Part shown: positions 1-64,000 of the stretch, one piece after another
How the letters are laid out: each line of letters begins with the position of its first letter
Position numbering within the stretch: the first letter of the stretch is position 1
IMG/VR virus record: IMGVR_UViG_3300025141_000020
Span: 1 to 64,000 of that record
Reading direction: 5' to 3' (one strand)
DNA: 64,000 nucleotides
Made by a program: the position numbers and the translations under genes
The notes under the pieces: generated by a model
What the model saw: the letters and a program-made list of their open reading frames with translations, nothing else
What the model was told of the DNA's origin: nothing
Database searches by the model: none

Positions 1-674
1 GTACCCTCAATTAATCCTAGTTTATATGCTTGATATCTAGCACTTTTATCATGTTTCATAAAAGCTTTTTGATACCTTGACGATGCTAAGGATGGAAGTT
101 TCGAATAATCGATACTATCCCAATCCTTTGCACACATCTTGGTTTCAACCACATTTGTAAGTTTTACCAATACCTTACGGTAAATTTTAGGTGAGACTTT
201 AAGGTATCTACGTATAATGTTAGCCTTGGCACCTTTTCTAGGCATCCATTTTGCACATAGACCATCTTTGTTCTCCAATGCTGTCTTAATTAAATCTAAA
301 GCAGAGTCCCAACAATTCTGGGTTCCTACTAAAGTTAAGACATCATCCCATCTACCATATTCACTAATTAAGTGAATGTTTTTATGTAAAACTTTTCTGT
401 GGTTGTCACATAACCATAATAGACAATCTCTGAAGATTTGTCTCTCACCAGCTCCACCACGGACATCACGTGCCCAAAAAATAATTCTAATTGTTGTGAG
501 AGGGTCTTCATTAAAAGCTTTAGAAACCTTGGCGAAAAGTTTCTCGTTGCTCGCACCACGCATTGCTCCTATTTGAAAAAATAAGTTGACACAATGTTTA
601 AGTGAGGATGAGTTTGTGGTCATCCCATTCTCAGTAGTTGTGTCTCTTTGTTGTATGGCGTCGATTAAATTCAT
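1..674 (-). CDS. DUF2828 / TROVE(ROT)-like protein, N-terminal part (runs off the window start; missing from the ORF track)
   Basis: Manual translation from ATG at 674: MNLIDAIQQRDTTTENGMTTNSSSLKHCVNLFFQIGAMRG...FWARDVRGGAGERQIFR...ISEYGRWDD...CAKWMPRKG...VVETKMC...IDYSKLPS, open to position 1. TENG, RDxRGGxGER, YGRWDD and AKWxPR are DUF2828 hallmarks. Confidence 0.85.
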   Translation of the reverse strand, partial: MNLIDAIQQRDTTTENGMTTNSSSLKHCVNLFFQIGAMRGASNEKLFAKVSKAFNEDPLTTIRIIFWARDVRGGAGERQIFRDCLLWLCDNHRKVLHKNIHLISEYGRWDDVLTLVGTQNCWDSALDLIKTALENKDGLCAKWMPRKGAKANIIRRYLKVSPKIYRKVLVKLTNVVETKMCAKDWDSIDYSKLPSLASSRYQKAFMKHDKSARYQAYKLGLIEG

Positions 675-720
675 AGTTATATAAGTATATTAGTTTTTGT
701 AAAAATTAAATTAGATAATA

Positions 721-749
721 ATGTTAATAATAAAAATACGTCCTGTCAA
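721..749 (-). promoter_or_regulatory. Class I promoter TTGACA-N17-TAACAT upstream of the DUF2828 gene
   Basis: Read directly on the minus strand; same geometry as the other class I sites. Confidence 0.55.
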
Positions 750-759
750 GCCCCTATGA

Positions 760-1032
760 CTAATTTTTTTGTTTTGATTCCCACCTTTCTCTTCTTGATG
801 GTTTAACGTCTTTCATTTTTTTAGTTTTAGATGGTGTGGCTGCGGTATTAAGTTTTCTACCAAATTTTACTAAATGCTCTAATTTTCTAATTTCTTTTTT
901 AGATTCACCGTTAATTGGCAGTCTATCTAGCTTTTGTTGTGGTGTTAAACTATTATAGTATTCCTGTCTTGACTCAGCAGCTCGTCTTCTCTCGTTTCTA
1001 CTTGTTGGTCCGTTTTTTCTTAATTTTGCCAT
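760..1032 (-). CDS. Small, very basic hypothetical protein (possible nucleic-acid binder)
   Basis: 90 aa, K/R-rich; lies between the tRNA-like gene and the DUF2828 gene. Confidence 0.7.
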   Translation of the reverse strand: MAKLRKNGPTSRNERRRAAESRQEYYNSLTPQQKLDRLPINGESKKEIRKLEHLVKFGRKLNTAATPSKTKKMKDVKPSRRERWESKQKN

Positions 1033-1051
1033 AGTTATTTTTAGTTTTTAG

Positions 1052-1123
1052 AGCGGGTGGGTGGAACGAACCACCATCTACCTACTGGAATGTATGCCGC
1101 TTTTATCTTTAAGCTACACCCGC
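1052..1123 (-). tRNA. Atypical tRNA-Gly(TCC)-like gene
   Basis: Minus strand: GCGGGTG TA GCTT AAAGATAA AAGC G GCATAC ATTCCA GTAGGT AGAT GGTGG TTCGTT CCACC CACCCGC T. Perfect 7-bp acceptor stem with Gly identity (G1-C72, C2-G71, G3-C70, U73), D stem and T stem present; anticodon and T loops only 6 nt; no encoded CCA. Confidence 0.75.
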
Positions 1124-1144
1124 ATGTGTTTTTACTTTAGTATA

Positions 1145-1173
1145 ATTATAAAATAAATTTTGTGTTTAGACAA
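1145..1173 (-). promoter_or_regulatory. Class I promoter TTGTCT-N17-TATAAT in front of the tRNA-like gene
   Basis: Read directly; -10 box lies 21 nt upstream of the tRNA 5' end. Confidence 0.7.
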
Positions 1174-1179
1174 GAAAAG

Positions 1180-1368
1180 TTAGTAATTTTTTTGATGTCT
1201 TCTGAATATCCTTTGTATATCCTCTGTTGTTATCCCTCCTCTATCTAGAGGGGCATCTAACAATACTTTAGATAAGGTTTTGAAAATATCAAATCTATCT
1301 TCTTTTAATGCGTCTTCTAGCATTTTAATTTGCTTTTTTCTATCTAAACTTAATAGAAAGTTTTCCAT
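1180..1368 (-). CDS. Hypothetical protein (62 aa)
   Basis: ORF tiles between neighbours on the coding strand. Confidence 0.6.
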   Translation of the reverse strand: MENFLLSLDRKKQIKMLEDALKEDRFDIFKTLSKVLLDAPLDRGGITTEDIQRIFRRHQKNY

Positions 1369-1400
1369 AGGTAATGGTTTTTAATTAATAATTTTTTGAT

Positions 1401-2894
1401 TTAGTTTTGTAAAGCTTTTTCGGCTTCCGCTGCAGTTGGGTAGTCACCTCTATCGTCTAGGTAACCAACTACAAATCTTTCATCTTTACATCCATTAGTT
1501 GCGTAGGATTTGAACTCACCTCCAACAATGAATGGTTTACCACACCACACATTTTCCATGATTGCCATTGGTATGGTTAGACTTTTATCTCCGGTTACAT
1601 TTAGAGCTGTAATATCTAAAGTGGATATACACTCAGGTATTGTTTTTAAATTAGGATTTTCAGGTATAGATATGAAATCTAAACTTTTACATTGACATAT
1701 CTCTGATGGTAGTTCTTTTAGTATTCCTGAAATATGTAATACCTTAAGTTGTTTAAACCTACCTATAGAAGGTGGTATTTTAAATCCTTTTAGTATATTA
1801 CTATCTGGTTTAACTTTACCGTATCCTGAACCTGTTGATATTGTTATGTCTAGGTGTGCTAAGTTATCGGGTAAGGTGTTAAAGAATTCATCAAACCCAT
1901 ATAAAGCGACAAATTTTCCTAGTGCATCACCTTGTGGGTACTTAAGAGATACATGGTCTGTCATTTTGTCATTCTCTGTCATGAATTTTTCTTTAAAAAA
2001 TTCTTTAAGTTCTTCCATAGGGCCAGATAACATTTCTACTATATCAACACCTCTATCATCTATATCCATAAAATTGCTAGTTTCAAAATGAAACTGATAT
2101 CTATTTTTTGGTAATCCAGTTTGGGTGTGTTTGTCTGCATCACTCCCTCTTGGTTTTGATACTTCGGTGTCCGTTTTATCTAATATAACATATAGTGGAC
2201 CTTTTGGTATGTATGTATTTTCATAATAGGTCAACCCTGGAGCTGAAGTACACCATTGTGTTTCTTTATTTTGACCACCGTAATAACAGGCTGCTTCTTT
2301 ACCTAAAGGATTTTTTTGTTCGATTTTTATAACTTGCCATTTATCACCATCAAAAACTAGTGTTGACCCAGGATGTATCTCCAACTCTTTTCTTTCTGCT
2401 TTAGACATTGTTAATTCATCCTTACTAATATTGTAGTCCTTTACCGCATCAAATAATGCATCCGTACCTTTAATTTTATTTATATCTTTTTCACCCTTAT
2501 ATTTTTTCATTGTTTTAAGGCGGTCTAACATTAATAAATTGTCAGTTACCTTATATAAATCTTCGAAAAATTGGTCTTGTAGTTGTTCTAATTTAACTCC
2601 CCAATCGGGACTACCGTAAGCGTAATGTTTATCAGCCTCTTGTTGTAACCCCATAAATTGTTTAATAATCCATTGGGTGTATTTTCCTACTTTCTTAATG
2701 TCTCCACTGTCAATATCTGCATCTCCTCCCGGCTTAGTTGTGGGGTCTGCTAACATCATGGCTTTTAATTGTTCTACTGACATTAAAGCTTTTTTACCTT
2801 TCTTTTTTGGCTTTGTATATTTTGTCATGAAAATATCATAACGAGAACCTTCAATAATCAGTTCGGATAATACGTCTCTAAAGTTAAATGCCAT
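1401..2894 (-). CDS. Phage protein with a central YG..T.WCT domain and C-terminal leucine-rich repeats
   Basis: LRR-like units IPPSIGRFKQLKVLHIS / LKELPSEICQCKSLDFISI / LKTIPECISTL; central AACYYGG..TQWCTS...GPLYVI...YQFHF motif; TATTTATA motif upstream. Confidence 0.7.
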   Translation of the reverse strand: MAFNFRDVLSELIIEGSRYDIFMTKYTKPKKKGKKALMSVEQLKAMMLADPTTKPGGDADIDSGDIKKVGKYTQWIIKQFMGLQQEADKHYAYGSPDWGVKLEQLQDQFFEDLYKVTDNLLMLDRLKTMKKYKGEKDINKIKGTDALFDAVKDYNISKDELTMSKAERKELEIHPGSTLVFDGDKWQVIKIEQKNPLGKEAACYYGGQNKETQWCTSAPGLTYYENTYIPKGPLYVILDKTDTEVSKPRGSDADKHTQTGLPKNRYQFHFETSNFMDIDDRGVDIVEMLSGPMEELKEFFKEKFMTENDKMTDHVSLKYPQGDALGKFVALYGFDEFFNTLPDNLAHLDITISTGSGYGKVKPDSNILKGFKIPPSIGRFKQLKVLHISGILKELPSEICQCKSLDFISIPENPNLKTIPECISTLDITALNVTGDKSLTIPMAIMENVWCGKPFIVGGEFKSYATNGCKDERFVVGYLDDRGDYPTAAEAEKALQN

Positions 2895-2912
2895 GTTAAA
2901 TTAGTGTTTTTA

Positions 2913-2920
2913 TATAAATA
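2913..2920 (-). promoter_or_regulatory. Class II (putative late) motif TATTTATA
   Basis: The same motif (TATTTAT[A/T/G]) lies on the coding strand upstream of genes at 5509, 7358(+), 11433, 12022, 14303, 15919(+), 17163(+), 17215, 21050, 21918, 26021, 27884, 41865 and 54408. Confidence 0.7.
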
Positions 2921-2938
2921 TGTGTTAAGTATAAAGAA

Positions 2939-3637
2939 TTATAGGGTTTTGATATAGGATATTATATCCATTAGAGCATTAACATCTTTTTCACAATATT
3001 CTTTTATTTCTGAAATGTTATTGTCTTCATAATAGCTTCTATGTATGTTAGTCCCATCTACTTTTCCGTCTTTTGGTGTGTCTAATCCCAACACACTACA
3101 TATTAAATGTAATGCTGATAATCCTTTGTAAGACCCAAAGTTCCATACCTCTTTGGTATCTAGTGCTTTTATTTCCCATGGTTTAGTATCGTGAGAAGGC
3201 ATAATAGGTGAAGGTTTTATCTTATTTACCAACATTCTTTTACCAAGGTAAGGTAAATCAAATGTTTTGATGTTATGTCCACATAATGAAAAATCTAACT
3301 TGTAAACTCTATTTAAAAGTTTAACTGTTTCTTTTAATATCTCTTCTTCACCACCTTTAGTAAATGATTGTATTTTTCTTTCTTTAGCTGTAATGAACCC
3401 TGCACTAACACAAACTATTCTACCAAACTCTGGTAATAGTCCAGCGTATTTCTTAAATAGTTCTCCTTCAGACATTCTTTCATCTTCTGGATAATGTCTT
3501 CTAAAGTAAGACTCACCCATTTTATTCCATAAATTATAAAGAATTGTATTCTTTTCTTCCATTTCTTCTATGGTTGCATAAGACCCACAGGTTTCTATAT
3601 CAAAAAATAGTAATTTATTCTCCTGAATATTTTTCAT
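2939..3637 (-). CDS. DEDDy 3'-5' exonuclease (PolB-exo2-like, stand-alone)
   Basis: Exo I FFDIET, Exo II GHNIKTFD, Exo III YCEKD. Confidence 0.85.
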   Translation of the reverse strand: MKNIQENKLLFFDIETCGSYATIEEMEEKNTILYNLWNKMGESYFRRHYPEDERMSEGELFKKYAGLLPEFGRIVCVSAGFITAKERKIQSFTKGGEEEILKETVKLLNRVYKLDFSLCGHNIKTFDLPYLGKRMLVNKIKPSPIMPSHDTKPWEIKALDTKEVWNFGSYKGLSALHLICSVLGLDTPKDGKVDGTNIHRSYYEDNNISEIKEYCEKDVNALMDIISYIKTL

Positions 3638-3794
3638 CGTTATTTTCGTCTTTTAGTTTTTGGTATGTGTCTGAATCTACACTTACTTGTACTACTCTTT
3701 CGTAAACTCCTGGTTCTCTATTGAAGTATTCTACGGTTTCTCCTTTGTTAAGTGTTTCTACGTCGTCTTCACGTACCCAAATTAGTATTTTCAT
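3615..3794 (-). CDS. Small hypothetical protein (59 aa, not in ORF track)
   Basis: MKILIWVREDDVETLNKGETVEYFNREPG...; fills the gap, with an ATGA overlap to the upstream ORF. Confidence 0.55.
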   Translation of the reverse strand: MKILIWVREDDVETLNKGETVEYFNREPGVYERVVQVSVDSDTYQKLKDENNDEKYSGE

Positions 3795-3907
3795 GTTTTT
3801 GGCTTTTTATTTTTTAAAAAAATATATTCTGTGATGGTCCATCCTATACATACCATAATAATACATACGAATGTTATTCCCAATATTTGTGTTATTGTTT
3901 CAATCAT
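3791..3907 (-). CDS. Small single-pass membrane peptide (38 aa, not in ORF track)
   Basis: MIETITQILGITFVCIIMVCIGWTITEYIFLKNKKPKT; Bacteroidota-type TATCTTTG box at 3912-3919 just upstream. Confidence 0.5.
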   Translation of the reverse strand: MIETITQILGITFVCIIMVCIGWTITEYIFLKNKKPKT

Positions 3908-3949
3908 AGCACAAAGATAATAAAAATTTATTTAATAATAAAATCTAGA

Positions 3950-5491
3950 CTAAGATTTTTCGTTTTTTATTTCTTCTTCTGGAAAAGGTAGTTTTAAGTT
4001 TGTAACCTCATCCATTATACCATCCACTTTAAAGTCCTCTGTTTTTGATATTGTGTCATCACCACTTAGTGTGTGTATAGTAACAGTATTATCTATCTCG
4101 TTAAAGTGACTTAACACCACTTTCCTCATATTTTTCCCTTCTGGTGTATGTATATCTAGTACCCATTGTTTTGGGTATGCTCCCCACATATTGGTATTAT
4201 TTCTAAACTTTAGGTGGTCCATTAGTTTTTTAAATACCTCCCGGTTATTTTTTGAGTCTTCGTAATTTCCTTTGTATTTTTCATCAATCTCATCTAATGT
4301 CCTCATCATAGCATAATTTATATCCTTCAATCCATCCTCGTCTATATCCCATGCATCATACCATGAATCTGACAAATTATACCCAATTTCATTTATGTCC
4401 CATTCCCTTAACTCACTAAAATTGTTTATCCCTCCACTACCTATTAATTGTAGTAACTGAGGATAACTTATCTTGGTGTAAAAGCCGTTGGTGGTAGCTT
4501 CCATTTCATATGTTACTTCCTGTTTAATTTCGTCTGCGACCGCTTCTTGTCTAGCTCTCCATACAGCGCACCCTATAGCCTCTAACACTTCCCACTGACT
4601 ATCGTCCCACTCTGTTCTAAAGTATCCTGTTAGAAAATTATCATATACACCTTCTGAATTAAAGATAGTAGTTTGACTGGTGGGGTTTATACCCTCCTCT
4701 TTCCAGTAATCTGGTTCGTATCTATTAACAATATCTATAAATTTTTCATTGGTTTTAGGTGAGAAGTGGTGGTCTATATATGTTAGTTCGTCATCGCTCA
4801 TCTCCTCACAGTCAGTATATGTTCCCATTGCAGAATCAAATGCCCAATCTTCATCTCCATCAATAACCAAATATGATTCTTTATATAAAGATGTAGGCGT
4901 AAACAACTCAATACCCCAATCTGAAAACTCTATAGTTTCAGTATCTTCCATATTATAAGGTGATATGTGGTCTCCTGCTAAAACTACATCATCACCAAAA
5001 AAATTATCAAGTTTGTCGATATTTCTTTCCAAATTTCTGGAACCACCTTCAATTATATCGTACACCGCTTTAGCAAATTGGTTTTTCTTAGAAAACCCTA
5101 GTAGTTCGTCCTCGGTATAAGGCATATTAAATTTTATTCTTTGTTTTGGGCTGTATCTTAACTTTAGTAGTTTAGAAATTTCTTGTTTGTGTGCAAGTAT
5201 TTTATGGGGTGTTCCGGCATTGTAACTCAATTCACTGAATAGAAGATAATCTCCGCTGTATAGGGTCGGCATTTTGGACCCTGTGTCTACGATAATGTAA
5301 CTTTTATCGTTAATTAATAATATGTAGGGGAATCCAACTGAACCTTTTATACGGTTTTCAGTGTGAGGCTGGACATCTTTTACCCAAGGTACTAATTCTT
5401 TTGTTGCTCCAAAATTAAGTGGTAGTATAAGTTTTCCGTCTTTACCATCGTAGAGTACTCTATGGTTTTTTATTTCTGTAAGATTATTCAT
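3950..5491 (-). CDS. Acidic hypothetical protein (513 aa), probably late
   Basis: Long ORF; TATTTATA motif at 5509-5516; no recognised domain. Confidence 0.75.
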   Translation of the reverse strand: MNNLTEIKNHRVLYDGKDGKLILPLNFGATKELVPWVKDVQPHTENRIKGSVGFPYILLINDKSYIIVDTGSKMPTLYSGDYLLFSELSYNAGTPHKILAHKQEISKLLKLRYSPKQRIKFNMPYTEDELLGFSKKNQFAKAVYDIIEGGSRNLERNIDKLDNFFGDDVVLAGDHISPYNMEDTETIEFSDWGIELFTPTSLYKESYLVIDGDEDWAFDSAMGTYTDCEEMSDDELTYIDHHFSPKTNEKFIDIVNRYEPDYWKEEGINPTSQTTIFNSEGVYDNFLTGYFRTEWDDSQWEVLEAIGCAVWRARQEAVADEIKQEVTYEMEATTNGFYTKISYPQLLQLIGSGGINNFSELREWDINEIGYNLSDSWYDAWDIDEDGLKDINYAMMRTLDEIDEKYKGNYEDSKNNREVFKKLMDHLKFRNNTNMWGAYPKQWVLDIHTPEGKNMRKVVLSHFNEIDNTVTIHTLSGDDTISKTEDFKVDGIMDEVTNLKLPFPEEEIKNEKS

Positions 5492-5523
5492 ATTATATAG
5501 TGTTATACTATAAATATTAGGAA

Positions 5524-5760
5524 TTAAATGTTATACTCGGTATAAGCTGACAATCTATTATGTTTAACTCTCATTAAAGTAGAACATTTTTCATACTCCT
5601 CATTAATTTCAAAATATTTTATTAATTTGTCTATTGTTCTATGAGGTTTTGTGGGATTAAAAAATTCTAAATCCATAATCTCAGTATCATCTTCAACAGA
5701 TGTAATTATAAACTCATAAGCTAATCTGTAAGCGGCATCTTTTTCTGTAAAATTAAACAT
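5524..5760 (-). CDS. Hypothetical protein with a UVR-like EEYEKC motif (start probably 5760 rather than 5820)
   Basis: LIKYFEINEEYEKCSTL; the shorter start removes the overlap with the upstream ORF. Confidence 0.55.
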   Translation of the reverse strand: MFNFTEKDAAYRLAYEFIITSVEDDTEIMDLEFFNPTKPHRTIDKLIKYFEINEEYEKCSTLMRVKHNRLSAYTEYNI

Positions 5761-5764
5761 ATTA

Positions 5765-5956
5765 TTATCTTTTACAGCTTCCTCTGATTTCATATTTGTG
5801 TCCACTATCACTGTTTTCATTTAACATTGTAGCGATTCGTACCGCTTCTTCTTTCTTTGTAATATCCCATATTTGTGATAGTCCGTCCGTTAATAAGACG
5901 TGAGTTTTTTTACCCGTTTTAAGGTCCATCATTACTTTTATTATATTATATGCCAT
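5765..5956 (-). CDS. Hypothetical protein (63 aa)
   Basis: Operon-like tiling. Confidence 0.65.
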   Translation of the reverse strand: MAYNIIKVMMDLKTGKKTHVLLTDGLSQIWDITKKEEAVRIATMLNENSDSGHKYEIRGSCKR

Positions 5957-6131
5957 TTTTATATTTTTTATTTAATAGTTTTACGTAAAAATCTGCCACT
6001 CCTGGACCTAGATTATCTTCCCATTTCTTTTTAAAATTATTAATTAAATTTCTTAATGCAGGTAAATGAATAAATTTATTATTCTTATTATTTAATACTC
6101 TCATTACAAAATCAAAATCTTTTTTAATCAT
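5946..6131 (-). CDS. Hypothetical protein (61 aa)
   Basis: Directly downstream of a class I promoter. Confidence 0.6.
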   Translation of the reverse strand: MIKKDFDFVMRVLNNKNNKFIHLPALRNLINNFKKKWEDNLGPGVADFYVKLLNKKYKNGI

Positions 6132-6135
6132 AATA

Positions 6136-6166
6136 CAAATATAAAAATTATTTTTTACTTATTCAA
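6136..6166 (-). promoter_or_regulatory. Class I promoter TTGAAT-N17-TATATTTG (Bacteroidota -33/-7 type)
   Basis: Exact TAnnTTTG with TTG 20 nt upstream. Confidence 0.7.
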
Positions 6167-7202
6167 CTACCTCTAACTTAACTTTTAAAGTATTTAAAAT
6201 TCTTTTGGTTATCTTATATGGGTCTCCATTACTTGCTGGCCTTCTATCTTCTATATGCCCTTTCCAGTTATTTTGTACCGTGGAAACTGGAATTCTTATA
6301 CTAGCTCCTCTATCGGATACACCATAACTAAACTTTTCAATAGATTGTGTTTCGTGTAATCCAGTAAGTCTTTTTTCATTGTCACTCCCATAGTTGTTAA
6401 TATGTTCTTCATGATAGAAAGAAAAAGTATCACAAATACCTTCTATCATATCTTTTCCACCAAGTTCTCTCATTTTTTTGGTTGAGAAGTTCACATGCAT
6501 TCCTGAACCATTCCAGTCACCGTTTACTGGTTTTGGGTGTAATTCTACTGTAACTCCGTGGCTTTCTGTAATTCTATAAAGTAGGTATCTGCTAACCCAT
6601 AGGTCATCTGAAACTTTTAGTGCTCCTTTACCGAATAGTTGATATTCCCATTGTCCTAACATTACCTCAGCGTTGACACCGGTAATATCTAACCCAATAT
6701 TCATACATGCATCTAAATGTTGTTCTACAATTTCTCTACCAATAACTCTATCTGTCCCAACTCCACAATAGTATTTTCCTTGTGGTTCTGGATATCCTTC
6801 TTTGGGGAATCCTAGGGGTTTACCATCTTTCATTAATACATACTCTTGTTCGAATCCAAACCACCATTCCTCTTGGTGTCTGTGAAAATCGATATCCTCC
6901 AATTCTGCTCTTTCGTTAGTCTTGTGTGAAATACCTTTTTCATTTAATACTTCACATAATGCAAGATAAGACCCAACTCTTTGTGGGTCTGGGTAAACTC
7001 TCACTGGTCTTAGGATACAATCTGAATTATTGCCCACGGCTTGTTGTGTGGAACTACCGTCGAATGACCATTCTGGTAAATCTTCTAGGTTTGGTGTGGT
7101 AATCGTACCATTTAATTCTACAATTTTAGTTTTACTTCTTAAAGTTTGTTCTGGTTTAGTTCCGTCTAACCAGATATATTCAATCTTTGTTTTTATTGTC
7201 AT
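6159..7202 (-). CDS. glnII: Glutamine synthetase type II (auxiliary metabolic gene)
   Basis: EYIWLDG, WSFDGSST, GFEQEY, PQGKYYCGVG, NAEVMLGQWEYQ, WNGSGMH, RLTGLHET, RGASIRIP, EDRRPASNGDPY. Confidence 0.95.
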   Translation of the reverse strand: MTIKTKIEYIWLDGTKPEQTLRSKTKIVELNGTITTPNLEDLPEWSFDGSSTQQAVGNNSDCILRPVRVYPDPQRVGSYLALCEVLNEKGISHKTNERAELEDIDFHRHQEEWWFGFEQEYVLMKDGKPLGFPKEGYPEPQGKYYCGVGTDRVIGREIVEQHLDACMNIGLDITGVNAEVMLGQWEYQLFGKGALKVSDDLWVSRYLLYRITESHGVTVELHPKPVNGDWNGSGMHVNFSTKKMRELGGKDMIEGICDTFSFYHEEHINNYGSDNEKRLTGLHETQSIEKFSYGVSDRGASIRIPVSTVQNNWKGHIEDRRPASNGDPYKITKRILNTLKVKLEVVE

Positions 7203-7353
7203 TTTTATCTATTTTATTTAAAAGTTTATCTAGTTGTTGTTGTAATAGTCGCACCTCATTAGGCTCTACATCATCTTCTAGTTTTAGGGTTAATAGGGTT
7301 TCTTTTAATTCCTCTAATTCTTTTTTAATTTCTGGGTTGGTTTCTGTATTCAT
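7180..7353 (-). CDS. Small coiled-coil hypothetical protein (57 aa, not in ORF track)
   Basis: MNTETNPEIKKELEELKETLLTLKLEDD...; fills the gap upstream of glnII. Confidence 0.45.
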   Translation of the reverse strand: MNTETNPEIKKELEELKETLLTLKLEDDVEPNEVRLLQQQLDKLLNKIDKNDNKNKD

Positions 7354-7370
7354 TTTATATTTATAATCAT

Positions 7371-7682
7371 ATGAATGTTATTTTAAATAATAAAGAAATT
7401 CCGGTAGAAATTATGTCTACCCCTAATAGTATTTCTACTGGCATGATGGGTAGAGACCATTTAGATGGTGGTATGTTGTTTGTTTTTGAGGATGTAGGCG
7501 AACGTTCTTTCTGGATGAAAAATTGTTTGATACCTTTAGATATCATTTTTATGGTTAATGGTGAAGTTAGTGAGGTTTACGAAAATTGTGTTCCTTGTGA
7601 ATCAGAGCCTTGTGAAAGATATTGGGGTTTGGCTGATAAAGTTTTAGAATTAAATGGTGGGGAATATTTAAAATTTATATGA
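7371..7682 (+). CDS. DUF192 family protein
   Basis: GMMGR...GMLFVF...SFWMKNCLIPLDIIF...VLELNGG. Confidence 0.9.
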   Translation: MNVILNNKEIPVEIMSTPNSISTGMMGRDHLDGGMLFVFEDVGERSFWMKNCLIPLDIIFMVNGEVSEVYENCVPCESEPCERYWGLADKVLELNGGEYLKFI

Positions 7683-9616
7683 AAAGAAAAAAATTAATAT
7701 TATCTAAAAGTAGTCTTATAGATTTAATATGTGAGACGGTACTAGAAGTCTCTAATATTAATGAGGGAGGAGATACAGACACAGTTATGCCGACACGTAA
7801 ATCTCTTGGATTAGGTGGTAAAACAGCTTTAGATAGTAAGACATCTTCTTTTGTAAAAGCACAAAAAGATTCTAGTGAACACATTGGACATACAGATTAT
7901 GGATATAGTCCACACGCAGGGTGGAAACAGTTTTGGGCTGATTGGCAAAATGACGATTTCTATATCGGCGATAAGCATAGTCAGTATTGTCATAGCTGTG
8001 GACTCGGTTATCACGGATATGCCGAGGGAAATATAGATGAAGACGCGAAATTTAGTTATATACAATCTGGAACTGGTGATTTAGTTGCTGATGCAAATGA
8101 TATACAAAGCTATTTAAAAAACGAAGTGGGTGACAAATACAAGAACCTCGGAACAGATGGTACTTTTGGTGATGAAACAGCAAAAGCTGTAGGTGCTTAC
8201 TTAGGGTACCCGAATATTACATCAAAGGTGAAATTATTAGAATACCTTGCACCTAAATACCCAGATGAATTTGGGACAAAAGGTAAATCTGGTTATGGAA
8301 TTGGTGGTAAATCACAAGGAATAATAGCAGACCTATTGTCTGCAAAATGTGTAAAGGATTTGAGGGAGTGTATGGACAAATCTGATTTTGCAACAAAACA
8401 CGGTAAGACAAGAGAAGAATTTGCAGATATGTTTTGGAAGGCAGCTGTTAAAGCTAGAACAGAGGCTATAGATTGGATTATAGAGTTTTATAGTGACAAA
8501 AACCCAGATAATTTCAATAAACTTATTCCGGAAGATGAGCAGTTTAAAAATTTCTATTCTCTTTGGACTCTAAAAGACATAGTTGCCGCTATGCAAAATA
8601 ACCAGGATTTAGGTTTATCGAAATATGAGCTGCAGGGTTTAAATTACTTGAGGATGGACGTTTATAGTAAACTGCGTAATAAATTAGAAGAGATGAAGGG
8701 AGAGGAGAAGTATGAAACAGACTTAGACTACGGTGTATTTTCTAAATCACTTAGAATATTCTTTTGTTGTGAAGGGGATTTTTTTGCTTGGGTTAACGAT
8801 TCCCAATCTCTGTATCGATATAATGTAAATTTATATACTTTTCTTAACCCGAGTGAAGAGGGTTGGGAACATGACATGTTTAGTTCAACCTTACATGAAT
8901 TAGGACATATTGTAGATAATATTCTTTTGAAAGACCTGGGGGTAAAACCCTATCCGGGAGATATATATCAGGATGAAGATAAAACGACAGACTACTTGAA
9001 CCCTCCTCCTAAAGATAAGGATAAGAGAGGCCCTTATGTCACTAGAAAATCTGAGCTTTATGCGAGAATGTTTAATCTTAGACATTATTTTGATGTAAAG
9101 TCCACTATAAGTGGTGAAGCATGGGCTCAAGCATGGATGAAGAAGGTTAATAAGGGTGATATAATTTGGAATCCAGAAAAGACATTTGATGACCTTCCTG
9201 TACCTGAGTTTGGAATTTCTAAAGTTGGTGATAAGGTCTATTTGGAATTAACCTTTGAGCTTGTGTGTCGTCTATGGAGTGGTAAACGGTGGCAGAAGAT
9301 ATGTAGGGACCCTGAAAAATGGACGTATGGTGATATATGGGATTTTACTACATTTATAAAATATAAGATAGGTGATAAGGAGACATTTTCTACTGAACAT
9401 GGACTGGGAGCGTTACTAGCTACTTTTACTTTTGACCCTAACAAATTTGAAGTTGATAATAAAGACCCAGATGTTTTCTGGATTGTCTTTGATTTTAATA
9501 AGATTGCAGAAGCTAATAGATTATACGTAATGATGGACCCAAATGAGTTGGTGACTGATTCAGAGGAGTTTGCTGCCTTGGAAAATCTATATGACGGACT
9601 TCCAAAACCAAGTTAA
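7679..9616 (+). CDS. Peptidoglycan-binding-domain + HExxH zinc metalloprotease (645 aa)
   Basis: PGBD-like IQSYL...DGTFGDETAKAV; zincin LHELGH with downstream SELYAR; leader LILSKSSLIDLICETVLE. Confidence 0.65.
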   Translation: MKRKKLILSKSSLIDLICETVLEVSNINEGGDTDTVMPTRKSLGLGGKTALDSKTSSFVKAQKDSSEHIGHTDYGYSPHAGWKQFWADWQNDDFYIGDKHSQYCHSCGLGYHGYAEGNIDEDAKFSYIQSGTGDLVADANDIQSYLKNEVGDKYKNLGTDGTFGDETAKAVGAYLGYPNITSKVKLLEYLAPKYPDEFGTKGKSGYGIGGKSQGIIADLLSAKCVKDLRECMDKSDFATKHGKTREEFADMFWKAAVKARTEAIDWIIEFYSDKNPDNFNKLIPEDEQFKNFYSLWTLKDIVAAMQNNQDLGLSKYELQGLNYLRMDVYSKLRNKLEEMKGEEKYETDLDYGVFSKSLRIFFCCEGDFFAWVNDSQSLYRYNVNLYTFLNPSEEGWEHDMFSSTLHELGHIVDNILLKDLGVKPYPGDIYQDEDKTTDYLNPPPKDKDKRGPYVTRKSELYARMFNLRHYFDVKSTISGEAWAQAWMKKVNKGDIIWNPEKTFDDLPVPEFGISKVGDKVYLELTFELVCRLWSGKRWQKICRDPEKWTYGDIWDFTTFIKYKIGDKETFSTEHGLGALLATFTFDPNKFEVDNKDPDVFWIVFDFNKIAEANRLYVMMDPNELVTDSEEFAALENLYDGLPKPS

Positions 9617-9759
9617 TCCGTTAAACGAATAAAAAAATATAATTTTACCATTCACAGGATTATATACACCTTTCATCTAATTATATTTGATTTACTATTT
9701 TAATGTTATTATTGTTACCATGTAAATAAATTTATTAATAACCTAAAAAAAAAAGAAAA

Positions 9760-9918
9760 ATGAAAAAATTAACGTATTTAACACTAATGGGATTAACATG
9801 TATTTTAGTAGCGTGTGGAGGTGATACAGAGACTGAAGTTATTGAAGAAACACCTTGTACTTCGGACACAACAGCTGTAGAAGTAATTGAAACGCCAACG
9901 GACACAGTTGTAGAATAG
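9760..9918 (+). CDS. Small acidic lipoprotein (52 aa, not in ORF track)
   Basis: MKKLTYLTLMGLTCILVA-CGGDTETEVIEETPC...; lipobox LVAC; own promoter TTGATT-N17-TATTGT (9687-9715) and terminator. Confidence 0.8.
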   Translation: MKKLTYLTLMGLTCILVACGGDTETEVIEETPCTSDTTAVEVIETPTDTVVE

Positions 9919-9941
9919 TAAATCTCATATTGTCTAAAAAT

Positions 9942-9967
9942 AAAAGGTCCTTCGGGACCTTTTTTTA
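9942..9967. terminator. Bidirectional intrinsic terminator with a UUCG tetraloop
   Basis: AAAAGGTCC-TTCG-GGACCTTTTTTT between convergent genes. Confidence 0.9.
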
Positions 9968-9988
9968 TATGGAGTTATTGCGTGTAAT

Positions 9989-11428
9989 CTAACTACCAAT
10001 TTTCTCTTTGATGGTATTAACTAGTTCTTTTTGTACCCATTTAACAAACTCAACATACCTTGTAGGTTTACTGTCCGCTTTTTTCTTCCATGTGCCTTCT
10101 GGGTTTCTAGTGGCTCTACTAAAGAAGTTTAGTCCACTTATATTGGTTATGCATTTATGCCCACCACTATTAGCTTGTATAACGTCCCAAGCTGGCACTG
10201 TTATTTTATCTAATACTATTTTTTGTTTTTCACTTAAATTATCCCAAGGGGTATCAATAATATCAATTGCCATGTTATAGTATTGTGAACCCTCTTTTGG
10301 CATATTTTGTAGGTGGTCTTTGTATAACGCGAATAAATCTGAAGTTTTAAAGCCAATACTATCATCTTGTGCTTTTGTTTCACCAACTCTCTTAATTACT
10401 GAAATAGGTATCATATGTGCTTTTAATTGTGGTTCTATTTTTTTAAGTACTTCTTGAGCTATATCTCCTAAGTTAACACCTTTAAGAGCTCTATCCTTTT
10501 TAAATGGATTGCACGAAGCTTGTACTAACCCCATTGGCCAAGCAACTACGAAGAAATCAGCTTCTGGGTATATTTTAAATGGTGTGTATCTATCATAAGA
10601 ACCCGGTTTAAATAATGCACCACCACCATATTGTACTATTATATTACCATCTAAAGTTAAATTATCACTTTCTTGTTGGGATTTGATGTATTCGGCTTGG
10701 TTTTGTGCCATATCTTCAGGTGAAGCAAATCCTTTTTCTTTTGCATATGAAGTTATATTTTGGTATATGTTTAGTAGGGATGGGGTAGAGTTCATTACCA
10801 GATTTTCTAAGAACCCAGGTTTATTTTTATAAGCTAATAATAACTTATTAGTTAAAAGACCTAACATCCATTTCTTTTCATATGCTTGGTCACCTTTTTC
10901 AAAATCCCTAATTAAGTTCATTACTTGTTCTGGTTCAATATCGTGTTTTGCGTAGTCTGCAGAATCTACGGTATTAATCATCATAATATCTTCATTACTA
11001 AAAATATCACTAGGACTTATGGTTTGTGAGATGGTTTCTACGTTTGACCTTGCTCCTTTAAATTGTGTTGCGGTGTCATCTTCAACACCTGCTTGTGAGT
11101 CATGGTGGTCTGTATGTATCTTAAAGATTGGTTTGCCGTGTGCAAAATCTACAAGTACCGGCATTACATCACCGCTTGCGTCTGGTTTTTTAACAGAAAA
11201 TTCTTTATCCCCATATTGTATAACATGTGAACCTATAACATCAATCCCATAGCTTTCAAGATAATTTTTCATTCCTAATGCTGATACTACTCCGTCTAGG
11301 TCTTGGTGAAAGTATATCTCTGCTTTTGGATATCTGTCTGCTAATTTGTTAATATCCCTAATCCCACCTTCATTTAAAAGTGACCCATTAATATGGTCTA
11401 GTTGTTGTTCTGTTATCTCTATTTTCAT
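9989..11428 (-). CDS. DHH-family phosphoesterase with a capsid-targeting-like leader
   Basis: HQDLDG, VDF, TDHH and C-terminal SGGH (DHHA1) motifs; N-terminus MKIEITEQQLDHINGSLLNE; TATTTATA 4 nt before the ATG. Confidence 0.8.
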   Translation of the reverse strand: MKIEITEQQLDHINGSLLNEGGIRDINKLADRYPKAEIYFHQDLDGVVSALGMKNYLESYGIDVIGSHVIQYGDKEFSVKKPDASGDVMPVLVDFAHGKPIFKIHTDHHDSQAGVEDDTATQFKGARSNVETISQTISPSDIFSNEDIMMINTVDSADYAKHDIEPEQVMNLIRDFEKGDQAYEKKWMLGLLTNKLLLAYKNKPGFLENLVMNSTPSLLNIYQNITSYAKEKGFASPEDMAQNQAEYIKSQQESDNLTLDGNIIVQYGGGALFKPGSYDRYTPFKIYPEADFFVVAWPMGLVQASCNPFKKDRALKGVNLGDIAQEVLKKIEPQLKAHMIPISVIKRVGETKAQDDSIGFKTSDLFALYKDHLQNMPKEGSQYYNMAIDIIDTPWDNLSEKQKIVLDKITVPAWDVIQANSGGHKCITNISGLNFFSRATRNPEGTWKKKADSKPTRYVEFVKWVQKELVNTIKEKIGS

Positions 11429-11442
11429 ATACTATAAATACT

Positions 11443-12006
11443 TTACAATCCTTCTATAAATTTTTGATGCTCTAACTCCCTTCTTTTAGCTAGTCCAGGA
11501 AATTTACTACTAACTCTATAAGTTTTAATTGCTTCCCCTGCTTTTTTATATTCATTAGTATCTAATGTGCCTATACTTTTTAATAGGGATATTACATCAG
11601 CCATTCTTAATCCTGAAGCACCACCATTATAGGATAAAGATAATAAAGCGTCGTACATATTTTGAGTTATTGGTACGTATATTCCTTGGTCCTCCCAATC
11701 CTTAAAAATTTTTCTTAGTCTCTTTGCGTGATAGTTAGAATCTTCTTGTAATTTCTCAGTGGCTTCCTTCTCACAATTTGTACCATCCCCTAATATATCA
11801 CCTTCTTTAACCCCCTCTGTATGTCCATATCCTATTGTCCATTTACCATCACCAATACTATATGCTTTACATTTTAAACCTTCCTCTTTTCTTATATGAC
11901 TCCAATACCATTGTGAAGCTTTTAAACTAGAAGCTCTCATAAAGTTAGAATTATCTAATTGTTCTGAAATTAGTTTAACTTGGTTTTCTGTAATTACTAT
12001 ACGCAT
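11443..12006 (-). CDS. GH24 phage lysozyme (start probably 12006)
   Basis: EEGLKCKAYSIGDGKWTIGYGHT (E-D-T catalytic arrangement), YDALLSLSYNGG, GLAKRRELE; leader MRIVITENQVKLISEQ. Confidence 0.9.
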   Translation of the reverse strand: MRIVITENQVKLISEQLDNSNFMRASSLKASQWYWSHIRKEEGLKCKAYSIGDGKWTIGYGHTEGVKEGDILGDGTNCEKEATEKLQEDSNYHAKRLRKIFKDWEDQGIYVPITQNMYDALLSLSYNGGASGLRMADVISLLKSIGTLDTNEYKKAGEAIKTYRVSSKFPGLAKRRELEHQKFIEGL

Positions 12007-12067
12007 AAAAAAGTCGTTTACAATAAATACAATCATAAACGACTTACTACATAAAGTAGTTATTTAT

Positions 12068-12967
12068 CTACATACAACTAAAATACCTCTCTCCCCTATC
12101 ACAAAGAATAGTAACCGCATTATTTTTATTGTTATCTCTTAGCCATTGAAATGCTGCGAATATATTAGCTGCAGCACTTATACCTACAAACAACCCGTAT
12201 TTTTTTGCTAAGTGTCTTGCACATTTTTTTGCACATGCTGTAGACACTGTTCTAACCTCATCTACCTTATCTAGGTCCACGAGGAATTTACTACCGTCTC
12301 CTATCCCTTGGATACCGTGAAGTCCTGGTTCACCACCACTCATAACAGCACTCTCTGTTGGCTCTATTGCTACTGTCTTTATGGTAGGCCACATTTCTTT
12401 TAAAAACTTATCGGTACCCATAAGGGTACCACCAGTTCCTGTTCCAGCCACAAAGACGTCTGGTGTACACTCTCTTATTTCATTAGCATCTTTAAATTGG
12501 TTGTATATTTCTGGACCTGTGCCCATATAATGTGCTTCTATATTTAACGGGTTGTGGAATTGGTTGCAATTAAACCAACCATTTTTATTACATATGTCAT
12601 CTCTTAAAGCTATTGCTCCATCAAAGTCTCCTTCTTCAACCTCAATTAATTCTGCACCATAAAACCTAAACATATTTTTCCTTTCTTCAGACATATTAGA
12701 TGGCATGATAATAACCATTTTATAACCTCTTTCCGCGGCTAACATTGCAAATGAGATACCACTATTACCTGATGTCGCTTCACATAGGGTATCACCTCGT
12801 TCTATTAGTTTTAATTTCTCTGCATTATTAATAATAAAGCTTGCCATTCTATCTTTAACAGAACCACTAGGATTCATAAATTCAGATTTGCCCCAAACGG
12901 TAAAATCCCCAATGGTAATGGGGATTAACGGGGTGTTACCCACATAATCAGATAGTCTTTGTTTCAT
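12068..12967 (-). CDS. cysK: Cysteine synthase (O-acetylserine sulfhydrylase, PLP-dependent; auxiliary metabolic gene)
   Basis: GNTPL, NPSGSVKDR (PLP lysine), EATSGNSG, GTGTGGT, HGIQGIG, DRGERY. Confidence 0.92.
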   Translation of the reverse strand: MKQRLSDYVGNTPLIPITIGDFTVWGKSEFMNPSGSVKDRMASFIINNAEKLKLIERGDTLCEATSGNSGISFAMLAAERGYKMVIIMPSNMSEERKNMFRFYGAELIEVEEGDFDGAIALRDDICNKNGWFNCNQFHNPLNIEAHYMGTGPEIYNQFKDANEIRECTPDVFVAGTGTGGTLMGTDKFLKEMWPTIKTVAIEPTESAVMSGGEPGLHGIQGIGDGSKFLVDLDKVDEVRTVSTACAKKCARHLAKKYGLFVGISAAANIFAAFQWLRDNNKNNAVTILCDRGERYFSCM

Positions 12968-13395
12968 TAGTCTACTATTTCTACTGAAAATTTGTCTCCT
13001 TGTTGGATTTGTTCTACAATCTCTAATCCTTCTGTTACTTTACCAAAACATGTATGTTGTTTATCTAGGTGTTGTGTTCCTTGTCTACTATGACAAAGAA
13101 AGAATTGTGAGCCACCAGTATTTCTACCAGCATGAGCCATAGATAACACCCCTTTGTCGTGGTATTGGTTATCCCCGTCTAGCTCACAATCAATTTTATA
13201 TCCTGGACCACCCATTCCGTTTCCGTTAGGACACCCACCCTGTGCTACGAAATTAGGGATGACTCTATGGAAGTTAAGGTCTTTATAAAAACCATCTTTT
13301 GCTAATTTAACAAAATTATTTACTGTGTTTGGTGCGTCTTTCTCATAGAACTCTACCACCATAGTTCCTTTGTTTGTGTTAATTTTACCTTTCAT
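12967..13395 (-). CDS. Cyclophilin-type peptidyl-prolyl isomerase
   Basis: [39 protein letters not shown]. Confidence 0.95.
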
Positions 13396-13663
13396 TTTTT
13401 AATTTTTTAATTTCTCTATTAATATACCAACTTGATTTTTCTAAGTCTTGTAACTTATTTCCTTTTTTATTTGCTCTTGCAATATATTTTACCGCGTTTC
13501 CTAAATTGAATCCTAAATCCCAACCCTCTATAACCTTAATAGCTTCATATGGGTTATCTTCACCACCATAATGATTTGGGTGGTCTACCATATCTTTTTT
13601 TCTATTTTCTTTAATATTAAACTCTATAATATCTTCTTGTGTTGGATATTTTCTTTTAGTCAT
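13385..13663 (-). CDS. DUF3310 (SaV-like) protein
   Basis: DMVDHPNHY...EAIKVIE...[15 protein letters not shown]...DLEKSSWY. Confidence 0.9.
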
Positions 13664-13664
13664 T

Positions 13665-14009
13665 TTATTTTTTTCTACCTATCATATCTTTAATTTTGGT
13701 ATATGGGGTGTCGGTTAAATCCTCATTACCATATTTACCATAAATGTATTCTTTTAAGGTATCAATATCAACCCTCTCTGAATCATAAATGCTTATTATT
13801 TTTCCTGAGGTTTCGTTTTCATTTGGAAAGACTAGTGTTGTGTATCCAGTTTCTTCTGTTATTTTTTTTATGAATTCTTTTAAATCCACTATTGCTCTAG
13901 TTGCCTGCTTAGACAGTTTTAGTATCATCACAGGTTTATAGTCCTCCAAAGCTAGTTCTTTAGCTATTTTTTTTACTGTTGTGTATTTATTCTCCATTAG
14001 TTCATGCAC
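13665..14009 (-). CDS. Hypothetical protein
   Basis: Operon-like tiling. Confidence 0.6.
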   Translation of the reverse strand: MHELMENKYTTVKKIAKELALEDYKPVMILKLSKQATRAIVDLKEFIKKITEETGYTTLVFPNENETSGKIISIYDSERVDIDTLKEYIYGKYGNEDLTDTPYTKIKDMIGRKK

Positions 14010-14299
14010 ATTGGAGGGAATCCTTTAATAATTGTTTTAAATATTTTCTTTTGTTCTACTGTTGGGTAATTTATATGGTTTTTTTGTTCTACCATAATTG
14101 CTGTTATAGTGGCCATTTGTTCTGCTGATAGCATAGGTTCTCCATCCATACCAACATTTTTTTCAGCTTGTTCCCTAACTAACTTAAAAAATTGTTCCAT
14201 ATCAACATCTAATCTAATAAACATATCTTTTCTTGCTTCTTCATCATTTTTAAAGAACTCTTTAAGTTGTCTTATGTAAATCTCTATATTAACGTCCAT
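13997..14299 (-). CDS. Hypothetical protein (start probably 14299)
   Basis: TATTTATG motif 3 nt before this ATG. Confidence 0.6.
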   Translation of the reverse strand: MDVNIEIYIRQLKEFFKNDEEARKDMFIRLDVDMEQFFKLVREQAEKNVGMDGEPMLSAEQMATITAIMVEQKNHINYPTVEQKKIFKTIIKGFPPMCMN

Positions 14300-14314
14300 A
14301 AACATAAATACCAC

Positions 14315-14425
14315 TTAAGAACTACTTTTATTTTTTTCTTTAGTTGGTGACGGGGGTTTATACCCATAGGTCTTCACCTGCCTTAATTCATTTAATGTTC
14401 TTTTTTTAATTATTTTTTTTCTCAT
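14315..14425 (-). CDS. Small basic peptide (36 aa, not in ORF track)
   Basis: MRKKIIKKRTLNELRQVKTYGYKPPSPTKKKNKSSS; fills the gap. Confidence 0.4.
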   Translation of the reverse strand: MRKKIIKKRTLNELRQVKTYGYKPPSPTKEKNKSSS

Positions 14426-14681
14426 TTTTTCTGTCATTTTTTATTAATTTTTCATTCTGTAATAAATATTTTTCTCTTTTAGTAAAATTATTTATCCTAT
14501 CTACCTTTTTAATCATAGTTTTTTCCATGGACATTATAGTTTTTTCCAAATTTAGAATTTGTCTCTCCACTTCTAATATAGTCTCTCTTTGTTCTCTACC
14601 CTTTTTCGCTTCCCAGATTAACCACCCAAAAGCTAATACTTCTAAAATGAATAATGCTATTAATAATGTGGTGTCTATCAT
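14406..14681 (-). CDS. Membrane-anchored coiled-coil protein
   Basis: N-terminal TM helix LLIALFILEVLAFGWLIW followed by a heptad pattern. Confidence 0.65.
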   Translation of the reverse strand: MIDTTLLIALFILEVLAFGWLIWEAKKGREQRETILEVERQILNLEKTIMSMEKTMIKKVDRINNFTKREKYLLQNEKLIKNDRKNEKKNN

Positions 14682-14682
14682 G

Positions 14683-15858
14683 TTATCTTCCTACCTCTTT
14701 TATATATTTATCTTGTGTGTCTTCCCACGATAAATCAATTACATCCCAATAAAATAATTGTTCTGGTTTAATTCTATCTTGGTCACACATATTTTTATAT
14801 CTTCTTATTGCTTTTTTCTTCCACCATTTTTCTGTATAAGGTATGTCGTCTTTGAATTTCTTTTTTAATTTTAAGTCTTCTTCTATTATTTCATTTCTTA
14901 GAAACTCACAGCCGTTATCATACATCATTGCAAGATAGACCCCTCTCTTGAACCCGTGGTCATAATCTGAACCCTTTATACCACAATGTTTAAAAACCTT
15001 GTTAATTATGTTCTGTTTAGGTCCTGTAGCGCTTATAGCTTTCTTATGTTCTTCTGGGTGATTATCTTTCAACCATTTATTCCAAGGTAAATATGCACTA
15101 TCATCTGGTTTTAACCTAACCTTACCGGATGTTTCACCCATTGTTTTGAAGTGCGGCATTCCATTGTACATTGAATTTATACCATATAGTGATGTTGTTC
15201 CTACAGCTATTAGTTTGTCTCCGTATTTTTCTTCCCAAGCATCTCTAATAGTCTTACAAGTAGTTAGTGCTGCTATTAATTTGCCCATTAACATATTATA
15301 CCCACCTGGTTGAGTGGAGCATATAGTTGTGGCTATAGCTGTATTATTTAGTTTGTGTTGGTCGAACTTATTGGTTTTATCCCAACCTATGTAAGCGTCT
15401 CTAACTTTAATACTTGTAACGTCAGACCCCAAACAAATCAAACCAAGGACTTTCTCTGTTTTCCTATCTCTAACCCAGAATTTCATATTACGTCCAGGAT
15501 TTGCAACCCATTCCATTGTATGGATAAGCTTACGATAGTTTACCCATTCAGTAACTCCCTTTCCTGGTTCTGCTATTTCAACATAAGGTTCTAAGTCTTC
15601 AATTTGTTTTATAGTCTTTTCTAAATTATCTAAATCTGATGGTAACCATAGATTATATCTGTACGTGTATAATTTTTTCTTTATCTTAGACATCTTACCA
15701 CCCTTATTCATTTCTTGCCACTTTTTATAAAGTGTTTGTTCTTCTACTGACATTTCTTTAAGCATGTCTAAATTATCGATTAGTTTTTGTTTCGTCTCCT
15801 CGAAATTAAAAGTGTATTCTGACTCTATAATATCAAATATTGTTGTTTGTTCTCCCAT
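14683..15858 (-). CDS. DUF4338 / Druantia DruA-like protein
   Basis: PGRNMKFWVRD...LGLICLGSDV.SI.VRD.YIGW...GYNMLMGKLIA...TTSLYG..SMYN...GETSG. Confidence 0.8.
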   Translation of the reverse strand: MGEQTTIFDIIESEYTFNFEETKQKLIDNLDMLKEMSVEEQTLYKKWQEMNKGGKMSKIKKKLYTYRYNLWLPSDLDNLEKTIKQIEDLEPYVEIAEPGKGVTEWVNYRKLIHTMEWVANPGRNMKFWVRDRKTEKVLGLICLGSDVTSIKVRDAYIGWDKTNKFDQHKLNNTAIATTICSTQPGGYNMLMGKLIAALTTCKTIRDAWEEKYGDKLIAVGTTSLYGINSMYNGMPHFKTMGETSGKVRLKPDDSAYLPWNKWLKDNHPEEHKKAISATGPKQNIINKVFKHCGIKGSDYDHGFKRGVYLAMMYDNGCEFLRNEIIEEDLKLKKKFKDDIPYTEKWWKKKAIRRYKNMCDQDRIKPEQLFYWDVIDLSWEDTQDKYIKEVGR

Positions 15859-15864
15859 AGGATA

Positions 15865-15893
15865 ATAGTAAGGTATTTTAATTGTTATTTCAA
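15865..15893 (-). promoter_or_regulatory. Class I promoter TTGAAA-N17-TACTAT
   Basis: Read directly; 6 nt before the ATG of the DUF4338 gene. Confidence 0.65.
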
Positions 15894-15941
15894 GTTTTGT
15901 TGACTTGTTAAAACTAGATATTTATGTTTAAATAAAAAATT

Positions 15942-16190
15942 ATGGCTTGTACTAATTGTAAAAAGAACGCTAAGACTAAAACAGATAACTTAAAAGTTGG
16001 CGCTGAGTCTATTTTAAATTCATTGGATTCCTCGTTGGAAGAACAGAAACTTAAATTAGCTGAAAAATTGTTAGATGGTTCAACTAGTGTATTAAATAAT
16101 CTGGAGAAGGTTGCTGTAACTATTTTTGGGTGGATTCCTTTAGCCGTTGGTTATTATTATATAATTAAATTTATTATTTCTTTATTTTAA
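15942..16190 (+). CDS. Small CxxC protein with a C-terminal TM helix
   Basis: MACTNCKK...VAVTIFGWIPLAVGYYYIIKFIISLF; TATTTATG at 15919. Confidence 0.7.
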   Translation: MACTNCKKNAKTKTDNLKVGAESILNSLDSSLEEQKLKLAEKLLDGSTSVLNNLEKVAVTIFGWIPLAVGYYYIIKFIISLF

Positions 16191-17199
16191 AGTTTTCTCC
16201 TTCTGACAAACTTTCTAACATTCTTATTTCGTCACCATGTAACTCTTTAGGCATTATAATTTGGGGTTTAATCACCAGGTTGCCCGATTTTCCGTTTGGG
16301 GTTTTCATTCCTTTTCCGTTCACACTAAAATTTCTAGTTATATCGGATAGAGGTGGTACAGTTATTTTTATAGCTCTTTCAAAATGAGGTATTTCTATAG
16401 TCCCTCCAAGAATCATATCCATAATCGGTGTTTGTGGTTCATAAATTAAATCACTAGCTAATAATTTAAAGTGTGGGTGTCTATTTATAACGACCTCTAT
16501 TAGGAGGTCACCAGGATGTCCTTGGTAAATCTCGTCTCCACCACCTTTATAAATAAAAGTTTGTCCTGTTGATAGGTTGGATGGGATTGTAAAGTCTACT
16601 ACCCTATCTTGAGTTATACCTCCCTTTCCTTTACAGTTAGTACAAGGTTTAATAACAATTTTACCTCTCCCTGCACAACTATTACACTGGTGTCTTTGTA
16701 CTTGTCTAAAGAAAGCGTTTCCAGCAACCTTTTCTATATGTCCTGTCCCGTTACACGTACTACAATTAACACTTTCACCACCCGCTCCTACACAAGCAGC
16801 ACAGTTAACGTTTTTTCTATATTTTAACTTTTTTGAATGACTAAAGTACATATCTTCTAAGTCTACTCTTAGTGGTATATTTAAATTTCTACCTTTATTA
16901 ACCCTTTGTTGTCGTTTGCCTCTACCAAAAAATTGACCAAAAAGGTCTTCCATTTCTGGACCACCTCTGTGGTGACTTCTGTGGTGACCACCAAATGGGT
17001 TTTGTTCACCCATGTCATATCTTTGTTTTTTTTCTGGGTTACTTAAGGTATCGTAAGCTTCACTTACTTCTTTAAAAACCGTTTCATTACCGCCTTTATC
17101 TGGGTGATGTTGTTTAGAAAGCTTACGAAAAGCCTTTTTTATGTCATCTTGTGATGAATCTCTATTTATATTTAGAGTTTTATAGTAATCTTTAATCAT
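16174..17199 (-). CDS. dnaJ: DnaJ (Hsp40) chaperone
   Basis: J-domain HPD, four CxxCxGxG zinc repeats, C-terminal GDL motif. Confidence 0.95.
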   Translation of the reverse strand: MIKDYYKTLNINRDSSQDDIKKAFRKLSKQHHPDKGGNETVFKEVSEAYDTLSNPEKKQRYDMGEQNPFGGHHRSHHRGGPEMEDLFGQFFGRGKRQQRVNKGRNLNIPLRVDLEDMYFSHSKKLKYRKNVNCAACVGAGGESVNCSTCNGTGHIEKVAGNAFFRQVQRHQCNSCAGRGKIVIKPCTNCKGKGGITQDRVVDFTIPSNLSTGQTFIYKGGGDEIYQGHPGDLLIEVVINRHPHFKLLASDLIYEPQTPIMDMILGGTIEIPHFERAIKITVPPLSDITRNFSVNGKGMKTPNGKSGNLVIKPQIIMPKELHGDEIRMLESLSEGENFKIKK

Positions 17200-17835
17200 A
17201 TGAGTTATAACAGAAATAAATATAAAATTATACTATTTAAGAACGGTAAAAGAGTTAAATGCTTTTTCTCGTCCAATAGTTACAAAAGTATCTTAAGAAA
17301 ATATAGTAATATAATTAATGAAAAGAAACCTAAATTCGTAATAGAATATCTTTCTCGTAAAAAAGTTAGGTTTGAGTTGGGTGTCGTAACTACCGAATCT
17401 ACAGATGATAGTATATTTGTTAAAGACGAGTTGGGTAGGACCAAAGAGGTTACTATGGACAACACTGTATACAATATAGTTAAGTTATTGCCTTACTGGA
17501 AGGAAGAGTTGGTGTATGACCACACTTCTAAGTGTAAAATAACTTACCTGGAGTTTTTATCTCAATATCTTAATTATAAGGACTTTAAACAGGTATTCAC
17601 ATTAAATAACAAATTAATTGTACAAAATGAAGATGAGTTTAGTCTTTTTAGTTTAAAAACTGTTTCAGATGCTTTGCGTTTAATAGATATTATCGAGTTT
17701 GAGTTAATGGACGCTGGTAGAATGGACTGTCTGTTTGTTAGAGATACCAATACTGTGCAACGTAAACAACTATATGATTTGTTAGAACGTAAGGGTTATG
17801 ATAGAGGATTTCTTAGGAAACAATACACTTATTAA
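17200..17835 (+). CDS. Hypothetical protein (211 aa)
   Basis: Long ORF filling the gap between minus-strand genes. Confidence 0.75.
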   Translation: MSYNRNKYKIILFKNGKRVKCFFSSNSYKSILRKYSNIINEKKPKFVIEYLSRKKVRFELGVVTTESTDDSIFVKDELGRTKEVTMDNTVYNIVKLLPYWKEELVYDHTSKCKITYLEFLSQYLNYKDFKQVFTLNNKLIVQNEDEFSLFSLKTVSDALRLIDIIEFELMDAGRMDCLFVRDTNTVQRKQLYDLLERKGYDRGFLRKQYTY

Positions 17836-18081
17836 TTATTTTTTATAAAAAATAAATTCCGTATCACTTATGGTTATAGATATGGTGTCTTGGGTTCTGT
17901 CAACTCTTACCCTAACAAACTCCTCAATTTCCTTTAGCAGACCCGGATAATCTTTTTGATTAATACCAATTTTAATTATTGGAGTTGAGAATATTTTATT
18001 TTGTTTTAGCTGTTCTGCAATTTCTGCACAATCACCTAAAAACTTAAAAGATTCCTTAATTTCTTCATTAATTTCACCCAT
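17836..18081 (-). CDS. Hypothetical protein
   Basis: Operon-like tiling. Confidence 0.6.
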   Translation of the reverse strand: MGEINEEIKESFKFLGDCAEIAEQLKQNKIFSTPIIKIGINQKDYPGLLKEIEEFVRVRVDRTQDTISITISDTEFIFYKK

Positions 18082-18236
18082 AAACTAACATTTTTTTCTT
18101 TTTTTTCTGGTTTTTTTAGAATACCTTCTATGCCGCTTTTTTTAATCTGTGATATCAAAGCTTTTTTGTGAGCCATAAGTTTAAGTTCATCTTTATGAAT
18201 CTCCTTTTTTAACCAAAGTAGCGAGTTCTTCCCCAT
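18036..18236 (-). CDS. Basic hypothetical protein
   Basis: Operon-like tiling. Confidence 0.55.
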   Translation of the reverse strand: MGKNSLLWLKKEIHKDELKLMAHKKALISQIKKSGIEGILKKPEKKEKNVSLWVKLMKKLRNLLSF

Positions 18237-18621
18237 TTAATTCCAATTTATTATCAAAAGCTATATTTAGATTTCTAAGTGAATCTACATTATTCTCATT
18301 AAACACTTTTCTTAATTCCACCATTTTAATATTAAGTAATTCATTTTTTTCTTCCTGGTCCTTATTCCATTTTATGATAGCAAATATTTCATCACTTAAA
18401 ATTTTTGTCCCTCCAGCGTCAAAAGGAGCAAAAAATGAAACTAATTTAAATTTTTCATTACTTGTTCCAACTTTCATCTGTACTTTGCCACCCCTCTCAT
18501 TTAAGACCTCTTTGTCTTTCCATTGGATGGGTAGTTTTAAATCAATTACTACTAACCCTTCATGCATTCTAAGACTATTAAAATACTTGTTAAATTTACT
18601 TAGTTCTGTATATAATCCCAT
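18193..18621 (-). CDS. Hypothetical protein
   Basis: Operon-like tiling. Confidence 0.65.
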   Translation of the reverse strand: MGLYTELSKFNKYFNSLRMHEGLVVIDLKLPIQWKDKEVLNERGGKVQMKVGTSNEKFKLVSFFAPFDAGGTKILSDEIFAIIKWNKDQEEKNELLNIKMVELRKVFNENNVDSLRNLNIAFDNKLELNGEELATLVKKGDS

Positions 18622-18627
18622 TATTAC

Positions 18628-18807
18628 TTAATAAATTAAATATGTTAATATATAAGATAGTGACAATCCTAGTAACCACCTTTCTTCTTTATTTATAATA
18701 TATTCGGTTGGTTCTGGTGAAAATAGTTTAATACCAAAATTAAATACGCTTCTCAATACAACAAATATTGTGAATATAAATAAACATACGTAATACCAAC
18801 CAGTCAT
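18628..18807 (-). CDS. Small two-TM membrane protein (59 aa, not in ORF track)
   Basis: MTGWYYVCLFIFTIFVVLRSVFNFGIKLFSPEP...ERWLLGLSLSYILTYLIY. Confidence 0.65.
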   Translation of the reverse strand: MTGWYYVCLFIFTIFVVLRSVFNFGIKLFSPEPTEYIINKEERWLLGLSLSYILTYLIY

Positions 18808-18809
18808 AT

Positions 18810-18983
18810 TTAGTTTTTGTTTGTGTTTAGTACTTCTTTTCTTAAATCTTGTAGTACATTTTTCATCTCTTGTGCTCCTTTTCTAGTTCTTACACCAGCA
18901 CTTTTATTTCCTTTTTCAAAGAATTTAATACTATCTTCTTTTAGTGTAGCCATTAAATTTTCTAATTTTTCGATTAATTCCAT
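18810..18983 (-). CDS. Histone H1-like protein, Hc1 family (57 aa, not in ORF track)
   Basis: MELIEKLENLMATLKEDSIKFFEKGNKSAGVRTRKGAQEMKNVLQDLRKEV; KGNKxAGxRxRK is the Hc1 signature. Confidence 0.85.
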   Translation of the reverse strand: MELIEKLENLMATLKEDSIKFFEKGNKSAGVRTRKGAQEMKNVLQDLRKEVLNTNKN

Positions 18984-18990
18984 TTTAATT

Positions 18991-19194
18991 TTATTTTTCT
19001 TCTTCTTTATTTAAATACGATTCTAGAGTTTCTAGTGAGTTATTTGTGTTTGCTAATTTACTAATTAATTCTACCGACTGTTTGGTTATGTGGTTGGTTG
19101 AAAATGTTTTATCGTTAAGGGTTCTTTCTAACTCATTTTCTAATTTCATTTTATCTAATAAAAACTCGTTTCGTATTATATTTATTATTCTCAT
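18991..19194 (-). CDS. Coiled-coil hypothetical protein (start probably 19194)
   Basis: Class I promoter TTGACA-N17-TACACT at 19201-19229 immediately upstream. Confidence 0.6.
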   Translation of the reverse strand: MRIINIIRNEFLLDKMKLENELERTLNDKTFSTNHITKQSVELISKLANTNNSLETLESYLNKEEEK

Positions 19195-19211
19195 AATGTA
19201 AGTGTAATACA

Positions 19212-19691
19212 TTATTCATTAACTGTCAAGTTAGCATCTAATATATTGTATATGTCATTTAACATATCTAACTCTGATTCTGTTTTAAGGATATATAGTT
19301 TAAATAAAAGAATAAGAAAATTTTTTATAGGTAACAAATCACTCTTATTTTCTAACATATAAAAAGACTCGTAAAAGAAGTTCCAGAAGTACTCTTTATG
19401 TTCACCCTCTTCATTAAAGTTAATGTTCTCTAATTTAAAATCACTAATAACTTTAGACCAACACCACTCATAGTGTTCTCTTTTAACCATCTCTGTGTTA
19501 ACCACATCGTCCCCTAAATAAGTTTTATGGATGATATATCGTAGTGAGTCTACATAATCAAAAAATAACTCTATTTTTTCTGAATCTATATTATGCACTT
19601 TAACCCATAAGCCCATTTTTTCACGGCTTACTGGTTCAGAAATATACTCTCTAAATTCTTGTGGTGATTTTTTTTCTTTTCCCATATACAA
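19212..19691 (-). CDS. Hypothetical protein
   Basis: 159-aa ORF in the minus-strand run. Confidence 0.7.
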   Translation of the reverse strand: MYMGKEKKSPQEFREYISEPVSREKMGLWVKVHNIDSEKIELFFDYVDSLRYIIHKTYLGDDVVNTEMVKREHYEWCWSKVISDFKLENINFNEEGEHKEYFWNFFYESFYMLENKSDLLPIKNFLILLFKLYILKTESELDMLNDIYNILDANLTVNE

Positions 19692-19727
19692 AATAATAAT
19701 AATTGAATGGGTTGGTTGGTAAAGCGT

Positions 19728-21038
19728 CTATTGAGTCTTTTTACTATAAGACCACAATTTTTTCATATTACTAATCTCAGTATTAACACCTTCCTTAACT
19801 TGTTTTACTTTTTGTACATCGGGTGAATATCTTTTATCGTTACTCATAGCTCTTTGTTGAGCCTCTATTTTTTCTTTTTTACGATTAATTTTTTTCTTTA
19901 TTTTTTCACCTAACTCACTAGGTACTACATTGCCAAGAGGGGTACCATCTTTGTCCACTTGTGCATTACCTGTTTCAGATGAACCCTCTAAATAATCGGA
20001 CAATCTACCTATGTCTCCAACCCCATCAGCATCTTCTAGTCCCATACCTCTCCAATCATCAACAAACTCGTCTTGAGTCTCATCATTTCTATAATACTGG
20101 TATTGACCGTCAGCATTCTCTTTAGAGTGTTCAGCAAATGGGAATTTAGGGTCGTCATTGCCTTTAAAATCACCATAATCCTTAAATTTCTTTTCAAAGT
20201 CTTTGTGGTAAGCTTTAGTCTCTTTAGTGGACTCCTTACGTGACTTTTCAAATTTTTCGTATCCTGGTATACTAACATTTTTAGCTTCATTAAGTTTCTT
20301 TCTTACCAATTTTTTAATTGTATTTGTTGTACTTTCGTTAACACTAACCTCTTCATCTTTACTTAATGGTGCTACAAAAGCTCCTGCCATTCCTGATGTA
20401 GTTGCTTCCTCTACTTCTTCCTCACTCTTTTCTTCTGAATCACCAATTATTTGGCTCTTCTCTAATAATTTCATAACTTGTGTGAAGGGTTTTCTAAGTT
20501 CTGTCCTATCATTAAATAATTCTGGTAACTCTTTAAGTGCCTGGTCCAAAGCAGTGCCCCTCAGACTCCCGGCTCTAACAAGTTTCTCAATTTTTTGTAA
20601 ATTTTTTAACAGTTCATTGCTTTTTGCGTCTTGGTTTATTTTCTTTTTAAGTCTCTCATAAAGGCTTTTTAAACGTTTTTCTACATTGTAGTAATTACTT
20701 TTTGCAGAGTTTAACATAGTTGTTTGTTCACCCATTTCTTGTCGTTTAGTGAATTTAGCTAGTGAGACAGAACCTCCTTGGCTAGATATAAATCCTGAAC
20801 CACCACCAATAGCTTTTACTTGTTCTTTAACAATACTATTTATATTGTTCTCTAGGACCATTTTTTCAGCCATATCTGTAGCTGCATCCTCTAAAGCTTC
20901 TTCAATTACAATAGTATCTTTATTTGTTAATGTAAGACCTTCATTATCTCTAGCTAATGCATGGTTTTCACCAATTCTGTTAACTGCTCTTTCAATAATT
21001 TTACTTAGTTCTTCACTTGTTGCTAATATATCTGACAT
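19728..21038 (-). CDS. Putative prohead core / internal head protein
   Basis: E/K-rich, many (L/I/V)xE sites, EEATTS motif, TATTTATA at 21050. Function inferred. Confidence 0.5.
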   Translation of the reverse strand: MSDILATSEELSKIIERAVNRIGENHALARDNEGLTLTNKDTIVIEEALEDAATDMAEKMVLENNINSIVKEQVKAIGGGSGFISSQGGSVSLAKFTKRQEMGEQTTMLNSAKSNYYNVEKRLKSLYERLKKKINQDAKSNELLKNLQKIEKLVRAGSLRGTALDQALKELPELFNDRTELRKPFTQVMKLLEKSQIIGDSEEKSEEEVEEATTSGMAGAFVAPLSKDEEVSVNESTTNTIKKLVRKKLNEAKNVSIPGYEKFEKSRKESTKETKAYHKDFEKKFKDYGDFKGNDDPKFPFAEHSKENADGQYQYYRNDETQDEFVDDWRGMGLEDADGVGDIGRLSDYLEGSSETGNAQVDKDGTPLGNVVPSELGEKIKKKINRKKEKIEAQQRAMSNDKRYSPDVQKVKQVKEGVNTEISNMKKLWSYSKKTQ

Positions 21039-21062
21039 AATCTTTTTATTATAAATATCTTA

Positions 21063-21671
21063 TTATTCGTATTTAGGTTTATTTCCCCCCATAGAATATA
21101 TTTTACCTATCGGAGTGTCCATTTTACCTACACCGACAATCCCAGCTTCTGGGTCTGTAACTGGTGACTTATAGAAACCTCGTTTAATTAGTTCCTCTAT
21201 TTCTTTCTTTACCAATTCTTTTATATATTCTTTATTTTTTCCTGTTTTTTTAGAAACAGTATCAATAGCTTCTTTAATTTTTATAGTTTCTGTTAACTCT
21301 AAAGCATTAATGTCTCCTTGGTTACAGTATGGGAATGTGGAACATTTCTTTTTTACTTTAACAAATTTTCCTCCTGGCCATTGTGTTTTTGAGGCTCCCC
21401 TCCAGTCTTTTTCACTTTTTGCCCATATTTTTGGTGTGGAGTAGGCTCCGGATGAAGAGGCAGTAGTAGCTTCCTCTACTTCTCCTTCTTGTGTCACTCC
21501 TAACCATTCTTCGTGTGATTGGTCTTGGTGTGCTTCGTCACAAGTTTTACCTGGATGGTCTTCGTCCTCCCGTATTTTACTTTTTGTTTTACGTAATCTA
21601 TCAAATTCCATTTTTAAGGGTCCTTGTGTTGCTTTTTTTAAATTACTATCAAAATTAGCTTTTATTCCCAT
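21063..21671 (-). CDS. Putative prohead core / internal head protein (start probably 21671)
   Basis: EEATTASSSGAYSTPK motif; KKCSTFPYCNQG; TAATG coupling to the upstream ORF. Confidence 0.5.
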   Translation of the reverse strand: MGIKANFDSNLKKATQGPLKMEFDRLRKTKSKIREDEDHPGKTCDEAHQDQSHEEWLGVTQEGEVEEATTASSSGAYSTPKIWAKSEKDWRGASKTQWPGGKFVKVKKKCSTFPYCNQGDINALELTETIKIKEAIDTVSKKTGKNKEYIKELVKKEIEELIKRGFYKSPVTDPEAGIVGVGKMDTPIGKIYSMGGNKPKYE

Positions 21672-21913
21672 TATCTTACTCTTTTTAATTCTGATTGCCA
21701 CATACCACGTCTAAACCAGAATGTTTTATAAAGTTCTAAAGTAACTTTACTTATAATGTCCACAATCTCACTTCTAGTCTTTCTTCCATTTTTTATCTGT
21801 AAATCAATTAATTTTTCAATCTCATTTTTAAATTGTGGTTTAGTAATAAAATCTTTTATCTCTTTTCGAGCTATTACTCCAATTTCTTTTTTATCTGTAT
21901 TAGTTAATGCCAT
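21671..21913 (-). CDS. Late hypothetical protein
   Basis: TATTTATA 4 nt before the ATG. Confidence 0.65.
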   Translation of the reverse strand: MALTNTDKKEIGVIARKEIKDFITKPQFKNEIEKLIDLQIKNGRKTRSEIVDIISKVTLELYKTFWFRRGMWQSELKRVR

Positions 21914-21925
21914 TACTTATAAATA

Positions 21926-22300
21926 TTAGTTAACATTCGATACTACCCATGATGCGGTAACAATTGTTGCTGCACCTAAAAAGAAGTGAATTACGGGTTT
22001 ATTATACCATTTTGGTCTTAATTCTTTTGTTAAATCCATATATAAATCTATTCTCTGGTTTAATAGGTCTGTCTTCTCACCCATAAAAGCTATATGTAAA
22101 CTATCTTGTATATGTAACGTCTTATAATTTGTAATTTGTGTATTTAATAAATTAATCTCTATTTTCTGTAAACTATCATTCTGTTCATACACTTGAAATA
22201 GTGAGTCCATTTCAACCACTTCTTTTTCAGTAAAAGTGTGTGTTTGACTAAAAACCCATACTGGGGTAAGCAACCATAATATTAATACTAGTTTTTTCAT
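21926..22300 (-). CDS. Secreted coiled-coil protein with a C-terminal hydrophobic helix (spanin-like; start probably 22300)
   Basis: Signal peptide MKKLVLILWLLTPVWVFSQ; coiled coil; C-terminus PKWYNKPVIHFFLGAATIVTASWVV. Confidence 0.55.
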   Translation of the reverse strand: MKKLVLILWLLTPVWVFSQTHTFTEKEVVEMDSLFQVYEQNDSLQKIEINLLNTQITNYKTLHIQDSLHIAFMGEKTDLLNQRIDLYMDLTKELRPKWYNKPVIHFFLGAATIVTASWVVSNVN

Positions 22301-22304
22301 ATTC

Positions 22305-23243
22305 CTATGTTCTCCATTTTCTATTTCCACAGCATTCGCTTGCGGCAACAGCAATATTTCCTCCTCCTTTGATGCCGAGCTTTTTTGCGTCTGCATCAGA
22401 TATTTCAAGGTTTTTATGGTACTCCACCGCTTCACCATCAGGGAAAACAAGTACTCCTCCACCCTCATCATAATATGGTCCTGCCGAGTTACCTTGGTCG
22501 GAGATACAAATTACTAACCCTCCTTTTTCCCAGTCGTAAGGAATCCACTTCATACAACCATCCTTAAACCAATCTGGTTTCTTTGTTCCTGGATTATCTT
22601 CAATCCTCATACAATCTACAAACATTTGCCATCTATTAACATCACCTAGTCCGATAACATATTTAAGACAAGCTTTAATCCTATCACAATCATTTCCGGA
22701 TTCTGCTGGAATGTCTATATCGATAAACCAATCGTCACCATCTATCTCTATACTATCTCCACCATCATCAGTCCCTTGTTGTTGTTTACAATTACATTCT
22801 CTCTGACATAAAATATACGCTGCTGAATCTTTAGGGCTTGCGCTACCGTAACAATACCCACAAAGTGAATTAAGGGTATTCCATCCAACTTTTCCGTCTA
22901 CACTTAACTGTCCAGCATCTCTTTGGAATTCTTCTACTGCTTTCTTTGTTTCTTTTTCAAATTTACCGTCACAATTAGTCCAGTTTTCTATACATCCTTC
23001 GTTTATTCCACCACCTTGTTTTGTTGGGTTATACGGTCCCATCTCCCCACATCCTTTTGCTAAAAGATGTTGTATCATTTTAACCACATCACCTCTAGAC
23101 CCTCTTTTAGCTACCTTTATCTTACACCATATATCACATGGGACATCACCTTCCCTAATTCTCCCACCACTATATTGTTCAGATATAACTTGTGAAATTA
23201 TTTCAGTTAATTGTGATTCAGTTAATTTAATTTTTTTCATCAT
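22305..23243 (-). CDS. Cys-rich peptidoglycan-binding-domain protein with a capsid-targeting-like leader
   Basis: RGSRGDVVKMIQHLL...DGKFEKETKKAVEEFQ...LSVDGKVGWNTL (PG_binding_1); leader MKKIKLTESQLTEIISQVISEQ. Confidence 0.75.
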   Translation of the reverse strand: MMKKIKLTESQLTEIISQVISEQYSGGRIREGDVPCDIWCKIKVAKRGSRGDVVKMIQHLLAKGCGEMGPYNPTKQGGGINEGCIENWTNCDGKFEKETKKAVEEFQRDAGQLSVDGKVGWNTLNSLCGYCYGSASPKDSAAYILCQRECNCKQQQGTDDGGDSIEIDGDDWFIDIDIPAESGNDCDRIKACLKYVIGLGDVNRWQMFVDCMRIEDNPGTKKPDWFKDGCMKWIPYDWEKGGLVICISDQGNSAGPYYDEGGGVLVFPDGEAVEYHKNLEISDADAKKLGIKGGGNIAVAASECCGNRKWRT

Positions 23244-23560
23244 TAGTTACGTTTTTTAAGTCTATTTTTTAATGAATTAGCTGCCTGTTTTCCATTCTTC
23301 TTTTTTACTTTAGGTTTTTTCTTTTTTATATTTTTTAAATCCTGGTTGGTCTTGGTTATTTTTTTCTTAGTGTCTTTCTTTTTCTTTTTTACGTTTTCTA
23401 TTTTCTTGTCAACTTCTTTTGTTTTCTTTTCATTAGATTTAATATTCTTTTTAATCTTTTTAACTTTTTTACTACTATTTGTATTCATCATCCACACAAG
23501 GCCTATAAAGAACCCTATAACCCCTAATACCCATTTCCACGATTTTCTTAAAAATTCCAT
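23243..23560 (-). CDS. N-terminal TM + lysine-rich coiled coil (i-spanin-like)
   Basis: WKWVLGVIGFFIGLVWMM followed by a K-rich helix. Confidence 0.5.
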   Translation of the reverse strand: MEFLRKSWKWVLGVIGFFIGLVWMMNTNSSKKVKKIKKNIKSNEKKTKEVDKKIENVKKKKKDTKKKITKTNQDLKNIKKKKPKVKKKNGKQAANSLKNRLKKRN

Positions 23561-23562
23561 AT

Positions 23563-24126
23563 CTATTGTTCTTCTGATTTTTCTTCGTCAGCGAATCTCT
23601 TAGTTGACTTTCTATTAGCTAAAACATTTGCCCATTTAGTTGTGAAAATTTTATAGTAAGCTTTTAAACTATTTAACATTTCTACAAGTTCGTCATCTAA
23701 TTTCATCATCTTGCCACTTAGATAAACACCATTTTCTTCTCCAACAGCATAAAAGAAGTCCACATCAAACTTAACCAATTTACCGGACCACTCTACAGTA
23801 TTGTCGTATATATTTAATCTGTTAAAATCTACTAGGTCAGATACTTGGTCTATAAAATCGTCCATTGTCTCTTGGTAGTTTCCTTGTTCTTCACTAGTTA
23901 GTTCTAAATCTTGTTTGTCGTAAGCGTGAACCACAACTTTACCGTTTGAAACGCTATATTCTTTTGTCTGTTCTTTGTCTCTTTCTAGAGGTTCTATCTC
24001 AGTTTCTGTCTCTACCTCTACTTGTTCAAATAAGCTTCTAGATAGGTCTAAAAGTGATTTCATTTCATCATACCTAACATTATTGTACTCATTAGTGTCT
24101 TTTGTTTTCATTGTTCTTTTTTTCAT
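23563..24126 (-). CDS. Hypothetical protein
   Basis: 187-aa ORF in the late operon. Confidence 0.7.
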   Translation of the reverse strand: MKKRTMKTKDTNEYNNVRYDEMKSLLDLSRSLFEQVEVETETEIEPLERDKEQTKEYSVSNGKVVVHAYDKQDLELTSEEQGNYQETMDDFIDQVSDLVDFNRLNIYDNTVEWSGKLVKFDVDFFYAVGEENGVYLSGKMMKLDDELVEMLNSLKAYYKIFTTKWANVLANRKSTKRFADEEKSEEQ

Positions 24127-24716
24127 AGTAATTCAAAATTAAACGAGGGATTAACATCTCTCCAATATTCATTATAGTTACTTCTACATACCACACCATT
24201 AAAATTTTCAACACCGTCAACTATAACATTATGGCCTATAAATTCAAAAGGTATGGTATATTCTTCACATATTTTTTTTATTAACTCTAAAACCCCCTTT
24301 AATTGTTTTTCACTATAGGTGTCCCAAAATATTCTACCTCTCCACTTTTTTTCATAGACCTTGTTATTATAAATATCCCCTAACCAGGTAACATACTTGC
24401 CATCCTGGTGTCTTCTTTTAAGCCAGCCCATATTTTCTAAACATATAACAACAACTTTATTATTATCATCGTGATATCCTGTTAAAAAGTGTTGGGTCAC
24501 ATCACCTTGTGTTAGGTGGTGTACTTTACCACTTTTTTCAATTAGATAATTAGGTATTTTTTTATAGTTCCCATCTTTACGCACTTTTATTGTTTTTAAA
24601 AAATCTATAGCACTTCTATTGCTATTACATAAAAGTACTTGTTTATACTCTCCTTGTAGTGTATTTAAGTGTGGTTTTACTATTGTCGTTGGTTTCATTA
24701 TTTTCAGTGTCTTCAT
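24123..24716 (-). CDS. N-acetylmuramoyl-L-alanine amidase (Amidase_2)-like protein, catalytic site degenerate
   Basis: NYLIEKSGKV, VICLENMG, YSEKQL..L...IC..Y.IP, IGH, DVNPSF pattern; the first Zn motif HHT appears as CNS. Confidence 0.65.
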   Translation of the reverse strand: MKTLKIMKPTTIVKPHLNTLQGEYKQVLLCNSNRSAIDFLKTIKVRKDGNYKKIPNYLIEKSGKVHHLTQGDVTQHFLTGYHDDNNKVVVICLENMGWLKRRHQDGKYVTWLGDIYNNKVYEKKWRGRIFWDTYSEKQLKGVLELIKKICEEYTIPFEFIGHNVIVDGVENFNGVVCRSNYNEYWRDVNPSFNFELL

Positions 24717-26007
24717 TTATCTTACTAGCTAAAGTTTGTGTGGTATCTGTTAATCTATCTAATGGTATATTATCTTCCTTATATTCAATATTAAGTACTT
24801 TAGCTAATTTTTCAAGTTCTTTATCGGTTGGGTTTATAGGTTTTTCTTCTAATTTGTTTTCGTTTCTACCAACCTCTTTACTTAACTCTTCTAATTCTTT
24901 TTCATTTAAGTCGTCTTCTGATTTAATTACTCGGGACTCTTCTTCAATTATTTCTTGTGGATAATGTTTTTCTACAAATTGTGGGTAGGTTAAATTCTCT
25001 ATATCTTCTTCTCTAGTATATTTTATATATCCTTCTAAATCAGTAAAGTAATCTTCATCAATTTCTTTTACTCTTTGTTTAGGTGATTCAGATGGTTCAG
25101 TTATATTATCTTCTTCTCTTAAACCTACTGGTGGTTCCATTTCTATTATTTTTTCTAGATGTTTATTTCTGGATGCAAAATAATCTTCTTCTGGGTCTTT
25201 ACGTTTAGGTGTTATCTGTGCGAATGCCATATTGGCTGCTACAACTAATGCAATTGCTAATGGGTCAAACACAAATATAATTAATAATAAAAACCAATTA
25301 ACAACAGTATCCATATCTTTACCTGTTGTACTAGCTAAATATTTAAGTGGGCCTAACTCTCTTTCATCTTCATTAGATATTTCTTTCTCCAATAAAGCCA
25401 TATCTGTTTTACCAATTGAATCTAATACAGCTTCTAACTTTAGATTTATCTTATCTCTGTCTGCAATTGTAGTTTTTAATTCTGCTTGTAATGCTCTTCT
25501 TGCTGAACTAGATGTTGATGTGATTACTGTTTGAGAATTTTTATCAAACCATGATACTTGTTGTGGATTAGATAATGATATTCGTAAATCTGAAATTGAT
25601 TTGTTTATTTGAGTTTTCTCAAGTGTTAGGTCTTCTTTCGTTTCTTGGAACCTAATTTGTTTTTGGTCTAATATAGCTAATGATTTGTCTAATAATTCAG
25701 ATTGAGTTGCAGTTGATTGATATGCTCCAGATAAGAATCCGTATATACCCCCACTAGTAATTACCATTAAAACAAAACAGGCTATCATTAGATAGCCTTT
25801 TAATACTTTATTTATAGTATCCCAGTACTGGTATAATAATGATGCAACAACTAATTTAGCGAATTCAAGTGAAGCTGCCATTATAATAACTTGGGTGCTT
25901 GCTCCAGCGAATAGTTTGCTTAATCCGAATACTGAGTAGAAAGCTGCGGACCCAGCCACAGATAATGCTGCCAACGCAACAATAAAAGGAAATAATCTTT
26001 TTTTCAT
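24643..26007 (-). CDS. Multi-TM membrane protein with a coiled coil and acidic tail
   Basis: Three N-terminal TM helices (SAAFYSVFGL, LEFAKLVVAS, ITSGGIYGFLS), coiled coil, GPLKY, TM WFLLLIIFVFDPLAIALVVA; TATTTATA at 26021. Confidence 0.75.
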   Translation of the reverse strand: MKKRLFPFIVALAALSVAGSAAFYSVFGLSKLFAGASTQVIIMAASLEFAKLVVASLLYQYWDTINKVLKGYLMIACFVLMVITSGGIYGFLSGAYQSTATQSELLDKSLAILDQKQIRFQETKEDLTLEKTQINKSISDLRISLSNPQQVSWFDKNSQTVITSTSSSARRALQAELKTTIADRDKINLKLEAVLDSIGKTDMALLEKEISNEDERELGPLKYLASTTGKDMDTVVNWFLLLIIFVFDPLAIALVVAANMAFAQITPKRKDPEEDYFASRNKHLEKIIEMEPPVGLREEDNITEPSESPKQRVKEIDEDYFTDLEGYIKYTREEDIENLTYPQFVEKHYPQEIIEEESRVIKSEDDLNEKELEELSKEVGRNENKLEEKPINPTDKELEKLAKVLNIEYKEDNIPLDRLTDTTQTLASKINEDTENNETNDNSKTTLKYTTRRV

Positions 26008-26028
26008 AGAATCTTTATTCTATAAATA

Positions 26029-26829
26029 TCATTCAGATAGGTACTCTAGCAGTTGATAGCTATCATTTCTTAATTTTCTTAAAGCTTTTTCTTTTATTTG
26101 TCTAACTCTCTCTTTTGTTAATGATAGTTCGTCCCCTATTTCTTGTAGTGTCATAGGCGTTCCTGCAAGACCATAATAGTCTTTTATAATACCTCTTTCT
26201 CTGCTATCTAATATATCCATTAAAGTGCCTAGTTCTGTTTTTAAATTAACCTCATCATCAAAAACATCTTCTGGATTGTCAGCATTATCATTTTTTAACA
26301 TATCTATTAATGTATCACCTTCATCATTTATTGGTTTATCATAATTTATGGTAGTTGGTAATAAAGCTAGTTTACTGTCAAACTGGGTTATCTCTTTTTC
26401 AGTTTTTTTCTTTTCTTTTTGTAAAGCTTGTATAACATTAACTGGATACCTTATGGTTCTAGCGTGTTCATTTAAGGACTGTAGTATTGATTGTTTTACC
26501 CACCACACAGCGTAAGATATAAACCTAAATCCCTTGTCCCAATCAAAGTTTTTGATAGCCTTTAATAACCCTAGATTACCTTCCGCTATTAAATCACTCA
26601 ATGGAATTCCTTGGTTTTGGTAGTCTTTTGCCACACTTATAACAAACCTTAGATTACCTTCTAGTAATTCTCTATGGATTTCTTCTATTTCTTTTTGTGT
26701 TATATTTGGTGATTTAATTTTTTTTGCAAGCAACTTTTCTCTATCTGGTGTTAGTACTTTAACTTTTCTAACGTCTTTTAGGTAGTGTGAAATTTCTGCT
26801 TGATTTATGAAGATGTTGTTTTTTGCCAT
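26029..26829 (-). CDS. Phage-encoded sigma-70 factor, RpoD-like, Bacteroidota type (no region 1.1)
   Basis: Region 1.2 YLKDV, region 2 NLRFVISVAK...DLIAEGNLGL...FDWDKGFRFISYAVWWVKQSI, region 4 TLQEIG..LSLTKERVRQIKEKALRKLR. Confidence 0.93.
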   Translation of the reverse strand: MAKNNIFINQAEISHYLKDVRKVKVLTPDREKLLAKKIKSPNITQKEIEEIHRELLEGNLRFVISVAKDYQNQGIPLSDLIAEGNLGLLKAIKNFDWDKGFRFISYAVWWVKQSILQSLNEHARTIRYPVNVIQALQKEKKKTEKEITQFDSKLALLPTTINYDKPINDEGDTLIDMLKNDNADNPEDVFDDEVNLKTELGTLMDILDSRERGIIKDYYGLAGTPMTLQEIGDELSLTKERVRQIKEKALRKLRNDSYQLLEYLSE

Positions 26830-26916
26830 GTTTATATTTTTTATATTAATAATCTACAATAAGTGTACCACACTAAGTTATACGACATTATGTCAGTATA
26901 GTTGTGAATACAGAGG

Positions 26917-26947
26917 CAAAAATACAAAAATAAATTTATATGAACAA
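26917..26947 (-). promoter_or_regulatory. Class I promoter TTGTTC-N17-TATTTTTG upstream of the sigma gene
   Basis: Exact Bacteroidota TTG-N20-TAnnTTTG geometry. Confidence 0.75.
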
Positions 26948-26964
26948 GTTTTGATTAAAAGAGT

Positions 26965-27309
26965 TTAGATACAGTATTTTTTAATAATTTCTATAGCTTC
27001 ATCATTACCATTAAAAGCTACACCAGCACTGAAATATTCTACATCACCGTTAGACGACTCTAATATCATAACTGGTGTAAATTTTATCTTACCTGGGTTT
27101 TCTTCGTCTGCATCACGAAAGTCCCATCTGTTTTGGATATTTTCTTTTATTTCCTTCCCTTCTAGTCCTCTAGCACCATCTCGTGGTGTTATACATCTAA
27201 TTGTATGTGGTATACTTAAATCATTAAGTCTTTTTTTCAAATCAATACAATCAGTGCATTCATTTTCGGTAAATAGTGATAGTTTATACTTACTAGTATC
27301 TAATTTCAT
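26965..27309 (-). CDS. Glutaredoxin/thioredoxin-fold protein
   Basis: LFTENECTDCIDLKKRL (CxxC) and cis-Pro motif FTPVMIL. Confidence 0.7.
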   Translation of the reverse strand: MKLDTSKYKLSLFTENECTDCIDLKKRLNDLSIPHTIRCITPRDGARGLEGKEIKENIQNRWDFRDADEENPGKIKFTPVMILESSNGDVEYFSAGVAFNGNDEAIEIIKKYCI

Positions 27310-27315
27310 ATTTTA

Positions 27316-27879
27316 TTAGTTATCTTTAAATTTATTAAGGAATTCCAATTCTTCATGTGTTAAACTTTCCATTCCTTCTTCTATAATTTTATCTAATAAA
27401 CTATCTATAGTAAAGGGCATACGTAATTTAACGTCTACTTTTTCTATAGGTGATTTTAATGTATTTCTAAGGTCTAACATTTTTTTTTCTACTAAAGCTT
27501 TAAGTGAATTAGATAATTCTTCAGCTAGTTTTGGGTCTATTAGTTTATGTTTTATGTTTTTACCTAATCCGTCATGAAATAAGTGTGACTCTAATTCTTT
27601 ATCCATACGATAAGCCAGTTTATTGGGTTTAGGCATTAAAAAATAGGTATTTACCTGGGGTGTTAAGAATTCATTCATTATTTCTGAAATTTCTTCAAAA
27701 TTCATTTTAGATTTTACACACATGATTACAATGTTGGTTCCTGTTACAAAAGAAAATTCGTCGTCAACTACTATACTCTGCATAACTTCCCTGATATTAG
27801 TTATTATTTGACGGCTTTTTTCAACCGTTTCCCAACCCCCAAACATGAATACCAAATATTTTTTTGTTCTCTTTTTCAT
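27316..27879 (-). CDS. Hypothetical protein with a DUF6576-like C-terminus
   Basis: IDSLLDKIIEEGMESLTHEELEFL. Confidence 0.6.
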   Translation of the reverse strand: MKKRTKKYLVFMFGGWETVEKSRQIITNIREVMQSIVVDDEFSFVTGTNIVIMCVKSKMNFEEISEIMNEFLTPQVNTYFLMPKPNKLAYRMDKELESHLFHDGLGKNIKHKLIDPKLAEELSNSLKALVEKKMLDLRNTLKSPIEKVDVKLRMPFTIDSLLDKIIEEGMESLTHEELEFLNKFKDN

Positions 27880-27892
27880 ATATAATAAATAT

Positions 27893-30220
27893 CTAAATAA
27901 TTCTAGATATATTCTTTTCTTTAGTTACTGTTATTATATTATCGGACCATTCTCTAACTAATGGATTATGAGTTATTAATAAAATATTTTCAAAATACTC
28001 TTTAATTCTACTGAAAAAAATACTTACTTCTTCTAGGTTCTCGTTGGATACTTTACCTAATACTTCGTCAAATACTGTTATATTTGGTCTAGGTAAACAT
28101 GAAACTTTAGTTAGTACTGTCCTAATAGCTAATGATGCCATAGTTTTTTCATATCCACTACCTGTTAATAATAATTTTTCCACCCCACTATCGTTATCTA
28201 CCATCCAAAAATCTACCTCGTTTTTGTCATTAACTTTAATCTTAACACTAAATTTAGTCACATCTGATAATAATGTTGTTAATTCATTATTTAATTTAGG
28301 AACGACACTTTTCATGATAGTTTTAATTATCCCATTTTTACCAAAAACAGTTAAATAAGCTCTAAATACTCTATCTACGTCATTCTCCTTATTTATGATA
28401 TCTATTCTTTCATTGTTTATCTTATTTGTATCTTCAATTACCTTATCTCTAGACTTATTCTCTTCAATAGTTCTAATTAGTTGGTCTTTTTTGTTATTTA
28501 ATACGTCAATTTCTGACTTAATAGTCATAGTCTTTTTATCTATATCGTTATTTTTTTCTAATTTTAATTTATTCTCTTCCCACTTTTTTAATCTACTAGA
28601 TAATTTATCTATATTAAGTTTCTTTTGGTCTATTTCTAATACTAGTCGTTCCTTTTTTAATATGTCTTTTTCATATTCATCAAAAATTAATTTTTTTGTA
28701 CTTAAAGTTTCTATAATTTTTTCAAATGATTTTAATTTTTCTTTGTCTTGTTTTACGTGTTTGGTTAATATTTTAATCTCATCTTTCAATCTTTTTATTT
28801 CCACACTATGGTCCACATCTTTAAGTGTTTGTTTACACATAGGACATATCTCAGACTCTATTAAATTATCTAAAGTATGATTTAGATTTTTTAAATTGGT
28901 TTCATTTTTTATGTTTTGGGTATTTAATGTGTCTCTGGATTTTGTTTTATCTCTTATTAATTCCAAATCTACTTCTTCTGGCACTTCATTATCTACATAA
29001 ATTTTTAATTTATCAGTCATACTTTCTAATATTCTACCCTCACTATTAATTTCTTCACCAACTAAACGTGGATTGGTGTTTTCCACATTCTTATCTATAT
29101 TCGTAGACTTACTAGCTAATAGGCCGTCTCTATCTTCATTTTTACCTTTTATTTTATTTTTAGTTTCTAATAATATAATATTATTATTTATATTTTCACT
29201 TAATAACACATCTTTTTCACTTTCTAGAGTTTTTATTTCATGTTTTAAATCTTCTATGTTATATAAATTAGATATTATTTTCTTTGACCACTCCGAGTAC
29301 ATTTTTTTAGCTACACTTTCTTTGTCTTTTAATGTCTCTAGACCCACAAATCTAGATAGTATATTACCTCGTTCTGTTGGTTTGGTATCTATTAGAGATT
29401 CTAGGTTTCCTGCTGTGGTTAGCACTGTTAATAAAAAATCGTTCATAGTTCCAATAGATTCCTTTATAAATGTCTCTGTTTCTCTCCTCTGTTCTCCGGT
29501 AAAATTCCTTAAGTCACCATTTTCATCTATTTGTAAAAATTCCAACGAAGTGCTTACTGACCAATCACCTTTTTTGGTTTTTTTTCTCTTAATTTTCCTA
29601 ATAATAATATAATCCTTACCGTCTATTTCTACGTCTCCTTGTACAAAAACTTCATTTGATTTCGTAAATCTATTAAAAATATCTATAGCTTTAGATGATT
29701 TTGTGGTGTCGTTGAAAAATAAGAATAGTATCAAATCTACAGCTAATACTGATTTTCCACCAAAATTAGGTGGGTTAGAGTCTACAACTGTTATCCCTCC
29801 TAATGAATTTATATCTAATATATTGTCTTTACCAAAAGATAAAAAGTTAGAGAATTTTATTTTTTTAATATAAACTCTTTTATATTTTGTGTTGATATTT
29901 AATTCATCGGACATTTTAGAATTAACTTTATCGTCTAATCTTTTTAATAAGTTTAAATCTACTCCGATAGAATGGGTTTTTACAAATTGTTCCATAAGAT
30001 TTTTTTGGTAAGTAGTATCCATTACATTCTCCTCAATGTCTATGTCTAACTCTCCTGTTGAATTTCTGTCGGTTGCTTTAGTTAAAAGCGTAACATTTTT
30101 TGAGTTGTACTTTCTTTGAAAGTAGCTCCTTACTCTTTTTATCTTTTCTTGTGTGAAGTTTTCTGGGGTATCTTCCCAGGTTACTTTAATAAAAGGGTTT
30201 TCTAACTTATCTATATCCAT
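27893..30220 (-). CDS. SbcC/Rad50/gp46-like SMC ATPase
   Basis: Walker A NFGGKS, coiled coils, zinc hook CPMC, signature SGYE, Walker B VFDE, H-loop ITH; class I promoter at 30227-30255. Confidence 0.92.
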   Translation of the reverse strand: MDIDKLENPFIKVTWEDTPENFTQEKIKRVRSYFQRKYNSKNVTLLTKATDRNSTGELDIDIEENVMDTTYQKNLMEQFVKTHSIGVDLNLLKRLDDKVNSKMSDELNINTKYKRVYIKKIKFSNFLSFGKDNILDINSLGGITVVDSNPPNFGGKSVLAVDLILFLFFNDTTKSSKAIDIFNRFTKSNEVFVQGDVEIDGKDYIIIRKIKRKKTKKGDWSVSTSLEFLQIDENGDLRNFTGEQRRETETFIKESIGTMNDFLLTVLTTAGNLESLIDTKPTERGNILSRFVGLETLKDKESVAKKMYSEWSKKIISNLYNIEDLKHEIKTLESEKDVLLSENINNNIILLETKNKIKGKNEDRDGLLASKSTNIDKNVENTNPRLVGEEINSEGRILESMTDKLKIYVDNEVPEEVDLELIRDKTKSRDTLNTQNIKNETNLKNLNHTLDNLIESEICPMCKQTLKDVDHSVEIKRLKDEIKILTKHVKQDKEKLKSFEKIIETLSTKKLIFDEYEKDILKKERLVLEIDQKKLNIDKLSSRLKKWEENKLKLEKNNDIDKKTMTIKSEIDVLNNKKDQLIRTIEENKSRDKVIEDTNKINNERIDIINKENDVDRVFRAYLTVFGKNGIIKTIMKSVVPKLNNELTTLLSDVTKFSVKIKVNDKNEVDFWMVDNDSGVEKLLLTGSGYEKTMASLAIRTVLTKVSCLPRPNITVFDEVLGKVSNENLEEVSIFFSRIKEYFENILLITHNPLVREWSDNIITVTKEKNISRII

Positions 30221-30255
30221 ATTTAAAATATAAGATAATGTTGTTAATATATCAA

Positions 30256-30591
30256 TTATACTATCCCTGGACCTGTGTCATCATTTTTAGGTGGTTTATT
30301 TTCCTCAAACCACTCTACAACAGCGTTAATAGCCCAAACAGAACCACTAGCTAACATACCATCAAAAAATATATTGCTATATGGTATTGTTACCATACTA
30401 ATAGTTGGTGAGTAAAATGCTATAGAGAAAAAGAATCCGACCCATGTTGAGGTACACATCATACACTCTAATAGGTCACCTAGGAACGTTGACTGGTTCG
30501 TTATCCATTGTCTTGTTTTATCGAATATGCTTCCAAATACTAGTATTTGTGACATTCCGTAAGCTGCTAAAATCCATATAAGTATTTCCAT
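30256..30591 (-). CDS. DUF1360-like CxxC membrane protein
   Basis: IFDKTRQWI...LLECMMCTSTWVGF with flanking TM helices. Confidence 0.7.
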   Translation of the reverse strand: MEILIWILAAYGMSQILVFGSIFDKTRQWITNQSTFLGDLLECMMCTSTWVGFFFSIAFYSPTISMVTIPYSNIFFDGMLASGSVWAINAVVEWFEENKPPKNDDTGPGIV

Positions 30592-30594
30592 AAT

Positions 30595-31032
30595 TTAATC
30601 TAGGTATGTGTCTTTTAAGTTAGATGTTTTTAAATATTGAGCTCTCCTGTTTACTGTAACGTTTTTAAAGTGTTCTAGAATATCTTCTTGTTTCTTCATT
30701 TCTTCTTTCTGTAAACTAATGACTTTTTCCCTTTCTAGTGATTGCTCTTTACATACATTTAATTTATCCAATAATTCTTTATTGTCAACCTCTTTGGTTA
30801 CAATTTTTTCTACTATAACTTCTTTTTCTACAGGTATCTCTACTATAACTTCTTTTATTACTTCTTTTTCTACTGGCATTTCTTGTATTTGTGATTTAGG
30901 TAAAAATGGAGCTACCCCATATTTGTCTAATACCAAACCATCTTTTGCACATTTGTTAAAGAACTCTTTGGTGTCTTCAATTTCATTTAATTTGCAGTAT
31001 TGTTCAAACTCTTTTAATAATTTTTTATCCAT
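30595..31032 (-). CDS. Hypothetical protein with VEKEV-type low-complexity repeats
   Basis: PVEKEVIKEVIVEIPVEKEVIVEKIVTKEV. Confidence 0.7.
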   Translation of the reverse strand: MDKKLLKEFEQYCKLNEIEDTKEFFNKCAKDGLVLDKYGVAPFLPKSQIQEMPVEKEVIKEVIVEIPVEKEVIVEKIVTKEVDNKELLDKLNVCKEQSLEREKVISLQKEEMKKQEDILEHFKNVTVNRRAQYLKTSNLKDTYLD

Positions 31033-31807
31033 TTATTAATATTTCTTTTTCTTTTTCGATATCATCAATATCTGTTATTCTAAAATTAAGATATGGTTGT
31101 GAATTAGTCAAATCTTTATATTTGTATTTATTTTTATTTATGTTATATATGCCATACCCATGTTTCTTTATACTTTCCCCAAAGTTTTGGCATATGGTAG
31201 ACCCAATCATATAAGCTTTCTTATTATTAGGTATTTTATAGGTTTGTCTTTTATGTATATCTCCTGCTAAAACCACATCACATCCATCAAACCTATCAAT
31301 ACTATAACCATCATTAAATGTATAACCAAAATCATTAGATGACCCTTCAATCATCCCATGAAATAAACCGACCTTATGTTTTTCTGTATTTTCTGGAATG
31401 TCAGGTTTTACATTATGAGATATTAATGAATATACACACCACAATATATTTTCGTCTTCATAACACCCTCTATTTTTATAGTAGGTGATATTATCATTAT
31501 TTAAACTTTTAACTACAGGTGTTATAGCGTCTAACCTATCTATATTATTTTCTAAAAAATCGTGATTACCAATTAAATAAACACATTTACATATTTTAGC
31601 TGTTTCAGTCATCCACCAACACATTAAATTTATTAATTCTGGGGTCATTTGGTTTTTGGAGTGCACTAAGTCCCCTGTAAACACTATCCTGTCTGGTTTA
31701 ATGTCGGACCATTCTTTTAAAGCCTGTTTTAATATTTTTTTATCTCGTTTATGTTGTTTGTATAATTTAAGATGTAAGTCGGAATAATGTACTATAGTGT
31801 TAATCAT
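31025..31807 (-). CDS. SbcD/Mre11/gp47-like metallophosphoesterase nuclease
   Basis: SDLH, TGDLVH, GNHD, FHG, GDIH motifs; upstream of the SbcC-like gene. Confidence 0.9.
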   Translation of the reverse strand: MINTIVHYSDLHLKLYKQHKRDKKILKQALKEWSDIKPDRIVFTGDLVHSKNQMTPELINLMCWWMTETAKICKCVYLIGNHDFLENNIDRLDAITPVVKSLNNDNITYYKNRGCYEDENILWCVYSLISHNVKPDIPENTEKHKVGLFHGMIEGSSNDFGYTFNDGYSIDRFDGCDVVLAGDIHKRQTYKIPNNKKAYMIGSTICQNFGESIKKHGYGIYNINKNKYKYKDLTNSQPYLNFRITDIDDIEKEKEILING

Positions 31808-32816
31808 CTTTTTTTTGTTGGTTTGCTGTATATCGTTCGCTTAGATAAATTATAGTCCCGAAAATAAGAAACTCTAAAGGTCCGTTTATAATCATTAGTA
31901 AACTTATTACAAATACTGGTATTATTATTGTTAATTGTGATATATTAGATATTAGGGTCATAATAATTCGTCTTATCATTACATTTTCAATTGGGAGTAC
32001 TATCTTAGTTGGGTTGTAATTAAAGTATCTTAACACCCTAACTACTAAAAGATATACTGCCAGTGATATCAACAACCAAACCAGGTATTTAAAATTTACC
32101 CAAATCAAAAAAACTAGTCCAGTGATGACTTTAATTGTGTTAACCAGTTGTACCTTATTAAAGAACTTTTTTAGGTATTTTTTTATATTTTCTATTGTAC
32201 ATGAGGTGCATGGTTTTGGTGGTTCTGGTTTAATTGCACCCTTAGTATAGATACTAATCCCCAACACACTTAGAAAGTCTTTTATAAGACTGGAGTTTTC
32301 ATGTATAACTTCTATTTCATAATCATCTCCATGTAATTCTTTTAATATTCTAAGTCTGTGGTTACCATCTACCAATTTATGTTTTTTATTTGTTGGTCCT
32401 GTAATAAACCTTAAACCTTCAAGTTTAAAATATTTGGTGGTTATTGTTGCTATTTCAGGGTGCTGTATAACTATTGGTTTTATTTCTAGGTTGTACCCCT
32501 CATTTTTCATTTTATCCCTTAAAGAATCCCAATCATATGGTTTACCTAAAAGTCTAACCATCACCCAAATTATGATTTTTTGAAGTGGGTTTAGTTTGTT
32601 TTTTAATGGTATAGATACAGTATTTAAACCTTCGTCGTTTGTTGGTGTTTTTCTTACAAAATCGTTTCTTGTTGTCCCGCATTGTTTTTGTAGTTGTTCA
32701 ATAGAATCACCTTTTTTGTAAAATATGAAGTTACTACCAATTAAATCTTTTAGTTTAACCTTCATGGTGTTGGTGTTTCTTGGATTGATTATGTCGTATT
32801 TCCTCATTTTTTTCAT
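31800..32816 (-). CDS. ParB/Srx-like domain fused to a C-terminal membrane domain
   Basis: PIVI...LVDGNHRL; CTSC; about four hydrophobic helices at the C-terminus. Confidence 0.6.
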   Translation of the reverse strand: MKKMRKYDIINPRNTNTMKVKLKDLIGSNFIFYKKGDSIEQLQKQCGTTRNDFVRKTPTNDEGLNTVSIPLKNKLNPLQKIIIWVMVRLLGKPYDWDSLRDKMKNEGYNLEIKPIVIQHPEIATITTKYFKLEGLRFITGPTNKKHKLVDGNHRLRILKELHGDDYEIEVIHENSSLIKDFLSVLGISIYTKGAIKPEPPKPCTSCTIENIKKYLKKFFNKVQLVNTIKVITGLVFLIWVNFKYLVWLLISLAVYLLVVRVLRYFNYNPTKIVLPIENVMIRRIIMTLISNISQLTIIIPVFVISLLMIINGPLEFLIFGTIIYLSERYTANQQKKDD

Positions 32817-33580
32817 TTTGTCATAATTTTTAATATCTCATCTCTAAAGTCATAACATTTAATAACTTTATATTCCTCATTCTTTTCGTTAAACCAGACT
32901 ATATAAGAATCACCCAAAACCAAATCAGTGTTTCTTTCTACAATTAACCTATAAAAAGATAATTGTAATGAATATGTGTTTAATTCACACACATCTAAAT
33001 GTGATAGGGGCTCTTTAAATTGTTGCCATTTATTAACCTTTTTTATGTCTTTATTTGTTTTCCAATCCCATATTTCTAATTGTTTTGACTTTTCGTTAAA
33101 AAACAACTGGTCAATCATTCCAGTTACACTCCATTCTTCATCACCAACAACAACCTCAGCTCTAACTGGTATTAATTTTCCATGAGAATCATCATAGAAT
33201 TTTTTAAACATATCTATAATCTTAAATACCCCTTCCTTACATTCTAACATCTTTTTTTCATCACCCAAGACATTAGTTATTTTATGTTCTGGGAATGGAA
33301 ATACTTTGTTGGTTAGGTAGTTTTCAGCAAATTCGTGAAAAGCGGAGCCTCTTTCACAAGAAAAATCTGCTTTATATTTCCACTCTTTTAATATCTCTTC
33401 TTTTGTTATACCTCTTTCGTCAGCTTTTTTTTGTGACCAATAATCTTTATCAAAAGGATGTTTATATTGGCCTATGATAGACGTTACTGACTTAGTTTTA
33501 ACTCCTTTCATGTAATAAACATGGTCTTGGTCATGAAATTTAATATTATTAAATTTAGCTAATTCTCTAGTTATTTTCAT
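32813..33580 (-). CDS. PD-(D/E)xK exonuclease (RecB/Cas4-like fold)
   Basis: SVTSII, RGSAFH, GMIDQL, IWDWKT, YSLQLSFY. Confidence 0.88.
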   Translation of the reverse strand: MKITRELAKFNNIKFHDQDHVYYMKGVKTKSVTSIIGQYKHPFDKDYWSQKKADERGITKEEILKEWKYKADFSCERGSAFHEFAENYLTNKVFPFPEHKITNVLGDEKKMLECKEGVFKIIDMFKKFYDDSHGKLIPVRAEVVVGDEEWSVTGMIDQLFFNEKSKQLEIWDWKTNKDIKKVNKWQQFKEPLSHLDVCELNTYSLQLSFYRLIVERNTDLVLGDSYIVWFNEKNEEYKVIKCYDFRDEILKIMTK

Positions 33581-34495
33581 TTATAGTAATGTTATTTCTT
33601 TTAATCCTTCTATCCCACCTAGTTCACCAACATCTTTATCTTTTGGTAGTTTAAGTAGTTTTACCTTATTCATTAGTCTTCCCCCTTCTAATTTTCTATA
33701 TAGTTTTTTTGAATCTTCCCAGGCATCACCATCTAAACATATAATTATGTTTTTTTGTGATTTATCATATAACATAGTCCATAATTTTTCACTTACACTT
33801 TTACCTAATACTGGTATAGAATTTTCTATAAAAAACATATCAAACACACCTTCAACCAAATATATGTCTTTTTCCCAATTAATTAAATGTTCATTAAATA
33901 TTATTTTATCCTTTTCAGCTTCAGGGTTTTTATATTTATTTTTATGTCCAGTATAGGACCTAGAAACAAAATAATTAAGGTTGTTGTCAATATCATAGGA
34001 GGGAACTATTACCCTGCCACTGTATTGACCTTGGGTTACGTAACCAATTTTAAATTTGTCTATAATTTGGTCGCTTAGTCCTCTTTTCCTTAAATAGTTA
34101 TAGGCTTCTTTGTATGGTATACTTAATTTTATACCTTCTTTAAAAGAAGTGTATTCTCTTGGTAGTTCTACTTTTTTATATTTTTTCTCTGTTTTTTTAA
34201 TGAAGTCCCCACCTATTAGTTTCCAGGTTTCCTTAGTTCGTCTATTTCCCCATTTATTAAATAATTTATTTATGGACCCGTGTGTATTCATATGTTCTGA
34301 ACAAGACCAACATTTATAGACACCCATATAATAATTTACTTCAAAGTTACCTTTACCATCACCATGGTCTAGGCCTTTTATATCATAAGAACAAACTGGA
34401 CAATCAAAAGAGATTTGTCCTTTATTCGGGTAGTGTGACATATTGTCACCTAAAACTTCATTCAATAATTCTATTAGTAGTATTGGGTCTTCCAT
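33581..34495 (-). CDS. DnaG-type DNA primase
   Basis: Zn finger CPVC...CWSC, YLRKRGL, RVIVP, KYKNP, TOPRIM VEGVFD and LDGD. Confidence 0.92.
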   Translation of the reverse strand: MEDPILLIELLNEVLGDNMSHYPNKGQISFDCPVCSYDIKGLDHGDGKGNFEVNYYMGVYKCWSCSEHMNTHGSINKLFNKWGNRRTKETWKLIGGDFIKKTEKKYKKVELPREYTSFKEGIKLSIPYKEAYNYLRKRGLSDQIIDKFKIGYVTQGQYSGRVIVPSYDIDNNLNYFVSRSYTGHKNKYKNPEAEKDKIIFNEHLINWEKDIYLVEGVFDMFFIENSIPVLGKSVSEKLWTMLYDKSQKNIIICLDGDAWEDSKKLYRKLEGGRLMNKVKLLKLPKDKDVGELGGIEGLKEITLL

Positions 34496-34501
34496 AGGTA
34501 A

Positions 34502-34530
34502 ATTATATGGGTTTTTTAAAAAGAAGTCAA
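34502..34530 (-). promoter_or_regulatory. Class I promoter TTGACT-N17-TATAAT upstream of primase
   Basis: Near-consensus; 6 nt before the ATG. Confidence 0.75.
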
Positions 34531-35127
34531 TTACCAGACCTTAGTCTTGTTCATTTGGCCTAAAACACATGTGTAAGCATCACACATATCATAATTTTCT
34601 TTCTTTAATGTGTTGTTCCTAGTATACACCCATGTTAGATGAGATTCTTTGTCGGAAACTTTTTGCCATATAATGTGTTTTTTATCACACCCCTTATCAT
34701 AGGAACCAAATAAAACTTTTTTTCCTTTTTTGTTCTCAGTAAATAAAGTTGGGAATGCAAATTTTCTAGAATCGTAAGTAGAAATAAATTCTGGTAATAT
34801 ATCTAACACATCATAAATAACTCTAGTTATAAAAGAGTTATATCTTATTAATATTGCTACAGTCCTTACATTATTAGAACTAATTAAGGGTTCTTCAATA
34901 ATCACTTTGGTTATACCCACCTTTTTATAGTCCATTAGTTTAGCTTTAAACTGATTTACTTTTGCCATCATTTCCGCAATCTTAGACTCTGCTTTTGGTT
35001 TTACTTTAGGTGAAAAATGAGTTAGTTCTAATAAATCTTTACTTTGCATATCAAATAATGCCCAACCTATCGTTTTTGTTGATATGTCCAGTCCTAGTAC
35101 TTTTGGTGTGTTTCCTGTCTTTGTCAT
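34531..35127 (-). CDS. RuvC-like Holliday junction resolvase
   Basis: LGLDISTKTIGW, IIEEP, DMCDA (RNase H-fold acidic residues). Confidence 0.8.
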   Translation of the reverse strand: MTKTGNTPKVLGLDISTKTIGWALFDMQSKDLLELTHFSPKVKPKAESKIAEMMAKVNQFKAKLMDYKKVGITKVIIEEPLISSNNVRTVAILIRYNSFITRVIYDVLDILPEFISTYDSRKFAFPTLFTENKKGKKVLFGSYDKGCDKKHIIWQKVSDKESHLTWVYTRNNTLKKENYDMCDAYTCVLGQMNKTKVW

Positions 35128-35137
35128 AAGACAAATA

Positions 35138-36325
35138 TTAGAATTTCATTTTCAAAGTAAAGTTTGAGGGTGTGTTTTTTAGTTTTTTGATGGGTCTGTC
35201 TGTGTCAACTACTCCGATTAATTGATTTCTGTCATCGTACAAACCTATTTGTGTTATATATGTCGCTCCTACATCTGACATATTCCAAATATTATGTACC
35301 TCACCAAAAGGTGTTTTAAACTGCATTCCAGTATTTGTCCCCCCTGCTCCATAATAAGGGGCCTCTGCACTTGCCGCCGTTTGATTTTCTGTAACATAGA
35401 ACTCTCCTGAATCGGCAACAATATTTACCGTCAACACCCATTCTTTTTCAAAAGAGTAGTATTGACTCTGAGCTGATGTACTAGCTGTAAAATGTAAGTT
35501 AGTAAATCCTGATGAATCTCCCTCATAAAGAGTTGTGTTATCTTCAGTTCCACAACTATAACAAAAGTTGTTAACTAGGGTTGGGTGTGTTATAACCATG
35601 AATCCCATATCTAAATAACATATCCCTACTGGTATATCTTCAGATTGTGCGTAAGCTTTAGGTGTGTTAGAAGAAGAAACTGTATCTACAAATCTGAATG
35701 TGTCTGTAGCACCACCAGGATACCCTGTAGGTATAACCCCTGTCTGCCATCCTCCAGCCCAAGTAGCTGTGTTTACATTGGTTGCTGATAAGGTTGGTCC
35801 TGCTATTGTGTCTGAAAATAGAAATGCTCTATTAGTTGACGCTATACCTGGGTCACCTAATACATTCCCGTGTATCATTGGATTACCAAAATATGTAGCT
35901 TCTAATGAATTGTCAGAAGAAAATGCTTTAGGTTCATAATAAGAACTGTATAGTGTTTGTATTGTATAATCGTTACTTGTAATTGGGTTGTCCAGTGTAG
36001 GAAAATCAAATTTAATTGTTCTACCGTCTTGAAGTTCTCCGAATTGGCTGGAATCTATACTAACAACAATAATGTCTGATTGCATTAACCCACTAATACC
36101 ATTATTAATCCAAGTAGACGCAAAAGATTCTGTTTGTGCACAAGTTGTAGGTAAACTAAATGATGTGTATAGGTTAGAAAACGCTCTACCGTTTGTAGGA
36201 CTTCTTTGAGCTGCCGTAAATGTTAGTGAGGTCCCTGTAGCTGCTGCCCAACCATTATCTAGAAAAGGCACTAATTCAGTATTTATTAATTTTTGATTTG
36301 ATTCTATATTTTTTAATTTTCCCAT
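35138..36325 (-). CDS. Tail/baseplate structural protein
   Basis: C-terminus YITQIGLYDDRNQLIGVVDTDRPIKK resembles the tail-collar fibre (DUF3751-like) C-half; S/T/G-rich. Confidence 0.6.
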   Translation of the reverse strand: MGKLKNIESNQKLINTELVPFLDNGWAAATGTSLTFTAAQRSPTNGRAFSNLYTSFSLPTTCAQTESFASTWINNGISGLMQSDIIVVSIDSSQFGELQDGRTIKFDFPTLDNPITSNDYTIQTLYSSYYEPKAFSSDNSLEATYFGNPMIHGNVLGDPGIASTNRAFLFSDTIAGPTLSATNVNTATWAGGWQTGVIPTGYPGGATDTFRFVDTVSSSNTPKAYAQSEDIPVGICYLDMGFMVITHPTLVNNFCYSCGTEDNTTLYEGDSSGFTNLHFTASTSAQSQYYSFEKEWVLTVNIVADSGEFYVTENQTAASAEAPYYGAGGTNTGMQFKTPFGEVHNIWNMSDVGATYITQIGLYDDRNQLIGVVDTDRPIKKLKNTPSNFTLKMKF

Positions 36326-36326
36326 T

Positions 36327-36722
36327 TTACGTCCAAGTTTTAGTGTTATTATTTAAGCTTAATGATATTTTATTAGACCCTATGTTAAGTTTTAAAATAT
36401 GGTAAGGGCTTGCTTTTGTGTCTAATCTTTCATTACTAGAATTAGCTGGAAATACAGTAGTTTTGGTTATTTTTGAGTTTGCTGGGTAATCCACATAAAA
36501 AGTTTTTGCTTTCTCCGTAGAATTATTTAATGAAATATATTTTGACGCTGCATACGAAGCCCCATATTCTGCCGGCGTACCAAAAAACCTCAATCCACTT
36601 GTTGCTACTTTATCATGATATCTAATTCCACCACCCATCTTGATTGAATCGAAATATACTAGGCCATTATTTTCAGTACCAAGACTATTTGCTCTAAACC
36701 ATTTTAACGCTTCTATATTCAT
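36327..36722 (-). CDS. Hypothetical protein in the structural operon
   Basis: Tight tiling. Confidence 0.6.
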   Translation of the reverse strand: MNIEALKWFRANSLGTENNGLVYFDSIKMGGGIRYHDKVATSGLRFFGTPAEYGASYAASKYISLNNSTEKAKTFYVDYPANSKITKTTVFPANSSNERLDTKASPYHILKLNIGSNKISLSLNNNTKTWT

Positions 36723-36723
36723 T

Positions 36724-38619
36724 TTAATTTGCTTTTATTTCTTTCCCATTTATTAATTTACGGAATAATCTTTTACCTGTGCTTGTCTCATAAGAAGTTG
36801 TTCCACTAGTTGTGTATCCATACCCTCTCGGGTCTTCTGAGTAACTATCTTTGGTTTCTCCGTCTTCACCATAAAATCTAAATACAGCGTTATCATATAT
36901 ACTATAAAAATTCTGAGATGCCGCATTTTTATATGGTATAGATTCTAGTATAGCCCCTTTATTAAATATAAAATTAACTGTCACATTAAGTGGTGTGGTG
37001 TTGCCCTTTGCTTGGGCTGTTTCTAGTACCAAACTTATCGGTATAGAGACATTATAATTATCTATACTGTCACCACTTAACCCACTTTTATATCCTCCGC
37101 TATATTTGTTAGTACTCCAAAAACTATTAGATTGTGAGGATATACCTACAAACATATCGTCGGCCATTTTTAACATTCTACCTAATAATGTGTAGTGTGG
37201 GTCTGTCCCCGCTGCTACCCTACTGGGTGATGTTGGTTGTCCTCCTGCTTGTGATGGGAAAACATTAAATAGTGCACCAGAGGATTTAAATCCATTTTGT
37301 GTAGTATTCCAATTAGAACTATATTCCATTAAACCTATTACCCTACCATAAGCATCACTAGGATTTTCCGTGTCTGTTATTTTTATCCCTTTGGCTCCTG
37401 AGTTATTTATATTCAATAAATCACCATTTGCTTCTGTCATCATGAAAGGTGGTATGGGGTAATAGACTGGACTTAAACTAGAAGTAGCTACATCCAAAAC
37501 TAACCTTGCTGCTGGTAAGGTCGTGTCTATATTTTTATAACCATCGGAATCTAGAGCGTCTACTGATAGTGCTGCTTCCATATCTGTTGTAGTCACAAAA
37601 CCAACATATGTATCTCTTATATTTGTACTTTCTCCTGCCCAACCATTAATCTTATTATCCATAATAAATTTAGGGTAGACATTTCCAACTGTATTCCAAG
37701 GTACCATTCCACCAACATTTAAATACCCCCAATCAAAAGCTCCTAAACCAAGACTTGCTTCTCCAGCTCCCGCCTTATAAGCTCTTGTAGTGTTATTTAG
37801 ACTTGGTGAAAAGAATAGTGAAAATGGGGAAGCTTGTTTAAGTCCTTTAATTGTTGTTCCATTGTATTCTATACCTGTTTGTTGGCCATTAGCTCCATTC
37901 CTGATAAATGCTCCTCCAGCTACAACTAACGAATTATAATAATCATAGTCCTTCTTTAATACCATCTTTATGTTTTCTGGTTCTAGTGACGTTCCGTCAT
38001 AAACTTTTACAGAATCCCATATATTTCCATACATACCTAAACCATATTCTGATAGCTTTTGCAAAAATTGTGAATATTCACCTTTAGTGTCAATACCTAA
38101 CCCAGTTTCAAAATATGTGGTTGCTGAACCCACAATAGTAGATGAATTAATTGATAGTGTGTCCTTATAATCAGCTACATACCTAAAAGCAAATAATTTA
38201 TGTAAGACAAATAAATCATGTACATAATAATCTATAACACATGTATCTCTATAATATTTCATATTTCCATTAGGTTGTCTCATCCCTAAGGCTACATATT
38301 TTTTATCTGTTGCTTGAACTTGGGTCTTTTCTGGTTTTGCCCATACATTATCTCGGACTTTATAACCATCATTTACTGCGTTTCTGAATGTAGTTTTGTC
38401 ACCAGTAACATCAGGAAGGTAACCTAATTGTGCGGAGTCGTTGGATGTGGCGGATGTGTCAGAATGTGCTTGTGTATTTCTATAATCTATATCACTATCT
38501 GATATACCAAATTTAGTAAATAAGTTAATTACATTGCCCGCGTTAAGTACACGACTTCTACCCAAATCGGTCAGTTGTATATTTAATGTTGTTGTTGTTG
38601 CACTACTTATAAATCCCAT
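36724..38619 (-). CDS. Tail/baseplate structural protein
   Basis: N-terminus LTDLGRSRVL...FTKFGISDSDIDY shared with the two upstream paralogs. Confidence 0.6.
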   Translation of the reverse strand: MGFISSATTTTLNIQLTDLGRSRVLNAGNVINLFTKFGISDSDIDYRNTQAHSDTSATSNDSAQLGYLPDVTGDKTTFRNAVNDGYKVRDNVWAKPEKTQVQATDKKYVALGMRQPNGNMKYYRDTCVIDYYVHDLFVLHKLFAFRYVADYKDTLSINSSTIVGSATTYFETGLGIDTKGEYSQFLQKLSEYGLGMYGNIWDSVKVYDGTSLEPENIKMVLKKDYDYYNSLVVAGGAFIRNGANGQQTGIEYNGTTIKGLKQASPFSLFFSPSLNNTTRAYKAGAGEASLGLGAFDWGYLNVGGMVPWNTVGNVYPKFIMDNKINGWAGESTNIRDTYVGFVTTTDMEAALSVDALDSDGYKNIDTTLPAARLVLDVATSSLSPVYYPIPPFMMTEANGDLLNINNSGAKGIKITDTENPSDAYGRVIGLMEYSSNWNTTQNGFKSSGALFNVFPSQAGGQPTSPSRVAAGTDPHYTLLGRMLKMADDMFVGISSQSNSFWSTNKYSGGYKSGLSGDSIDNYNVSIPISLVLETAQAKGNTTPLNVTVNFIFNKGAILESIPYKNAASQNFYSIYDNAVFRFYGEDGETKDSYSEDPRGYGYTTSGTTSYETSTGKRLFRKLINGKEIKAN

Positions 38620-38671
38620 ATTATTATCTTCTTATTATATAATTATCTAATTATCTAGTTTATTTTAACTA

Positions 38672-39451
38672 CTACATACATTTTGTACAACCCCCACTGC
38701 AAGTAGATTTTTCACCTAATTTATCACATAACATACAGTATATTTCATCATCTAAACAATAATCAAAATAGTTAGCTCCTGTAGATACCAAACATTTGTT
38801 AAGATATCCTAAATCTGCTATGTCAACTTTTCCGTCTCCATTAAAATCACCAATTAAGTCTTCCCCTTCTTCTGCAGTAGAACCTAGTAAATTAATTAAT
38901 AATTTAAAGTCTTCTTTATCTACAATTCCATTTCCATTAAAATCTGCACATGCGGTACAATACGTTGGGAAAAAATTTATTACTGATGACCCTACTGTCC
39001 AACAAGTATTAAACATACCTGTTGATGGTTCGTCTATACCATTTACTGTTTTTGATGGGTGGTAATTTGCCCATAATGTTGATTTAACCGGATTAGTTCC
39101 TATCCCTTGGTCATAAGTAATCACTCTATTGTCTTTAACCTCACAACTAGGGCCAACCATAACTGCTGATAGTGTGCCATAATTAACTTCGGTATCGGCC
39201 TGAACCCTACCTCTACTAGCTGGAATATCATAAAAACAACTAGTGGTTAGTGCACTTAAATCTACATCTGATACACAACTACCATCACCCACAAATCTAC
39301 GATAATCAATATCTGAATCTGATAATCCAAATTTTTTTATAGCGTCTACAAACCCACTGCCAGTAGTTAATAGTGTTTTACCGTAATCTGATAGATATAA
39401 TTTAAATGTATTACCAGAGAGTGTTACGTTATGTATGTTTAAATATGCCAT
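38672..39451 (-). CDS. Tail/baseplate protein with a dockerin-like paired Ca-binding domain
   Basis: N-terminus LSDYGKTLL...KFGLSDSDIDY; ADFNGNGIVDKEDFKLL and GDFNGDGKVDIADLGYL; Cys-rich tail. Confidence 0.7.
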   Translation of the reverse strand: MAYLNIHNVTLSGNTFKLYLSDYGKTLLTTGSGFVDAIKKFGLSDSDIDYRRFVGDGSCVSDVDLSALTTSCFYDIPASRGRVQADTEVNYGTLSAVMVGPSCEVKDNRVITYDQGIGTNPVKSTLWANYHPSKTVNGIDEPSTGMFNTCWTVGSSVINFFPTYCTACADFNGNGIVDKEDFKLLINLLGSTAEEGEDLIGDFNGDGKVDIADLGYLNKCLVSTGANYFDYCLDDEIYCMLCDKLGEKSTCSGGCTKCM

Positions 39452-39452
39452 T

Positions 39453-41849
39453 TTAAAAATCTATAGTTATAACAAATTGTTGTTGTCCATCTCTTTCTAC
39501 TGGTGATTGTAGTTTTGCTATCGCCATTAAATCTGGGAAACCGTTTTCATTATCATATAAACCTATTTCACTTATTTTAGGTTTTGTGCTATTTCCTGCA
39601 ATAGCGTTATAATTTACAAATGTCGGATTAACTGAGTTAGTAAATGACATAGTACCTGTGCCTAAAGAGACAACGTGTCTCATCTCATATATAGTTGCCA
39701 TAATATCCGTCTCTATTGTACCATAAAAGAAGTATTCGTCACCAAATTGTAATTGAGTTGCACCCAATGTGCTTGCAGGTGGTACTGATACAAAATCATT
39801 GTATGTATACCCAGTTGGTGTTGTTGGGTATGGACATGGTGCTCCTAGTGTGTCGTTACCTGTTAGATAAACTGTTGTACCAACTAAATTACTTGCTGAT
39901 ATAGCGGTTCCTACTACGTGGTTAGGTATGTCTGCTGTCATATCTAAATATTCCCACGCTCCTGGTAATGGGTCACCACCAGTTGTTATTTGAAATAGTA
40001 TGAGTAGTCTGTTTGCTTCAAATCCTAATCCTCCACTAGCTGATAAATCTTTTAAGTATGGAAACTCTTGACCGAAGGTTATGCCTACATCAAATAAAGT
40101 GTCGTTAGGTCCTAAAGTCTCATAAACATAGTAATTACAATGCATCCCCGTCATTCCCGCGGTATCGTCTGCTAACATATAAGTTATATAAACTCTATCG
40201 TACGTACTTTGAACTACTCCTTGTGTGCATCCAGACCCAGAACATCCAGTGCCCGCATCTATTTTACTTGTTCCTGGAGCGGGTAGTGTATAGCTTCTAT
40301 TAGATTTATATGACATGGCCGTTAATAACTCTTGGTCGTCTATAATTACAGTTTTATAATCTGGAAATACTTTACCTACAGTATTAGGTGTATTACCACT
40401 ACCAATATTATCATCAGTTAGAGGGTAATACCTAAGACCATCATCATTCATGTTTAGATTTTTATTGGATAGCATCACATTAGGCGTTGGGTTAAATGAG
40501 CTATTTATTGGTGGGTCAACATAAAATGTTTGCCCTAGTATTGTCTCGTCTCCCATACCTGTCCCTGTACCTGAACCAAAATTATCTTTTTTATGCCACA
40601 TTAACCAAGGCATATGTAATTTAAAGTTCCTTGCCGCTCCCATATTATTAATATTTCCAGCGAAATTATAAGCTTCTAAAGCAAATTTTTCGCCATAAAA
40701 ATCAGTAGTAGAGTTATTTGTGTAGTGTATAATCCCAATACATTTCTGTTGTTCTGGAAGTACAACTCTTGGTTTGTCCTGTGAATCATAGTACCATGTA
40801 CCACCAATTGTACCATGATATGCATCCACATCTTGTAAACTAAAACTTTGTCCATTGTTACTACCATAACCAAAATATTCTTTACTACCACAATAACCAC
40901 TTGAGCCATATTTATTAACGTCTTCGTATCCTGAAGTAATTCCAGCTACACTCTCAGACCAATTTATATTCATATTCCAAATTTTAGCGTCATTTGTTGA
41001 TACACTACAGCAATCGTTATAAGAGAGTGTGTCGTCACACCAATAAGATGTGGCATTTGCTATATTGTATATACTACCTACTGTGGTCATTGGATTACCG
41101 GAAACTGCTGGATATACTCTCATAGCTACACAATTAGATACAACCCCTTCAGAAGCATAGTCTGGCACATCCCTATCTAAAGTTAATACTATTGTACCTG
41201 TGGTAGCTGTGTAGTATGTTGCACTAACAACTTGATAAAATAGTGTTGGTCCAGCCGCTGAATAAACTAATTCTGAACAACCATTACCTGAAAATGTGTA
41301 AGATATAGATACTATATCACCTACTAGTGGGGCATAAACTTGTGAGCTACAAGCGCCTGATGTCAGAACAACTGTACTAGTTCCAGACATACCTGAAGAA
41401 CACACATTCCAGTTTGATGACAAGGTATAGTAACTATTTGTATTTGCACTAAAGTTGTGGTCTCCAGCTGTATTAATATAGGGCCCCAATGCTGGCACAC
41501 TAAAAAATCCTCTTGTGGTTGCACTATTATACACTTCTTCTATATTATGTTGTGGTATTGTTGGGCCAAATGTGTCTGTAGTATTAATTCCGCCATTTAA
41601 AGGGTATTTTATATGACCTTTATTTTTTGCTGGATAAGGATTCAAATTTTGTGCATTATGTTCAGCTTGTAGAATATTTAACTCTGCGTAAGCTATAGGT
41701 AGGGTATTATAACAATCATAACAAACTTCACTGTCTCCTAATTGGAATAATCCTATATTTAATTTACCTTCTGAAAGTTTTTTTCTTCCGGCATCTGTTA
41801 GTCTAGCTACAATTGCTCCTTGGGTACTGTTTTTAATTATATAACTCAT
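39453..41849 (-). CDS. Tail/baseplate structural protein
   Basis: N-terminal LTDAGRKKL..G...FQLGDSE and C-terminal ISEIGLYD...LMAIAKL.SPV; TATTTATA at 41865. Confidence 0.65.
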   Translation of the reverse strand: MSYIIKNSTQGAIVARLTDAGRKKLSEGKLNIGLFQLGDSEVCYDCYNTLPIAYAELNILQAEHNAQNLNPYPAKNKGHIKYPLNGGINTTDTFGPTIPQHNIEEVYNSATTRGFFSVPALGPYINTAGDHNFSANTNSYYTLSSNWNVCSSGMSGTSTVVLTSGACSSQVYAPLVGDIVSISYTFSGNGCSELVYSAAGPTLFYQVVSATYYTATTGTIVLTLDRDVPDYASEGVVSNCVAMRVYPAVSGNPMTTVGSIYNIANATSYWCDDTLSYNDCCSVSTNDAKIWNMNINWSESVAGITSGYEDVNKYGSSGYCGSKEYFGYGSNNGQSFSLQDVDAYHGTIGGTWYYDSQDKPRVVLPEQQKCIGIIHYTNNSTTDFYGEKFALEAYNFAGNINNMGAARNFKLHMPWLMWHKKDNFGSGTGTGMGDETILGQTFYVDPPINSSFNPTPNVMLSNKNLNMNDDGLRYYPLTDDNIGSGNTPNTVGKVFPDYKTVIIDDQELLTAMSYKSNRSYTLPAPGTSKIDAGTGCSGSGCTQGVVQSTYDRVYITYMLADDTAGMTGMHCNYYVYETLGPNDTLFDVGITFGQEFPYLKDLSASGGLGFEANRLLILFQITTGGDPLPGAWEYLDMTADIPNHVVGTAISASNLVGTTVYLTGNDTLGAPCPYPTTPTGYTYNDFVSVPPASTLGATQLQFGDEYFFYGTIETDIMATIYEMRHVVSLGTGTMSFTNSVNPTFVNYNAIAGNSTKPKISEIGLYDNENGFPDLMAIAKLQSPVERDGQQQFVITIDF

Positions 41850-41886
41850 ATTTTTTTCTTTATTTATAAATACATTTTATATCACT

Positions 41887-44800
41887 TTAATATGATGATT
41901 GTTGGGAATAAAATGCATCCCTACTTATTTTAAATGTAACTCTCTCTGTTTGTGAATCAGTTTGTATTGTTTTCGCGTTAAGGATTGGGTAGTATCTTCT
42001 TATTATAACATCGTAAGAATAAGTACCGAATGTCGGTAGTTTTAATGTTACTATCTCATTTATATTACCTACTGTGTTTATATCTATAGTTATTTTATAA
42101 TCTCTAACTATGGACCCATTAGAATCAAATAGCCTAACTATAATCTCGTCAATAGTCGTTTTGTCTTTATAGTAAAATACTGGTATGCTTGGGTTCTTAT
42201 CTGGTGTAAAACCTATAACAGTATAAATTGTTCTATACCATAATGTGAATGTGTCGTTAACGGTATAAGTATCTAAACTATCTAATAGTTGAATTCTTGT
42301 GTCGCTTGTTTTTTGATAATCTTTTTCTGGGTATATTAATGCCCCATTAACCGCGATTGTTACCGCACCCACAGATTGTTTATCTAGATTAATATAATAA
42401 TACCCATCCTTTTCGAATATGGTTTCTGTGGTTGTAGTGGTTACGGTAGCGGGAACTTGGAAAGTTTGTATGTCGGTACCTCCTTTGGTGTCGTATAGAA
42501 ATTGTATGTTGTCCCCGTTTTTTACAGTTTCTTTAAAGAAGACAACTAAACCTGTCGACCTATTATACTGATAGTCACCATTATTCGCGGTTATTTCTAC
42601 CCCATCAGGCCATTTTGTGGGGTTGGTGTAGTTGGTACTTCCCGATATACCTTGTTTTAGTGTTACTCCGTTTACTGCCACCAACGGGGAACTTCCAATA
42701 CTTGCACTTAACTGGTAGCTAAAATTTTGTGCACTCCATGCAAATGGAATTGCTGGATTACTACCATCCACTTCTTGCATGCTACGTACCAATACCGTAT
42801 CTGTAGCCAGTTGGTGGGTTTGTACGGGTAACTTAAAGTCATCCAGGTATAGTGTTGGTATCGGTGGATTAGTTAAGACTGTCATGTATAAATCTTTATC
42901 ATAATCTATTTTTTTACTAGGTGGGTATTGAGCTGTATCAAACCATAGTTCTGTTTTAGCTTTTTTATCTTTAGTTAAGTAGCTAGGTCTAATAATATAT
43001 TCCCATGATTCGGTAGTTGATAATGCTGAAAATGGAATCTCTGTAGTACCTGTACATATAATACCTCCTGTTGCACTATCCACACCACAAGGCAATGTAT
43101 CAAACATAAATTCGTAATCGGGTAGTGTTGCTACTTCCTCTGTTTCAAAAACATATGGATATATCCTATATTTAGGATAACTGTTACCAAAAATTAAATC
43201 GTCTGTATTGCCACCAAAATAGAAAGTCATTTCTTTTGATGTGTCTGTACTTGCGTTGTAGATTGGTAACGCTGGCATATTACCAATTGTAGTTATTGGG
43301 GTTACGCTCGGGCTAGATAACCCTGGTATGGTTGTTGTTGGTTGTGGAGTACTTTGTAATGTTACATTAACTTTTGGTCGTATTACGGGTACCCCTTTAT
43401 TGCACCTGTTGTTGGTTGTGGGTCTACACTTTTGTGTGGTTATTATGTTTGATGTTGAGGCACTCGTTGCTAACACGCTTACTGTTGTAGATGGGCCCTC
43501 TAAATTAGATTTAAAGGTCATGTGATACCAATTTGCCTGTGGTTGTGACGTCTGATACATACCAATTCTTCCAGGTAATTTATATTTTAATAAGGAATTA
43601 TTATCTACCCATTCTGGTGCTGAGGCACTATTACCTGACCACGTAAGACTATTATTTAAATCAAAATTAATGTCATACACAGAATTATATGGTCTTGCAT
43701 CCCCTATGCTACCATTAAGTGGGTCTGTAAATTCTATTTTAAATCTAGTATTAGCTCTAGTAATCTTAATCCTAAGTCCTTGTACGGATGCCCAAGTACC
43801 ACCACTTGTTAGTGGTGATGTTGTTCCAGAGTTTGTTAGTATCATAGTTTGACCGTAGTCTGATGCCGCGGAGTAAGTAGTAGAGATGCAACCACCATTA
43901 CACTCCCTAAAATTAGGGCTTGTGTATCTATTGAATGCGTACGCACTCATATGAGAATTATTTCTTACTGATACTTGTCCTGTACTAGTTCTCATACTTA
44001 AAGATAATGAGTGTCTTACACCTATTGGTCCATATAACCCCAATGTATCTCTAAATGAATGTAGTAATAAAGCTATTGTATCGTCATCACTAGATGTTGA
44101 GTTTACCGTGACTTCCCATTCATAGTTGTCAGATGGGCAAGCACTAACCATACCTGTTGACTGTGAATTATTTGTGTTAGATTGTAATTTTCTCAAACTA
44201 CCAGTTAAGACATTACTAGCTAAAGCTATTTTACCATTAGAATCTACTGTTCTATCACTACCATCAACATCAATATTTCTAACTCCATAAGTACTACCTG
44301 TACACATTGAAGCTCTTGGATTGCCGTACATCCCATAGTTTTGTCTTGGGTCTATAGTTAACCATTTTACCAATGGTGTTTGTGATGTAGTCGGCCACCT
44401 AACAACAAATTTATCAATGTATTCATTATAATAAAATTTACCTATATCACCGGCAAGTGTACCAACAGTTGGTCCTATTGCGTTACCTTCCTCCATTTCT
44501 AGATTGTATGCTCCTAGATACCAATCTGTTCCTGTGTCAGTTAATCTATCTGCTGTATCTCCGGTATATAACCAGACTTTTGGGTCGTTAGAGTGTATTA
44601 CTCCGTCTTGGAATAGTCCTGTAGGTACTGAACGGTCTTCTGCCCAACCAGGCCCCCAACCTGCTTGAAATTGAAAATCGTAATCAGCGAAAGGTACGAA
44701 AGCACCCCACTTATCAAAAATTTCAGTCATTGACCACCCACTATATGTCAATCCACTATTATAATCAAATTCAGTACATCCGGAACTAAACTCAATATTG

Positions 44801-45300
44801 TCAACTGTAGGTCTATTTTCAACCATAGTAACACTATATACACCATTATCTAGATTGTTGAAAGTATATGTTGTGTCCGCTGAGGTTCCGTAATAAATGT
44901 CTATTAATTTATCGGATTTTCTTAGCTCATACCTAAAATACTCCCCTAATGTTGTAGCGGTAGTTACGGCTATACTACATTTCTTGTTTGTGTCCGTAAC
45001 ACATGAATTGTCTGATAGACTTACAGTAAGAGTTGGTTTAACTAGTCCACTTATGGTAAATGTGGTGGACCCGGTCTCCCCTACAATGTCAGTTATAGTT
45101 CCAGTATAATCACCTTCACATAGATTATACACCCCAAAAGTGTCTGCGGTATAAGAGTTAACTGAGCCTGACCAAGAAACACTATATGGTGAAGTCCCCC
45201 CAGAAACTGTTAACCCATTTATGTATCCACTACAAGACCCGCTTAATGTGTTTCTTAAATTATATTGACTAAAAATTATATTTCCGTTATTTGTTGGCAT
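41887..45300 (-). CDS. Putative receptor-binding/baseplate protein with a SprB-type repeat and TSP-C-like lectin domain
   Basis: G.I.LTVSGGTSPYSVSWS...NLCEGDYTGTITD (SprB repeat); VNSTSSDDDTIA...GRIGMYQTSQ..ANW (thrombospondin-C-like); C-terminal VAVNG..L...DY repeats. Confidence 0.65.
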   Translation of the reverse strand: MPTNNGNIIFSQYNLRNTLSGSCSGYINGLTVSGGTSPYSVSWSGSVNSYTADTFGVYNLCEGDYTGTITDIVGETGSTTFTISGLVKPTLTVSLSDNSCVTDTNKKCSIAVTTATTLGEYFRYELRKSDKLIDIYYGTSADTTYTFNNLDNGVYSVTMVENRPTVDNIEFSSGCTEFDYNSGLTYSGWSMTEIFDKWGAFVPFADYDFQFQAGWGPGWAEDRSVPTGLFQDGVIHSNDPKVWLYTGDTADRLTDTGTDWYLGAYNLEMEEGNAIGPTVGTLAGDIGKFYYNEYIDKFVVRWPTTSQTPLVKWLTIDPRQNYGMYGNPRASMCTGSTYGVRNIDVDGSDRTVDSNGKIALASNVLTGSLRKLQSNTNNSQSTGMVSACPSDNYEWEVTVNSTSSDDDTIALLLHSFRDTLGLYGPIGVRHSLSLSMRTSTGQVSVRNNSHMSAYAFNRYTSPNFRECNGGCISTTYSAASDYGQTMILTNSGTTSPLTSGGTWASVQGLRIKITRANTRFKIEFTDPLNGSIGDARPYNSVYDINFDLNNSLTWSGNSASAPEWVDNNSLLKYKLPGRIGMYQTSQPQANWYHMTFKSNLEGPSTTVSVLATSASTSNIITTQKCRPTTNNRCNKGVPVIRPKVNVTLQSTPQPTTTIPGLSSPSVTPITTIGNMPALPIYNASTDTSKEMTFYFGGNTDDLIFGNSYPKYRIYPYVFETEEVATLPDYEFMFDTLPCGVDSATGGIICTGTTEIPFSALSTTESWEYIIRPSYLTKDKKAKTELWFDTAQYPPSKKIDYDKDLYMTVLTNPPIPTLYLDDFKLPVQTHQLATDTVLVRSMQEVDGSNPAIPFAWSAQNFSYQLSASIGSSPLVAVNGVTLKQGISGSTNYTNPTKWPDGVEITANNGDYQYNRSTGLVVFFKETVKNGDNIQFLYDTKGGTDIQTFQVPATVTTTTTETIFEKDGYYYINLDKQSVGAVTIAVNGALIYPEKDYQKTSDTRIQLLDSLDTYTVNDTFTLWYRTIYTVIGFTPDKNPSIPVFYYKDKTTIDEIIVRLFDSNGSIVRDYKITIDINTVGNINEIVTLKLPTFGTYSYDVIIRRYYPILNAKTIQTDSQTERVTFKISRDAFYSQQSSY

Positions 45301-45308
45301 TTTCTATA

Positions 45309-48300
45309 TTATTCTTCTGGACATACATCATCACTAGATATACACTCGTTTATTGCTTTACAAAAATAAGTTCCATGAGGACATATACCACTCTCATCAC
45401 TATCAGTCTCAGTATCAGGGTTGTCTATCAGGTCATCTTTAATTGTTTGTGGTGTTAATGGATTTTCTATTTGGTCTACTCTTTGTTTTTCTTTTTCTGC
45501 GTCACTAATTACTTGTGTTGTGGACTTATCTCTTATTTCATCTTCAGTTTCCGTTATTACCTCTTGACAGTTTGCCTTACATTTTTCTATACTCTCATAA
45601 CGACCATTTCTGTCTTCAAAACATAACCCCTCAAAACAGTTCCACCTCTCAGTGCCGTTTCCGTTTCCAGAGCCTGACCCCCAACCTGAACCACACCAAT
45701 TATTCCATTCACCACATTTGATTGGTCCGTCTGGGTCACAACCTCCCGGTTCACACCTACATCCACACTGCCTTTGGGTACAAACCTTTTTACAGTCCTC
45801 TAGACTACTATATCTTCCTTGGTTAGTTTCTATACACTCACTTTTTGTGGGTGATGCTCCTATACCAATTTTTCCTCTATTGTCCCGATTTACGGGTAAT
45901 CTTTGTTGTACACAATCATACCCCCTTCTTCTACCTACACCACTACCATAACTACTACCATTAACTTGTTGGCACTCTTCCTCACATCTATCTAAAGTTT
46001 CAAATCTACCTCGTGGGTCTTCTATACAAACCGGTTCACTACTACCATTGCCATCAGATGTCCTCCTACCTCTATCTGTAGGAATATAACATGTATATCT
46101 ACATTCACCGTAGTCACATTCTGATTGTGGCTTTGGTGGTCCTCCTGGGTTTGTACCACCGTCGTCATCATCTATATTTGGTATTACACCTTTAGGTTTT
46201 ATAGGGGTTACACCACTCACAACCTCTTTTATTAGATTGCCGCTCTCAGCACAGTGATTTATAATTACCGGAGTACAACTTGCGTTTAATTTTTTACAAT
46301 ATTCATTTGCCCTTTTTATACAATCTATACAATCATCAGATTTAGTATCTGCCATTATTTCTGATATTCCGAATATTGGGTCTAATTTCAATTTATTAGC
46401 AACGTCTTGGTTACATTTGCAATAATACTGACAACTAGTAGATTCTGGTTTAACTATTATTGTTGGGTCTACAATCGTGATTACTTTACCGTCTATAGTT
46501 ATTTTTTTATCTACATTAACTACTTTCCATTTATCCGGTGTAGTTTTATGTAAAATGTCGTAGGAGGTTAACGCTTTTTCTGTTGAGCATGGTTTAAATA
46601 GTCCACATTCTGGTGTAATTACTATATAGTGTATTAAATCGTTGCCATATAAATCTTTAAATATATTTTTCACCACATATGAATGTCTTTGTTGTGGAAA
46701 TGTGTATAGACAAGTAGCGTCATAGTCTTGGTTGTATTGTGGCAAACATACTTTAAATATCCCATTTTTAGACATTTTTGTCATATAGTTGATTGTCCCT
46801 CCTTTAAGTGTATAGTCTTTTATAATATTGTTTTCTATTAGTGATTGCCATGCATTCATTGGTTTATTTCTTACTATATCCCATTTTAGTACATTATTAG
46901 TTCCTTTGCTGTCCACAAAAGTTAAATGGTTAAAAGTTGTCATATTAACTGTAGGCACCGTTAATGTATTACACCCATTATCGGTTATATAAAGTGACCC
47001 GTCTAACTTTACAGACCTACCGTTATTTCCTTTAACAATATCAAACCCTTGTGACATCTCCGTTGAGTCAAAAAATAATTGTTTTTCCCGTACACTATTT
47101 GCGGACTTAATTGCTCTAAAAAATGGTGCTTCTGAAATCGCCCCACTATCATCTAGTTTATGCCCTAAATTTACTGTTATAGTACTAGTGCCCCCAGTAC
47201 CAAATTTAGATGTTGTCTCACTAACACAAGTATACTTTAATTGTACTTTATCCCCTTTAATTAAATTTACAAACCCACTATCAACACTAACAGTACCATT
47301 ATGTTCAAATATTGTTGATGCTGATGTAGCACTCATATCACAAATTGTAAATGTACTAGATGTTTTATCTATATCCGTTACTTGTAACTTTAAATAATCA
47401 TTGGCTATACCATCATTATCGGTCCTTAAGACTTTATATTCAGCTAATGTACTTTCTGTACCAGCTGAAGAAGTTTTAACCAAAGATACCACAAAAGAGA
47501 ACCCTAATATCCCGTTAGCATTTTTACCTCTTTCTCCTGGGTAGTATTTGAAGTTGGTGTCCATTAGTGCTATATTAGTTTCTCCAACACCCGCATTTAT
47601 TAAAGAAGTGTTTATTAATCTTTTAATTTCATAGTTAGTGGAAGGATAGGTTCCAGTCATAGCGGAAGCATAAACAGTACTTAGATATTCACACCATTTA
47701 GTGTCTTTGTATCCCACGTTTAAGTGCCCTTTGTATGTTAACCTATACAGACCACTACTCTGAGCACTATATGTCATATAATCTGTCGAGGTTGTTTCAT
47801 TTATAATTAAACCGTCATTATATACATTATAAAAAGCGTAGGGCTTATAACTCTCTGTGTAGTCACCAATTAATGGAATAGGTTTGTTTAAATTAAAATC
47901 ACTTATAGGTACTACTGTGTCAGCCGAGATAGAGGCCCCACTAATAGTTATATCATAAGTATTAGTTATAGCTGATGTATGTGCGGAATATATCCCGCTA
48001 TATCTTCCGTAAGTTGTAAAACAAAAATCTGTATTACTATTCTGTTGTATTGGAGTGTCTTTATATAAAAATGTTAATTTTTTAATGTTTTCACTTTTAG
48101 GACTTCTTTCTGTATATGGGTGGCTCGCCTTGCCAATATGGTAGTAACCAATATACGGACTACCGTCTAATAATAATTCTTTTCCTGTGGTATATAATCC
48201 GTTTTGTCTACCAGATTTTATGGTCCCTATCCTTGTTTTTTTACGTGGACATATTAATATCTCTTTTATTAAACCATCACTATCATAAGTAAATCTAACA

Positions 48301-49472
48301 TCATTAAATTGATTTAATGTGGAACGTTTAATCCATTGTGATATATTAGAATATATCCTATTTACAGTTTTCGTTGACCCATTTTTATCCACTACATTAT
48401 AAGTTTCTTTACTACCTATTTGCTGTTTTTTTAATTTTTCTATAAAAGCTATTTGTTGTTGGGTGTTTGTAAATTTTAATGATATACATTTATTAACTGA
48501 TGAAAATATTTTATTATTTCTTATTTCACTTGTCCAATCAAGTGGGCTTATTTCTTTTCCGTTAAGTACAAGTGTTGGGGTTTCTGTTATTATCCCTTCA
48601 TTGACTTCTCTACTAACATTATATGGTATCTGAATCTTGTTAGTCGTACCCAAATTGAATTCACTTAAATTTGCGTTAACGTTAAATTCATTTTCAATAG
48701 CGTATACCTGACTTGACATTAATTCTATAGCGTCTGCTGGTATATTTTGTTTAGTTAGTTGTTTTTTATAGTCGTAGATTACCTCGCCAGTACCCATATT
48801 ACCATTATCTAGAGTTAGGTATGCTGTATTTAATTTCACCTTTTTTCTGGGCACTGTAACTTGTTTTGGTACACTTATATTTGGTGTAAACCCTTCTAAT
48901 ATAATATTGTCTGTAACATCACAATTAAAACTTAGTGATGTGGTATATTGGCCACAATTCTCACTTAGTATGTCCATGTCAAAAGAAAGTCTTGCTAGAT
49001 TGTTTTTACTTATATTAGGTAGTATCATTTGGATTGGGTGTACCCTTCTTGTCTTACTGCCTGTTGGCAATTTTAATGCCCCTATAACTATACCTGTACG
49101 AGTATTCTGTGTATTATAATAATTTATATGAGATAAAAATGCCCCATATTCTTTACCTCGTACGGAATTAAAAGAATATTTCCCATTATCCCCTTTAAAA
49201 ACTTCTAGAATAATATCAGAGTTATTAATACCTATATTGTCTAAATATTTTTTTAATTTTACCTGTTTACTGCTAAATCTTAAAAATAATCTTTTAAGGT
49301 TACTGTCTGTTTTAACAAAAATCTGAGCTGGTGATTGTGTGTTATATGTAAAACTAAAGCATTTTCTTTTTTTGTAGTTTTTATCCTTGATTCTTCCTGA
49401 AACATAGAATACGAATTTTAACTCATTACTGAGTACCCTAAAATCAACACTACTGTTATAAACTTTTGACAT
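45309..49472 (-). CDS. Large structural protein with C-terminal Cys-rich repeats
   Basis: 1387 aa; CIEDPRGRFETLDRCEEEC / CIETNQGRYSSLEDCKKVC / CFEDRNGRYESIEKCKANC. Confidence 0.65.
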   Translation of the reverse strand: MSKVYNSSVDFRVLSNELKFVFYVSGRIKDKNYKKRKCFSFTYNTQSPAQIFVKTDSNLKRLFLRFSSKQVKLKKYLDNIGINNSDIILEVFKGDNGKYSFNSVRGKEYGAFLSHINYYNTQNTRTGIVIGALKLPTGSKTRRVHPIQMILPNISKNNLARLSFDMDILSENCGQYTTSLSFNCDVTDNIILEGFTPNISVPKQVTVPRKKVKLNTAYLTLDNGNMGTGEVIYDYKKQLTKQNIPADAIELMSSQVYAIENEFNVNANLSEFNLGTTNKIQIPYNVSREVNEGIITETPTLVLNGKEISPLDWTSEIRNNKIFSSVNKCISLKFTNTQQQIAFIEKLKKQQIGSKETYNVVDKNGSTKTVNRIYSNISQWIKRSTLNQFNDVRFTYDSDGLIKEILICPRKKTRIGTIKSGRQNGLYTTGKELLLDGSPYIGYYHIGKASHPYTERSPKSENIKKLTFLYKDTPIQQNSNTDFCFTTYGRYSGIYSAHTSAITNTYDITISGASISADTVVPISDFNLNKPIPLIGDYTESYKPYAFYNVYNDGLIINETTSTDYMTYSAQSSGLYRLTYKGHLNVGYKDTKWCEYLSTVYASAMTGTYPSTNYEIKRLINTSLINAGVGETNIALMDTNFKYYPGERGKNANGILGFSFVVSLVKTSSAGTESTLAEYKVLRTDNDGIANDYLKLQVTDIDKTSSTFTICDMSATSASTIFEHNGTVSVDSGFVNLIKGDKVQLKYTCVSETTSKFGTGGTSTITVNLGHKLDDSGAISEAPFFRAIKSANSVREKQLFFDSTEMSQGFDIVKGNNGRSVKLDGSLYITDNGCNTLTVPTVNMTTFNHLTFVDSKGTNNVLKWDIVRNKPMNAWQSLIENNIIKDYTLKGGTINYMTKMSKNGIFKVCLPQYNQDYDATCLYTFPQQRHSYVVKNIFKDLYGNDLIHYIVITPECGLFKPCSTEKALTSYDILHKTTPDKWKVVNVDKKITIDGKVITIVDPTIIVKPESTSCQYYCKCNQDVANKLKLDPIFGISEIMADTKSDDCIDCIKRANEYCKKLNASCTPVIINHCAESGNLIKEVVSGVTPIKPKGVIPNIDDDDGGTNPGGPPKPQSECDYGECRYTCYIPTDRGRRTSDGNGSSEPVCIEDPRGRFETLDRCEEECQQVNGSSYGSGVGRRRGYDCVQQRLPVNRDNRGKIGIGASPTKSECIETNQGRYSSLEDCKKVCTQRQCGCRCEPGGCDPDGPIKCGEWNNWCGSGWGSGSGNGNGTERWNCFEGLCFEDRNGRYESIEKCKANCQEVITETEDEIRDKSTTQVISDAEKEKQRVDQIENPLTPQTIKDDLIDNPDTETDSDESGICPHGTYFCKAINECISSDDVCPEE

Positions 49473-49476
49473 ATAA

Positions 49477-52400
49477 TTAATAATTAAAACTAGAGCTTTT
49501 TATGTTATAAGATTGTGCTCCTTGGTTGGTGTTATTACCAACAATGTTAGTTGGGGCTATATTATAATTTTCAATCCAAGCTTGTGTATTCGCTCCAAAA
49601 CATTTAAGACCATCTATATTTAAAATATTATCTGTTGCTCCTTGTTTTGTAAATATAGATTGTGATAAGTATTTATCTTTGTTACTATGATATCTGTTAG
49701 CAAGTCTATTGGTTACCTCTCTGACTAATTCGCTCCCTGAAGCTCTGTTCTGATTATTTATATTATATTGATTTGCGTAACTAGATATTGGGTTGTATGT
49801 ACCTCCACTTATTATATTATTAAAGTATAAAGAACCTGATGTTGGTGGTGCTGGTAAACTCATCATCATAGGAGTACTAGCCATTCTTGCTTGTGGGTAA
49901 GAAGTGTAACCACTTAAAGCGGGGCCAGTTATTAATATCTGAGGGATAATAGGCATTGTATTTCCGCTTGGGTTGAAACACCTATAAACAAATTTATCTC
50001 TATGAAATGCTGAATTTTCTACTTTCTCACCACTTGTCCATAGTGTGGTTGCTGGAACCATTTCTTCAACAAGTTTAAGCCAATATGTGCCTAACTCCCT
50101 AACATAACTTAACATTTTAGTGTACGTATATTGATTATTGTTAGCACAAACTTCTTGTAAGTATTGAAGATAAATTTGTTGTAGTACGGGATACCCTCCC
50201 GTTTTACCATCGTTTATTGTCATCCTATCTCTAACATCAATTAAAACTTTCCAGAAATTGTTAAGGAATCTTTTAAAATTCATATTTCTAGTGTCTATAC
50301 TAAGCCCAGCTATTGTTTCATCAAAGACGTATATATAGTTTAATATAAGAAACTGTCCCGATGCTCCACCAGAATCATCTTCAGATACAAATACTTTAAC
50401 ATCCTCTAAAACATTACCATAAGTTTCAAATGTAGACATTACATGTGGACTACCATCAGCGTATAGAGTGTATATAGCTCCACCACCTTCTTTTAATCTA
50501 ATTTCTCCTTTAAAAAATTTATCAACACCAGATGTCCAAACATTACTACCTAAAACATTAGTTCCTTGTTCAGTTGCACTACCTGAATTATTAGCATCAC
50601 TATATACTTTAATATTTCTACCTGTAAAAAAGATGCTTTCTACAAAATGAGTTACGTTGGGGGGTGTGCTGATATCATTTGTGGTTAATGTCCCAGGAGA
50701 GAACCCAATTATAGTCTGTGGAGAAGTGTCGTTAACACAAACTTCAAACCTTAAAAGAGCCCCTTTTGACCTTCTAAAATTCTTATTTGAGGCAAATCCA
50801 CCGTCATGACTCCCTGCTCCACCCGACCTAAATTTACTTCCGGTATAAGGTGTTCCGTCATCTGTTTGTCCTACAACTGTTTGAGAGTAGTTAGCTCCGA
50901 ACCATTTACCAGTATCATCGATAGAGGTTTGGAATGTGCTGTATAGTGTGCCTCCGGTCATACTATTGGTGTTCGCACTAAAGAAACAGCCGTATTCTAC
51001 TGATTGTCTATATACGTCATATACTAATGCTTGTCCTATATTTAGTGATATGTCAACATTTTTTACATTTAATACTAATCTTTCATCTTGGGTTTGATAA
51101 TATGATGCTCTTGTATCGTAAACCCAGTCTCTTGTTTCTAGTTGTGGTTCTTTTCTATTCCATGATTTTTTATCGTCAATCATTCTTGTTAGACCAAACC
51201 CAAAATACATATGTGGGAACCTTCTAAACCTATCTAAATAAGGTGCTTTAATTCTATTAGAATATTCTCCTCCTGTCCAAAAGCCACCCCAAGTGAAGTT
51301 TTCAAATTTATTTACTATTGTTGGTGTACAACCCGTTAGTATCGATTTATCTCTATTAACTATTATATCCGATTTATGTTCTTCTGTTCTTTGGAACCAT
51401 CCGGCCCCTCTTTGGAAGAAATAGTTATTTGTAACTCTTGGTCTTACTGGAAACCCTTCGTTGTCTATAGGGTAATCGCTTCTTTGGAAGTTGTGGGATG
51501 TGGCTCCTGTTTCATAATACCATTGGCTTAATGGCACACTGTAGTTTATTGTGGATGAGGTATACGTTCCTCCGGATAATGTGCTCCAACTTCTGGTAAA
51601 TTTATTTTGTGCCTGTTCGTAGTGGTAGGTCCCACCTGTTGTCATTGCATTAAGACTATTATCGTCCCACACAAAACTTAATGGGGTGTTCATATTAATT
51701 TTAGTGTCCGCTAAAACTACATATTCGTTAAATTCAATTAAGGCCTCTGGTGCACCCACTAATGTTAGTAAAAACTCTATTGCTTTCCTTGTACCTTTAG
51801 ATTTAAATAGATACCCCGTATTTAGTAATATTCTTCTATATAGTTCTATATCTAGTTCAGCTGGAGTCATACCAACACTACTACCAGAATAGGTTGGTTT
51901 GCTAACCCCTAATACGCTGTCTAAGAACCCTACTTTATCTAATGTACTTGGTGTTGACCATCCTAACGTTCTGGCAAAATTCTTAATTAACCCATTAGGT
52001 ATATTATTTTTACCATCGTAGGTTACATTGGTCATATAGGCTATACCATCTACAAAAGTTTTTATGTCGTCAAAACTCCTACCGTATATTTGTAAGGTTT
52101 TTTCTACTTTTTGGTCTGGCGTGTCAAATTCTTTTAGTGTTGGTGATGTTAGAAATCTAGAGACTAGGTTGGTTTTTATATTGTCTAGTTCATCTCCTAT
52201 GTCAGCCAAACCTTTTAGGTAATCAATATACGCAGAACTTACCACATCAAGATTGACATCGTCCCCTAACGGCCACGTTTTATTTATGTAATCATAAAAT
52301 TTGACTCCCTCACTGGTTTCTTTAACTATTTTAAATTTAGCTGTATAGATAGGAATGACATTTCTAGTCATTAGAAAAGCTTCAACACCTTTTAAAGACC

Positions 52401-53241
52401 CTAGTTGTCTTTCACTTTCATCACCATTAGGCTTTAAGTAAAATTTTGTGGTGGTGGATGTCACTGCTGTACCAAAAGGGTCTCCCTCTACTATTATTTC
52501 TATAAAAGATGACCCTATAGTTTGTGCTATAAAGTCAACAACTTTATATTCTTGAGTACCGACATTATTATTAAAAGTTAAAACATAATCTTTATACTCA
52601 TTTGTTATATTTCTTAATTTAGATACCTTACCTTCAGCGATTTTAGTTATTGTATTTGCTGTATTACCTAGATTTTCTAAATTTAATATAACTTCTTCTG
52701 GTGACAAATGTCCGTCTAATAGATTTCCATTTGTTGTAAATTCTATATTAAATGGGTTGGATATGTAATTAACATCACACTTAAAGGTTGTTCTATTTGT
52801 TGTGATGTTATAACTTATATTATACGCTGTAGTATATCCGGTTGTTTCATAGATATCGGTACCATCAAAATATAATGCTGCGGGAAATGTGTTGATGATG
52901 TTATCTACAGCAACATTTAACCTTTTCTTTAGGGAGCCATATAAAACAAAACTACTTAAATCACTAGTGTCGTTATTTATAAAAACCTCTAAATTATTGC
53001 TAGCTGTAGTTCTTGCTATCTCTAGATTAGCTATGCCTAGTGTTGATAATGTTATTGGGTTGGAGAAACTATTTATTTCGTACCCTACTGGCACTGGATT
53101 ACTTATATCTTGCGCAAAAGAGAATGTGCTATTGGTCATTTGTGATGACCCGTCAGTTATTTGGTTTCCGACTAAATTATCACTAAATGTTTCACTGCCG
53201 TTTGGTGGTGCTGGAGGGTATCGGAATCTATTACTTGCCAT
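49477..53241 (-). CDS. Baseplate wedge-like structural protein
   Basis: LYRRILLN..YLFKSKGTRKAIEFLL resembles the P2 gpI-type KGT motif; 1254 aa. Confidence 0.6.
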   Translation of the reverse strand: MASNRFRYPPAPPNGSETFSDNLVGNQITDGSSQMTNSTFSFAQDISNPVPVGYEINSFSNPITLSTLGIANLEIARTTASNNLEVFINNDTSDLSSFVLYGSLKKRLNVAVDNIINTFPAALYFDGTDIYETTGYTTAYNISYNITTNRTTFKCDVNYISNPFNIEFTTNGNLLDGHLSPEEVILNLENLGNTANTITKIAEGKVSKLRNITNEYKDYVLTFNNNVGTQEYKVVDFIAQTIGSSFIEIIVEGDPFGTAVTSTTTKFYLKPNGDESERQLGSLKGVEAFLMTRNVIPIYTAKFKIVKETSEGVKFYDYINKTWPLGDDVNLDVVSSAYIDYLKGLADIGDELDNIKTNLVSRFLTSPTLKEFDTPDQKVEKTLQIYGRSFDDIKTFVDGIAYMTNVTYDGKNNIPNGLIKNFARTLGWSTPSTLDKVGFLDSVLGVSKPTYSGSSVGMTPAELDIELYRRILLNTGYLFKSKGTRKAIEFLLTLVGAPEALIEFNEYVVLADTKINMNTPLSFVWDDNSLNAMTTGGTYHYEQAQNKFTRSWSTLSGGTYTSSTINYSVPLSQWYYETGATSHNFQRSDYPIDNEGFPVRPRVTNNYFFQRGAGWFQRTEEHKSDIIVNRDKSILTGCTPTIVNKFENFTWGGFWTGGEYSNRIKAPYLDRFRRFPHMYFGFGLTRMIDDKKSWNRKEPQLETRDWVYDTRASYYQTQDERLVLNVKNVDISLNIGQALVYDVYRQSVEYGCFFSANTNSMTGGTLYSTFQTSIDDTGKWFGANYSQTVVGQTDDGTPYTGSKFRSGGAGSHDGGFASNKNFRRSKGALLRFEVCVNDTSPQTIIGFSPGTLTTNDISTPPNVTHFVESIFFTGRNIKVYSDANNSGSATEQGTNVLGSNVWTSGVDKFFKGEIRLKEGGGAIYTLYADGSPHVMSTFETYGNVLEDVKVFVSEDDSGGASGQFLILNYIYVFDETIAGLSIDTRNMNFKRFLNNFWKVLIDVRDRMTINDGKTGGYPVLQQIYLQYLQEVCANNNQYTYTKMLSYVRELGTYWLKLVEEMVPATTLWTSGEKVENSAFHRDKFVYRCFNPSGNTMPIIPQILITGPALSGYTSYPQARMASTPMMMSLPAPPTSGSLYFNNIISGGTYNPISSYANQYNINNQNRASGSELVREVTNRLANRYHSNKDKYLSQSIFTKQGATDNILNIDGLKCFGANTQAWIENYNIAPTNIVGNNTNQGAQSYNIKSSSFNY

Positions 53242-53251
53242 AATTCCGAAT

Positions 53252-54172
53252 TTAAACTTTTATATTACTAAAAATCTTACCGAAATCTATATTATTACCT
53301 CTATTTTGCCTAACCTCATATAATTGGTCGTTATATTGGTCTCTAACCTCATATAAGTCGTATTGAGCGTAGATGTTGTTGTTACCAGATAAATCATATA
53401 AAGTGTAAATACCGTCATCGATAGATTTAGTTTGATTACCGTAAGCTGCTATTGCTAATGTTTCAAAGTCGTGGTCTACCATTTCAATATCTAACACCAA
53501 TGGATTAAAAAATGTATTAGTTATTATAACCTTTTGACCTGGTTGTCCAATAAATGGTATAGCGTTTGGATTATTAGAAGGTGCACTAGTTGGTGTTAGT
53601 GTACAAAAAATTAAATTAGTTTGTTTATTAGTATAAACATATCTTGGTGATATTTGATTTGGATTAGATAGGTTTGCTGTTACTGGTTCACAAAAAAAGT
53701 TAGACGTTACTACTCTGAAAAAATTATGTATTTTTTCGTTATTTAGTTGTAGGTATTCTATTCTATATCCAACTAGTCCGTGTGGTTGAAATCTACTTCT
53801 AAATTCTGTTGGTATGTTATTTAAGTCGAATACTAACCCTTTAACGTTTGGTAGTGATGATAGTATCCCACAATCAATAATTTCTGTTCTGATTTCTGCA
53901 GGTCTTATGTAGACAGTGTATATTCCTTTATTTGCAAAAATATTGGATGGGAGACTTAGGTTATATAATCCACCTAACACCTCTATTCCAGCAGATGCTG
54001 GACCCCCAGTGCCCCCTGCATGGTAATATGGGGTAAGTACCGAATTTGCTTGTAATTTAAATAGTGTAGTTGTACTGGTAGCGTCTCTATTAGGTGCTGC
54101 GTGTACAATCACTTCCATATCATCTGGAAGTACATCAGCTGGTCTCTTTATTCCGTATGCTCCTAATGCCAT
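53252..54172 (-). CDS. Putative structural protein (306 aa)
   Basis: Position in the late operon; no recognised domain. Confidence 0.6.
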   Translation of the reverse strand: MALGAYGIKRPADVLPDDMEVIVHAAPNRDATSTTTLFKLQANSVLTPYYHAGGTGGPASAGIEVLGGLYNLSLPSNIFANKGIYTVYIRPAEIRTEIIDCGILSSLPNVKGLVFDLNNIPTEFRSRFQPHGLVGYRIEYLQLNNEKIHNFFRVVTSNFFCEPVTANLSNPNQISPRYVYTNKQTNLIFCTLTPTSAPSNNPNAIPFIGQPGQKVIITNTFFNPLVLDIEMVDHDFETLAIAAYGNQTKSIDDGIYTLYDLSGNNNIYAQYDLYEVRDQYNDQLYEVRQNRGNNIDFGKIFSNIKV

Positions 54173-54175
54173 ATA

Positions 54176-54397
54176 TTAAGGTTGTTTGTCAATTTTATAA
54201 AATCCTCTACCGTGTAATGCTAATTCACCTAGATTCGGTACTTGTCCTAGTCTTTGTGGTCTCTCAAAAACACTAATTCTGCCTCTTTCTATGAATATAT
54301 TCGACCTAACTTCTGGTCTCTCACATACATTCATTAATACCTCTTCTTTTGTTAAGGGTATTATACATCCGGTTACATCAACTTTTTGTAAAGGCAT
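54176..54397 (-). CDS. Small late protein (73 aa)
   Basis: PLTKEEVLMNV.ERPEVRSNIFIERG; own TATTTATA at 54408-54415. Confidence 0.7.
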   Translation of the reverse strand: MPLQKVDVTGCIIPLTKEEVLMNVCERPEVRSNIFIERGRISVFERPQRLGQVPNLGELALHGRGFYKIDKQP

Positions 54398-54455
54398 CGT
54401 TTTTTATTATAAATATCTGTGTACTCATTTATTTGTTTCATTAGGCACATAATTT

Positions 54456-57400
54456 CTATAGTAGTGTTAACGGAGTACCACAACTTTCACAACCCTCTTT
54501 AACACCACATGTAACCCATTGTCCTGTATGGTTATGAAATTGTACGGTTATAGTTCCTAATGTTCCTCCTGCTGCAGTAGTGTCATGTAGAACATTACCA
54601 TAACCATCATTTGCCCAACTAACGTGACCAGGAATAGGACTTCCATTTGGGTAAACCGCTGTAGTTGTAGCCTCCCAAAAACAATCTCCTAGAACACCAT
54701 TTTGAAATGGGTCTGGGTTACCTCCTGGGCCTCCAGCTACACAACATACACAACAGTCACCTGATAAAGTACCTGAGCCGTAATTGTAGAATCCACTTAA
54801 ACCTGGGTATGTAAAACATTCGTTTTCTTGGAAAGCATACTGTATGGTTGGGAAACTCCATTGGCTACCTCCTAAATATGAATGGGTAAGTGGTTGTCCT
54901 GGTGCTAGTAAACCTGCTGACATTAAATCTGGTTCACAGCATCCACAAATTGTGTGTTCACAACAGTTTTGGGTACAACCAGTATAATCACTTATTGGCC
55001 ATGCATCGTCCCACACATTAGATGGACCTCCAGTTGTTCCTGTCCCAGGAAGTATCCAACAATCACATGTTATGGGTCCTGTTGTACAATGACAAGGTCG
55101 AGCTCCACCCCATACCTCAGGACAACAACCTTGAGCACCTCTTGGAGATAATGTTGGGTCCCATATTTGACATGCAGGTCCTAAATTTGGTAATGGGCTC
55201 GGATTAAGGTATAAACCTGAATCGTTATATTTAGTAGCTGTCCCCAAAGGAAGTGTTGCTGCACAAGCAGCCCCGGTAATACTATCGGCATTACACTGAT
55301 TCACACAAGCATTAAAATTAGTGGGACTTACCCATTCACAAGCCAGATTCCTCATAATGGATTGTATTTCTACGAAATCTGTACATGTTGATACGTCGGT
55401 ATTGTATTCGGTCATCAATCCAGCAATAGTATCTCCCCAAGATGGGTACATAGCGAAGCCTAATCCCCAAGTCGTATGACAATGGTATGTACCCCCGTTT
55501 GGGTTTGGTGGATAGCCACTAGATGAGCTTGGTGGTGCGTTAGAATATGTGCTATAAAACAGATGGTCAGAAGAACACATGCCTCCGGTTCCCACTCCTG
55601 TTGGTGGTGGAATCGGGCAAGGAACAGTTTGTCCTGGTGACGATATTCCTACTGTATTGGTGTAAACACTTTGTATTGCAGGCTGGAAAGGTGGGGCAAC
55701 GTTAATATGCCAGTTGATGTAATCCGTGGGAGTACCAACAACACCACTATGGTTAGTATTACTACATTTTGATTGAGCCCACCAATATGGACTACTATTA
55801 CATAAGTAAGACTTACATAAGGCGTCACAGTCTACTTGATTCACAAAAACATCTGGGTCACTATAACTATACATCGCTTGAACACACCCACCAATATTTC
55901 CATCAATACATTTCCACGTTAGTGTTGGTGTACCTCCTGTACCACATGTAAAACATTTCTCATCAAGTCCAGTGGAATTAAGAAAGTGTTCAGTGTCACA
56001 TGGCACCCACCATGGCTTACCGGCACCTTGACCCTGCCAAGTTGTTACGTTAGGGCTAGGTCCCATTGTATAGAGATTTAACCCGTCTGCACTATTACCA
56101 GATAACCAATTACACCAATGTTCTGATGGTGAGTATTGGTCTGGTAACATATTTGCTAAATGTTGTCCTGCATCCCACATCTGAGTTCTAACCCAACAAC
56201 AGCCCGGGTGGAGTGGGTCTTTTACAATTTGTCCTTCTCCCCAATAAGGTTCTGTGCTTGACCACATTTGTACTGTTGTGTGGGGTATTACATTGGTTCC
56301 GTCCCAACCGTCAAATGTGTTTGGTACTGAGTTATCATATATCCCAAGACTACCATTCGATAATACAGTTGGATTCCAATAGCCAAGTAAACCAGCCTGA
56401 TGATGGTACCATGATTTTTGTCCCACACACTGGTCACATTCTCCTGGCTCTATAGGTTCACAATTATTTGTTAATGTCATGCAACTATAGAAACTATCAT
56501 AACAATCACGAGTACAAGTTGCACACCCCCAATCTAATTCACATGGTGTTGGTGCTGATGGAGGTGTACATGGTCCAACATTTATATCTAACCATCCACT
56601 ACATTTACAAGGGTTTAATACTGAATTTGGGTTAGATACTATGTATTGGCTACCCATTGGATTTTGACATATAATACAACATGGTACTGGTGGTCCAGAA
56701 GATACAGGAGCAGAACCTATAGTTCCTAGATTAATATCTACGGGATTAACATCTGGCCCTAATACTTTTTGATGTACTATTTGCTCTGATACGAATCCTT
56801 CTGTTGTTGGATAGATTGGTACTGGGCCGTCATTACACTTGCCCATACTTACTTGTGTGTCGATTCCATTACAATTACAAGGAGCTGCTCCCTGCACTAT
56901 ATAGTAAATAATACCTGTTCCACGAACCTCTGGTAGATGTTTACAACATATTTTACAATTTCCTGAACTACTCCCACCGTCTGGGCATTCTACCATTGGT
57001 CCCGTGCCATCTAAAGACGTACAATACATTCGGCATGGTAAATTTTGGGGGTTTGGGTAGCTAAGTGTCGTACCTGCTACACAACCACCTTGGCCATCAT
57101 CTTCACAACAACAACAATCCTGTGGACAACTAATCTGACTAATTCCCGCACAAACTGAGTTACATGGTAGTCCTGTTGGGTTGAATTGCGTCGTTTGTGT
57201 ACCGTTAACACAGTTTCCAAATCCATCGTCCTCACAACAACAACATGGAGTTCCTTGGGTGGTGGGTTCACAACAGTATTTACACCATTCCTGACACTTT
57301 TCTAAACTAGAGAAAGGTGTACCACCACCATTATAACTCACTTGTGAACCAGGAGCTCCAGCGTCAGTACCCCAAACATTATCCCCATAAGATGCATTAG

Positions 57401-60400
57401 CTGTTATTTCAGTGTTTATATATGGGTATTCTTCTATACAATTTGTTATCTGATATGGGTATTGTGGGTTATTATCGTCACACCACCATCTTTCTTCATA
57501 CACTACAGGAGGACACTCTGGGTCACATGGAATCCACATTAAATCAGTACCGTACGCTGGTAGTCCTGAAGTATTTAAGGCGTTCATATATAGATTATAA
57601 TAATCAGAAGGTAACATTGTTGTATCATACAGTGCCCAATCCCCTGTACCTAAAACCATCACATAACAACAACCATCTTGAGTCACAACATCACCATTTA
57701 TGTATGTTCCTCCATTAGCTGTTGGTGTTGGTGTCCATGACAAAGGTGTACTATTAAAGCTGGTCAAGGTAATACTATAAGTTAGTAGAACACCAGCACT
57801 ACCCTCGTAATGGTATGTTATGGTATTATCTAAACATTTCTCACACTCACAACATCTTTGATTATTGTTTGTTGCTGCATGACAGCACGCTAAGGTGTAA
57901 CATGGTGGTAATTGTACTGGATTAGTTGGTGCGGCTGTGAACTCACATTGGCACACACCATTACATTCAAATTGACATACCAGTTGGCAGTCAGCTTGTG
58001 CAGTAGGACCTACATATGGCCCAGACATTAAGGTGTTAATTACTGGGTAAACTATACATCCCAGTATATCATCACAATAATAATCTAGGTATATTTCTAC
58101 ACAAGGCTCCTCGGTAATGATACAATCAATTAGTGTTGCATAACAATCTGCTGCCATACAGTTGCAGTTTTGATTCATAGCACAATACCAGTTTAAATAA
58201 CAAGTTCCTGGGGATGAGGTTACTGAGTCACAGTCACAACAAAATCTACAAGCTTCTTGACAAGCTCCTAGTGAAGTAAAATAAGCCATATTGTTTACAG
58301 CTCTAGTTACAGCTCCAACACCAAATAAATTTGTATCTAATAGTGTGCTAATATTACTCACACAACCACCCAAACTAGCACTGTAATCATAGTGACACCA
58401 GTACTCTGTTGGTGGTAATGAACAGTCACAAGGTGTTGTTGTTGTTGTTGCTAAGAAACAACCTAAAGCGTCCCAGAAAAAAGTACCAGCACAGTTAGAT
58501 ACATTTCCGACAAAAGTACATACAGACACACCATTAGGGTCGCAGCACCAAGTACACTCTGGTTGACAGTCCCCTAATGACGTAAAGTTTGTAGTTAGTG
58601 GGTTTTGGTACAGTGCGTCACCATCATTTACTTCTACACACCCAGTACCATCTACATTTACCACCGCATTAGGTGAACAATCAGAACTATCGTCACAATA
58701 CCATTGTGGCGGTAATGGTCCGGGACAACAGTTTGGTAATAACGCATTTACTGGATTTATACCCATACATTCATTGTAGGAATTGTATGCGTAAACATTT
58801 GGTGGACAATCCGTTGGGATTGGACCAGATGCTAGAATTAATTCTTGTTGGTAAGTTGCACACATTGGTATGCAAGGATTTGTTCCTGGTATACAAAAAC
58901 ATTGTGCGTCACACTCATCACCACTACCATTATCACAAGTTGAGTTATTATAACAATTAAAAATATGTCCTGTTCCCATAGTAGTGTCACACGCACTTGG
59001 TACACATCCGTCTGGTGAACATTCCCAACTTGGTGTATAGGCCGGGTCACAAACATCACATGGGTCATAAGTTGCTGCTTGCCATATAAATGGTACTGGT
59101 GGGTCTCCTGGCGTTAGATTACAACTTACCCAACAGTTTGGTACTGAACCAGCTGGTGGGTCTCCTGGTGTAAAATGATTACAATCATATGTTGTTGGGT
59201 CTCCTGGTGTAGGTGGGGTTTGTGGTAATATAATAGGGCAATCACATCTAAAACAACAAAAATCGGTATCAGTATCACCCCAATAAACAGCATCATCTTC
59301 ATCGTAAAACTGGAATAAACTATTCCAGGCTCCAGTTGAATTTACTGGTTCCGGGCCACATGCACAATCACATGTTTCATCTGTTGGGTCACAACATGTT
59401 GGAGTAGTAGCTGGTGCTACTGGTGGGCATAAAGCGTTAGTACAATCAAACATAAAACACCACGGATATGCGGGGTTAAATACATACCCAGATGATGTTG
59501 GGTCATTACATGGGGTAGTTGATATGTTGTAAGCCTGGTCGTATGAACAAGGCCAATCTAATATTGGTGATGGTGGCCCATTTGGGTACCAAATCATATT
59601 GAATCCTGATGTTAAGTCATCATCACAGTCCGCATAACAACATCCTTGATTTGCATAACAACAAGCTGAAAAAGTGTCATATCCGGTCCATAATGGGTCT
59701 GGGTCGGTAACCTGCCAATTATTTTGAGCTATAATTGTTTGACTAATCCCTTGTTTACAACCAATTAAAACCGGTGGTATAGTTGGTGTCGTTGTTGTAC
59801 CTGTTTCTGTAAAGCAGTCCCAACCAAAATCACAAATACAAGCTGCTAGACAAGATGGTTGGTCAGGATAAGATGGGATTCCGTTTAATCCTCCTGTTGG
59901 GTCTGGACCATATGTGTTAGGACTTGTAGATATTAGTGTAGGACACATGTTTGGGTAGGAACTAGTACATGGAGTCATGGCATTACAATCACATGTCCAA
60001 CATTCTATATTTACTGTACAAGCTGTAACACAGTCTGCCTCGGTTAAGTATGGACCAGTACCGGTTGGTGGTCCACCTAATGTATACCATGGTATACATG
60101 GACTCTGGTATGGTCCTGGTGTAGGTGGGTTATATACAATATATGGGTCATCACACCACCAACTACAAGGTACATCTCCAACTACATTTGACACACCAAA
60201 ATATATTAACATATTTGATTCACAGTCACTTTGTGAAGGCCACAAGGTGGCGTTTGGGTCCATTGAACCAATAACTAGTGGTCCTGGTGTCGGTATACCA
60301 CCCAAAGACTGGCATCCACTTTCACAATCCCAAGTCCAGACTGTATCAATACAACATCCTGCTATAGGGCCAATAGGTGCTAGATTAACTGGTGGTATAA

Positions 60401-63107
60401 ATGTGCTTGGTGCATTAGATAGTACACCATTATTACAATCACTTATGAGATAAGGTGGACTTAAATATAAACTATAGTTATAAGCTAAATCAGTAAATGT
60501 GTTATTTATTGCGTTAACACTAATCATTGTGTTAATATATAAGGTAGCATCATAGTCACAACCTAATGTATCACAACAAGGCACTCCCATAGCCGCTGGT
60601 GTTGTACATGAATAAGCTATTGGTTCACAATAATCACTACATAGTGGTTCTGTAGCAAAAGATAGTGGTGTAAAATAAAGAGGGTCGTCAGATAGTATTG
60701 GGTAACATCCTTGACATGTATATTGTTCTGTACATACCCATCTACTATCAAAACACGTACCATCATTTAAGTTAGTATCACAGTCACCCCAAAACATTTC
60801 TCCGGTTACAGTAATTGGATTACCAAATTGGTCAACCGTATCTAAAGTTGCTCCCGATATCATAATACAGTCCAGACTTGTAGAACTTGGTAATGGACAT
60901 GCTTGCCAGTGTGGGGATATGTCTGGTTCACCATAAGTTCCTGCATAGTTCCATTCAGAACAAGGAAAAGATGATGAAATCTGGTCAGTTAAACACACGT
61001 AACATACACCATTATAACTTACCGTATCATTCTCATTATAGCTAGCAAACGTAGAATCCCAAGGTCCCCCAAGCCATCCCCATGGATTAGAATTCATTTG
61101 CATGGCATTGAAGATACCATTTATTCCAATACAATCAACATCACAATCTCCTACTGGCCCTTCTATAGGACAAACCCAACTTACACACCCTATGTAATCC
61201 CATTGGGTTGTAAATTGCATTGTGTATCCTGTTGGTGGGTCTAATGTTCCACTAACTAGGGCTTGGTAACAATTTCCTTCTGTTCCTTCTACGAAGTCTC
61301 CAGCGTTATAAAAGTTACCCTGACTATAAAAGTTAGTTGGTCCTAGTGTAAAGTCGTTACATGGCGTATTTGTTCCTGGTGGACATGCAACACAATCTGG
61401 AGTACAAGCTTCCCATACATGTGTTTTAACACCACCGTCATTATATACCCCTTCTTCCATCATAACAGGGGCTACACCATACCATGGGTCAGATGAAGAT
61501 ATGTTTATTACAGCCATAAAACAACAACAAGAATTATATGTAACATCATAAACTATATCACCTATAGCATAGTTACCACTTGGTGACCAATCACCAATTA
61601 CAGTACCTGGACCTATTGGTATTGAAGTTCCCATAATTCCAGGTATATTACCTCTATCCACATATTCATCTTTTGTTGTACAATATTCACAATCACCTGA
61701 TGGACACGCAATGCATTCTTCTGCTCCCCACGCTAAATTATCTAAACCACAACTCGTAGCCTCAAAAATTGTTATCCCGTTAGTAAAGTCCCAGAAATTT
61801 ATTGGTGTGTCACCATCAGCCCATGTACCACTAGAGTTTGCTGCGGAAGATATGGTGTAAGCTGTAAACACGGTAGTTGCATCTGTAATCACACCATATA
61901 CACCAGTTAAAAATCCGTTAGTTATAGGGTCTAAAACATCACCACCTATAGGTACTACCACACCAACATTAAAACCTGGTGGTAGGTTAGGTGAGTTTAA
62001 GTTTGTATATGTTTGAAAATTACCCAAAATACTATCTGTTATTCCTGACACCGTAAAACATGGTTTACCAGATATAGCTCCAGGGCCAAAAGTCATACCA
62101 CTGTATTGATTTATGTGGGTTGCTGAATCCAGAGGTAAATCTGGGTAGTCATTAAAATAACCTGTAGATGAACCTTGAAAACCACTTGGGTTACCAAATA
62201 TATCATAGGTTGGTGGTCCCGTTAGGGGACTTGATTGGTCCATTTGAAATGGTGGAGTTGCTAATGGACCGGCCATAAATGGATAAGTCTCTAATGGTAG
62301 TGATAATATTTTTTCAGTACTTAGTGGTCCCCATGGTGAATCTTGTGTAATGGTCACCTTATATTTTGCTGGTGTTGTCGGATAAATCTTTATATCTTGT
62401 GTAGTTAAATTTGGAAAATACATGTGTTGCACTGATGTTCCGTCACCCCAGTCGATAGTATATGGTGACTTTTGTAATTGTTCGTAATATCCAAAATCAG
62501 TAGTATTACTTACTAACACACCATAACCACTGTTGGATACACCAGAATAAACAAAGTTAGCGAAAACTTCTTGTTGTGATATATTTCCATCCCAAACAGA
62601 ATAATGTCCAATATCATTAAAATCTTGACTTAAAAAAATTGGTACTTTACTAACATCTGGACCTAGTTGGTCTAGACATTCACAACCAAAAGTGTTTGGT
62701 GTTATGTTAATAGGGTTATTATTACTTTGGCCAACATTTATAACACTCCTTGTTTGATTAAAACTATCACTGTATGTGGTTCCTAATAAGGTAACATGTA
62801 GCCCTTTAAAAAGTATGTATAAAAAACTATCTACACTGGTACAGTGGTTAGGGCTATTATTAGGCCCTGTATTCCACAAAATAACACAAGGGTCACTTGG
62901 GGAACAATGTTTTAGTTCTTCTGGGAATGTATTAAGTATGTCTCCATTAATTGCAGACATAACATCAACTCCAGTAGTATTGTACATAGTAATGCCAGAA
63001 CAATTTGTACTAGTGTTTATAGGCCAAAAATTTGTACCACCACTACAAGGTATTTCCCAATATATATCTGGGTTTATTCTCTTTATTCTAAATTTTTGTA
63101 CTTCCAT
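54456..63107 (-). CDS. Giant Cys/Pro-rich virion protein with PKD-like and CBM5/12-like modules
   Basis: 2883 aa, about 230 Cys (manual count), few K/R; YTIDWGDG PKD-like motif; W-x4-6-Y-x2-GD-x-V repeats; WxC...C...F/Y.S/T..xCxxxC repeats. Confidence 0.8.
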   Translation of the reverse strand: MEVQKFRIKRINPDIYWEIPCSGGTNFWPINTSTNCSGITMYNTTGVDVMSAINGDILNTFPEELKHCSPSDPCVILWNTGPNNSPNHCTSVDSFLYILFKGLHVTLLGTTYSDSFNQTRSVINVGQSNNNPINITPNTFGCECLDQLGPDVSKVPIFLSQDFNDIGHYSVWDGNISQQEVFANFVYSGVSNSGYGVLVSNTTDFGYYEQLQKSPYTIDWGDGTSVQHMYFPNLTTQDIKIYPTTPAKYKVTITQDSPWGPLSTEKILSLPLETYPFMAGPLATPPFQMDQSSPLTGPPTYDIFGNPSGFQGSSTGYFNDYPDLPLDSATHINQYSGMTFGPGAISGKPCFTVSGITDSILGNFQTYTNLNSPNLPPGFNVGVVVPIGGDVLDPITNGFLTGVYGVITDATTVFTAYTISSAANSSGTWADGDTPINFWDFTNGITIFEATSCGLDNLAWGAEECIACPSGDCEYCTTKDEYVDRGNIPGIMGTSIPIGPGTVIGDWSPSGNYAIGDIVYDVTYNSCCCFMAVINISSSDPWYGVAPVMMEEGVYNDGGVKTHVWEACTPDCVACPPGTNTPCNDFTLGPTNFYSQGNFYNAGDFVEGTEGNCYQALVSGTLDPPTGYTMQFTTQWDYIGCVSWVCPIEGPVGDCDVDCIGINGIFNAMQMNSNPWGWLGGPWDSTFASYNENDTVSYNGVCYVCLTDQISSSFPCSEWNYAGTYGEPDISPHWQACPLPSSTSLDCIMISGATLDTVDQFGNPITVTGEMFWGDCDTNLNDGTCFDSRWVCTEQYTCQGCYPILSDDPLYFTPLSFATEPLCSDYCEPIAYSCTTPAAMGVPCCDTLGCDYDATLYINTMISVNAINNTFTDLAYNYSLYLSPPYLISDCNNGVLSNAPSTFIPPVNLAPIGPIAGCCIDTVWTWDCESGCQSLGGIPTPGPLVIGSMDPNATLWPSQSDCESNMLIYFGVSNVVGDVPCSWWCDDPYIVYNPPTPGPYQSPCIPWYTLGGPPTGTGPYLTEADCVTACTVNIECWTCDCNAMTPCTSSYPNMCPTLISTSPNTYGPDPTGGLNGIPSYPDQPSCLAACICDFGWDCFTETGTTTTPTIPPVLIGCKQGISQTIIAQNNWQVTDPDPLWTGYDTFSACCYANQGCCYADCDDDLTSGFNMIWYPNGPPSPILDWPCSYDQAYNISTTPCNDPTSSGYVFNPAYPWCFMFDCTNALCPPVAPATTPTCCDPTDETCDCACGPEPVNSTGAWNSLFQFYDEDDAVYWGDTDTDFCCFRCDCPIILPQTPPTPGDPTTYDCNHFTPGDPPAGSVPNCWVSCNLTPGDPPVPFIWQAATYDPCDVCDPAYTPSWECSPDGCVPSACDTTMGTGHIFNCYNNSTCDNGSGDECDAQCFCIPGTNPCIPMCATYQQELILASGPIPTDCPPNVYAYNSYNECMGINPVNALLPNCCPGPLPPQWYCDDSSDCSPNAVVNVDGTGCVEVNDGDALYQNPLTTNFTSLGDCQPECTWCCDPNGVSVCTFVGNVSNCAGTFFWDALGCFLATTTTTPCDCSLPPTEYWCHYDYSASLGGCVSNISTLLDTNLFGVGAVTRAVNNMAYFTSLGACQEACRFCCDCDSVTSSPGTCYLNWYCAMNQNCNCMAADCYATLIDCIITEEPCVEIYLDYYCDDILGCIVYPVINTLMSGPYVGPTAQADCQLVCQFECNGVCQCEFTAAPTNPVQLPPCYTLACCHAATNNNQRCCECEKCLDNTITYHYEGSAGVLLTYSITLTSFNSTPLSWTPTPTANGGTYINGDVVTQDGCCYVMVLGTGDWALYDTTMLPSDYYNLYMNALNTSGLPAYGTDLMWIPCDPECPPVVYEERWWCDDNNPQYPYQITNCIEEYPYINTEITANASYGDNVWGTDAGAPGSQVSYNGGGTPFSSLEKCQEWCKYCCEPTTQGTPCCCCEDDGFGNCVNGTQTTQFNPTGLPCNSVCAGISQISCPQDCCCCEDDGQGGCVAGTTLSYPNPQNLPCRMYCTSLDGTGPMVECPDGGSSSGNCKICCKHLPEVRGTGIIYYIVQGAAPCNCNGIDTQVSMGKCNDGPVPIYPTTEGFVSEQIVHQKVLGPDVNPVDINLGTIGSAPVSSGPPVPCCIICQNPMGSQYIVSNPNSVLNPCKCSGWLDINVGPCTPPSAPTPCELDWGCATCTRDCYDSFYSCMTLTNNCEPIEPGECDQCVGQKSWYHHQAGLLGYWNPTVLSNGSLGIYDNSVPNTFDGWDGTNVIPHTTVQMWSSTEPYWGEGQIVKDPLHPGCCWVRTQMWDAGQHLANMLPDQYSPSEHWCNWLSGNSADGLNLYTMGPSPNVTTWQGQGAGKPWWVPCDTEHFLNSTGLDEKCFTCGTGGTPTLTWKCIDGNIGGCVQAMYSYSDPDVFVNQVDCDALCKSYLCNSSPYWWAQSKCSNTNHSGVVGTPTDYINWHINVAPPFQPAIQSVYTNTVGISSPGQTVPCPIPPPTGVGTGGMCSSDHLFYSTYSNAPPSSSSGYPPNPNGGTYHCHTTWGLGFAMYPSWGDTIAGLMTEYNTDVSTCTDFVEIQSIMRNLACEWVSPTNFNACVNQCNADSITGAACAATLPLGTATKYNDSGLYLNPSPLPNLGPACQIWDPTLSPRGAQGCCPEVWGGARPCHCTTGPITCDCWILPGTGTTGGPSNVWDDAWPISDYTGCTQNCCEHTICGCCEPDLMSAGLLAPGQPLTHSYLGGSQWSFPTIQYAFQENECFTYPGLSGFYNYGSGTLSGDCCVCCVAGGPGGNPDPFQNGVLGDCFWEATTTAVYPNGSPIPGHVSWANDGYGNVLHDTTAAGGTLGTITVQFHNHTGQWVTCGVKEGCESCGTPLTLL
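56985..57246 (-). repeat. Internal tandem duplication encoding CCCCEDDGxGxCVxGT...NP..LPC...C (2 copies)
   Basis: Seen in both protein and DNA (acaacaacaaca tracts at about 57105 and 57234). Confidence 0.8.
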
Positions 63108-63110
63108 TAA

Positions 63111-63995
63111 TTATATTATATATTCATACCATGTTATAGGTTGTATAGATGTCATACCTTTTTCACCTAGAAAGACAGGGTTAAAAGGAAATCCTAATAA
63201 GTAAGCGTTATTATCAAACACCCTCACCTTATAACTATATTTTGGTGTTGTTAGTTCATTAACACTTATATTGACCTGGTAATAAAACCAGTTTGATGGT
63301 TCCATAGGTCCTACATTCCCACTTGGGTTTGCATTTACAAATCTATTTGATTTACCTGTTTTTGCATTAAAGAACTTGCATGACATGTAAAATGTTTCTA
63401 TCTCAAAAAGGTCTCTATTTTTTAACCAATGTATATAGTAACTCTCATCTTTTCCTGTGTATGGACCTAATTGTACTTCTGGTAACCAAACATCGTACTG
63501 GGTAGGTAGTGCTTGTGATGCTAGTTGGTAGTAAGCTACTGGGTCTTCGTCTTTGTCTATATTTACGGGATACTTACCACAGTTAGTGGTTGGTAGTATG
63601 ATAGTAAACATTAATTTTTGTTTTTCTCTTTCTGGACTGTCGTAGTAGTCGAACTTCCAAAAACTATTTGTAAAGGATTTTTTATTTCTATATAATTCAG
63701 CGTCAGTAAAGTCAGCATTATTAAAATTAACAGCGTTAGCTCCCCAGTTTTGATTAACTTCATCAAAAAATCTAAACTGATAAAATATATTATAATCCCC
63801 TGTGTCGTTACCATAATAATATCTTGTGGTTTCGTAGTCTTGGATTACATTTACGGCATCCTCCAACTCAACTTGTTCATAATCTGTAATAAGTTGTTCT
63901 CTACCAACTTCATCAAATATTTGACCTAGGGGTACGGTGATATTTTTTTCACCTGGGTTTACTCTTATTTGTATTCTATTCACAGACATCTCCAA
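63111..63995 (-). CDS. Putative structural protein (294 aa)
   Basis: Directly upstream of the giant gene; aromatic-rich beta-type composition. Confidence 0.65.
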   Translation of the reverse strand: MEMSVNRIQIRVNPGEKNITVPLGQIFDEVGREQLITDYEQVELEDAVNVIQDYETTRYYYGNDTGDYNIFYQFRFFDEVNQNWGANAVNFNNADFTDAELYRNKKSFTNSFWKFDYYDSPEREKQKLMFTIILPTTNCGKYPVNIDKDEDPVAYYQLASQALPTQYDVWLPEVQLGPYTGKDESYYIHWLKNRDLFEIETFYMSCKFFNAKTGKSNRFVNANPSGNVGPMEPSNWFYYQVNISVNELTTPKYSYKVRVFDNNAYLLGFPFNPVFLGEKGMTSIQPITWYEYII

Positions 63996-64000
63996 ATTCT

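Follow-up and report, generated by a model that had tools for sequence, protein, structure and literature searches.

A tagged, phage-only DHH/DHHA1 phosphodiesterase in a huge marine T4-related phage: a candidate head-delivered enzyme

Why does a marine virus genome encode a DHH/DHHA1 phosphoesterase that shares an N-terminal leader with the lysozyme encoded directly upstream, and on what might such an enzyme act? The gene lies in a 64,000-nt window, the whole stretch analysed here, which comprises the first 64 kb of a 210,568-bp IMG/VR virus record. The contig has 33.6% G+C and is ~66% complete as estimated by CheckV. Translation table 11, the sole code applied, fits it well. The phage is a huge, marine relative of T4. 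The contig encodes the morphogenesis genes listed in Table 1 together with PolB, DnaB, RNR, and a sigma-70 factor, and its capsid protein shows only distant kinship to those of cultured T4-like phages. A protein encoded by one relative contains a Por_Secre_tail domain, and several contig genes have TAnnTTTG boxes, which we take to be the Bacteroidota type of promoter box, just ahead of them. These two features point to a Bacteroidota host.

Table 1. Coordinates of the DHH locus, of the parts of its protein (P0001), and of morphogenesis genes elsewhere on the contig. Window and contig numbering coincide; aa, residues of P0001.
Feature	Coordinates	Strand	Basis or remark
DHH/DHHA1 phosphoesterase gene (P0001, 479 aa)	9989..11428	-	ORF, ATG to TAG
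Leader (aa 1-20), (I)-T-E at aa 5-7, (L)-N-E at aa 18-20	11369..11428	-	leader profile; low pLDDT
DHH catalytic domain (~aa 33-170)	10919..11332	-	invariant columns
Motif I (H41, D43, D45)	11291-11308	-	
Motif II (D94)	11135-11152	-	
Motif III DHH(D) (D107-H108-H109)	11099-11110	-	
Motif IV (D155)	10955-10966	-	
Helical inter-lobe region (~aa 171-255, four helices)	10664..10918	-	DSSP of model; aligned lengths
DHHA1 lobe (~aa 256-440)	10109..10663	-	alignment and models
Invariant R280	10589-10591	-	
Helical DHHA1 insertion, ~100 aa (~aa 315-420), with invariant K346 and E350	10169-10486	-	
S421-G422-G423-H424 (DHHA1)	10157-10168	-	
C-terminal helix (aa 457-478)	9995..10060	-	variable in relatives; onset of C-terminal fusions
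Bidirectional intrinsic-terminator hairpin	9942..9963	.	between DHH gene and convergent + strand genes
TATTTATA promoter-like motif	11433..11440	-	12 nt before DHH ATG, in the gap after the lysozyme stop
GH24 phage lysozyme	11443..12006	-	PF00959, 2.7e-19; directly upstream of DHH gene
TATTTATT	12022-12029	-	23 nt upstream of lysozyme start 12006
DUF192 gene	7371..7682	+	most conserved neighbour
Sheath-like protein	contig 96547..99942		
gp23-type capsid protein	contig 147401..149197		T4-type
gp21-family prohead protease	contig 150869..151570		PF03420, 2.7e-27
gp20 portal	contig 152892..154727		T4-type morphogenesis
Large terminase	contig 154772..156493		

The ORF reported by the first-pass annotation is real, spanning 479 codons from ATG to TAG, and its assignment to the DHH/DHHA1 enzymes was borne out. 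Motifs I-IV and the SGGH are all present, and the metal-binding and GGH residues (H41, D43, D45, D94, D107, H108, H109, D155, G422, G423, and H424), together with R280, were invariant in an alignment of 51 sequences with identities down to 28%. The AlphaFold model (pLDDT 91.3, pTM 0.89) matched many DHH enzymes with a Foldseek probability of 1.0, and Foldseek and VIA-align returned DHH enzymes only. In VIA-align, the pGpG phosphodiesterase PggH of V. cholerae (7d62) and an archaeal PAP phosphatase (8a8k) both scored Z 17.5, followed by TM1595, Bacteroides Nrn, Rv2837c, and NrnA at Z 13-14. RecJ and archaeal RecJ/Cdc45 cores were significant matches at Z 12-14, with the RecJ cores at Z ≤13, ~4 Z units under PggH and the PAP phosphatase, and the CRISPR-associated NrN scored Z 11.4. 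Based on the model, PggH, NrnA, and PAP phosphatase, all stand-alone enzymes with small substrates, are the nearest in architecture.

PggH, NrnA, TM1595, Rv2837c, DhhP, and the PAP phosphatase share with the phage protein the two-lobed fold, the metal motifs, and the GGH. The phage protein differs from these stand-alone enzymes in its low identity (11-16%), in ~190 extra residues, in its N-terminal tag, and in belonging to a phage-only family that falls below the Pfam threshold. The extra residues correspond to the large insertions noticed at first pass, namely the four-helix inter-lobe region, which is far longer than the short linker of the compact NrnA subfamily (~310-330 aa), the ~100-aa DHHA1 insertion, and the C-terminal helix. 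Only 255-284 of the 479 residues align to NrnA-type enzymes, which are themselves 290-340 aa long. The C-terminal half modelled alone (pLDDT 91) aligned ~100 of its 225 residues to canonical DHHA1 lobes at Z 7-8.8. The RxRxR motif of the NrnA DHHA1 lobe, which binds the 5' phosphate (PMC9779919), is absent and replaced by the single invariant Arg, R280, in a Y-D-R-Y context, so the handling of the substrate cannot be read from the known enzymes. Past DHHA1, the model leaves no residues that could form an OB fold. The DHH domain begins at ~aa 33, and neither the membrane helices, PAS, and degenerate GGDEF of the GdpP type nor a signal peptide or any membrane segment was found in the protein.

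The Pfam PF01368 match reached 19.1 bits against a cut-off of 28.1, PF02272 was not matched, and sub-threshold Pfam DHH matches occurred in 22 of 40 relatives. Missing the cut-off is a failure of sensitivity rather than counter-evidence on homology. Sequence searches with the protein against PHROGs, NCBIfam, and the PDB gave zero matches, and a PDB profile search was marginal (E 0.2). Another weak DHH match on the contig (90475..92661) was rejected as a relative, with an hhalign probability of 0.2%. A word search recovered >4,133 relatives, mostly marine, and the family comprises >4,000 clusters when grouped at 90% identity. An exhaustive search gave 376 clusters at 50% identity, far too few to hold the NrnA and RecJ families of cells as well. 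The Atlas neighbours were all viral, and no cultured relative was found. Taken from sequence and model together, the protein is almost certainly an active DHH/DHHA1 phosphodiesterase of a novel, phage-only subfamily.

The leader was evaluated with a profile built from 13 other N-termini, the DHH protein being excluded, which was searched against the 1579 Met-started peptides of the contig. The DHH N-terminus was the top non-seed match (E 4e-4, 17.1 bits), and the best of 1579 shuffled control peptides reached 12.5 bits. The leader described at first pass was thus recovered by an independent profile. The tag forms an amphipathic helix of ~21 residues with an M-K-K start, (I/L)-(T/S)-E near residue 8, and (V/I/L)-x-E near residue 21. 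Its low pLDDT in the DHH model (57-66) implies that it does not pack against the domain. The tag recurs on about a dozen further phage proteins, including the GH24 lysozyme from its second Met, a PG_binding_1 protein (22305..23240), proteins encoded beside the terminase and sheath genes, and several very acidic proteins of small size. The carriers are soluble, and no membrane segments were detected in them. The lysozyme probably starts at this second Met (12006), where the shared leader begins. On the minus strand at 12011-12045 of the window, TATTTATT and the first ATG of the lysozyme ORF lie inside a 14-pair hairpin with a T run behind it.

Codon position 2 of the tag was the most conserved (0.59 vs 0.43 and 0.49 for the other positions; background ~0.3), indicating that selection acts on the tag peptide. 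The same observation makes an RNA-level role of the leader, for instance as a start-codon operator, less likely, and signal peptides were ruled out because the leaders are hydrophilic amphipathic helices on carriers without membrane segments. Across 80 related IMG/VR loci, the leader profile identified 55 more tagged ORFs, a sigma factor among them. Some relatives encode an ECF-type sigma factor that has the shared leader (L064:8481-9104, +) or is fused C-terminal to the DHH module (P0128), a hint that the delivered proteins may include a sigma factor. Within the DHH family, [LIVMF]-x-E-[SGT] immediately precedes the start of the conserved domain in 154 of 191 members. In most relatives the presequence is just 8 aa long and ends in (I/L)-x-E, and a few members have none, so that the fold does not depend on it.

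This arrangement resembles the internal proteins and Alt of T4, in which a short N-terminal presequence (CTS), likewise with an M-K start and an (L/I)-x-E end, is placed on unrelated proteins. The T4 gp21 protease cleaves after L/I-x-E, and the 10-aa CTS suffices for foreign proteins to be loaded into the head and delivered into the cell (PMC9026906). The likeness extends to the gp20-, gp21-, and gp23-type head genes of the phage. The phage tag differs from the T4 CTS in its length (~21 vs 10 aa) and its two candidate sites, shares no sequence similarity with it, is recognised here from sequence, and has a cargo that includes enzymes not known in T4 heads.

The first-pass annotation had also described the gene as late-expressed, on the strength of a motif upstream of the ATG. 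The motif TATTTATA is indeed present and its placement is non-random, whereas the late label did not hold. The octamer TATTTATW occurs in the window at the frequency expected by chance (36 observed vs 36.05 expected). However, 45 of its 130 copies on the contig lie ≤35 nt upstream of a start on the same strand, with peaks at -12 and -23. It stands ahead of the terminase (-12), portal, and sheath genes and also ahead of the genes for DnaB helicase, DnaJ, and DUF192 and of the PolB operon; the gp23-type capsid gene lacks it. With such mixed gene classes behind it, late timing cannot be read from the motif, which gives no support to late expression. Few genes have the T4 late box TATAAATA upstream (6/181). 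TATTTATW was found ahead of 8 of ~13 tagged genes vs 30% of all genes, a modest enrichment. On this sequence evidence, it is best called a phage-specific promoter-like element to which no timing can be assigned, and its -12 position would yield almost leaderless mRNAs.

A few genes outside the window have TAnnTTTG boxes close upstream (near contig 145962, 168198, 168837, 182082, and 203069). TAnnTTTG forms a promoter class separate from TATTTATW, and the genes behind it may be transcribed by the host polymerase. At contig 179922-183223 (+), three tandem paralogues of ~160-175 aa are alike in their first 45-50 residues (E 1e-11 to 1e-15), and at least one of them has a TAnnTTTG box ahead. Within the window, four giant ORFs of 1137, 1387, 1254, and 2883 aa follow one another at 41887-63107 (-); a PHROGs scan with the first three gave zero family matches. 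A homologue of the Druantia defence protein DruA (PF14236, 3e-24; PHROG 19197) is encoded at 14683-15858 (-).

The DHH gene closes a minus-strand operon, with a gap of 14 nt between the lysozyme stop and its ATG. Among related loci, drawn from 80 IMG/VR loci, the DUF192 gene is convergent and downstream of the DHH gene in 58 of 68, and a GH24 lysozyme is directly upstream in 30 of 78. In sampled loci without GH24 (L086, L044, and L025), the upstream gene encodes a leader-tagged protein that by eye resembles a PG-binding or SleB-type wall enzyme. The tag was detected on 17 of 74 upstream genes at a strict threshold, and most of the others have variants by eye. A 642-kb phage relative has no lysozyme beside its DHH gene, and the pairing is hence lineage-specific. 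One metagenome contig joins window position 11440 to 11980, skipping the lysozyme gene, and another has 301 unrelated letters in place of 11465-11773. The position upstream of the DHH gene is one at which strains swap genes.

The other surroundings are metabolic (cysteine synthase, cyclophilin, and DnaJ) rather than structural, and in relatives the DHH gene adjoins NUDIX and thymidylate synthase. Host-like auxiliary genes at window 6159-7202, 12068-13395, and 16174-17199 (-) encode a glutamine synthetase-like protein, a PLP-dependent cysteine-synthase-like enzyme, a cyclophilin, and a full DnaJ. Encoded in convergent orientation to the DHH gene, a 645-aa protein (P0270; 7679-9616, +) displays by eye a leader-like N-terminus, for which the profile was not significant, a PG_binding_1-like stretch, and an HExxH zincin motif. 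Its sole family match was the anthrax lethal factor domain family, below threshold (E 0.0033), and from its sequence it looks like a metallopeptidase that cuts wall or protein. Just past the terminator, a 52-aa ORF (9760-9918, +) has a lipoprotein signal with the lipobox L-V-A-C. Neither cas nor corA was found near the DHH gene in its phage context, and no holin was identified.

Approximately 40% of the DHH relatives are extended at the C-terminus, giving proteins of two to three domains in which the DHH module is always N-terminal. The wall-type partners are M23 peptidase, GH19, LAS-type peptidase, and PG_binding_1, and the others are SET, GNAT, an ECF-type sigma factor, and a SAM-lyase/DUF3293 domain (three clusters). 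The one fusion checked on DNA reads through under table 11. An apparent FtsH fusion (P0219) was set aside as a probable chimera or fragment, as the FtsH part comes after just the first 173 residues of the DHH module. The extensions had no match elsewhere on the contig. Polyvalent proteins (Iyer et al. 2017, PMC5512222), which are injected with phage DNA and whose wall hydrolases aid entry, likewise join a nucleotide-acting enzyme to peptidoglycan hydrolases and protein- or SAM-modifying domains. Unlike the multi-domain relatives, the DHH protein of the window is a single module, and the DHH domain is not mentioned in the text of that paper.

The SAM-lyase fusions bear on the possible substrate. 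SAM-AMP is a type III CRISPR signal, with Bacteroidetes among its carriers, and is degraded by the DHH enzyme NrN or by a relative of SAM lyase; phages encode such lyases (PMC10600005, PMC12255297). NrN is a DHH-family small-substrate phosphodiesterase closest to PggH (PMC10600005). The SAM-AMP phosphodiesterase NrN of Bacteroides fragilis (9lq9/9lqb) aligned 235 of its 252 residues to the phage enzyme, three relatives of which are fused to a domain of the type that provides the other known SAM-AMP-degrading activity (PMC12255297). In contrast to NrN, the phage enzyme is twice the size and has no CRISPR or CorA context, and the lyase domain may serve anti-restriction. By analogy, the fusions are suggestive of SAM-AMP, with ordinary anti-restriction SAM lyases being equally possible. 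A counter-signalling role of jumbo-phage DHH phosphodiesterases is already in print as a prediction (Iyer et al. 2021, PMC7824862). The enzymes considered there are ordinary-sized and NrnA-/NrnB-like, match the present one only at the level of the fold (TM ~0.3), and have no tag or fusions. An archaeal membrane-associated DHH-DHHA1 nuclease that degrades cA4 belongs to the same superfamily.

Marine metagenomes contain the DHH region with much strain variation. At ≥85% identity, the contig depth over the DHH gene was several-fold higher than that over the lysozyme gene, indicating that the DHH gene is the better conserved of the two, and it was also more conserved than its flanks across co-occurring strains. 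Such conservation is unusually high for a counter-defence gene and fits a housekeeping function better than an arms race. A single RNA run yielded no RNA over the DHH gene. The lone contig from this run covers 9771-9907, within the small lipoprotein ORF, and might stem from DNA carry-over.

How could these observations fit together? The tag would most likely work as the capsid-targeting sequence of T4 does, recruiting the DHH protein to the prohead core, with a prohead core protein as its likely partner, before the gp21-type protease clips it off at (L/I/V)-x-E. Together with the tagged lysozyme from the gene immediately upstream, the enzyme would be carried in the head and reach the cell along with the phage DNA, ahead of all phage gene expression. 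Once inside, it would cleave a small phosphodiester, for which a nucleotide signal of immunity or stress, or the linear product of such a signal, is the most plausible candidate. Loading into the head and delivery on entry, to which the shared tag, the gp21-type protease, the pairing with a tagged wall enzyme, and the fusions point, is the most economical reading by analogy, and we put it at close to an even chance. An immune signal is a plausible substrate, again by analogy. The destruction of CBASS or type III CRISPR messengers, as proposed at first pass, would be one such role and is a reasonable candidate. The explanation as a whole, a phage-only DHH phosphodiesterase that is packaged in the head via its tag, injected, and directed at a small phosphodiester signal, is tentative and somewhat less probable than its delivery step. 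Two considerations weigh against packaging: (L/I)-x-E is short and frequent by chance, and the E-S-G junction could be structural; moreover, a lysozyme neighbour could equally belong to a lysis module. A more far-reaching form, which we regard as unlikely, is that the ~21-residue tag marks a whole head-loaded, injected set in huge marine T4-related phages of Bacteroidota, including wall hydrolases, very acidic proteins, the sigma factor (in relatives), and the DHH phosphodiesterase, the last being a pre-made anti-immune enzyme that would remove cyclic oligonucleotides, SAM-AMP, or linear products as early as the first second of infection.

The strong conservation and the metabolic neighbours keep nucleotide salvage as a rival. 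In that case, the protein would be a nanoRNase or pAp phosphatase that is synthesised in the course of infection, stays in the cytoplasm, and finishes degrading fragments of host RNA or DNA to mononucleotides, on which phage replication would draw. The leader would then do something else, for example help the enzyme to assemble with a partner or regulate its stability. Similarly shaped stand-alone DHH-DHHA1 enzymes act as nanoRNases and pAp phosphatases (PMC9779919). Many jumbo phages and giant viruses carry such genes, and the NUDIX and thymidylate synthase genes of the relatives are in keeping with this role. Salvage is nevertheless rather unlikely: it leaves unexplained why the tag is common to wall enzymes, why a tagged wall enzyme is the partner in many loci, and why the C-terminus is fused to peptidoglycan hydrolases and a SAM lyase, and the RxRxR typical of NrnA is absent.

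The same persistent pairing and fusion with GH24, M23, GH19, LAS-type, and PG_binding_1 domains would also suit an accessory of a cell-wall attack module acting on the envelope side, at lysis or entry. Such an accessory could lower c-di-AMP, raising turgor and sensitising the wall, or could cut a phosphodiester-linked envelope polymer. The PG-binding-like stretch and HExxH of the convergent 645-aa protein and the adjoining lipoprotein ORF agree with this role, but the DHH protein has no signal peptide or membrane segment, a holin was not identified, DHHA1 enzymes act on nucleotides, and the tag is also carried by acidic proteins and by the sigma factor of a relative, none of which has a lysis role. 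We consider this explanation improbable. Least likely, and very improbable, is an exonuclease of the RecJ type that degrades single-stranded DNA 5'-3' in recombination or in the breakdown of host DNA. The significant matches to RecJ and RecJ/Cdc45 cores and an SbcC-like protein encoded on the contig speak for it; against it, those cores rank well under PggH and the PAP phosphatase, the protein ends after DHHA1 with no OB-fold domain, and the neighbouring genes do not form a recombination module.

The phage enzymes known to degrade immune nucleotides (Acb1, Apyc1, viral ring nucleases, and SAM-AMP lyase) are believed to be synthesised after entry. If the head-delivery reading is true, a pre-packaged phosphodiesterase would represent a different timing strategy against immune nucleotides. 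The DHH family, being all viral and missed by the Pfam thresholds, PHROGs, and NCBIfam, merits a family model of its own, and the shared tag would provide a sequence-based rule for predicting which proteins an abundant, uncultured group of ocean phages injects.

What the first reader, a model, noticed from the sequence alone, without database searches (positions are those of the whole stretch)
12068..63107. Possible supply-and-folding pathway for Cys/Pro-rich virion proteins
Seen: exceptional Cys content in late proteins (54456, C-terminus of 45309, 38672, 39453, 22305), together with cysteine synthase translationally coupled to cyclophilin (TAATG overlap at 12967), DnaJ, a CxxC glutaredoxin-like protein and three CxxC membrane proteins (15942, 30256, 31800). 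The large Cys-rich proteins show no signal peptide, so they would fold in the reducing cytoplasm. Established: poxviruses encode a cytoplasmic disulfide pathway; I know no equivalent for tailed phages. Inference: the phage supplies Cys, isomerises prolines and controls thiol redox or metal loading for a disulfide- or Zn-stapled tail apparatus.
Basis: inference. Interest (0 to 1): 0.7.

Follow-up and report, generated by a model that had tools for sequence, protein, structure and literature searches.

The report
Cysteine-rich phage tail giants, unlinked helpers
An uncultured marine jumbo phage carries giant tail-region proteins with hundreds of conserved cysteines, and it also carries cysteine synthase, cyclophilin and DnaJ genes, but comparison with 22 related contigs shows the helper genes come and go independently of the cysteine load, so a dedicated supply-and-folding pathway is not supported.

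Summary
The window is the first 64 kb of a 210.6-kb IMG/VR myovirus contig that is about 66% complete. A 2,883-aa protein has 228 Cys and 271 Pro. Among 11 homologues, Cys is the most conserved residue (95% mean identity). CysK, cyclophilin (1-nt TAATG overlap), type-I DnaJ and a Grx-like protein are all present.

The proposed pathway is mostly not supported. CysK behaves as a mobile cassette found in four genomic contexts. Sister phages with the same structural Cys load differ in having it: G052 has it and G058 does not, and G022 has thyX where G025 has cysK. Cyclophilin, DnaJ, DnaK and Grx also occur in relatives whose proteins hold only 1.06-1.24% Cys. I found no Erv1/ALR, DsbA, DsbB or VKOR oxidase. 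CxxC spacing in the giant protein is at chance level, while CC and CxxxC are enriched.

Four giant proteins share a small module ([FY]x[ST]xxxCxxxC). Its only PDB look-alikes are Kunitz domains, which points to disulfides rather than zinc. One association remains: all five informative contigs of the highest-Cys clade carry the cyclophilin-cysK pair. That is a single clade and is not statistically significant.

My reading is hypervariable disulfide-type tail or adhesin proteins plus general auxiliary and chaperone genes.

The parts
54456..63107 (-). Giant Cys/Pro-rich protein: 2,883 aa, 228 Cys, 271 Pro, only 48 Lys+Arg. The N-terminal ~450 aa are Cys-poor and include an FN3/PKD sandwich at about residues 175-275. 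The rest is Cys-rich and holds 8 copies of the [FYW]x[ST]xxxCxxxC module.
   Evidence: Full-length homologues at 40-79% identity, with Cys 95% conserved and 77% invariant. FN3/PKD matches. No Pfam, PHROG or PDB sequence match.
45309..49472 (-). 1,387-aa protein of the tail block. Its C-terminal ~390 residues hold 32 of its 46 Cys and 3 copies of the same Cys module.
38672..39451 (-). 259-aa protein with 13 Cys, a dockerin/EF-hand-like Ca-binding repeat and three CxxC motifs conserved in clade A homologues.
39453..41849 (-). 798-aa protein of the tail block with 1.9% Cys, which is not exceptional.
34531..64000 (-). One-strand gene block that runs on to the gp6-like baseplate wedge gene at 69340-71181, outside the window. 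Inferred to encode baseplate-periphery or tail-fibre proteins. It totals about 11,500 aa in every relative, but its Cys content ranges from 1.9 to 3.3%.
12068..12967 (-). CysK/CysM-family PLP enzyme (O-acetylserine sulfhydrylase type), 299 aa, with the PLP lysine (SVKDR), TSGNSG and GTGGT motifs.
   Evidence: Pfam PALP 220 bits. NCBIfam cysKM 296 bits, below the 344 cut-off. Motifs. Found in 4 different genomic contexts among relatives.
12967..13395 (-). Cyclophilin-type peptidyl-prolyl isomerase, 142 aa. Its TAA stop overlaps the cysK ATG.
   Evidence: Present at 57-86% identity in all large relatives. Followed by cysK in clade A and by a Grx-like gene in other clades.
16174..17199 (-). Type-I DnaJ with J domain (HPD), four CxxCxGxG zinc-finger motifs and a C-terminal domain.
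   Evidence: Conserved at 31-55% identity in all relatives that cover the region. The phage DnaK lies at 162878-164749, outside the window.
26965..27309 (-). Glutaredoxin-like CxxC protein (CTDC plus a TPV cis-Pro motif), 114 aa.
   Evidence: Pfam Glutaredoxin 13 bits, below the cut-off. The family profile hits solved glutaredoxins at E 2.6e-5.
30256..30591 (-). DUF1360 membrane protein with a conserved CMMC at the start of a hydrophobic segment, lying between the SbcC and SbcD genes.
15942..16190 (+). 82-aa protein with a C-terminal hydrophobic segment and an N-terminal CxxC that is conserved in clade A only.
31800..32816 (-). 338-aa protein with three C-terminal hydrophobic segments. Its CxxC is not conserved in homologues, so it is not part of any thiol system.
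22305..23243 (-). 312-aa protein with 17 Cys and a PG_binding_1 domain, near an amidase gene. No full-length homologue was found in five relatives.

Best explanation
The window joins two features of an uncultured marine jumbo myovirus (about 300 kb when complete) that are not functionally tied together in any demonstrable way.

(1) A baseplate-periphery or tail-fibre gene block. Its largest product, and three other giant proteins in the genome, are built partly from a shared small module: a beta-hairpin followed by a helix that carries C-x3-C. This resembles the C-terminal half of a Kunitz domain in motif only. The cysteines are almost invariant while the rest of the sequence drifts, histidine is rare and poorly conserved, and basic residues are nearly absent. 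The most likely reading is surface-exposed, disulfide-stapled fibre or adhesin domains that sit in hypervariable slots. Inference: with no phage oxidase present, the disulfides form late in infection or after lysis in oxic seawater.

(2) A region of host-derived helper genes. The cyclophilin, DnaJ, DnaK, Grx and Trx genes are core or common to the whole phage group and act as general proteostasis and redox helpers. CysK is a mobile auxiliary metabolic cassette of a known kind. It may give a quantitative cysteine-supply benefit in the clade with the heaviest demand, but it is neither required for Cys-rich virion proteins nor specific to them.
For: Shown:
- Cys enrichment and Cys conservation.
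- The module occurs 21 times in only 4 proteins, against 0.7 expected.
- The module profile hits only Kunitz-type chains in the PDB (15 of 15, E 0.01-2.5). The fold search's top hits, all insignificant, are also Kunitz.
- CC and CxxxC spacings are enriched, while CxxC is at chance.
- The block lies next to a gp6-like wedge gene, and the genome has a tail sheath gene.
- The giant protein has an FN3/PKD domain.
- Cys-rich cargo is hypervariable at syntenic slots.
- CysK occurs in four contexts, with presence/absence differences between sister contigs and thyX in the same slot in G022.
- Cyclophilin, DnaJ, DnaK and Grx are present in low-Cys relatives.
- No Erv1/ALR, DsbA, DsbB or VKOR was found.
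- CysK is a documented viral auxiliary gene, present in phage P087 whose morphogenesis proteins hold 1.0% Cys.
- Disulfide-linked tail fibres exist in phage Pam3.
- DnaK and DnaJ have been described in aquatic jumbo phages with predicted Bacteroidota hosts.
Against: - Every informative clade A contig (5 of 5) keeps cyclophilin-cysK with the same 1-nt overlap. The two large contigs richest in Cys (G000, G038) both carry cysK, and the two that lack it (G056, G058) are Cys-poor.
- Cyclophilin is twice found next to a thiol or sulfur gene (cysK, or a Grx-like gene), and the Grx-like gene lies next to DnaK in clade A. This hints at a functional theme linking folding and thiols.
- Virion location, disulfide state and expression timing are all untested.
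- The contigs are 15-93% complete, so some absences could be due to incompleteness.
- The structure models have low confidence (pLDDT 58-60), and the Pfam Kunitz model finds nothing in the genome.
Confidence: 0.55

Rival explanations
1. The phage makes cysteine (CysK), isomerises prolines (cyclophilin), chaperones (DnaJ/DnaK) and controls thiol redox (Grx-like and CxxC membrane proteins), all specifically to build Cys/Pro-rich tail proteins.
For: - All parts are present.
- The cyclophilin-cysK overlap is conserved in clade A.
- Six giant proteins hold 610 of 1,223 Cys codons.
- Cys-rich proteins are also the Pro-rich ones in every relative.
- Foldase genes pair with thiol genes in two arrangements.
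Against: - The helpers are equally present in low-Cys relatives.
- CysK presence differs between sister phages with the same structural Cys load.
- In G038 and G052 cysK and cyclophilin lie 32-67 kb apart.
- No oxidase was found.
- Grx and Trx proteins are normally reductants, for example for the phage's own ribonucleotide reductase.
- The large genes downstream of cyclophilin-Grx are Cys-poor.
- One of the three CxxC membrane proteins loses its CxxC in homologues.
Confidence: 0.12
2. The cysteines of the giant proteins bind metal (Zn or Fe in Cys4 sites, or metallothionein-like clusters) rather than forming disulfides. This would fit folding in a reducing cytoplasm.
For: - No signal peptide and no oxidase were found.
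- Cys conservation fits either reading.
- CC and CxC runs also occur in metallothioneins (established knowledge).
Against: - CxxC knuckle spacing is not enriched.
- His is rare and the least conserved residue.
- The only sequence and fold look-alikes are disulfide-bonded Kunitz domains.
- The composition (acidic; rich in Pro, Gly, Thr, Trp and Tyr; almost no Lys or Arg) looks like extracellular disulfide-rich proteins (inference).
Confidence: 0.15
3. The phage CysK does not supply cysteine. It degrades cysteine to sulfide, or acts through another CysK activity, as proposed for other viral cysK genes.
For: The preprint 10.1101/2021.01.05.425418 treats cysK as a sulfide-producing auxiliary gene and reports that added sulfide raised P087 yield. 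The enzyme scores below the NCBIfam cysK and cysM cut-offs. No cysE or PAPS reductase partner is present.
Against: The catalytic motifs of O-acetylserine sulfhydrylases are intact. The phage's coding demand for Cys is unusually high, at 1.8% of residues.
Confidence: 0.2
4. The Cys-rich giants are not virion parts. They are released or injected cargo, such as polymorphic-toxin-like or surface-modifying proteins.
For: - One of them (188867-194089) has a Pretoxin-HINT domain.
- They sit in hypervariable slots.
- No PHROG structural family matches them.
Against: - The 54456 gene is embedded in a one-strand block that runs into the baseplate wedge gene.
- It has an FN3/PKD domain, and its viral fold matches are mostly fibre or tail proteins.
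- The block keeps about the same total length in all relatives.
Confidence: 0.1

Closest known systems
Viral auxiliary metabolic cysK (Kieft et al., bioRxiv 10.1101/2021.01.05.425418; e.g. Lactococcus phage P087)
   Same: A CysK-family enzyme encoded by a phage among phage genes, with intact catalytic motifs. It is patchily distributed and mobile among related phages.
   Different: - Only about 40% identical to the P087-type genes. The best phage-collection hit is 59.5%, in an uncultured 635-kb phage.
- Forms its own abundant marine viral lineage at 72-89% identity.
- In one clade it is fused by a 1-nt overlap to a cyclophilin gene.
- The carrier phage has an unusually high Cys demand.
Disulfide-linked baseplate and tail fibres of cyanophage Pam3 (PMC9942802)
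   Same: A myovirus whose tail periphery relies on cysteines. The virion is assembled in the cytoplasm with no known phage oxidase. Reductant sensitivity is the predicted test.
   Different: Pam3 uses a handful of cysteines in small wedge and fibre proteins, and its disulfides are experimentally shown. Here, hundreds of cysteines sit in 1,000-4,500-aa proteins, arranged in repeated modules, and nothing is shown experimentally.
Poxvirus cytoplasmic disulfide pathway (E10R Erv1-family oxidase, A2.5L, G4L thioredoxin-like; own knowledge, Senkevich et al. 2002)
   Same: Virion proteins with structural cysteines are made in a reducing cytoplasm, and the virus encodes thioredoxin-fold CxxC proteins.
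   Different: No Erv1/ALR oxidase is present in this contig or in a 93%-complete relative. No evidence exists for a thiol relay.
Kunitz/BPTI domains
   Same: The module ends in GC...[FY]x[ST]xxxCxxxC, like the C-terminal half of Kunitz domains. The module profile and the model retrieve only Kunitz chains, weakly.
   Different: The Pfam Kunitz_BPTI model finds nothing in the genome. The number and spacing of N-terminal cysteines differ. There is no evidence of protease inhibition.
Aquatic jumbo phages with DnaK/DnaJ ('moraphages', PMC12619734)
   Same: A jumbo genome of about 300 kb from an aquatic source that encodes DnaK and DnaJ. Its low GC content would fit the Flavobacteriia hosts predicted for that group.
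   Different: Membership was not tested phylogenetically. That paper does not mention cysteine synthase, cyclophilin or Cys-rich proteins, and its genomes are mainly from freshwater.

Membership tests
Poxvirus-type cytoplasmic disulfide-bond pathway | FAD-linked Erv1/ALR sulfhydryl oxidase encoded by the virus | tested here: not met
   PF04777 gave no match in G000, none in G038 (93% complete), and none over the cut-off in 7 other relatives.
Poxvirus-type cytoplasmic disulfide-bond pathway | Thioredoxin-fold CxxC protein that passes disulfides to virion proteins | tested here: inconclusive
   Three Trx-fold CxxC proteins exist: 26965-27309, Grx at 162367-162804 and Trx at 179431-179739. Their direction (oxidant or reductant) and their substrates cannot be read from sequence.
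CysK/CysM O-acetylserine sulfhydrylase | PLP-dependent fold with the catalytic Lys, the substrate (Asn) loop and the Gly-rich phosphate loop | tested here: met
   PALP 220 bits. SVKDR, TSGNSG and GTGGT motifs are present.
CysK/CysM O-acetylserine sulfhydrylase | Score above the curated equivalog or subfamily cut-off | tested here: not met
   cysKM 295.7 bits against a cut-off of 344; cysK 280.8 bits against 351. It is a divergent member, and its substrate is not assured.
Cyclophilin-type PPIase | Pro_isomerase domain above the gathering score | tested here: met
   142.1 bits against a cut-off of 21.7, covering residues 4-135.
Type I DnaJ (Hsp40) | J domain with HPD, four CxxCxGxG motifs and a C-terminal substrate-binding domain | tested here: met
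   Three Pfam domains match. HPD at residue 32 and four CxxCxGxG motifs. TIGR02349 scores 279.5 bits, below its 377 cut-off.
Glutaredoxin | Trx fold with an N-terminal CxxC and a cis-Pro motif, matched by a family model | tested here: inconclusive
   Pfam 13.2 bits against a cut-off of 22.9. The family profile hits solved glutaredoxins at E 2.6e-5 over the first ~40 residues. CxxC and TPV are invariant.
Kunitz/BPTI domain | Match to the family model with six-Cys topology | tested here: not met
   PF00014 gave no match at E <= 10 in six frames. Only the C-terminal motif resembles the family.
Disulfide-stapled phage tail apparatus (Pam3-like) | Cysteines oxidised in the virion; fibres or baseplate lost on reduction | not testable with these tools
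   Only indirect evidence is available: Cys conservation, spacing and Kunitz-like look-alikes.
Viral auxiliary metabolic gene | Host-type metabolic gene flanked by phage genes, patchy among related phages | tested here: met
   CysK is flanked by lysozyme, cyclophilin and DUF3310 genes in a myovirus contig. Its presence is patchy and its position varies among relatives.

The most novel reading that the evidence does not exclude
A lineage of abundant marine jumbo phages builds its host-contact apparatus from giant proteins, each with 50-250 invariant cysteines arranged in Kunitz-like mini-domains. It relies on a phage-encoded proteostasis set that is repeatedly wired to thiol genes (cyclophilin next to cysK or a Grx-like gene, and the Grx-like gene next to DnaK). 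This set would supply cysteine and manage oxidative folding in the bacterial cytoplasm without any known sulfhydryl oxidase. That would be a new kind of virus-encoded oxidative-folding system in tailed phages.
Probability: 0.12. Interest if true: 0.75.

Novelty: new variant of a known kind. Interest (0 to 1): 0.45.

Why it matters
If the giant proteins really are disulfide-stapled virion parts, they would be the most cysteine-dense structural proteins I know of in a tailed phage. They would raise a clear question: how do more than 200 cysteines per chain pair correctly when the protein is made in a reducing cytoplasm with no recognisable oxidase? The group appears abundant in marine metagenomes, so its cysteine demand and its mobile cysK cassette bear on how viral auxiliary sulfur genes are interpreted. 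The comparison also gives a concrete caution. A metabolic gene and a matching demand in the same genome do not by themselves show a pathway, because here sister phages differ in cysK while keeping the same structural cysteine load.

Tried and rejected
- Megablast of 15 kb and tblastn of the giant protein against 50,697 phage records found nothing.
- Pfam and PHROGs gave no hits for the tail-block proteins.
- A profile of the giant protein found nothing in the PDB.
- ESM Atlas look-alikes gave only an unnamed viral cluster at 0.79, and nothing for the Cys-rich part.
- The two AlphaFold models had low confidence (pLDDT 58.5 and 59.7). The tool returns no coordinates, so Cys-Cys distances could not be measured.
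- The fold search of the Cys-rich model gave no significant hit (best E = 1.4).
- Kunitz membership was rejected because the Pfam model finds nothing.
- Erv1/ALR, DsbA, DsbB, VKOR, GrpE, PAPS reductase and the serine acetyltransferase N-terminal domain were searched and not found.
- A T4-type late promoter (TATAAATA) lies upstream of 39453 and 109741 and a few other genes, but the sites are too few to assign expression timing.
- Expression evidence: the one RNA run found held only short, mostly unlike pieces, so it gave no evidence.
- The 'three CxxC membrane proteins form a redox set' idea was rejected for 31800 because its CxxC is not conserved.
- The TAATG overlap was rejected as evidence of special coupling because 1-nt and 4-nt overlaps are common in this genome.
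- PHROGs scans around the second Cys-rich cluster (188-203 kb) named only an endolysin and the DNA polymerase.
- Not used: complex prediction, the search of protein representatives and the metagenome or genome contig scans. No claim here depends on them.
Full report
**What the window is.** The 64-kb window is the start of a single 210,568-bp IMG/VR virus record (linear, CheckV completeness 66%, 33.6% GC). The record is a contractile-tailed phage. A gp6-like baseplate wedge gene lies at 69340-71181 and a tail sheath gene at 96547-99942. The nearest named sheath relative is Microcystis phage Mel-JY01 at 32% identity. Related contigs reach 246-298 kb, one of them 93% complete. Close homologues come from marine metagenomes, including Tara. 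The host is unknown. A 2025 paper describes aquatic jumbo phages with DnaK and DnaJ and predicted Bacteroidota hosts (PMC12619734). This may be a related group, but I did not test that.

**Checking the observation: the Cys-rich proteins.** Cysteine enrichment is real and extreme for 54456-63107(-): 2,883 aa, 228 Cys (7.9%) and 271 Pro (9.4%), against a background of 1.08% Cys. It is also real for three others:
- the C-terminal ~390 residues of 45309-49472, which hold 32 of its 46 Cys;
- 38672-39451, with 13 Cys in 259 aa;
- 22305-23243, with 17 Cys in 312 aa.

It is not real for 39453-41849, which has 1.9% Cys (P = 0.03). The 22305 protein carries a peptidoglycan-binding domain, sits near an amidase gene, and has no full-length homologue in five relatives, so it is not part of the tail block.

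**Checking the observation: the helper genes.**
- CysK (PALP, 220 bits) and cyclophilin (142 bits) overlap as TAATG.
- DnaJ is a complete type-I protein.
- The CxxC protein at 26965-27309 is below Pfam's glutaredoxin cut-off, but a profile of seven homologues hits solved glutaredoxins at E 2.6e-5, with invariant CxxC and TPV.
- All three 'CxxC membrane proteins' have hydrophobic segments. The CxxC is conserved in 30256 (DUF1360) in four of five relatives (no homologue in the G028 fragment) and in 15942 in one clade only. It is missing from homologues of 31800.
- Outside the window there are four more Cys-rich giants of 1,002-2,948 aa with 3.4-6.0% Cys. There is also a DnaK gene with a Grx-like gene directly downstream, and a thioredoxin gene.

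**What the Cys-rich proteins are.** The giant gene is real. Full-length homologues at 40-79% identity keep the frame open.
- In an 11-sequence alignment, Cys is by far the most conserved residue: 95% mean identity and 77% of positions invariant. The next, Trp, is at 71% and 31%. His is the least conserved (38%) and rare.
- The protein has only 48 Lys+Arg. Long stretches have none, and it is rich in Pro, Gly, Thr, Asp, Trp and Tyr.
- CxxC spacing is at chance (18 observed, 16.4 expected). CC (29 against 19.8) and CxxxC (25 against 14.9) are enriched.
- A motif [FYW]x[ST]xxxCxxxC, usually preceded by a hairpin that carries further cysteines (often C…GC), occurs 21 times in just four proteins (45309, 54456, 188867, 194122), against 0.7 expected in shuffled proteomes.
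- The AlphaFold model of residues 1440-1760 has low confidence (pLDDT 59.7). It places the CxxxC on a helix that follows a beta-hairpin.
- A profile of 20 module copies retrieves only Kunitz-type chains from the PDB: 15 of 15 hits, with weak E-values of 0.01-2.5, aligned over GC…NxFxSxxxCxxxC.
- The fold search's best hits, all insignificant, are also Kunitz domains. The Pfam Kunitz model finds nothing in the genome.

So this is a resemblance in motif, not family membership. Together these features favour disulfide-bonded, extracellular-type mini-domains over zinc knuckles. That is an inference.

**Are they virion proteins?** The N-terminal part of the giant protein contains an FN3/PKD sandwich at about residues 175-275 (VIA Z about 8). 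The best viral hit is a PKD-domain phage protein at E 5e-15, and the other viral matches are mostly fibre or tail proteins. The gene sits in a one-strand block that runs from the baseplate wedge gene down to the primase gene. 'Virion' and 'tail' are therefore reasonable inferences from position and fold, and they are not shown. 'Late' is untested.

**The comparative test: data.** I fetched 22 related IMG/VR contigs whole, called ORFs with one script, and located markers by BLASTP. The block between primase and the wedge gene totals about 11,000-11,700 aa in every contig, but its Cys content falls into two classes:
- Clade A has a 2,450-2,990-aa giant with 197-255 Cys, and a block Cys content of 2.9-3.3%.
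- The other clades have 1.9-2.1% Cys in the block. Their largest protein is about 3,000 aa with 50-70 Cys, and they also carry a protein of about 900 aa with about 5% Cys.

**The comparative test: cysK.**
- All five clade A contigs that extend far enough beyond the DruA gene carry cyclophilin-cysK with the same 1-nt overlap (G000, G015, G020, G033, G055). Five more clade A contigs end within 2.8 kb of DruA and are uninformative.
- Elsewhere cysK is present in G038, G052, G025 and G028, and absent in G056 (77% complete), G058 and G022.
- It lies in four different contexts: after cyclophilin; between a 176-aa gene and DruA; directly after SbcC; and as a cysK+DUF2452 cassette on the opposite strand.
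- G052 and G058 are sisters at about 80% aa identity with identical block Cys content (1.96%). They differ by a clean insertion of cysK+DUF2452.
- G022 has thyX exactly where G025 has cysK+DUF2452, with the same Cys-rich proteins.
- Counting informative contigs gives 5 of 5 against 4 of 7. By my own arithmetic (not a tool result) one-sided Fisher p is about 0.16, and the five are a single clade.

**The comparative test: whole large contigs.**

| Contig | Overall Cys | Cys in rich large proteins | cysK |
|---|---|---|---|
| G000 | 1.81% | 675 | present |
| G038 | 1.63% | 656 | present |
| G052 | 1.24% | 98 | present |
| G058 | 1.24% | 89 | absent |
| G056 | 1.06% | 99 | absent |

 This is a trend and no more than that.

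**The comparative test: the other helpers.** Cyclophilin is present in every large contig whatever its Cys load, and DnaJ in every contig that covers its region. DnaK is present in the low-Cys G056 and the Grx-like gene in G052, G056 and G058.

**Wider context for the helper genes.** CysK is an established viral auxiliary gene with a broad distribution. In Lactococcus phage P087 it is transcribed and translated (bioRxiv 10.1101/2021.01.05.425418). In the phage collection it occurs in 77 records. P087's morphogenesis proteins hold 1.0% Cys. Cyclophilin, by contrast, is nearly absent from cultured phage records: 24 records, most of which look like host contigs. Its conservation across this group is therefore unusual in itself. 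The phage CysK keeps the catalytic motifs but scores below the NCBIfam cut-offs. No cysE-type or PAPS-reductase partner was found. One-nucleotide overlaps are frequent in this genome, so the overlap alone says little.

**Is there an oxidative pathway?** No Erv1/ALR, DsbA, DsbB or VKOR model matches the contig. No Erv1/ALR is present in the 93%-complete relative or in seven others. The Trx-fold proteins present are of the kinds that normally reduce substrates, and the phage has a ribonucleotide reductase that would need such reductants. Disulfide-linked tail fibres and wedges that are sensitive to DTT are already documented in cyanophage Pam3, which has no reported phage oxidase (PMC9942802). 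A disulfide-stapled tail therefore does not require a dedicated pathway.

**A lead that keeps the idea partly alive.** In the low-Cys clades, cyclophilin is directly followed by a Grx-like CxxC protein with a coiled-coil tail (G052, G058, G056, G051/G054). In clade A, that Grx-like gene sits directly after DnaK and cyclophilin is followed by cysK. Foldase and chaperone genes thus pair with thiol genes in at least three arrangements, which is more than I would expect by chance for about five thiol genes among about 300. I noticed this after the fact. It does not track the Cys load, and the large genes downstream of cyclophilin-Grx are Cys-poor.

**Verdict.** The best-supported reading is hypervariable, probably disulfide-stapled tail or adhesin giants, plus a general set of auxiliary and chaperone genes that includes a mobile cysK cassette. 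The integrated supply-and-folding pathway keeps a probability of about 0.12. Expression timing, virion location and thiol state remain untested. The one RNA run found gave no usable evidence.

Noticed in passing
window 14683-15858 (-): A DruA-like protein (Pfam DruA, 86 bits) is one of the most conserved genes of the whole phage group: 76-92% identity in relatives whose other genes are 30-60% identical. A Druantia defence component kept this strictly by a phage is unexplained.
   Followed up: partly
L060:5707-6102 (G025); also G020 8862-9251, G033 5081-5569, G052 133001-133399: CysK is often followed by a DUF2452 gene (74-78% identity between contigs). The two move together as a cassette. G000 itself lacks DUF2452, and G022 has thyX in the same slot.
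   Followed up: partly
G000 162367-164749 (L005:18367-20000 and beyond): A phage-encoded DnaK (867 bits) has a Grx-like CHYC protein with a coiled-coil tail directly downstream. In other clades the same Grx-like gene directly follows cyclophilin instead.
   Followed up: partly
L007:4867-10089 (G000 188867-194089): A 1,740-aa protein with 5.2% Cys contains a Pretoxin-HINT domain (77.5 bits) at residues 833-948. Next to it is a 2,948-aa protein with 5.0% Cys and eight Cys modules.
   Followed up: no
G000 106512-112810; G038 167003-203286: The slot after the DNA polymerase gene is hypervariable. It holds one 1,002-aa Cys-rich gene in G000 and 33 kb of Cys-rich genes in G038, including a 4,512-aa protein with 215 Cys. 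It is small in G052 and G058; in G056 it spans about 17.5 kb but holds little Cys-rich content.
   Followed up: partly
window 26029-26829 (-): A phage-encoded sigma-70 family factor (regions 1.2, 2 and 4) is conserved at 62-79% identity across relatives.
   Followed up: no
window 27893-31807 (-): The SbcC-like and SbcD-like (Metallophos) nuclease genes are separated by a conserved DUF1360 membrane protein with an invariant CMMC, and by a 145-aa gene.
   Followed up: no
window 56897-57124 (-) and G000 109771-109989 (-): A 76-residue stretch of the giant protein (residues 662-737; weak CBM_5_12 hit at 688-711) is 45% identical to the C-terminus of the 1,002-aa Cys-rich protein.
   Followed up: no
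window 12967-13395 (-): Cyclophilin genes are almost absent from 50,697 phage records (24 hits, mostly host-like contigs). Yet this gene is conserved at 57-86% identity across this phage group.
   Followed up: partly

What the first reader, a model, noticed from the sequence alone, without database searches (positions are those of the whole stretch)
38790..38948. Dockerin-like module in a phage tail protein
Seen: two DxNxxGxVDxxD loop-helix units about 32 aa apart, the dockerin type I pattern, flanked by Cys clusters. Established: dockerins bind cohesins in cellulosomes, although non-cellulosomal dockerins exist. Inference: a Ca-dependent docking hub for accessory fibres/enzymes, or a binder of host surface cohesin-like domains.
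Basis: partly seen in the sequence, partly recalled or inferred. Interest (0 to 1): 0.65.

Follow-up and report, generated by a model that had tools for sequence, protein, structure and literature searches.

The report
Dockerin head on phage tail-block protein
A small, conserved protein encoded among the tail and baseplate genes of an uncultured marine jumbo phage ends in a genuine calcium-binding dockerin module framed by invariant cysteines, but no cohesin partner was found, so what it docks to is still open.

Summary
Window 38790-38948 lies on the minus strand inside a 259-aa ORF (38672-39451). It encodes two 12-residue Ca loops (D170-D181, D202-D213), exactly 32 aa apart and flanked by cysteines.

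Pfam Dockerin_1 scores 38.6 bits (cut-off 22.9). All EF-hand and FG-GAP models fall below their cut-offs. The confident C-terminal half of an AF2 model matches dockerins first in an unbiased PDB scan (2ozn_B, Z 6.4, rmsd 1.7 Å over 56 aa), with no EF-hand pair in the top 50.

The gene is a strictly syntenic core gene of a marine myovirus lineage of roughly 290 kb. It sits in a co-directional array that begins at a gp6-like baseplate wedge gene.

Its N-terminal 55-100 aa is homologous to the N-termini of both flanking proteins (798 and 631 aa). That module occurs in at least 1,086 representative clusters, and the ten representatives scanned match no Pfam or PHROG family.

Ca ligands and 12 cysteines are conserved. 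The classical cohesin-contact positions 10/11 are hypervariable, and sister lineages keep only the second repeat. No Pfam cohesin was found in this genome or in four relatives.

Best reading: a tail appendage with a Ca- and cystine-locked dockerin knob. Canonical cohesin docking is unproven.

The parts
38672..39451 (-). Gene for the 259-aa dockerin-bearing protein (P0001), stop codon included
   Evidence: ORF list and translation. There are 48 relatives at 42-87% identity, nearly all 224-282 aa, from marine metagenomes. The position is syntenic in all 23 related loci.
39152..39451 (-). N-terminal domain (aa 1-100). The first ~56 aa form a module shared with both flanking proteins.
   Evidence: hhalign, dock259 against p631: aa 1-56 at prob 98.3%, E 1.7e-14; aa 1-102 against p631 1-97 at prob 97%, E 4.8e-11. 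p631 against p798: prob 93.7%, E 1.8e-7. dock259 against p798 is weak: E 6e-4, prob 28%. A profile of the module finds 1,086 representative proteins at E<=1e-3, almost always at the extreme N-terminus.
39005..39151 (-). Variable middle region (aa 101-149)
   Evidence: Mean pairwise p-distance is 0.60, the highest of any segment or protein compared in the block. Column entropy is high. The AF2 model is unconfident here.
38675..39004 (-). C-terminal head (aa 150-259): a dockerin embedded in a cysteine framework
   Evidence: In the AF2 model, pLDDT by 10-residue block runs 71-92 from residue 151 on. Invariant or near-invariant C150, C165, C168, C220, C232, C239, C242, C251, C255 and C258.
38783..38950 (-). 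Dockerin module proper (aa 168-223)
   Evidence: Pfam PF00404 at 38.6 bits against a cut-off of 22.9. VIA-align: 2ozn_B Z 6.4, rmsd 1.7 Å over 56 aa. Dockerins hold ranks 1-6 of 48,161 chains.
38909..38944 (-). Ca-binding loop 1 (D170-D181)
   Evidence: Ligand positions 1, 3, 5, 9 and 12 are conserved (D170 100%, N172 94%, D174 91%, D178 89%, D181 100%). Positions 10/11 show 8-9 residue types.
38813..38848 (-). Ca-binding loop 2 (D202-D213)
   Evidence: D202, G205, G207, V209 and D213 are invariant in the family. Positions 10/11 show 12 residue types each. This loop is also kept in the sister-lineage orthologues.
38675..38782 (-). Cysteine-rich C-terminal tail (aa 224-259; C232, C239, C242, C251, C255, C258)
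   Evidence: Conservation in alignment A1. C242 and C255 are lost together in the one outlier, P0048, which suggests a disulfide pair.
39453..41849 (-). Upstream neighbour p798 (798 aa, 15 Cys). It carries the same N-terminal module. Its stop codon is 1 nt from the dockerin gene's ATG.
   Evidence: Sequence TAA-A-ATG. N-module homology. It is the best conserved protein of the block (p-distance 0.33). No family or PDB match.
36724..38619 (-). Downstream neighbour p631 (631 aa). It shares the N-terminal ~100 aa with the dockerin protein.
   Evidence: No family or PDB match.
35138..36722 (-). p131 and p395, the last two genes of the structural array before RuvC and primase
   Evidence: Synteny. 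The p395 C-terminus gives the only, sub-threshold, PF12571 (P2 gpH-type tail fibre N-domain) match in the genome: E 0.018, 12.3 bits. hhalign against P2 gpH 83-109: E 9.5e-5, prob 59%.

Best explanation
P0001 is most likely a small accessory protein of the tail or baseplate periphery of an uncultured marine myovirus of roughly 290 kb. It has three parts: an N-terminal module of about 55-100 aa, a fast-evolving middle region, and a C-terminal head of about 110 aa.

Shown:
- The head contains a bona fide two-repeat dockerin with intact Ca ligands.
- The N-terminal module is shared with the two flanking gene products.
- The gene lies in the baseplate and fibre gene array.

Inferred:
- The shared N-terminal module fixes the protein to the same tail sub-assembly as its two neighbours.
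- The C-terminal dockerin is a compact knob that reaches its rigid form only outside the cell. Calcium, which is abundant in seawater, loads the two loops, and the 12 conserved cysteines oxidise.
- Invariant C168 (just before loop 1) and C220 (end of the last helix) may form a covalent version of the 'intramolecular clasp' that stabilises ordinary dockerins.
- The knob then offers the helix 1 / helix 3 face, whose exposed positions vary freely between phage variants, as a binding surface.

The partner is unknown. I give about equal weight to a host-envelope ligand (about 0.2-0.25), a divergent socket in one of the phage's own giant tail proteins (about 0.2), and no specific partner at all, that is a purely structural Ca/cystine-stabilised cap (about 0.2-0.25).
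For: Dockerin identity:
- Pfam PF00404 scores above its gathering score, while all five EF-hand models and both FG-GAP models fall below theirs.
- Asp, not Glu, sits at loop position 12 in both repeats, and no helix precedes loop 2.
- Dockerins take ranks 1-6 of 48,161 PDB chains. The best is Z 6.4, rmsd 1.7 Å over 56 aa at 30% identity. No calmodulin or troponin appears in the top 50.

Selection:
- Ca ligand positions and 12 cysteines are invariant or nearly so across 35 aligned relatives at 44-87% identity.

Tail context:
- Tail sheath (phrog_23, 8e-52), baseplate hub (phrog_150) and gp6-like baseplate wedge (phrog_6, 2e-21) lie upstream on the same strand.
- From the wedge gene to p395 there are 14 co-directional genes with gaps of mostly 0-70 nt.
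- The block evolves about twice as fast as the adjacent replication genes.
- Gene order is identical in all 23 related loci.

Anchor:
- The N-module is homologous in three consecutive genes.
- It is found at the N-terminus of at least 1,086 representative proteins.
- The dockerin gene starts 1 nt after the p798 stop codon.

Clasp idea:
- Residues just before loop 1 and at the C-terminal end form a stabilising clasp in known dockerins (PMC3821032).
- C168 and C220 are invariant even in the sister lineages.
- C242 and C255 are lost together in P0048.
Against: - There is no direct evidence that the protein is in the virion. All its immediate neighbours lack any family, PHROG or PDB match.
- Cysteine pairing is inferred only. 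CxxC pairs (C165/C168, C239/C242) could instead bind zinc.
- The N-terminal half of the model is unreliable (pLDDT below 50).
- A homotrimer prediction gave no answer, so the oligomeric state is unknown.
- Hypervariable surface positions fit a variable partner equally as well as no partner.
Confidence: 0.45

Rival explanations
1. Phage-internal docking hub. The dockerin plugs, Ca-dependently, into a cohesin-like beta-sandwich socket in one of the phage's own tail proteins. Candidates are the translationally coupled p798, p631, p131 or the giant Cys-rich proteins. The plug would assemble or decorate the tail.
For: - Characterised dockerins act as protein-protein assembly plugs, and the partner is encoded in the same genome in characterised systems (established knowledge of cellulosomes and of C. 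perfringens NagH/NagJ, the best structural match).
- The gene pairs tightly with p798 (1-nt spacer).
- Synteny of the block is invariant.
- p131 is of cohesin size, and its nearest protein-language-model neighbours are viral ConA-like beta-sandwich proteins, though only as a lead at scores 0.83-0.88.
Against: - No Pfam cohesin match exists in the 210-kb genome; the first-look scan found no candidates at all. None exists in four relatives' fragments at E<=1.
- The canonical contact positions 10/11 are hypervariable, while p798 is the most conserved protein of the block.
- Sister-lineage orthologues keep only repeat 2.
- The distance-matrix comparison singles out no neighbour.
- The genome is only 66% complete and sequence searches miss divergent folds, so absence is weak evidence.
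Confidence: 0.2
2. Host-surface binder. The knob is a receptor-binding or primary-adhesion device. It docks on a host envelope protein, possibly the socket that normally holds the host's own dockerin-bearing surface proteins.
For: - The head is C-terminal, which is usually the distal, receptor-facing end in fibre-like tail proteins (general phage knowledge).
- The middle region is the fastest-evolving segment of the block, and the exposed dockerin positions are hypervariable.
- Two bacterial MAGs retrieved as the closest cellular dockerin matches, a Flavobacteriales bacterium and an Aeoliella sp., carry dockerin-bearing proteins (5 and 138 matches).
Against: - The host is unknown.
- Those same two genomes have no cohesin above the Pfam cut-off.
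- The larger and more divergent p1137 and p1387 (p-distance 0.51) are better candidates for the main receptor-binding proteins.
- Loss of repeat 1 in sister lineages argues against a conserved canonical dockerin-cohesin interface.
Confidence: 0.2
3. Not a virion protein. It would be a Ca-binding or Zn/Cys-rich protein acting inside the infected cell or released at lysis, and it merely sits next to tail genes.
For: Replication genes are interleaved with tail genes in this genome: SSB, UvsX, DnaB and RNR lie between the hub and the wedge, and RuvC and primase follow p395 directly. Position alone is therefore imperfect evidence. A second, unrelated phage dockerin protein (L030) lies between an S-adenosylmethionine decarboxylase gene and a RuvC gene.
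Against: - Dockerin loops need roughly micromolar or higher free Ca and would be mostly unloaded in the cytoplasm (established knowledge of Ca-induced dockerin folding; PMC3821032).
- Twelve conserved cysteines fit an extracellular protein.
- The N-terminal module is shared with two large neighbours inside a 14-gene array that starts at the baseplate wedge.
Confidence: 0.08
4. Only an EF-hand pair, or isolated FG-GAP-like Ca loops, with no dockerin fold.
For: A family profile matches troponin C and dockerin chains of the PDB at similar E-values (2.9e-5 against 4.8e-5). EF-hand and FG-GAP Pfam models give sub-threshold hits.
Against: - All EF-hand and FG-GAP scores are below their cut-offs, while Dockerin_1 is 16 bits above its own.
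- The troponin alignment needs inserted residues to span the 32-aa spacing.
- Loop position 12 is Asp in both repeats.
- Troponin and calmodulin superpose at rmsd of about 10 Å or more, against 1.7-2.5 Å for dockerins.
Confidence: 0.03

Closest known systems
Type I dockerin modules of cellulosomal enzymes (Pfam PF00404; e.g. Clostridium cellulolyticum 2vn5_B, C. thermocellum 2ccl_B)
   Same: Two tandem loop-helix (F-hand) repeats with Ca ligands at loop positions 1, 3, 5, 9 and 12, and Asp at 12. There is internal two-fold symmetry (VDxxDL...F in both repeats) and about 30% identity. The superposition gives rmsd 2.5-3.0 Å over 51-55 aa.
   Different: The protein is not secreted by a cellulolytic bacterium but encoded in a phage tail-gene array. 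The module is embedded between invariant cysteines and followed by a 36-aa Cys-rich tail, instead of forming a free C-terminal module. No cohesin is detectable in the genome.
Non-cellulosomal dockerin of Clostridium perfringens NagH, bound to the NagJ cohesin (PDB 2ozn)
   Same: It is the best structural match: Z 6.4, rmsd 1.7 Å over 56 aa, 30% identity. It shows that dockerins work outside cellulosomes as tight protein-protein plugs.
   Different: The NagH partner cohesin is known. Here none is found.
EF-hand pairs (troponin C, calmodulin)
   Same: DxNxDG-type 12-residue Ca loops. A profile of the family hits troponin C at E 2.9e-5.
   Different: No entering helix precedes the loops. The spacing is 32 aa, not about 36. 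Loop position 12 is Asp, not Glu. All Pfam EF-hand models are below their cut-offs, and the folds do not superpose.
Intramolecular clasp of dockerins (Slutzki et al. 2013, PMC3821032)
   Same: In known dockerins, residues at -1 to -3 before loop 1 contact the C-terminal end and stabilise the Ca-bound fold. Here invariant C168 sits at that place and invariant C220 at the end of the last helix.
   Different: Known clasps are non-covalent (aromatic stacking or salt bridges). A disulfide clasp is my inference and was not shown.
Conserved N-terminal anchor domains shared by paralogous tail fibres or tailspikes, and the P2 gpH-type fibre N-domain (PF12571)
   Same: Three consecutive tail-block proteins share one N-terminal module and have unrelated C-terminal parts. 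That multi-spike phages attach paralogous receptor-binding proteins in this way is my own knowledge. The p395 C-terminus weakly resembles the P2 gpH N-domain.
   Different: The module matches no Pfam or PHROG family. Its similarity to the P2 gpH N-terminus was tested and not supported. The same three genes recur in all related loci read, rather than varying in copy number.
Other virus-encoded dockerin modules (BFVD entries A0A516MFS6, and A0A8S5M688 'Dockerin type 1 [Myoviridae sp.]'; the 349-aa protein of locus L030)
   Same: The same small fold or module occurs in metagenomic phage proteins: rmsd 1.6 Å over 52 columns at 38% identity for A0A516MFS6, and hhalign prob 97% for L030.
   Different: These share only the dockerin. 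They lack the N-terminal module and the cysteine frame, and the neighbours are unrelated. None has been studied: no paper in the library describes a natural dockerin of a phage tail protein.

Membership tests
Dockerin (Pfam PF00404, type I-like) | Sequence scores above the curated family threshold | tested here: met
   38.6 bits, E 1.2e-09, against a gathering score of 22.9. Residues 170-219 cover model positions 3-54 of 57. Six-frame genome scan: 35.6 bits summed over the frame.
Dockerin (Pfam PF00404, type I-like) | Two tandem ~22-residue repeats, each a 12-residue Ca loop followed by a helix, with no entering helix (F-hand) | tested here: met
   Loops at 170-181 and 202-213. Helices at 179-188 and 211-223 in the model. 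Residues 189-210 are non-helical.
Dockerin (Pfam PF00404, type I-like) | Ca-ligand residues at loop positions 1, 3, 5, 9 and 12, with Asp at 12 | tested here: met
   D170/N172/N174(D in 91%)/D178/D181 and D202/N204/D206/D210/D213. These are conserved across 35 relatives.
Dockerin (Pfam PF00404, type I-like) | Three-dimensional dockerin fold | tested here: met
   Predicted model only (pLDDT by 10-residue block 71-92 over residues 151-259). Dockerins take ranks 1-6 of 48,161 chains, best Z 6.4 at rmsd 1.7 Å over 56 aa, and 17 of 17 rows in the second look. Z is modest because the domain is small.
Dockerin (Pfam PF00404, type I-like) | Ca2+ binding and Ca2+-induced folding | not testable with these tools
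   Needs ITC, CD or DSF of the recombinant head with and without Ca2+/EGTA.
Dockerin (Pfam PF00404, type I-like) | Binds a cohesin module | tested here: inconclusive
   No PF00963 match in the genome (66% complete) or in four relatives' fragments. The AF2 model of the cohesin-sized neighbour p131 failed at pLDDT 35. Two cellular genomes with 5 and 138 dockerin matches also lack a cohesin above the cut-off, so absence by sequence says little.
EF-hand pair (PF00036, PF13405, PF13499, PF13202, PF13833) | Score above the family thresholds; helix-loop-helix with Glu at loop position 12 | tested here: not met
   11.6-19.7 bits against cut-offs of 25-30. Asp at position 12 and no entering helix. Troponin and calmodulin superpose at rmsd of about 10 Å or more.
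FG-GAP repeat (PF01839, PF13517) | Score above the family thresholds | tested here: not met
   15.3 and 16.9 bits against cut-offs of 22.1 and 26.9. Only about 12 residues of loop 2 are matched.
Phage tail / baseplate structural protein | Homology to a known tail protein family, or presence in virions | tested here: inconclusive
   No PHROG, Pfam, NCBIfam or PDB-sequence match beyond the dockerin. Support is positional: a co-directional array from the gp6-like wedge (phrog_6, 2e-21) with sheath and hub upstream, a shared N-module with the neighbours, and a weak PF12571 match in p395.
P2 gpH-type tail fibre N-terminal domain (PF12571), considered for the shared N-module | Profile similarity of the N-module to the P2 gpH N-terminus | tested here: not met
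   hhalign of P2 gpH 1-60 against the three N-module alignments: prob 0.1-1.6%. Only the p395 C-terminal IGLYD stretch resembles gpH 83-109.

The most novel reading that the evidence does not exclude
The dockerin head is a working plug of a cohesin-dockerin-type system in a virus. There are two possibilities. Virions of this widespread marine jumbo-phage group may assemble or decorate their tails by a Ca-dependent plug-and-socket whose socket is too divergent to see by sequence. Alternatively, the phage may mimic host dockerin-bearing surface proteins and dock onto the host's own surface sockets as its receptor.
Probability: 0.2. Interest if true: 0.8.

Novelty: new variant of a known kind. 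Interest (0 to 1): 0.5.

Why it matters
Dockerins are textbook plugs of bacterial cellulosomes, and their non-cellulosomal roles are poorly understood. Here a canonical, selectively maintained dockerin sits in a core, syntenic gene of an abundant uncultured marine phage lineage. It is framed by invariant cysteines, and the protein carries an uncharacterised N-terminal module found in more than a thousand protein clusters.

If the knob binds a defined partner, this would be the first natural cohesin-dockerin-like interaction in virion assembly or host recognition. It would also give a compact module that should be stable in seawater and switchable by Ca, of interest for protein engineering.

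Even on the conservative reading, the work defines a three-gene tail module (p798, dockerin protein, p631) that current phage annotation resources miss.

Tried and rejected
1. EF-hand or FG-GAP reading: rejected.
2. Annotation of the neighbours. Pfam and PHROG scans covered p395 through p2883. NCBIfam covered p798, p631, p131 and p395. PDB sequence or profile searches covered p798, p631 and p395. The only results were a weak Ig_J hit in p1137, a weak CBM_5_12 hit in p2883 and a weak DUF7644 hit in p131.
3. tblastn of the whole protein, of p798 and of a 10-kb DNA stretch against 50,697 deposited phage records: no match. The dockerin module alone gave two borderline hits at E 0.2-0.5.
4. Cohesin HMM in the phage genome and four relatives: none.
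5. AF2 model of the cohesin-sized neighbour p131, using a 24-sequence alignment: pLDDT 35, unusable.
6. Complex prediction of three copies of the protein: 'no answer', score 0.00. This is not evidence either way.
7. Similarity of the shared N-module to the P2 gpH N-terminus, a lead from memory: not supported. Only a short C-terminal motif of p395 resembles gpH.
8. Distance-matrix (mirror-tree) comparison of the head with each neighbour, controlling for replication genes: all partial correlations were 0.67-0.81, so it does not discriminate.
9. Search of 185,579 species' genomes for the family: only generic dockerins were found.
10. Ten N-module-bearing representatives scanned in Pfam and PHROGs: no family.
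11. Reads tools and alternative genetic codes were not used.
Full report
**What is there.**
The flagged stretch is coding on the minus strand, inside ORF 38672..39451, which gives a 259-aa protein, P0001. Residues 170-181 (DFNGNGIVDKED) and 202-213 (DFNGDGKVDIAD) are two 12-residue Ca-type loops whose first Asp residues are 32 residues apart. C165 and C168 precede them, and C220, C232, C239, C242, C251, C255 and C258 follow.

A relaxed loop pattern occurs exactly twice in all six frames of the whole 210,568-base genome, both times here, and never in 100 shuffles of the window.

**Dockerin or EF-hand.**
- Pfam Dockerin_1 scores 38.6 bits (E 1.2e-09) against a gathering score of 22.9. Five EF-hand models (11.6-19.7 bits against 25-30) and two FG-GAP models fall below their cut-offs.
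- A family profile run against PDB sequences hits troponin C and dockerins at similar E-values, so sequence alone is not decisive.
- The troponin alignment needs inserted residues to bridge the spacing. Loop position 12 is Asp in both repeats, the dockerin habit rather than the EF-hand Glu. The model has no helix entering loop 2.
- An AF2 model built on 35 relatives is confident only in the C-terminal part: pLDDT by 10-residue block is 71-92 from residue 151 on.
- In Foldseek, dockerins lead (2y3n_B, 2ozn_B, rmsd 1.9 Å), whereas troponin and calmodulin superpose at rmsd of about 10 Å or more.
- The VIA second look gives 17 of 17 rows as dockerins. The best is the C. perfringens NagH dockerin, 2ozn_B: Z 6.4, rmsd 1.7 Å over 56 aa, 30% identity.
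- In an unbiased alignment against 48,161 chains, dockerins occupy ranks 1-6 and no EF-hand pair appears in the top 50.

This is a dockerin module by family score, residue pattern and predicted fold.

**The family and what selection preserves.**
A word-based search of 5.8 billion proteins finds 48 clusters at 42-87% identity. Nearly all are 224-282 aa, from marine metagenomes including Tara, and none is named.

- Twelve cysteines (59, 72, 150, 165, 168, 220, 232, 239, 242, 251, 255, 258) and the Ca-ligand positions of both loops are invariant or nearly so.
- Positions 10 and 11 of each repeat show 8-12 residue types. I recall these as classical cohesin-contact positions; that is my own knowledge and was not checked in a paper here.
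- One outlier, P0048, has lost C242 and C255 together, the signature of a disulfide pair.
- Known dockerins are stabilised by a non-covalent clasp between residues just before loop 1 and the C-terminal end (PMC3821032). Invariant C168 and C220 sit in just those places, so I infer, but have not shown, a covalent clasp.
- No cellular genome among 185,579 species encodes the full-length family. Only generic dockerins of a Flavobacteriales MAG and an Aeoliella MAG match.

**Genomic context.**
The window is the first 64 kb of an IMG/VR virus record of 210,568 bases, estimated to be 66% complete. Relatives occur on contigs of 286-294 kb.

Recognisable genes on the same strand, in order:
- tail sheath (phrog_23, 8e-52);
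- baseplate hub (phrog_150);
- a 2,019-aa protein with an endolysin-like end;
- a replication island (SSB, UvsX, exonuclease, DnaB, RNR);
- a gp6-like baseplate wedge protein (phrog_6, 2e-21).

From the wedge gene onward, 14 co-directional, tightly spaced genes follow. Their products are 1172, 591, 298, 2883, 306, 1254, 1387, 1137, 798, 259 (the dockerin protein), 631, 131 and 395 aa. RuvC, primase, exonuclease and SbcCD come next.

The order 1387-1137-798-259-631-131-395-RuvC-primase is identical in all 23 related loci. The dockerin gene's ATG lies one base after the stop codon of p798. The block evolves about twice as fast as the replication genes: mean p-distance is 0.33-0.51 against 0.18-0.21. 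The middle region of the dockerin protein is the fastest segment of all, at 0.60.

'Tail protein' is thus supported by position and evolutionary behaviour, not by homology or virion data.

**A shared N-terminal module.**
The first ~56 residues of the dockerin protein are homologous to the N-terminus of p631 (hhalign prob 98.3%, E 1.7e-14). The similarity extends to about residue 100 (prob 97%, E 4.8e-11). The p631 N-terminus matches that of p798 (prob 93.7%, E 1.8e-7).

A profile of the three N-termini, run against 1.84 billion representatives, finds 1,086 proteins at E<=1e-3. The match is almost always at residues 1-50, and the lengths cluster near those of the three paralogues. Ten of them have no Pfam or PHROG match.

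In a more distant relative (locus L038), a 331-aa protein occupies the dockerin gene's position between an 880-aa and a 709-aa protein. It aligns with the family over residues 8-222 (prob 98.9%), but it keeps only the second Ca loop. Three further 306-344-aa relatives do the same. Across this wider set, C59, C72, C150, C168, C220, C258 and loop 2 stay invariant.

The canonical two-repeat dockerin is therefore a feature of the window's clade. The conserved core is one Ca loop, its helix and a cysteine frame.

**Partner search.**
- The Pfam cohesin model finds nothing in the genome, with no candidates even at the first look, and nothing in four relatives' fragments.
- Two bacterial genomes with 5 and 138 dockerin matches also lack a cohesin above the cut-off. 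A dockerin without a recognisable cohesin is therefore common and uninformative.
- p131 is of cohesin size, and its protein-language-model neighbours are viral ConA-like beta-sandwich proteins at lead-level scores. Its AF2 model failed.
- A three-copy complex prediction gave no answer.
- Distance-matrix comparison singles out no neighbour.

**Interpretation.**
Shown: a real, selectively maintained dockerin module; its place in a conserved tail-gene array; and an N-terminal module shared with both neighbours.

Inferred:
- The N-module fixes the protein to the same tail sub-assembly as p798 and p631.
- The C-terminal head is a knob that becomes rigid only outside the cell, once Ca, which is abundant in seawater, loads the loops and the cysteines oxidise.
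- The knob presents a variable helix 1 / helix 3 face for binding.

Whether the partner is a host envelope component, a divergent socket in a phage protein, or nothing specific cannot be decided. Loss of repeat 1 in sister lineages and the lack of any cohesin lower, but do not exclude, the canonical docking readings.

**Prior knowledge.**
Full-text searches found no study of a natural dockerin in a phage tail protein. The few mentions concern a structural similarity to a dockerin-linked carbohydrate-binding module in an E. coli phage protein (PMC5967307) and dockerin domains on a putative archaeal virus contig (PMC13452462).

Deposited phage genomes hold no relative. BFVD does contain a few metagenomic viral proteins with the same small fold, one auto-named 'Dockerin type 1 [Myoviridae sp.]'. 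Locus L030 carries an unrelated phage protein with a C-terminal dockerin.

A phage-encoded dockerin is therefore rare but not unprecedented in databases. This cysteine-framed form, in a core tail-block gene with its own N-terminal module, is a new variant and is unstudied.

Noticed in passing
window 39284-39451, 38452-38619 and 41682-41849 (minus strand; N-termini of the 259-, 631- and 798-aa proteins): Three consecutive genes share an N-terminal module of about 55 aa, with the motif L(T/S)DxG(R/K)xxL...F.(L/I)SDSDIDYR. A profile of it finds 1,086 representative protein clusters, nearly always at the extreme N-terminus. Ten representatives tested have no Pfam or PHROG family. It looks like an undescribed tail-protein anchor module of a large uncultured phage group.
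   Followed up: partly
window 54456-63107 (minus strand): A 2,883-aa protein has 228 cysteines (8%), many prolines and recurring short motifs of the type (F/Y)x(S/T)xxxCxxxC. Its only family hint is a weak CBM_5_12 hit (E 0.003). The 1,387-aa protein at 45309-49472 has 46 cysteines. Together they form a strikingly Cys-rich tail-gene block.
   Followed up: no
window 35147-35278 (p395 C-terminus) and 39456-39575 (p798 C-terminus): Both proteins end in an I(S/T)(E/Q)IGLYD... stretch. In p395 it gives the genome's only, sub-threshold, match to PF12571 (P2 gpH-type tail fibre N-domain) and aligns with P2 gpH residues 83-109 (hhalign E 9.5e-5, prob 59%). For p798 the same comparison is weaker (E 0.13).
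   Followed up: partly
L030:9179-10228 (IMGVR_UViG_3300025646_000158): An unrelated viral contig from the IMG/VR collection encodes a 349-aa protein with a C-terminal dockerin (Pfam 29.4 bits; NCBIfam GC-type dockerin 27.1, just under its cut-off of 29). It lies between an S-adenosylmethionine decarboxylase gene and a 690-aa unknown protein followed by RuvC. Only the dockerin is shared with the window's protein.
   Followed up: partly
L038:8001-8996 (ENA ERZ26051151 ctg167725) and proteins P0106, P0127, P0133, P0152: Proteins of 306-344 aa from more distant relatives keep the N-module, six core cysteines and the second Ca loop, often with a Cys at loop position 10. The first dockerin repeat is replaced by variable inserts. 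For P0105 (L038) the position between 880-aa and 709-aa proteins matches that of the dockerin gene; the other four were not placed on contigs.
   Followed up: partly
genome G000 71864-79030 (beyond the window; loci L006, L007): A replication and nucleotide-metabolism island (RNR, DnaB, exonuclease, UvsX, SSB) interrupts the tail genes between the baseplate hub with the 2,019-aa protein and the gp6-like wedge gene. Functional modules are therefore interleaved in this genome.
   Followed up: no
window 16174-17199 (minus strand): A 341-aa protein matches phrog_14336 (E 3e-74). Its best tblastn matches among deposited phages are two uncultured phage records of 635 and 642 kb (LR745206, LR756502) at 33-35% identity. 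Prevotella Lak megaphages also match at 29% identity, and one Acinetobacter phage record annotates the homologue as DnaJ. This hints at distant kinship of the lineage.
   Followed up: no
protein P0048 (family outlier, 282 aa): This member has lost C242 and C255 together (to Tyr and Lys) and carries a 24-aa C-terminal extension. The joint loss suggests that these two cysteines form a disulfide.
   Followed up: no
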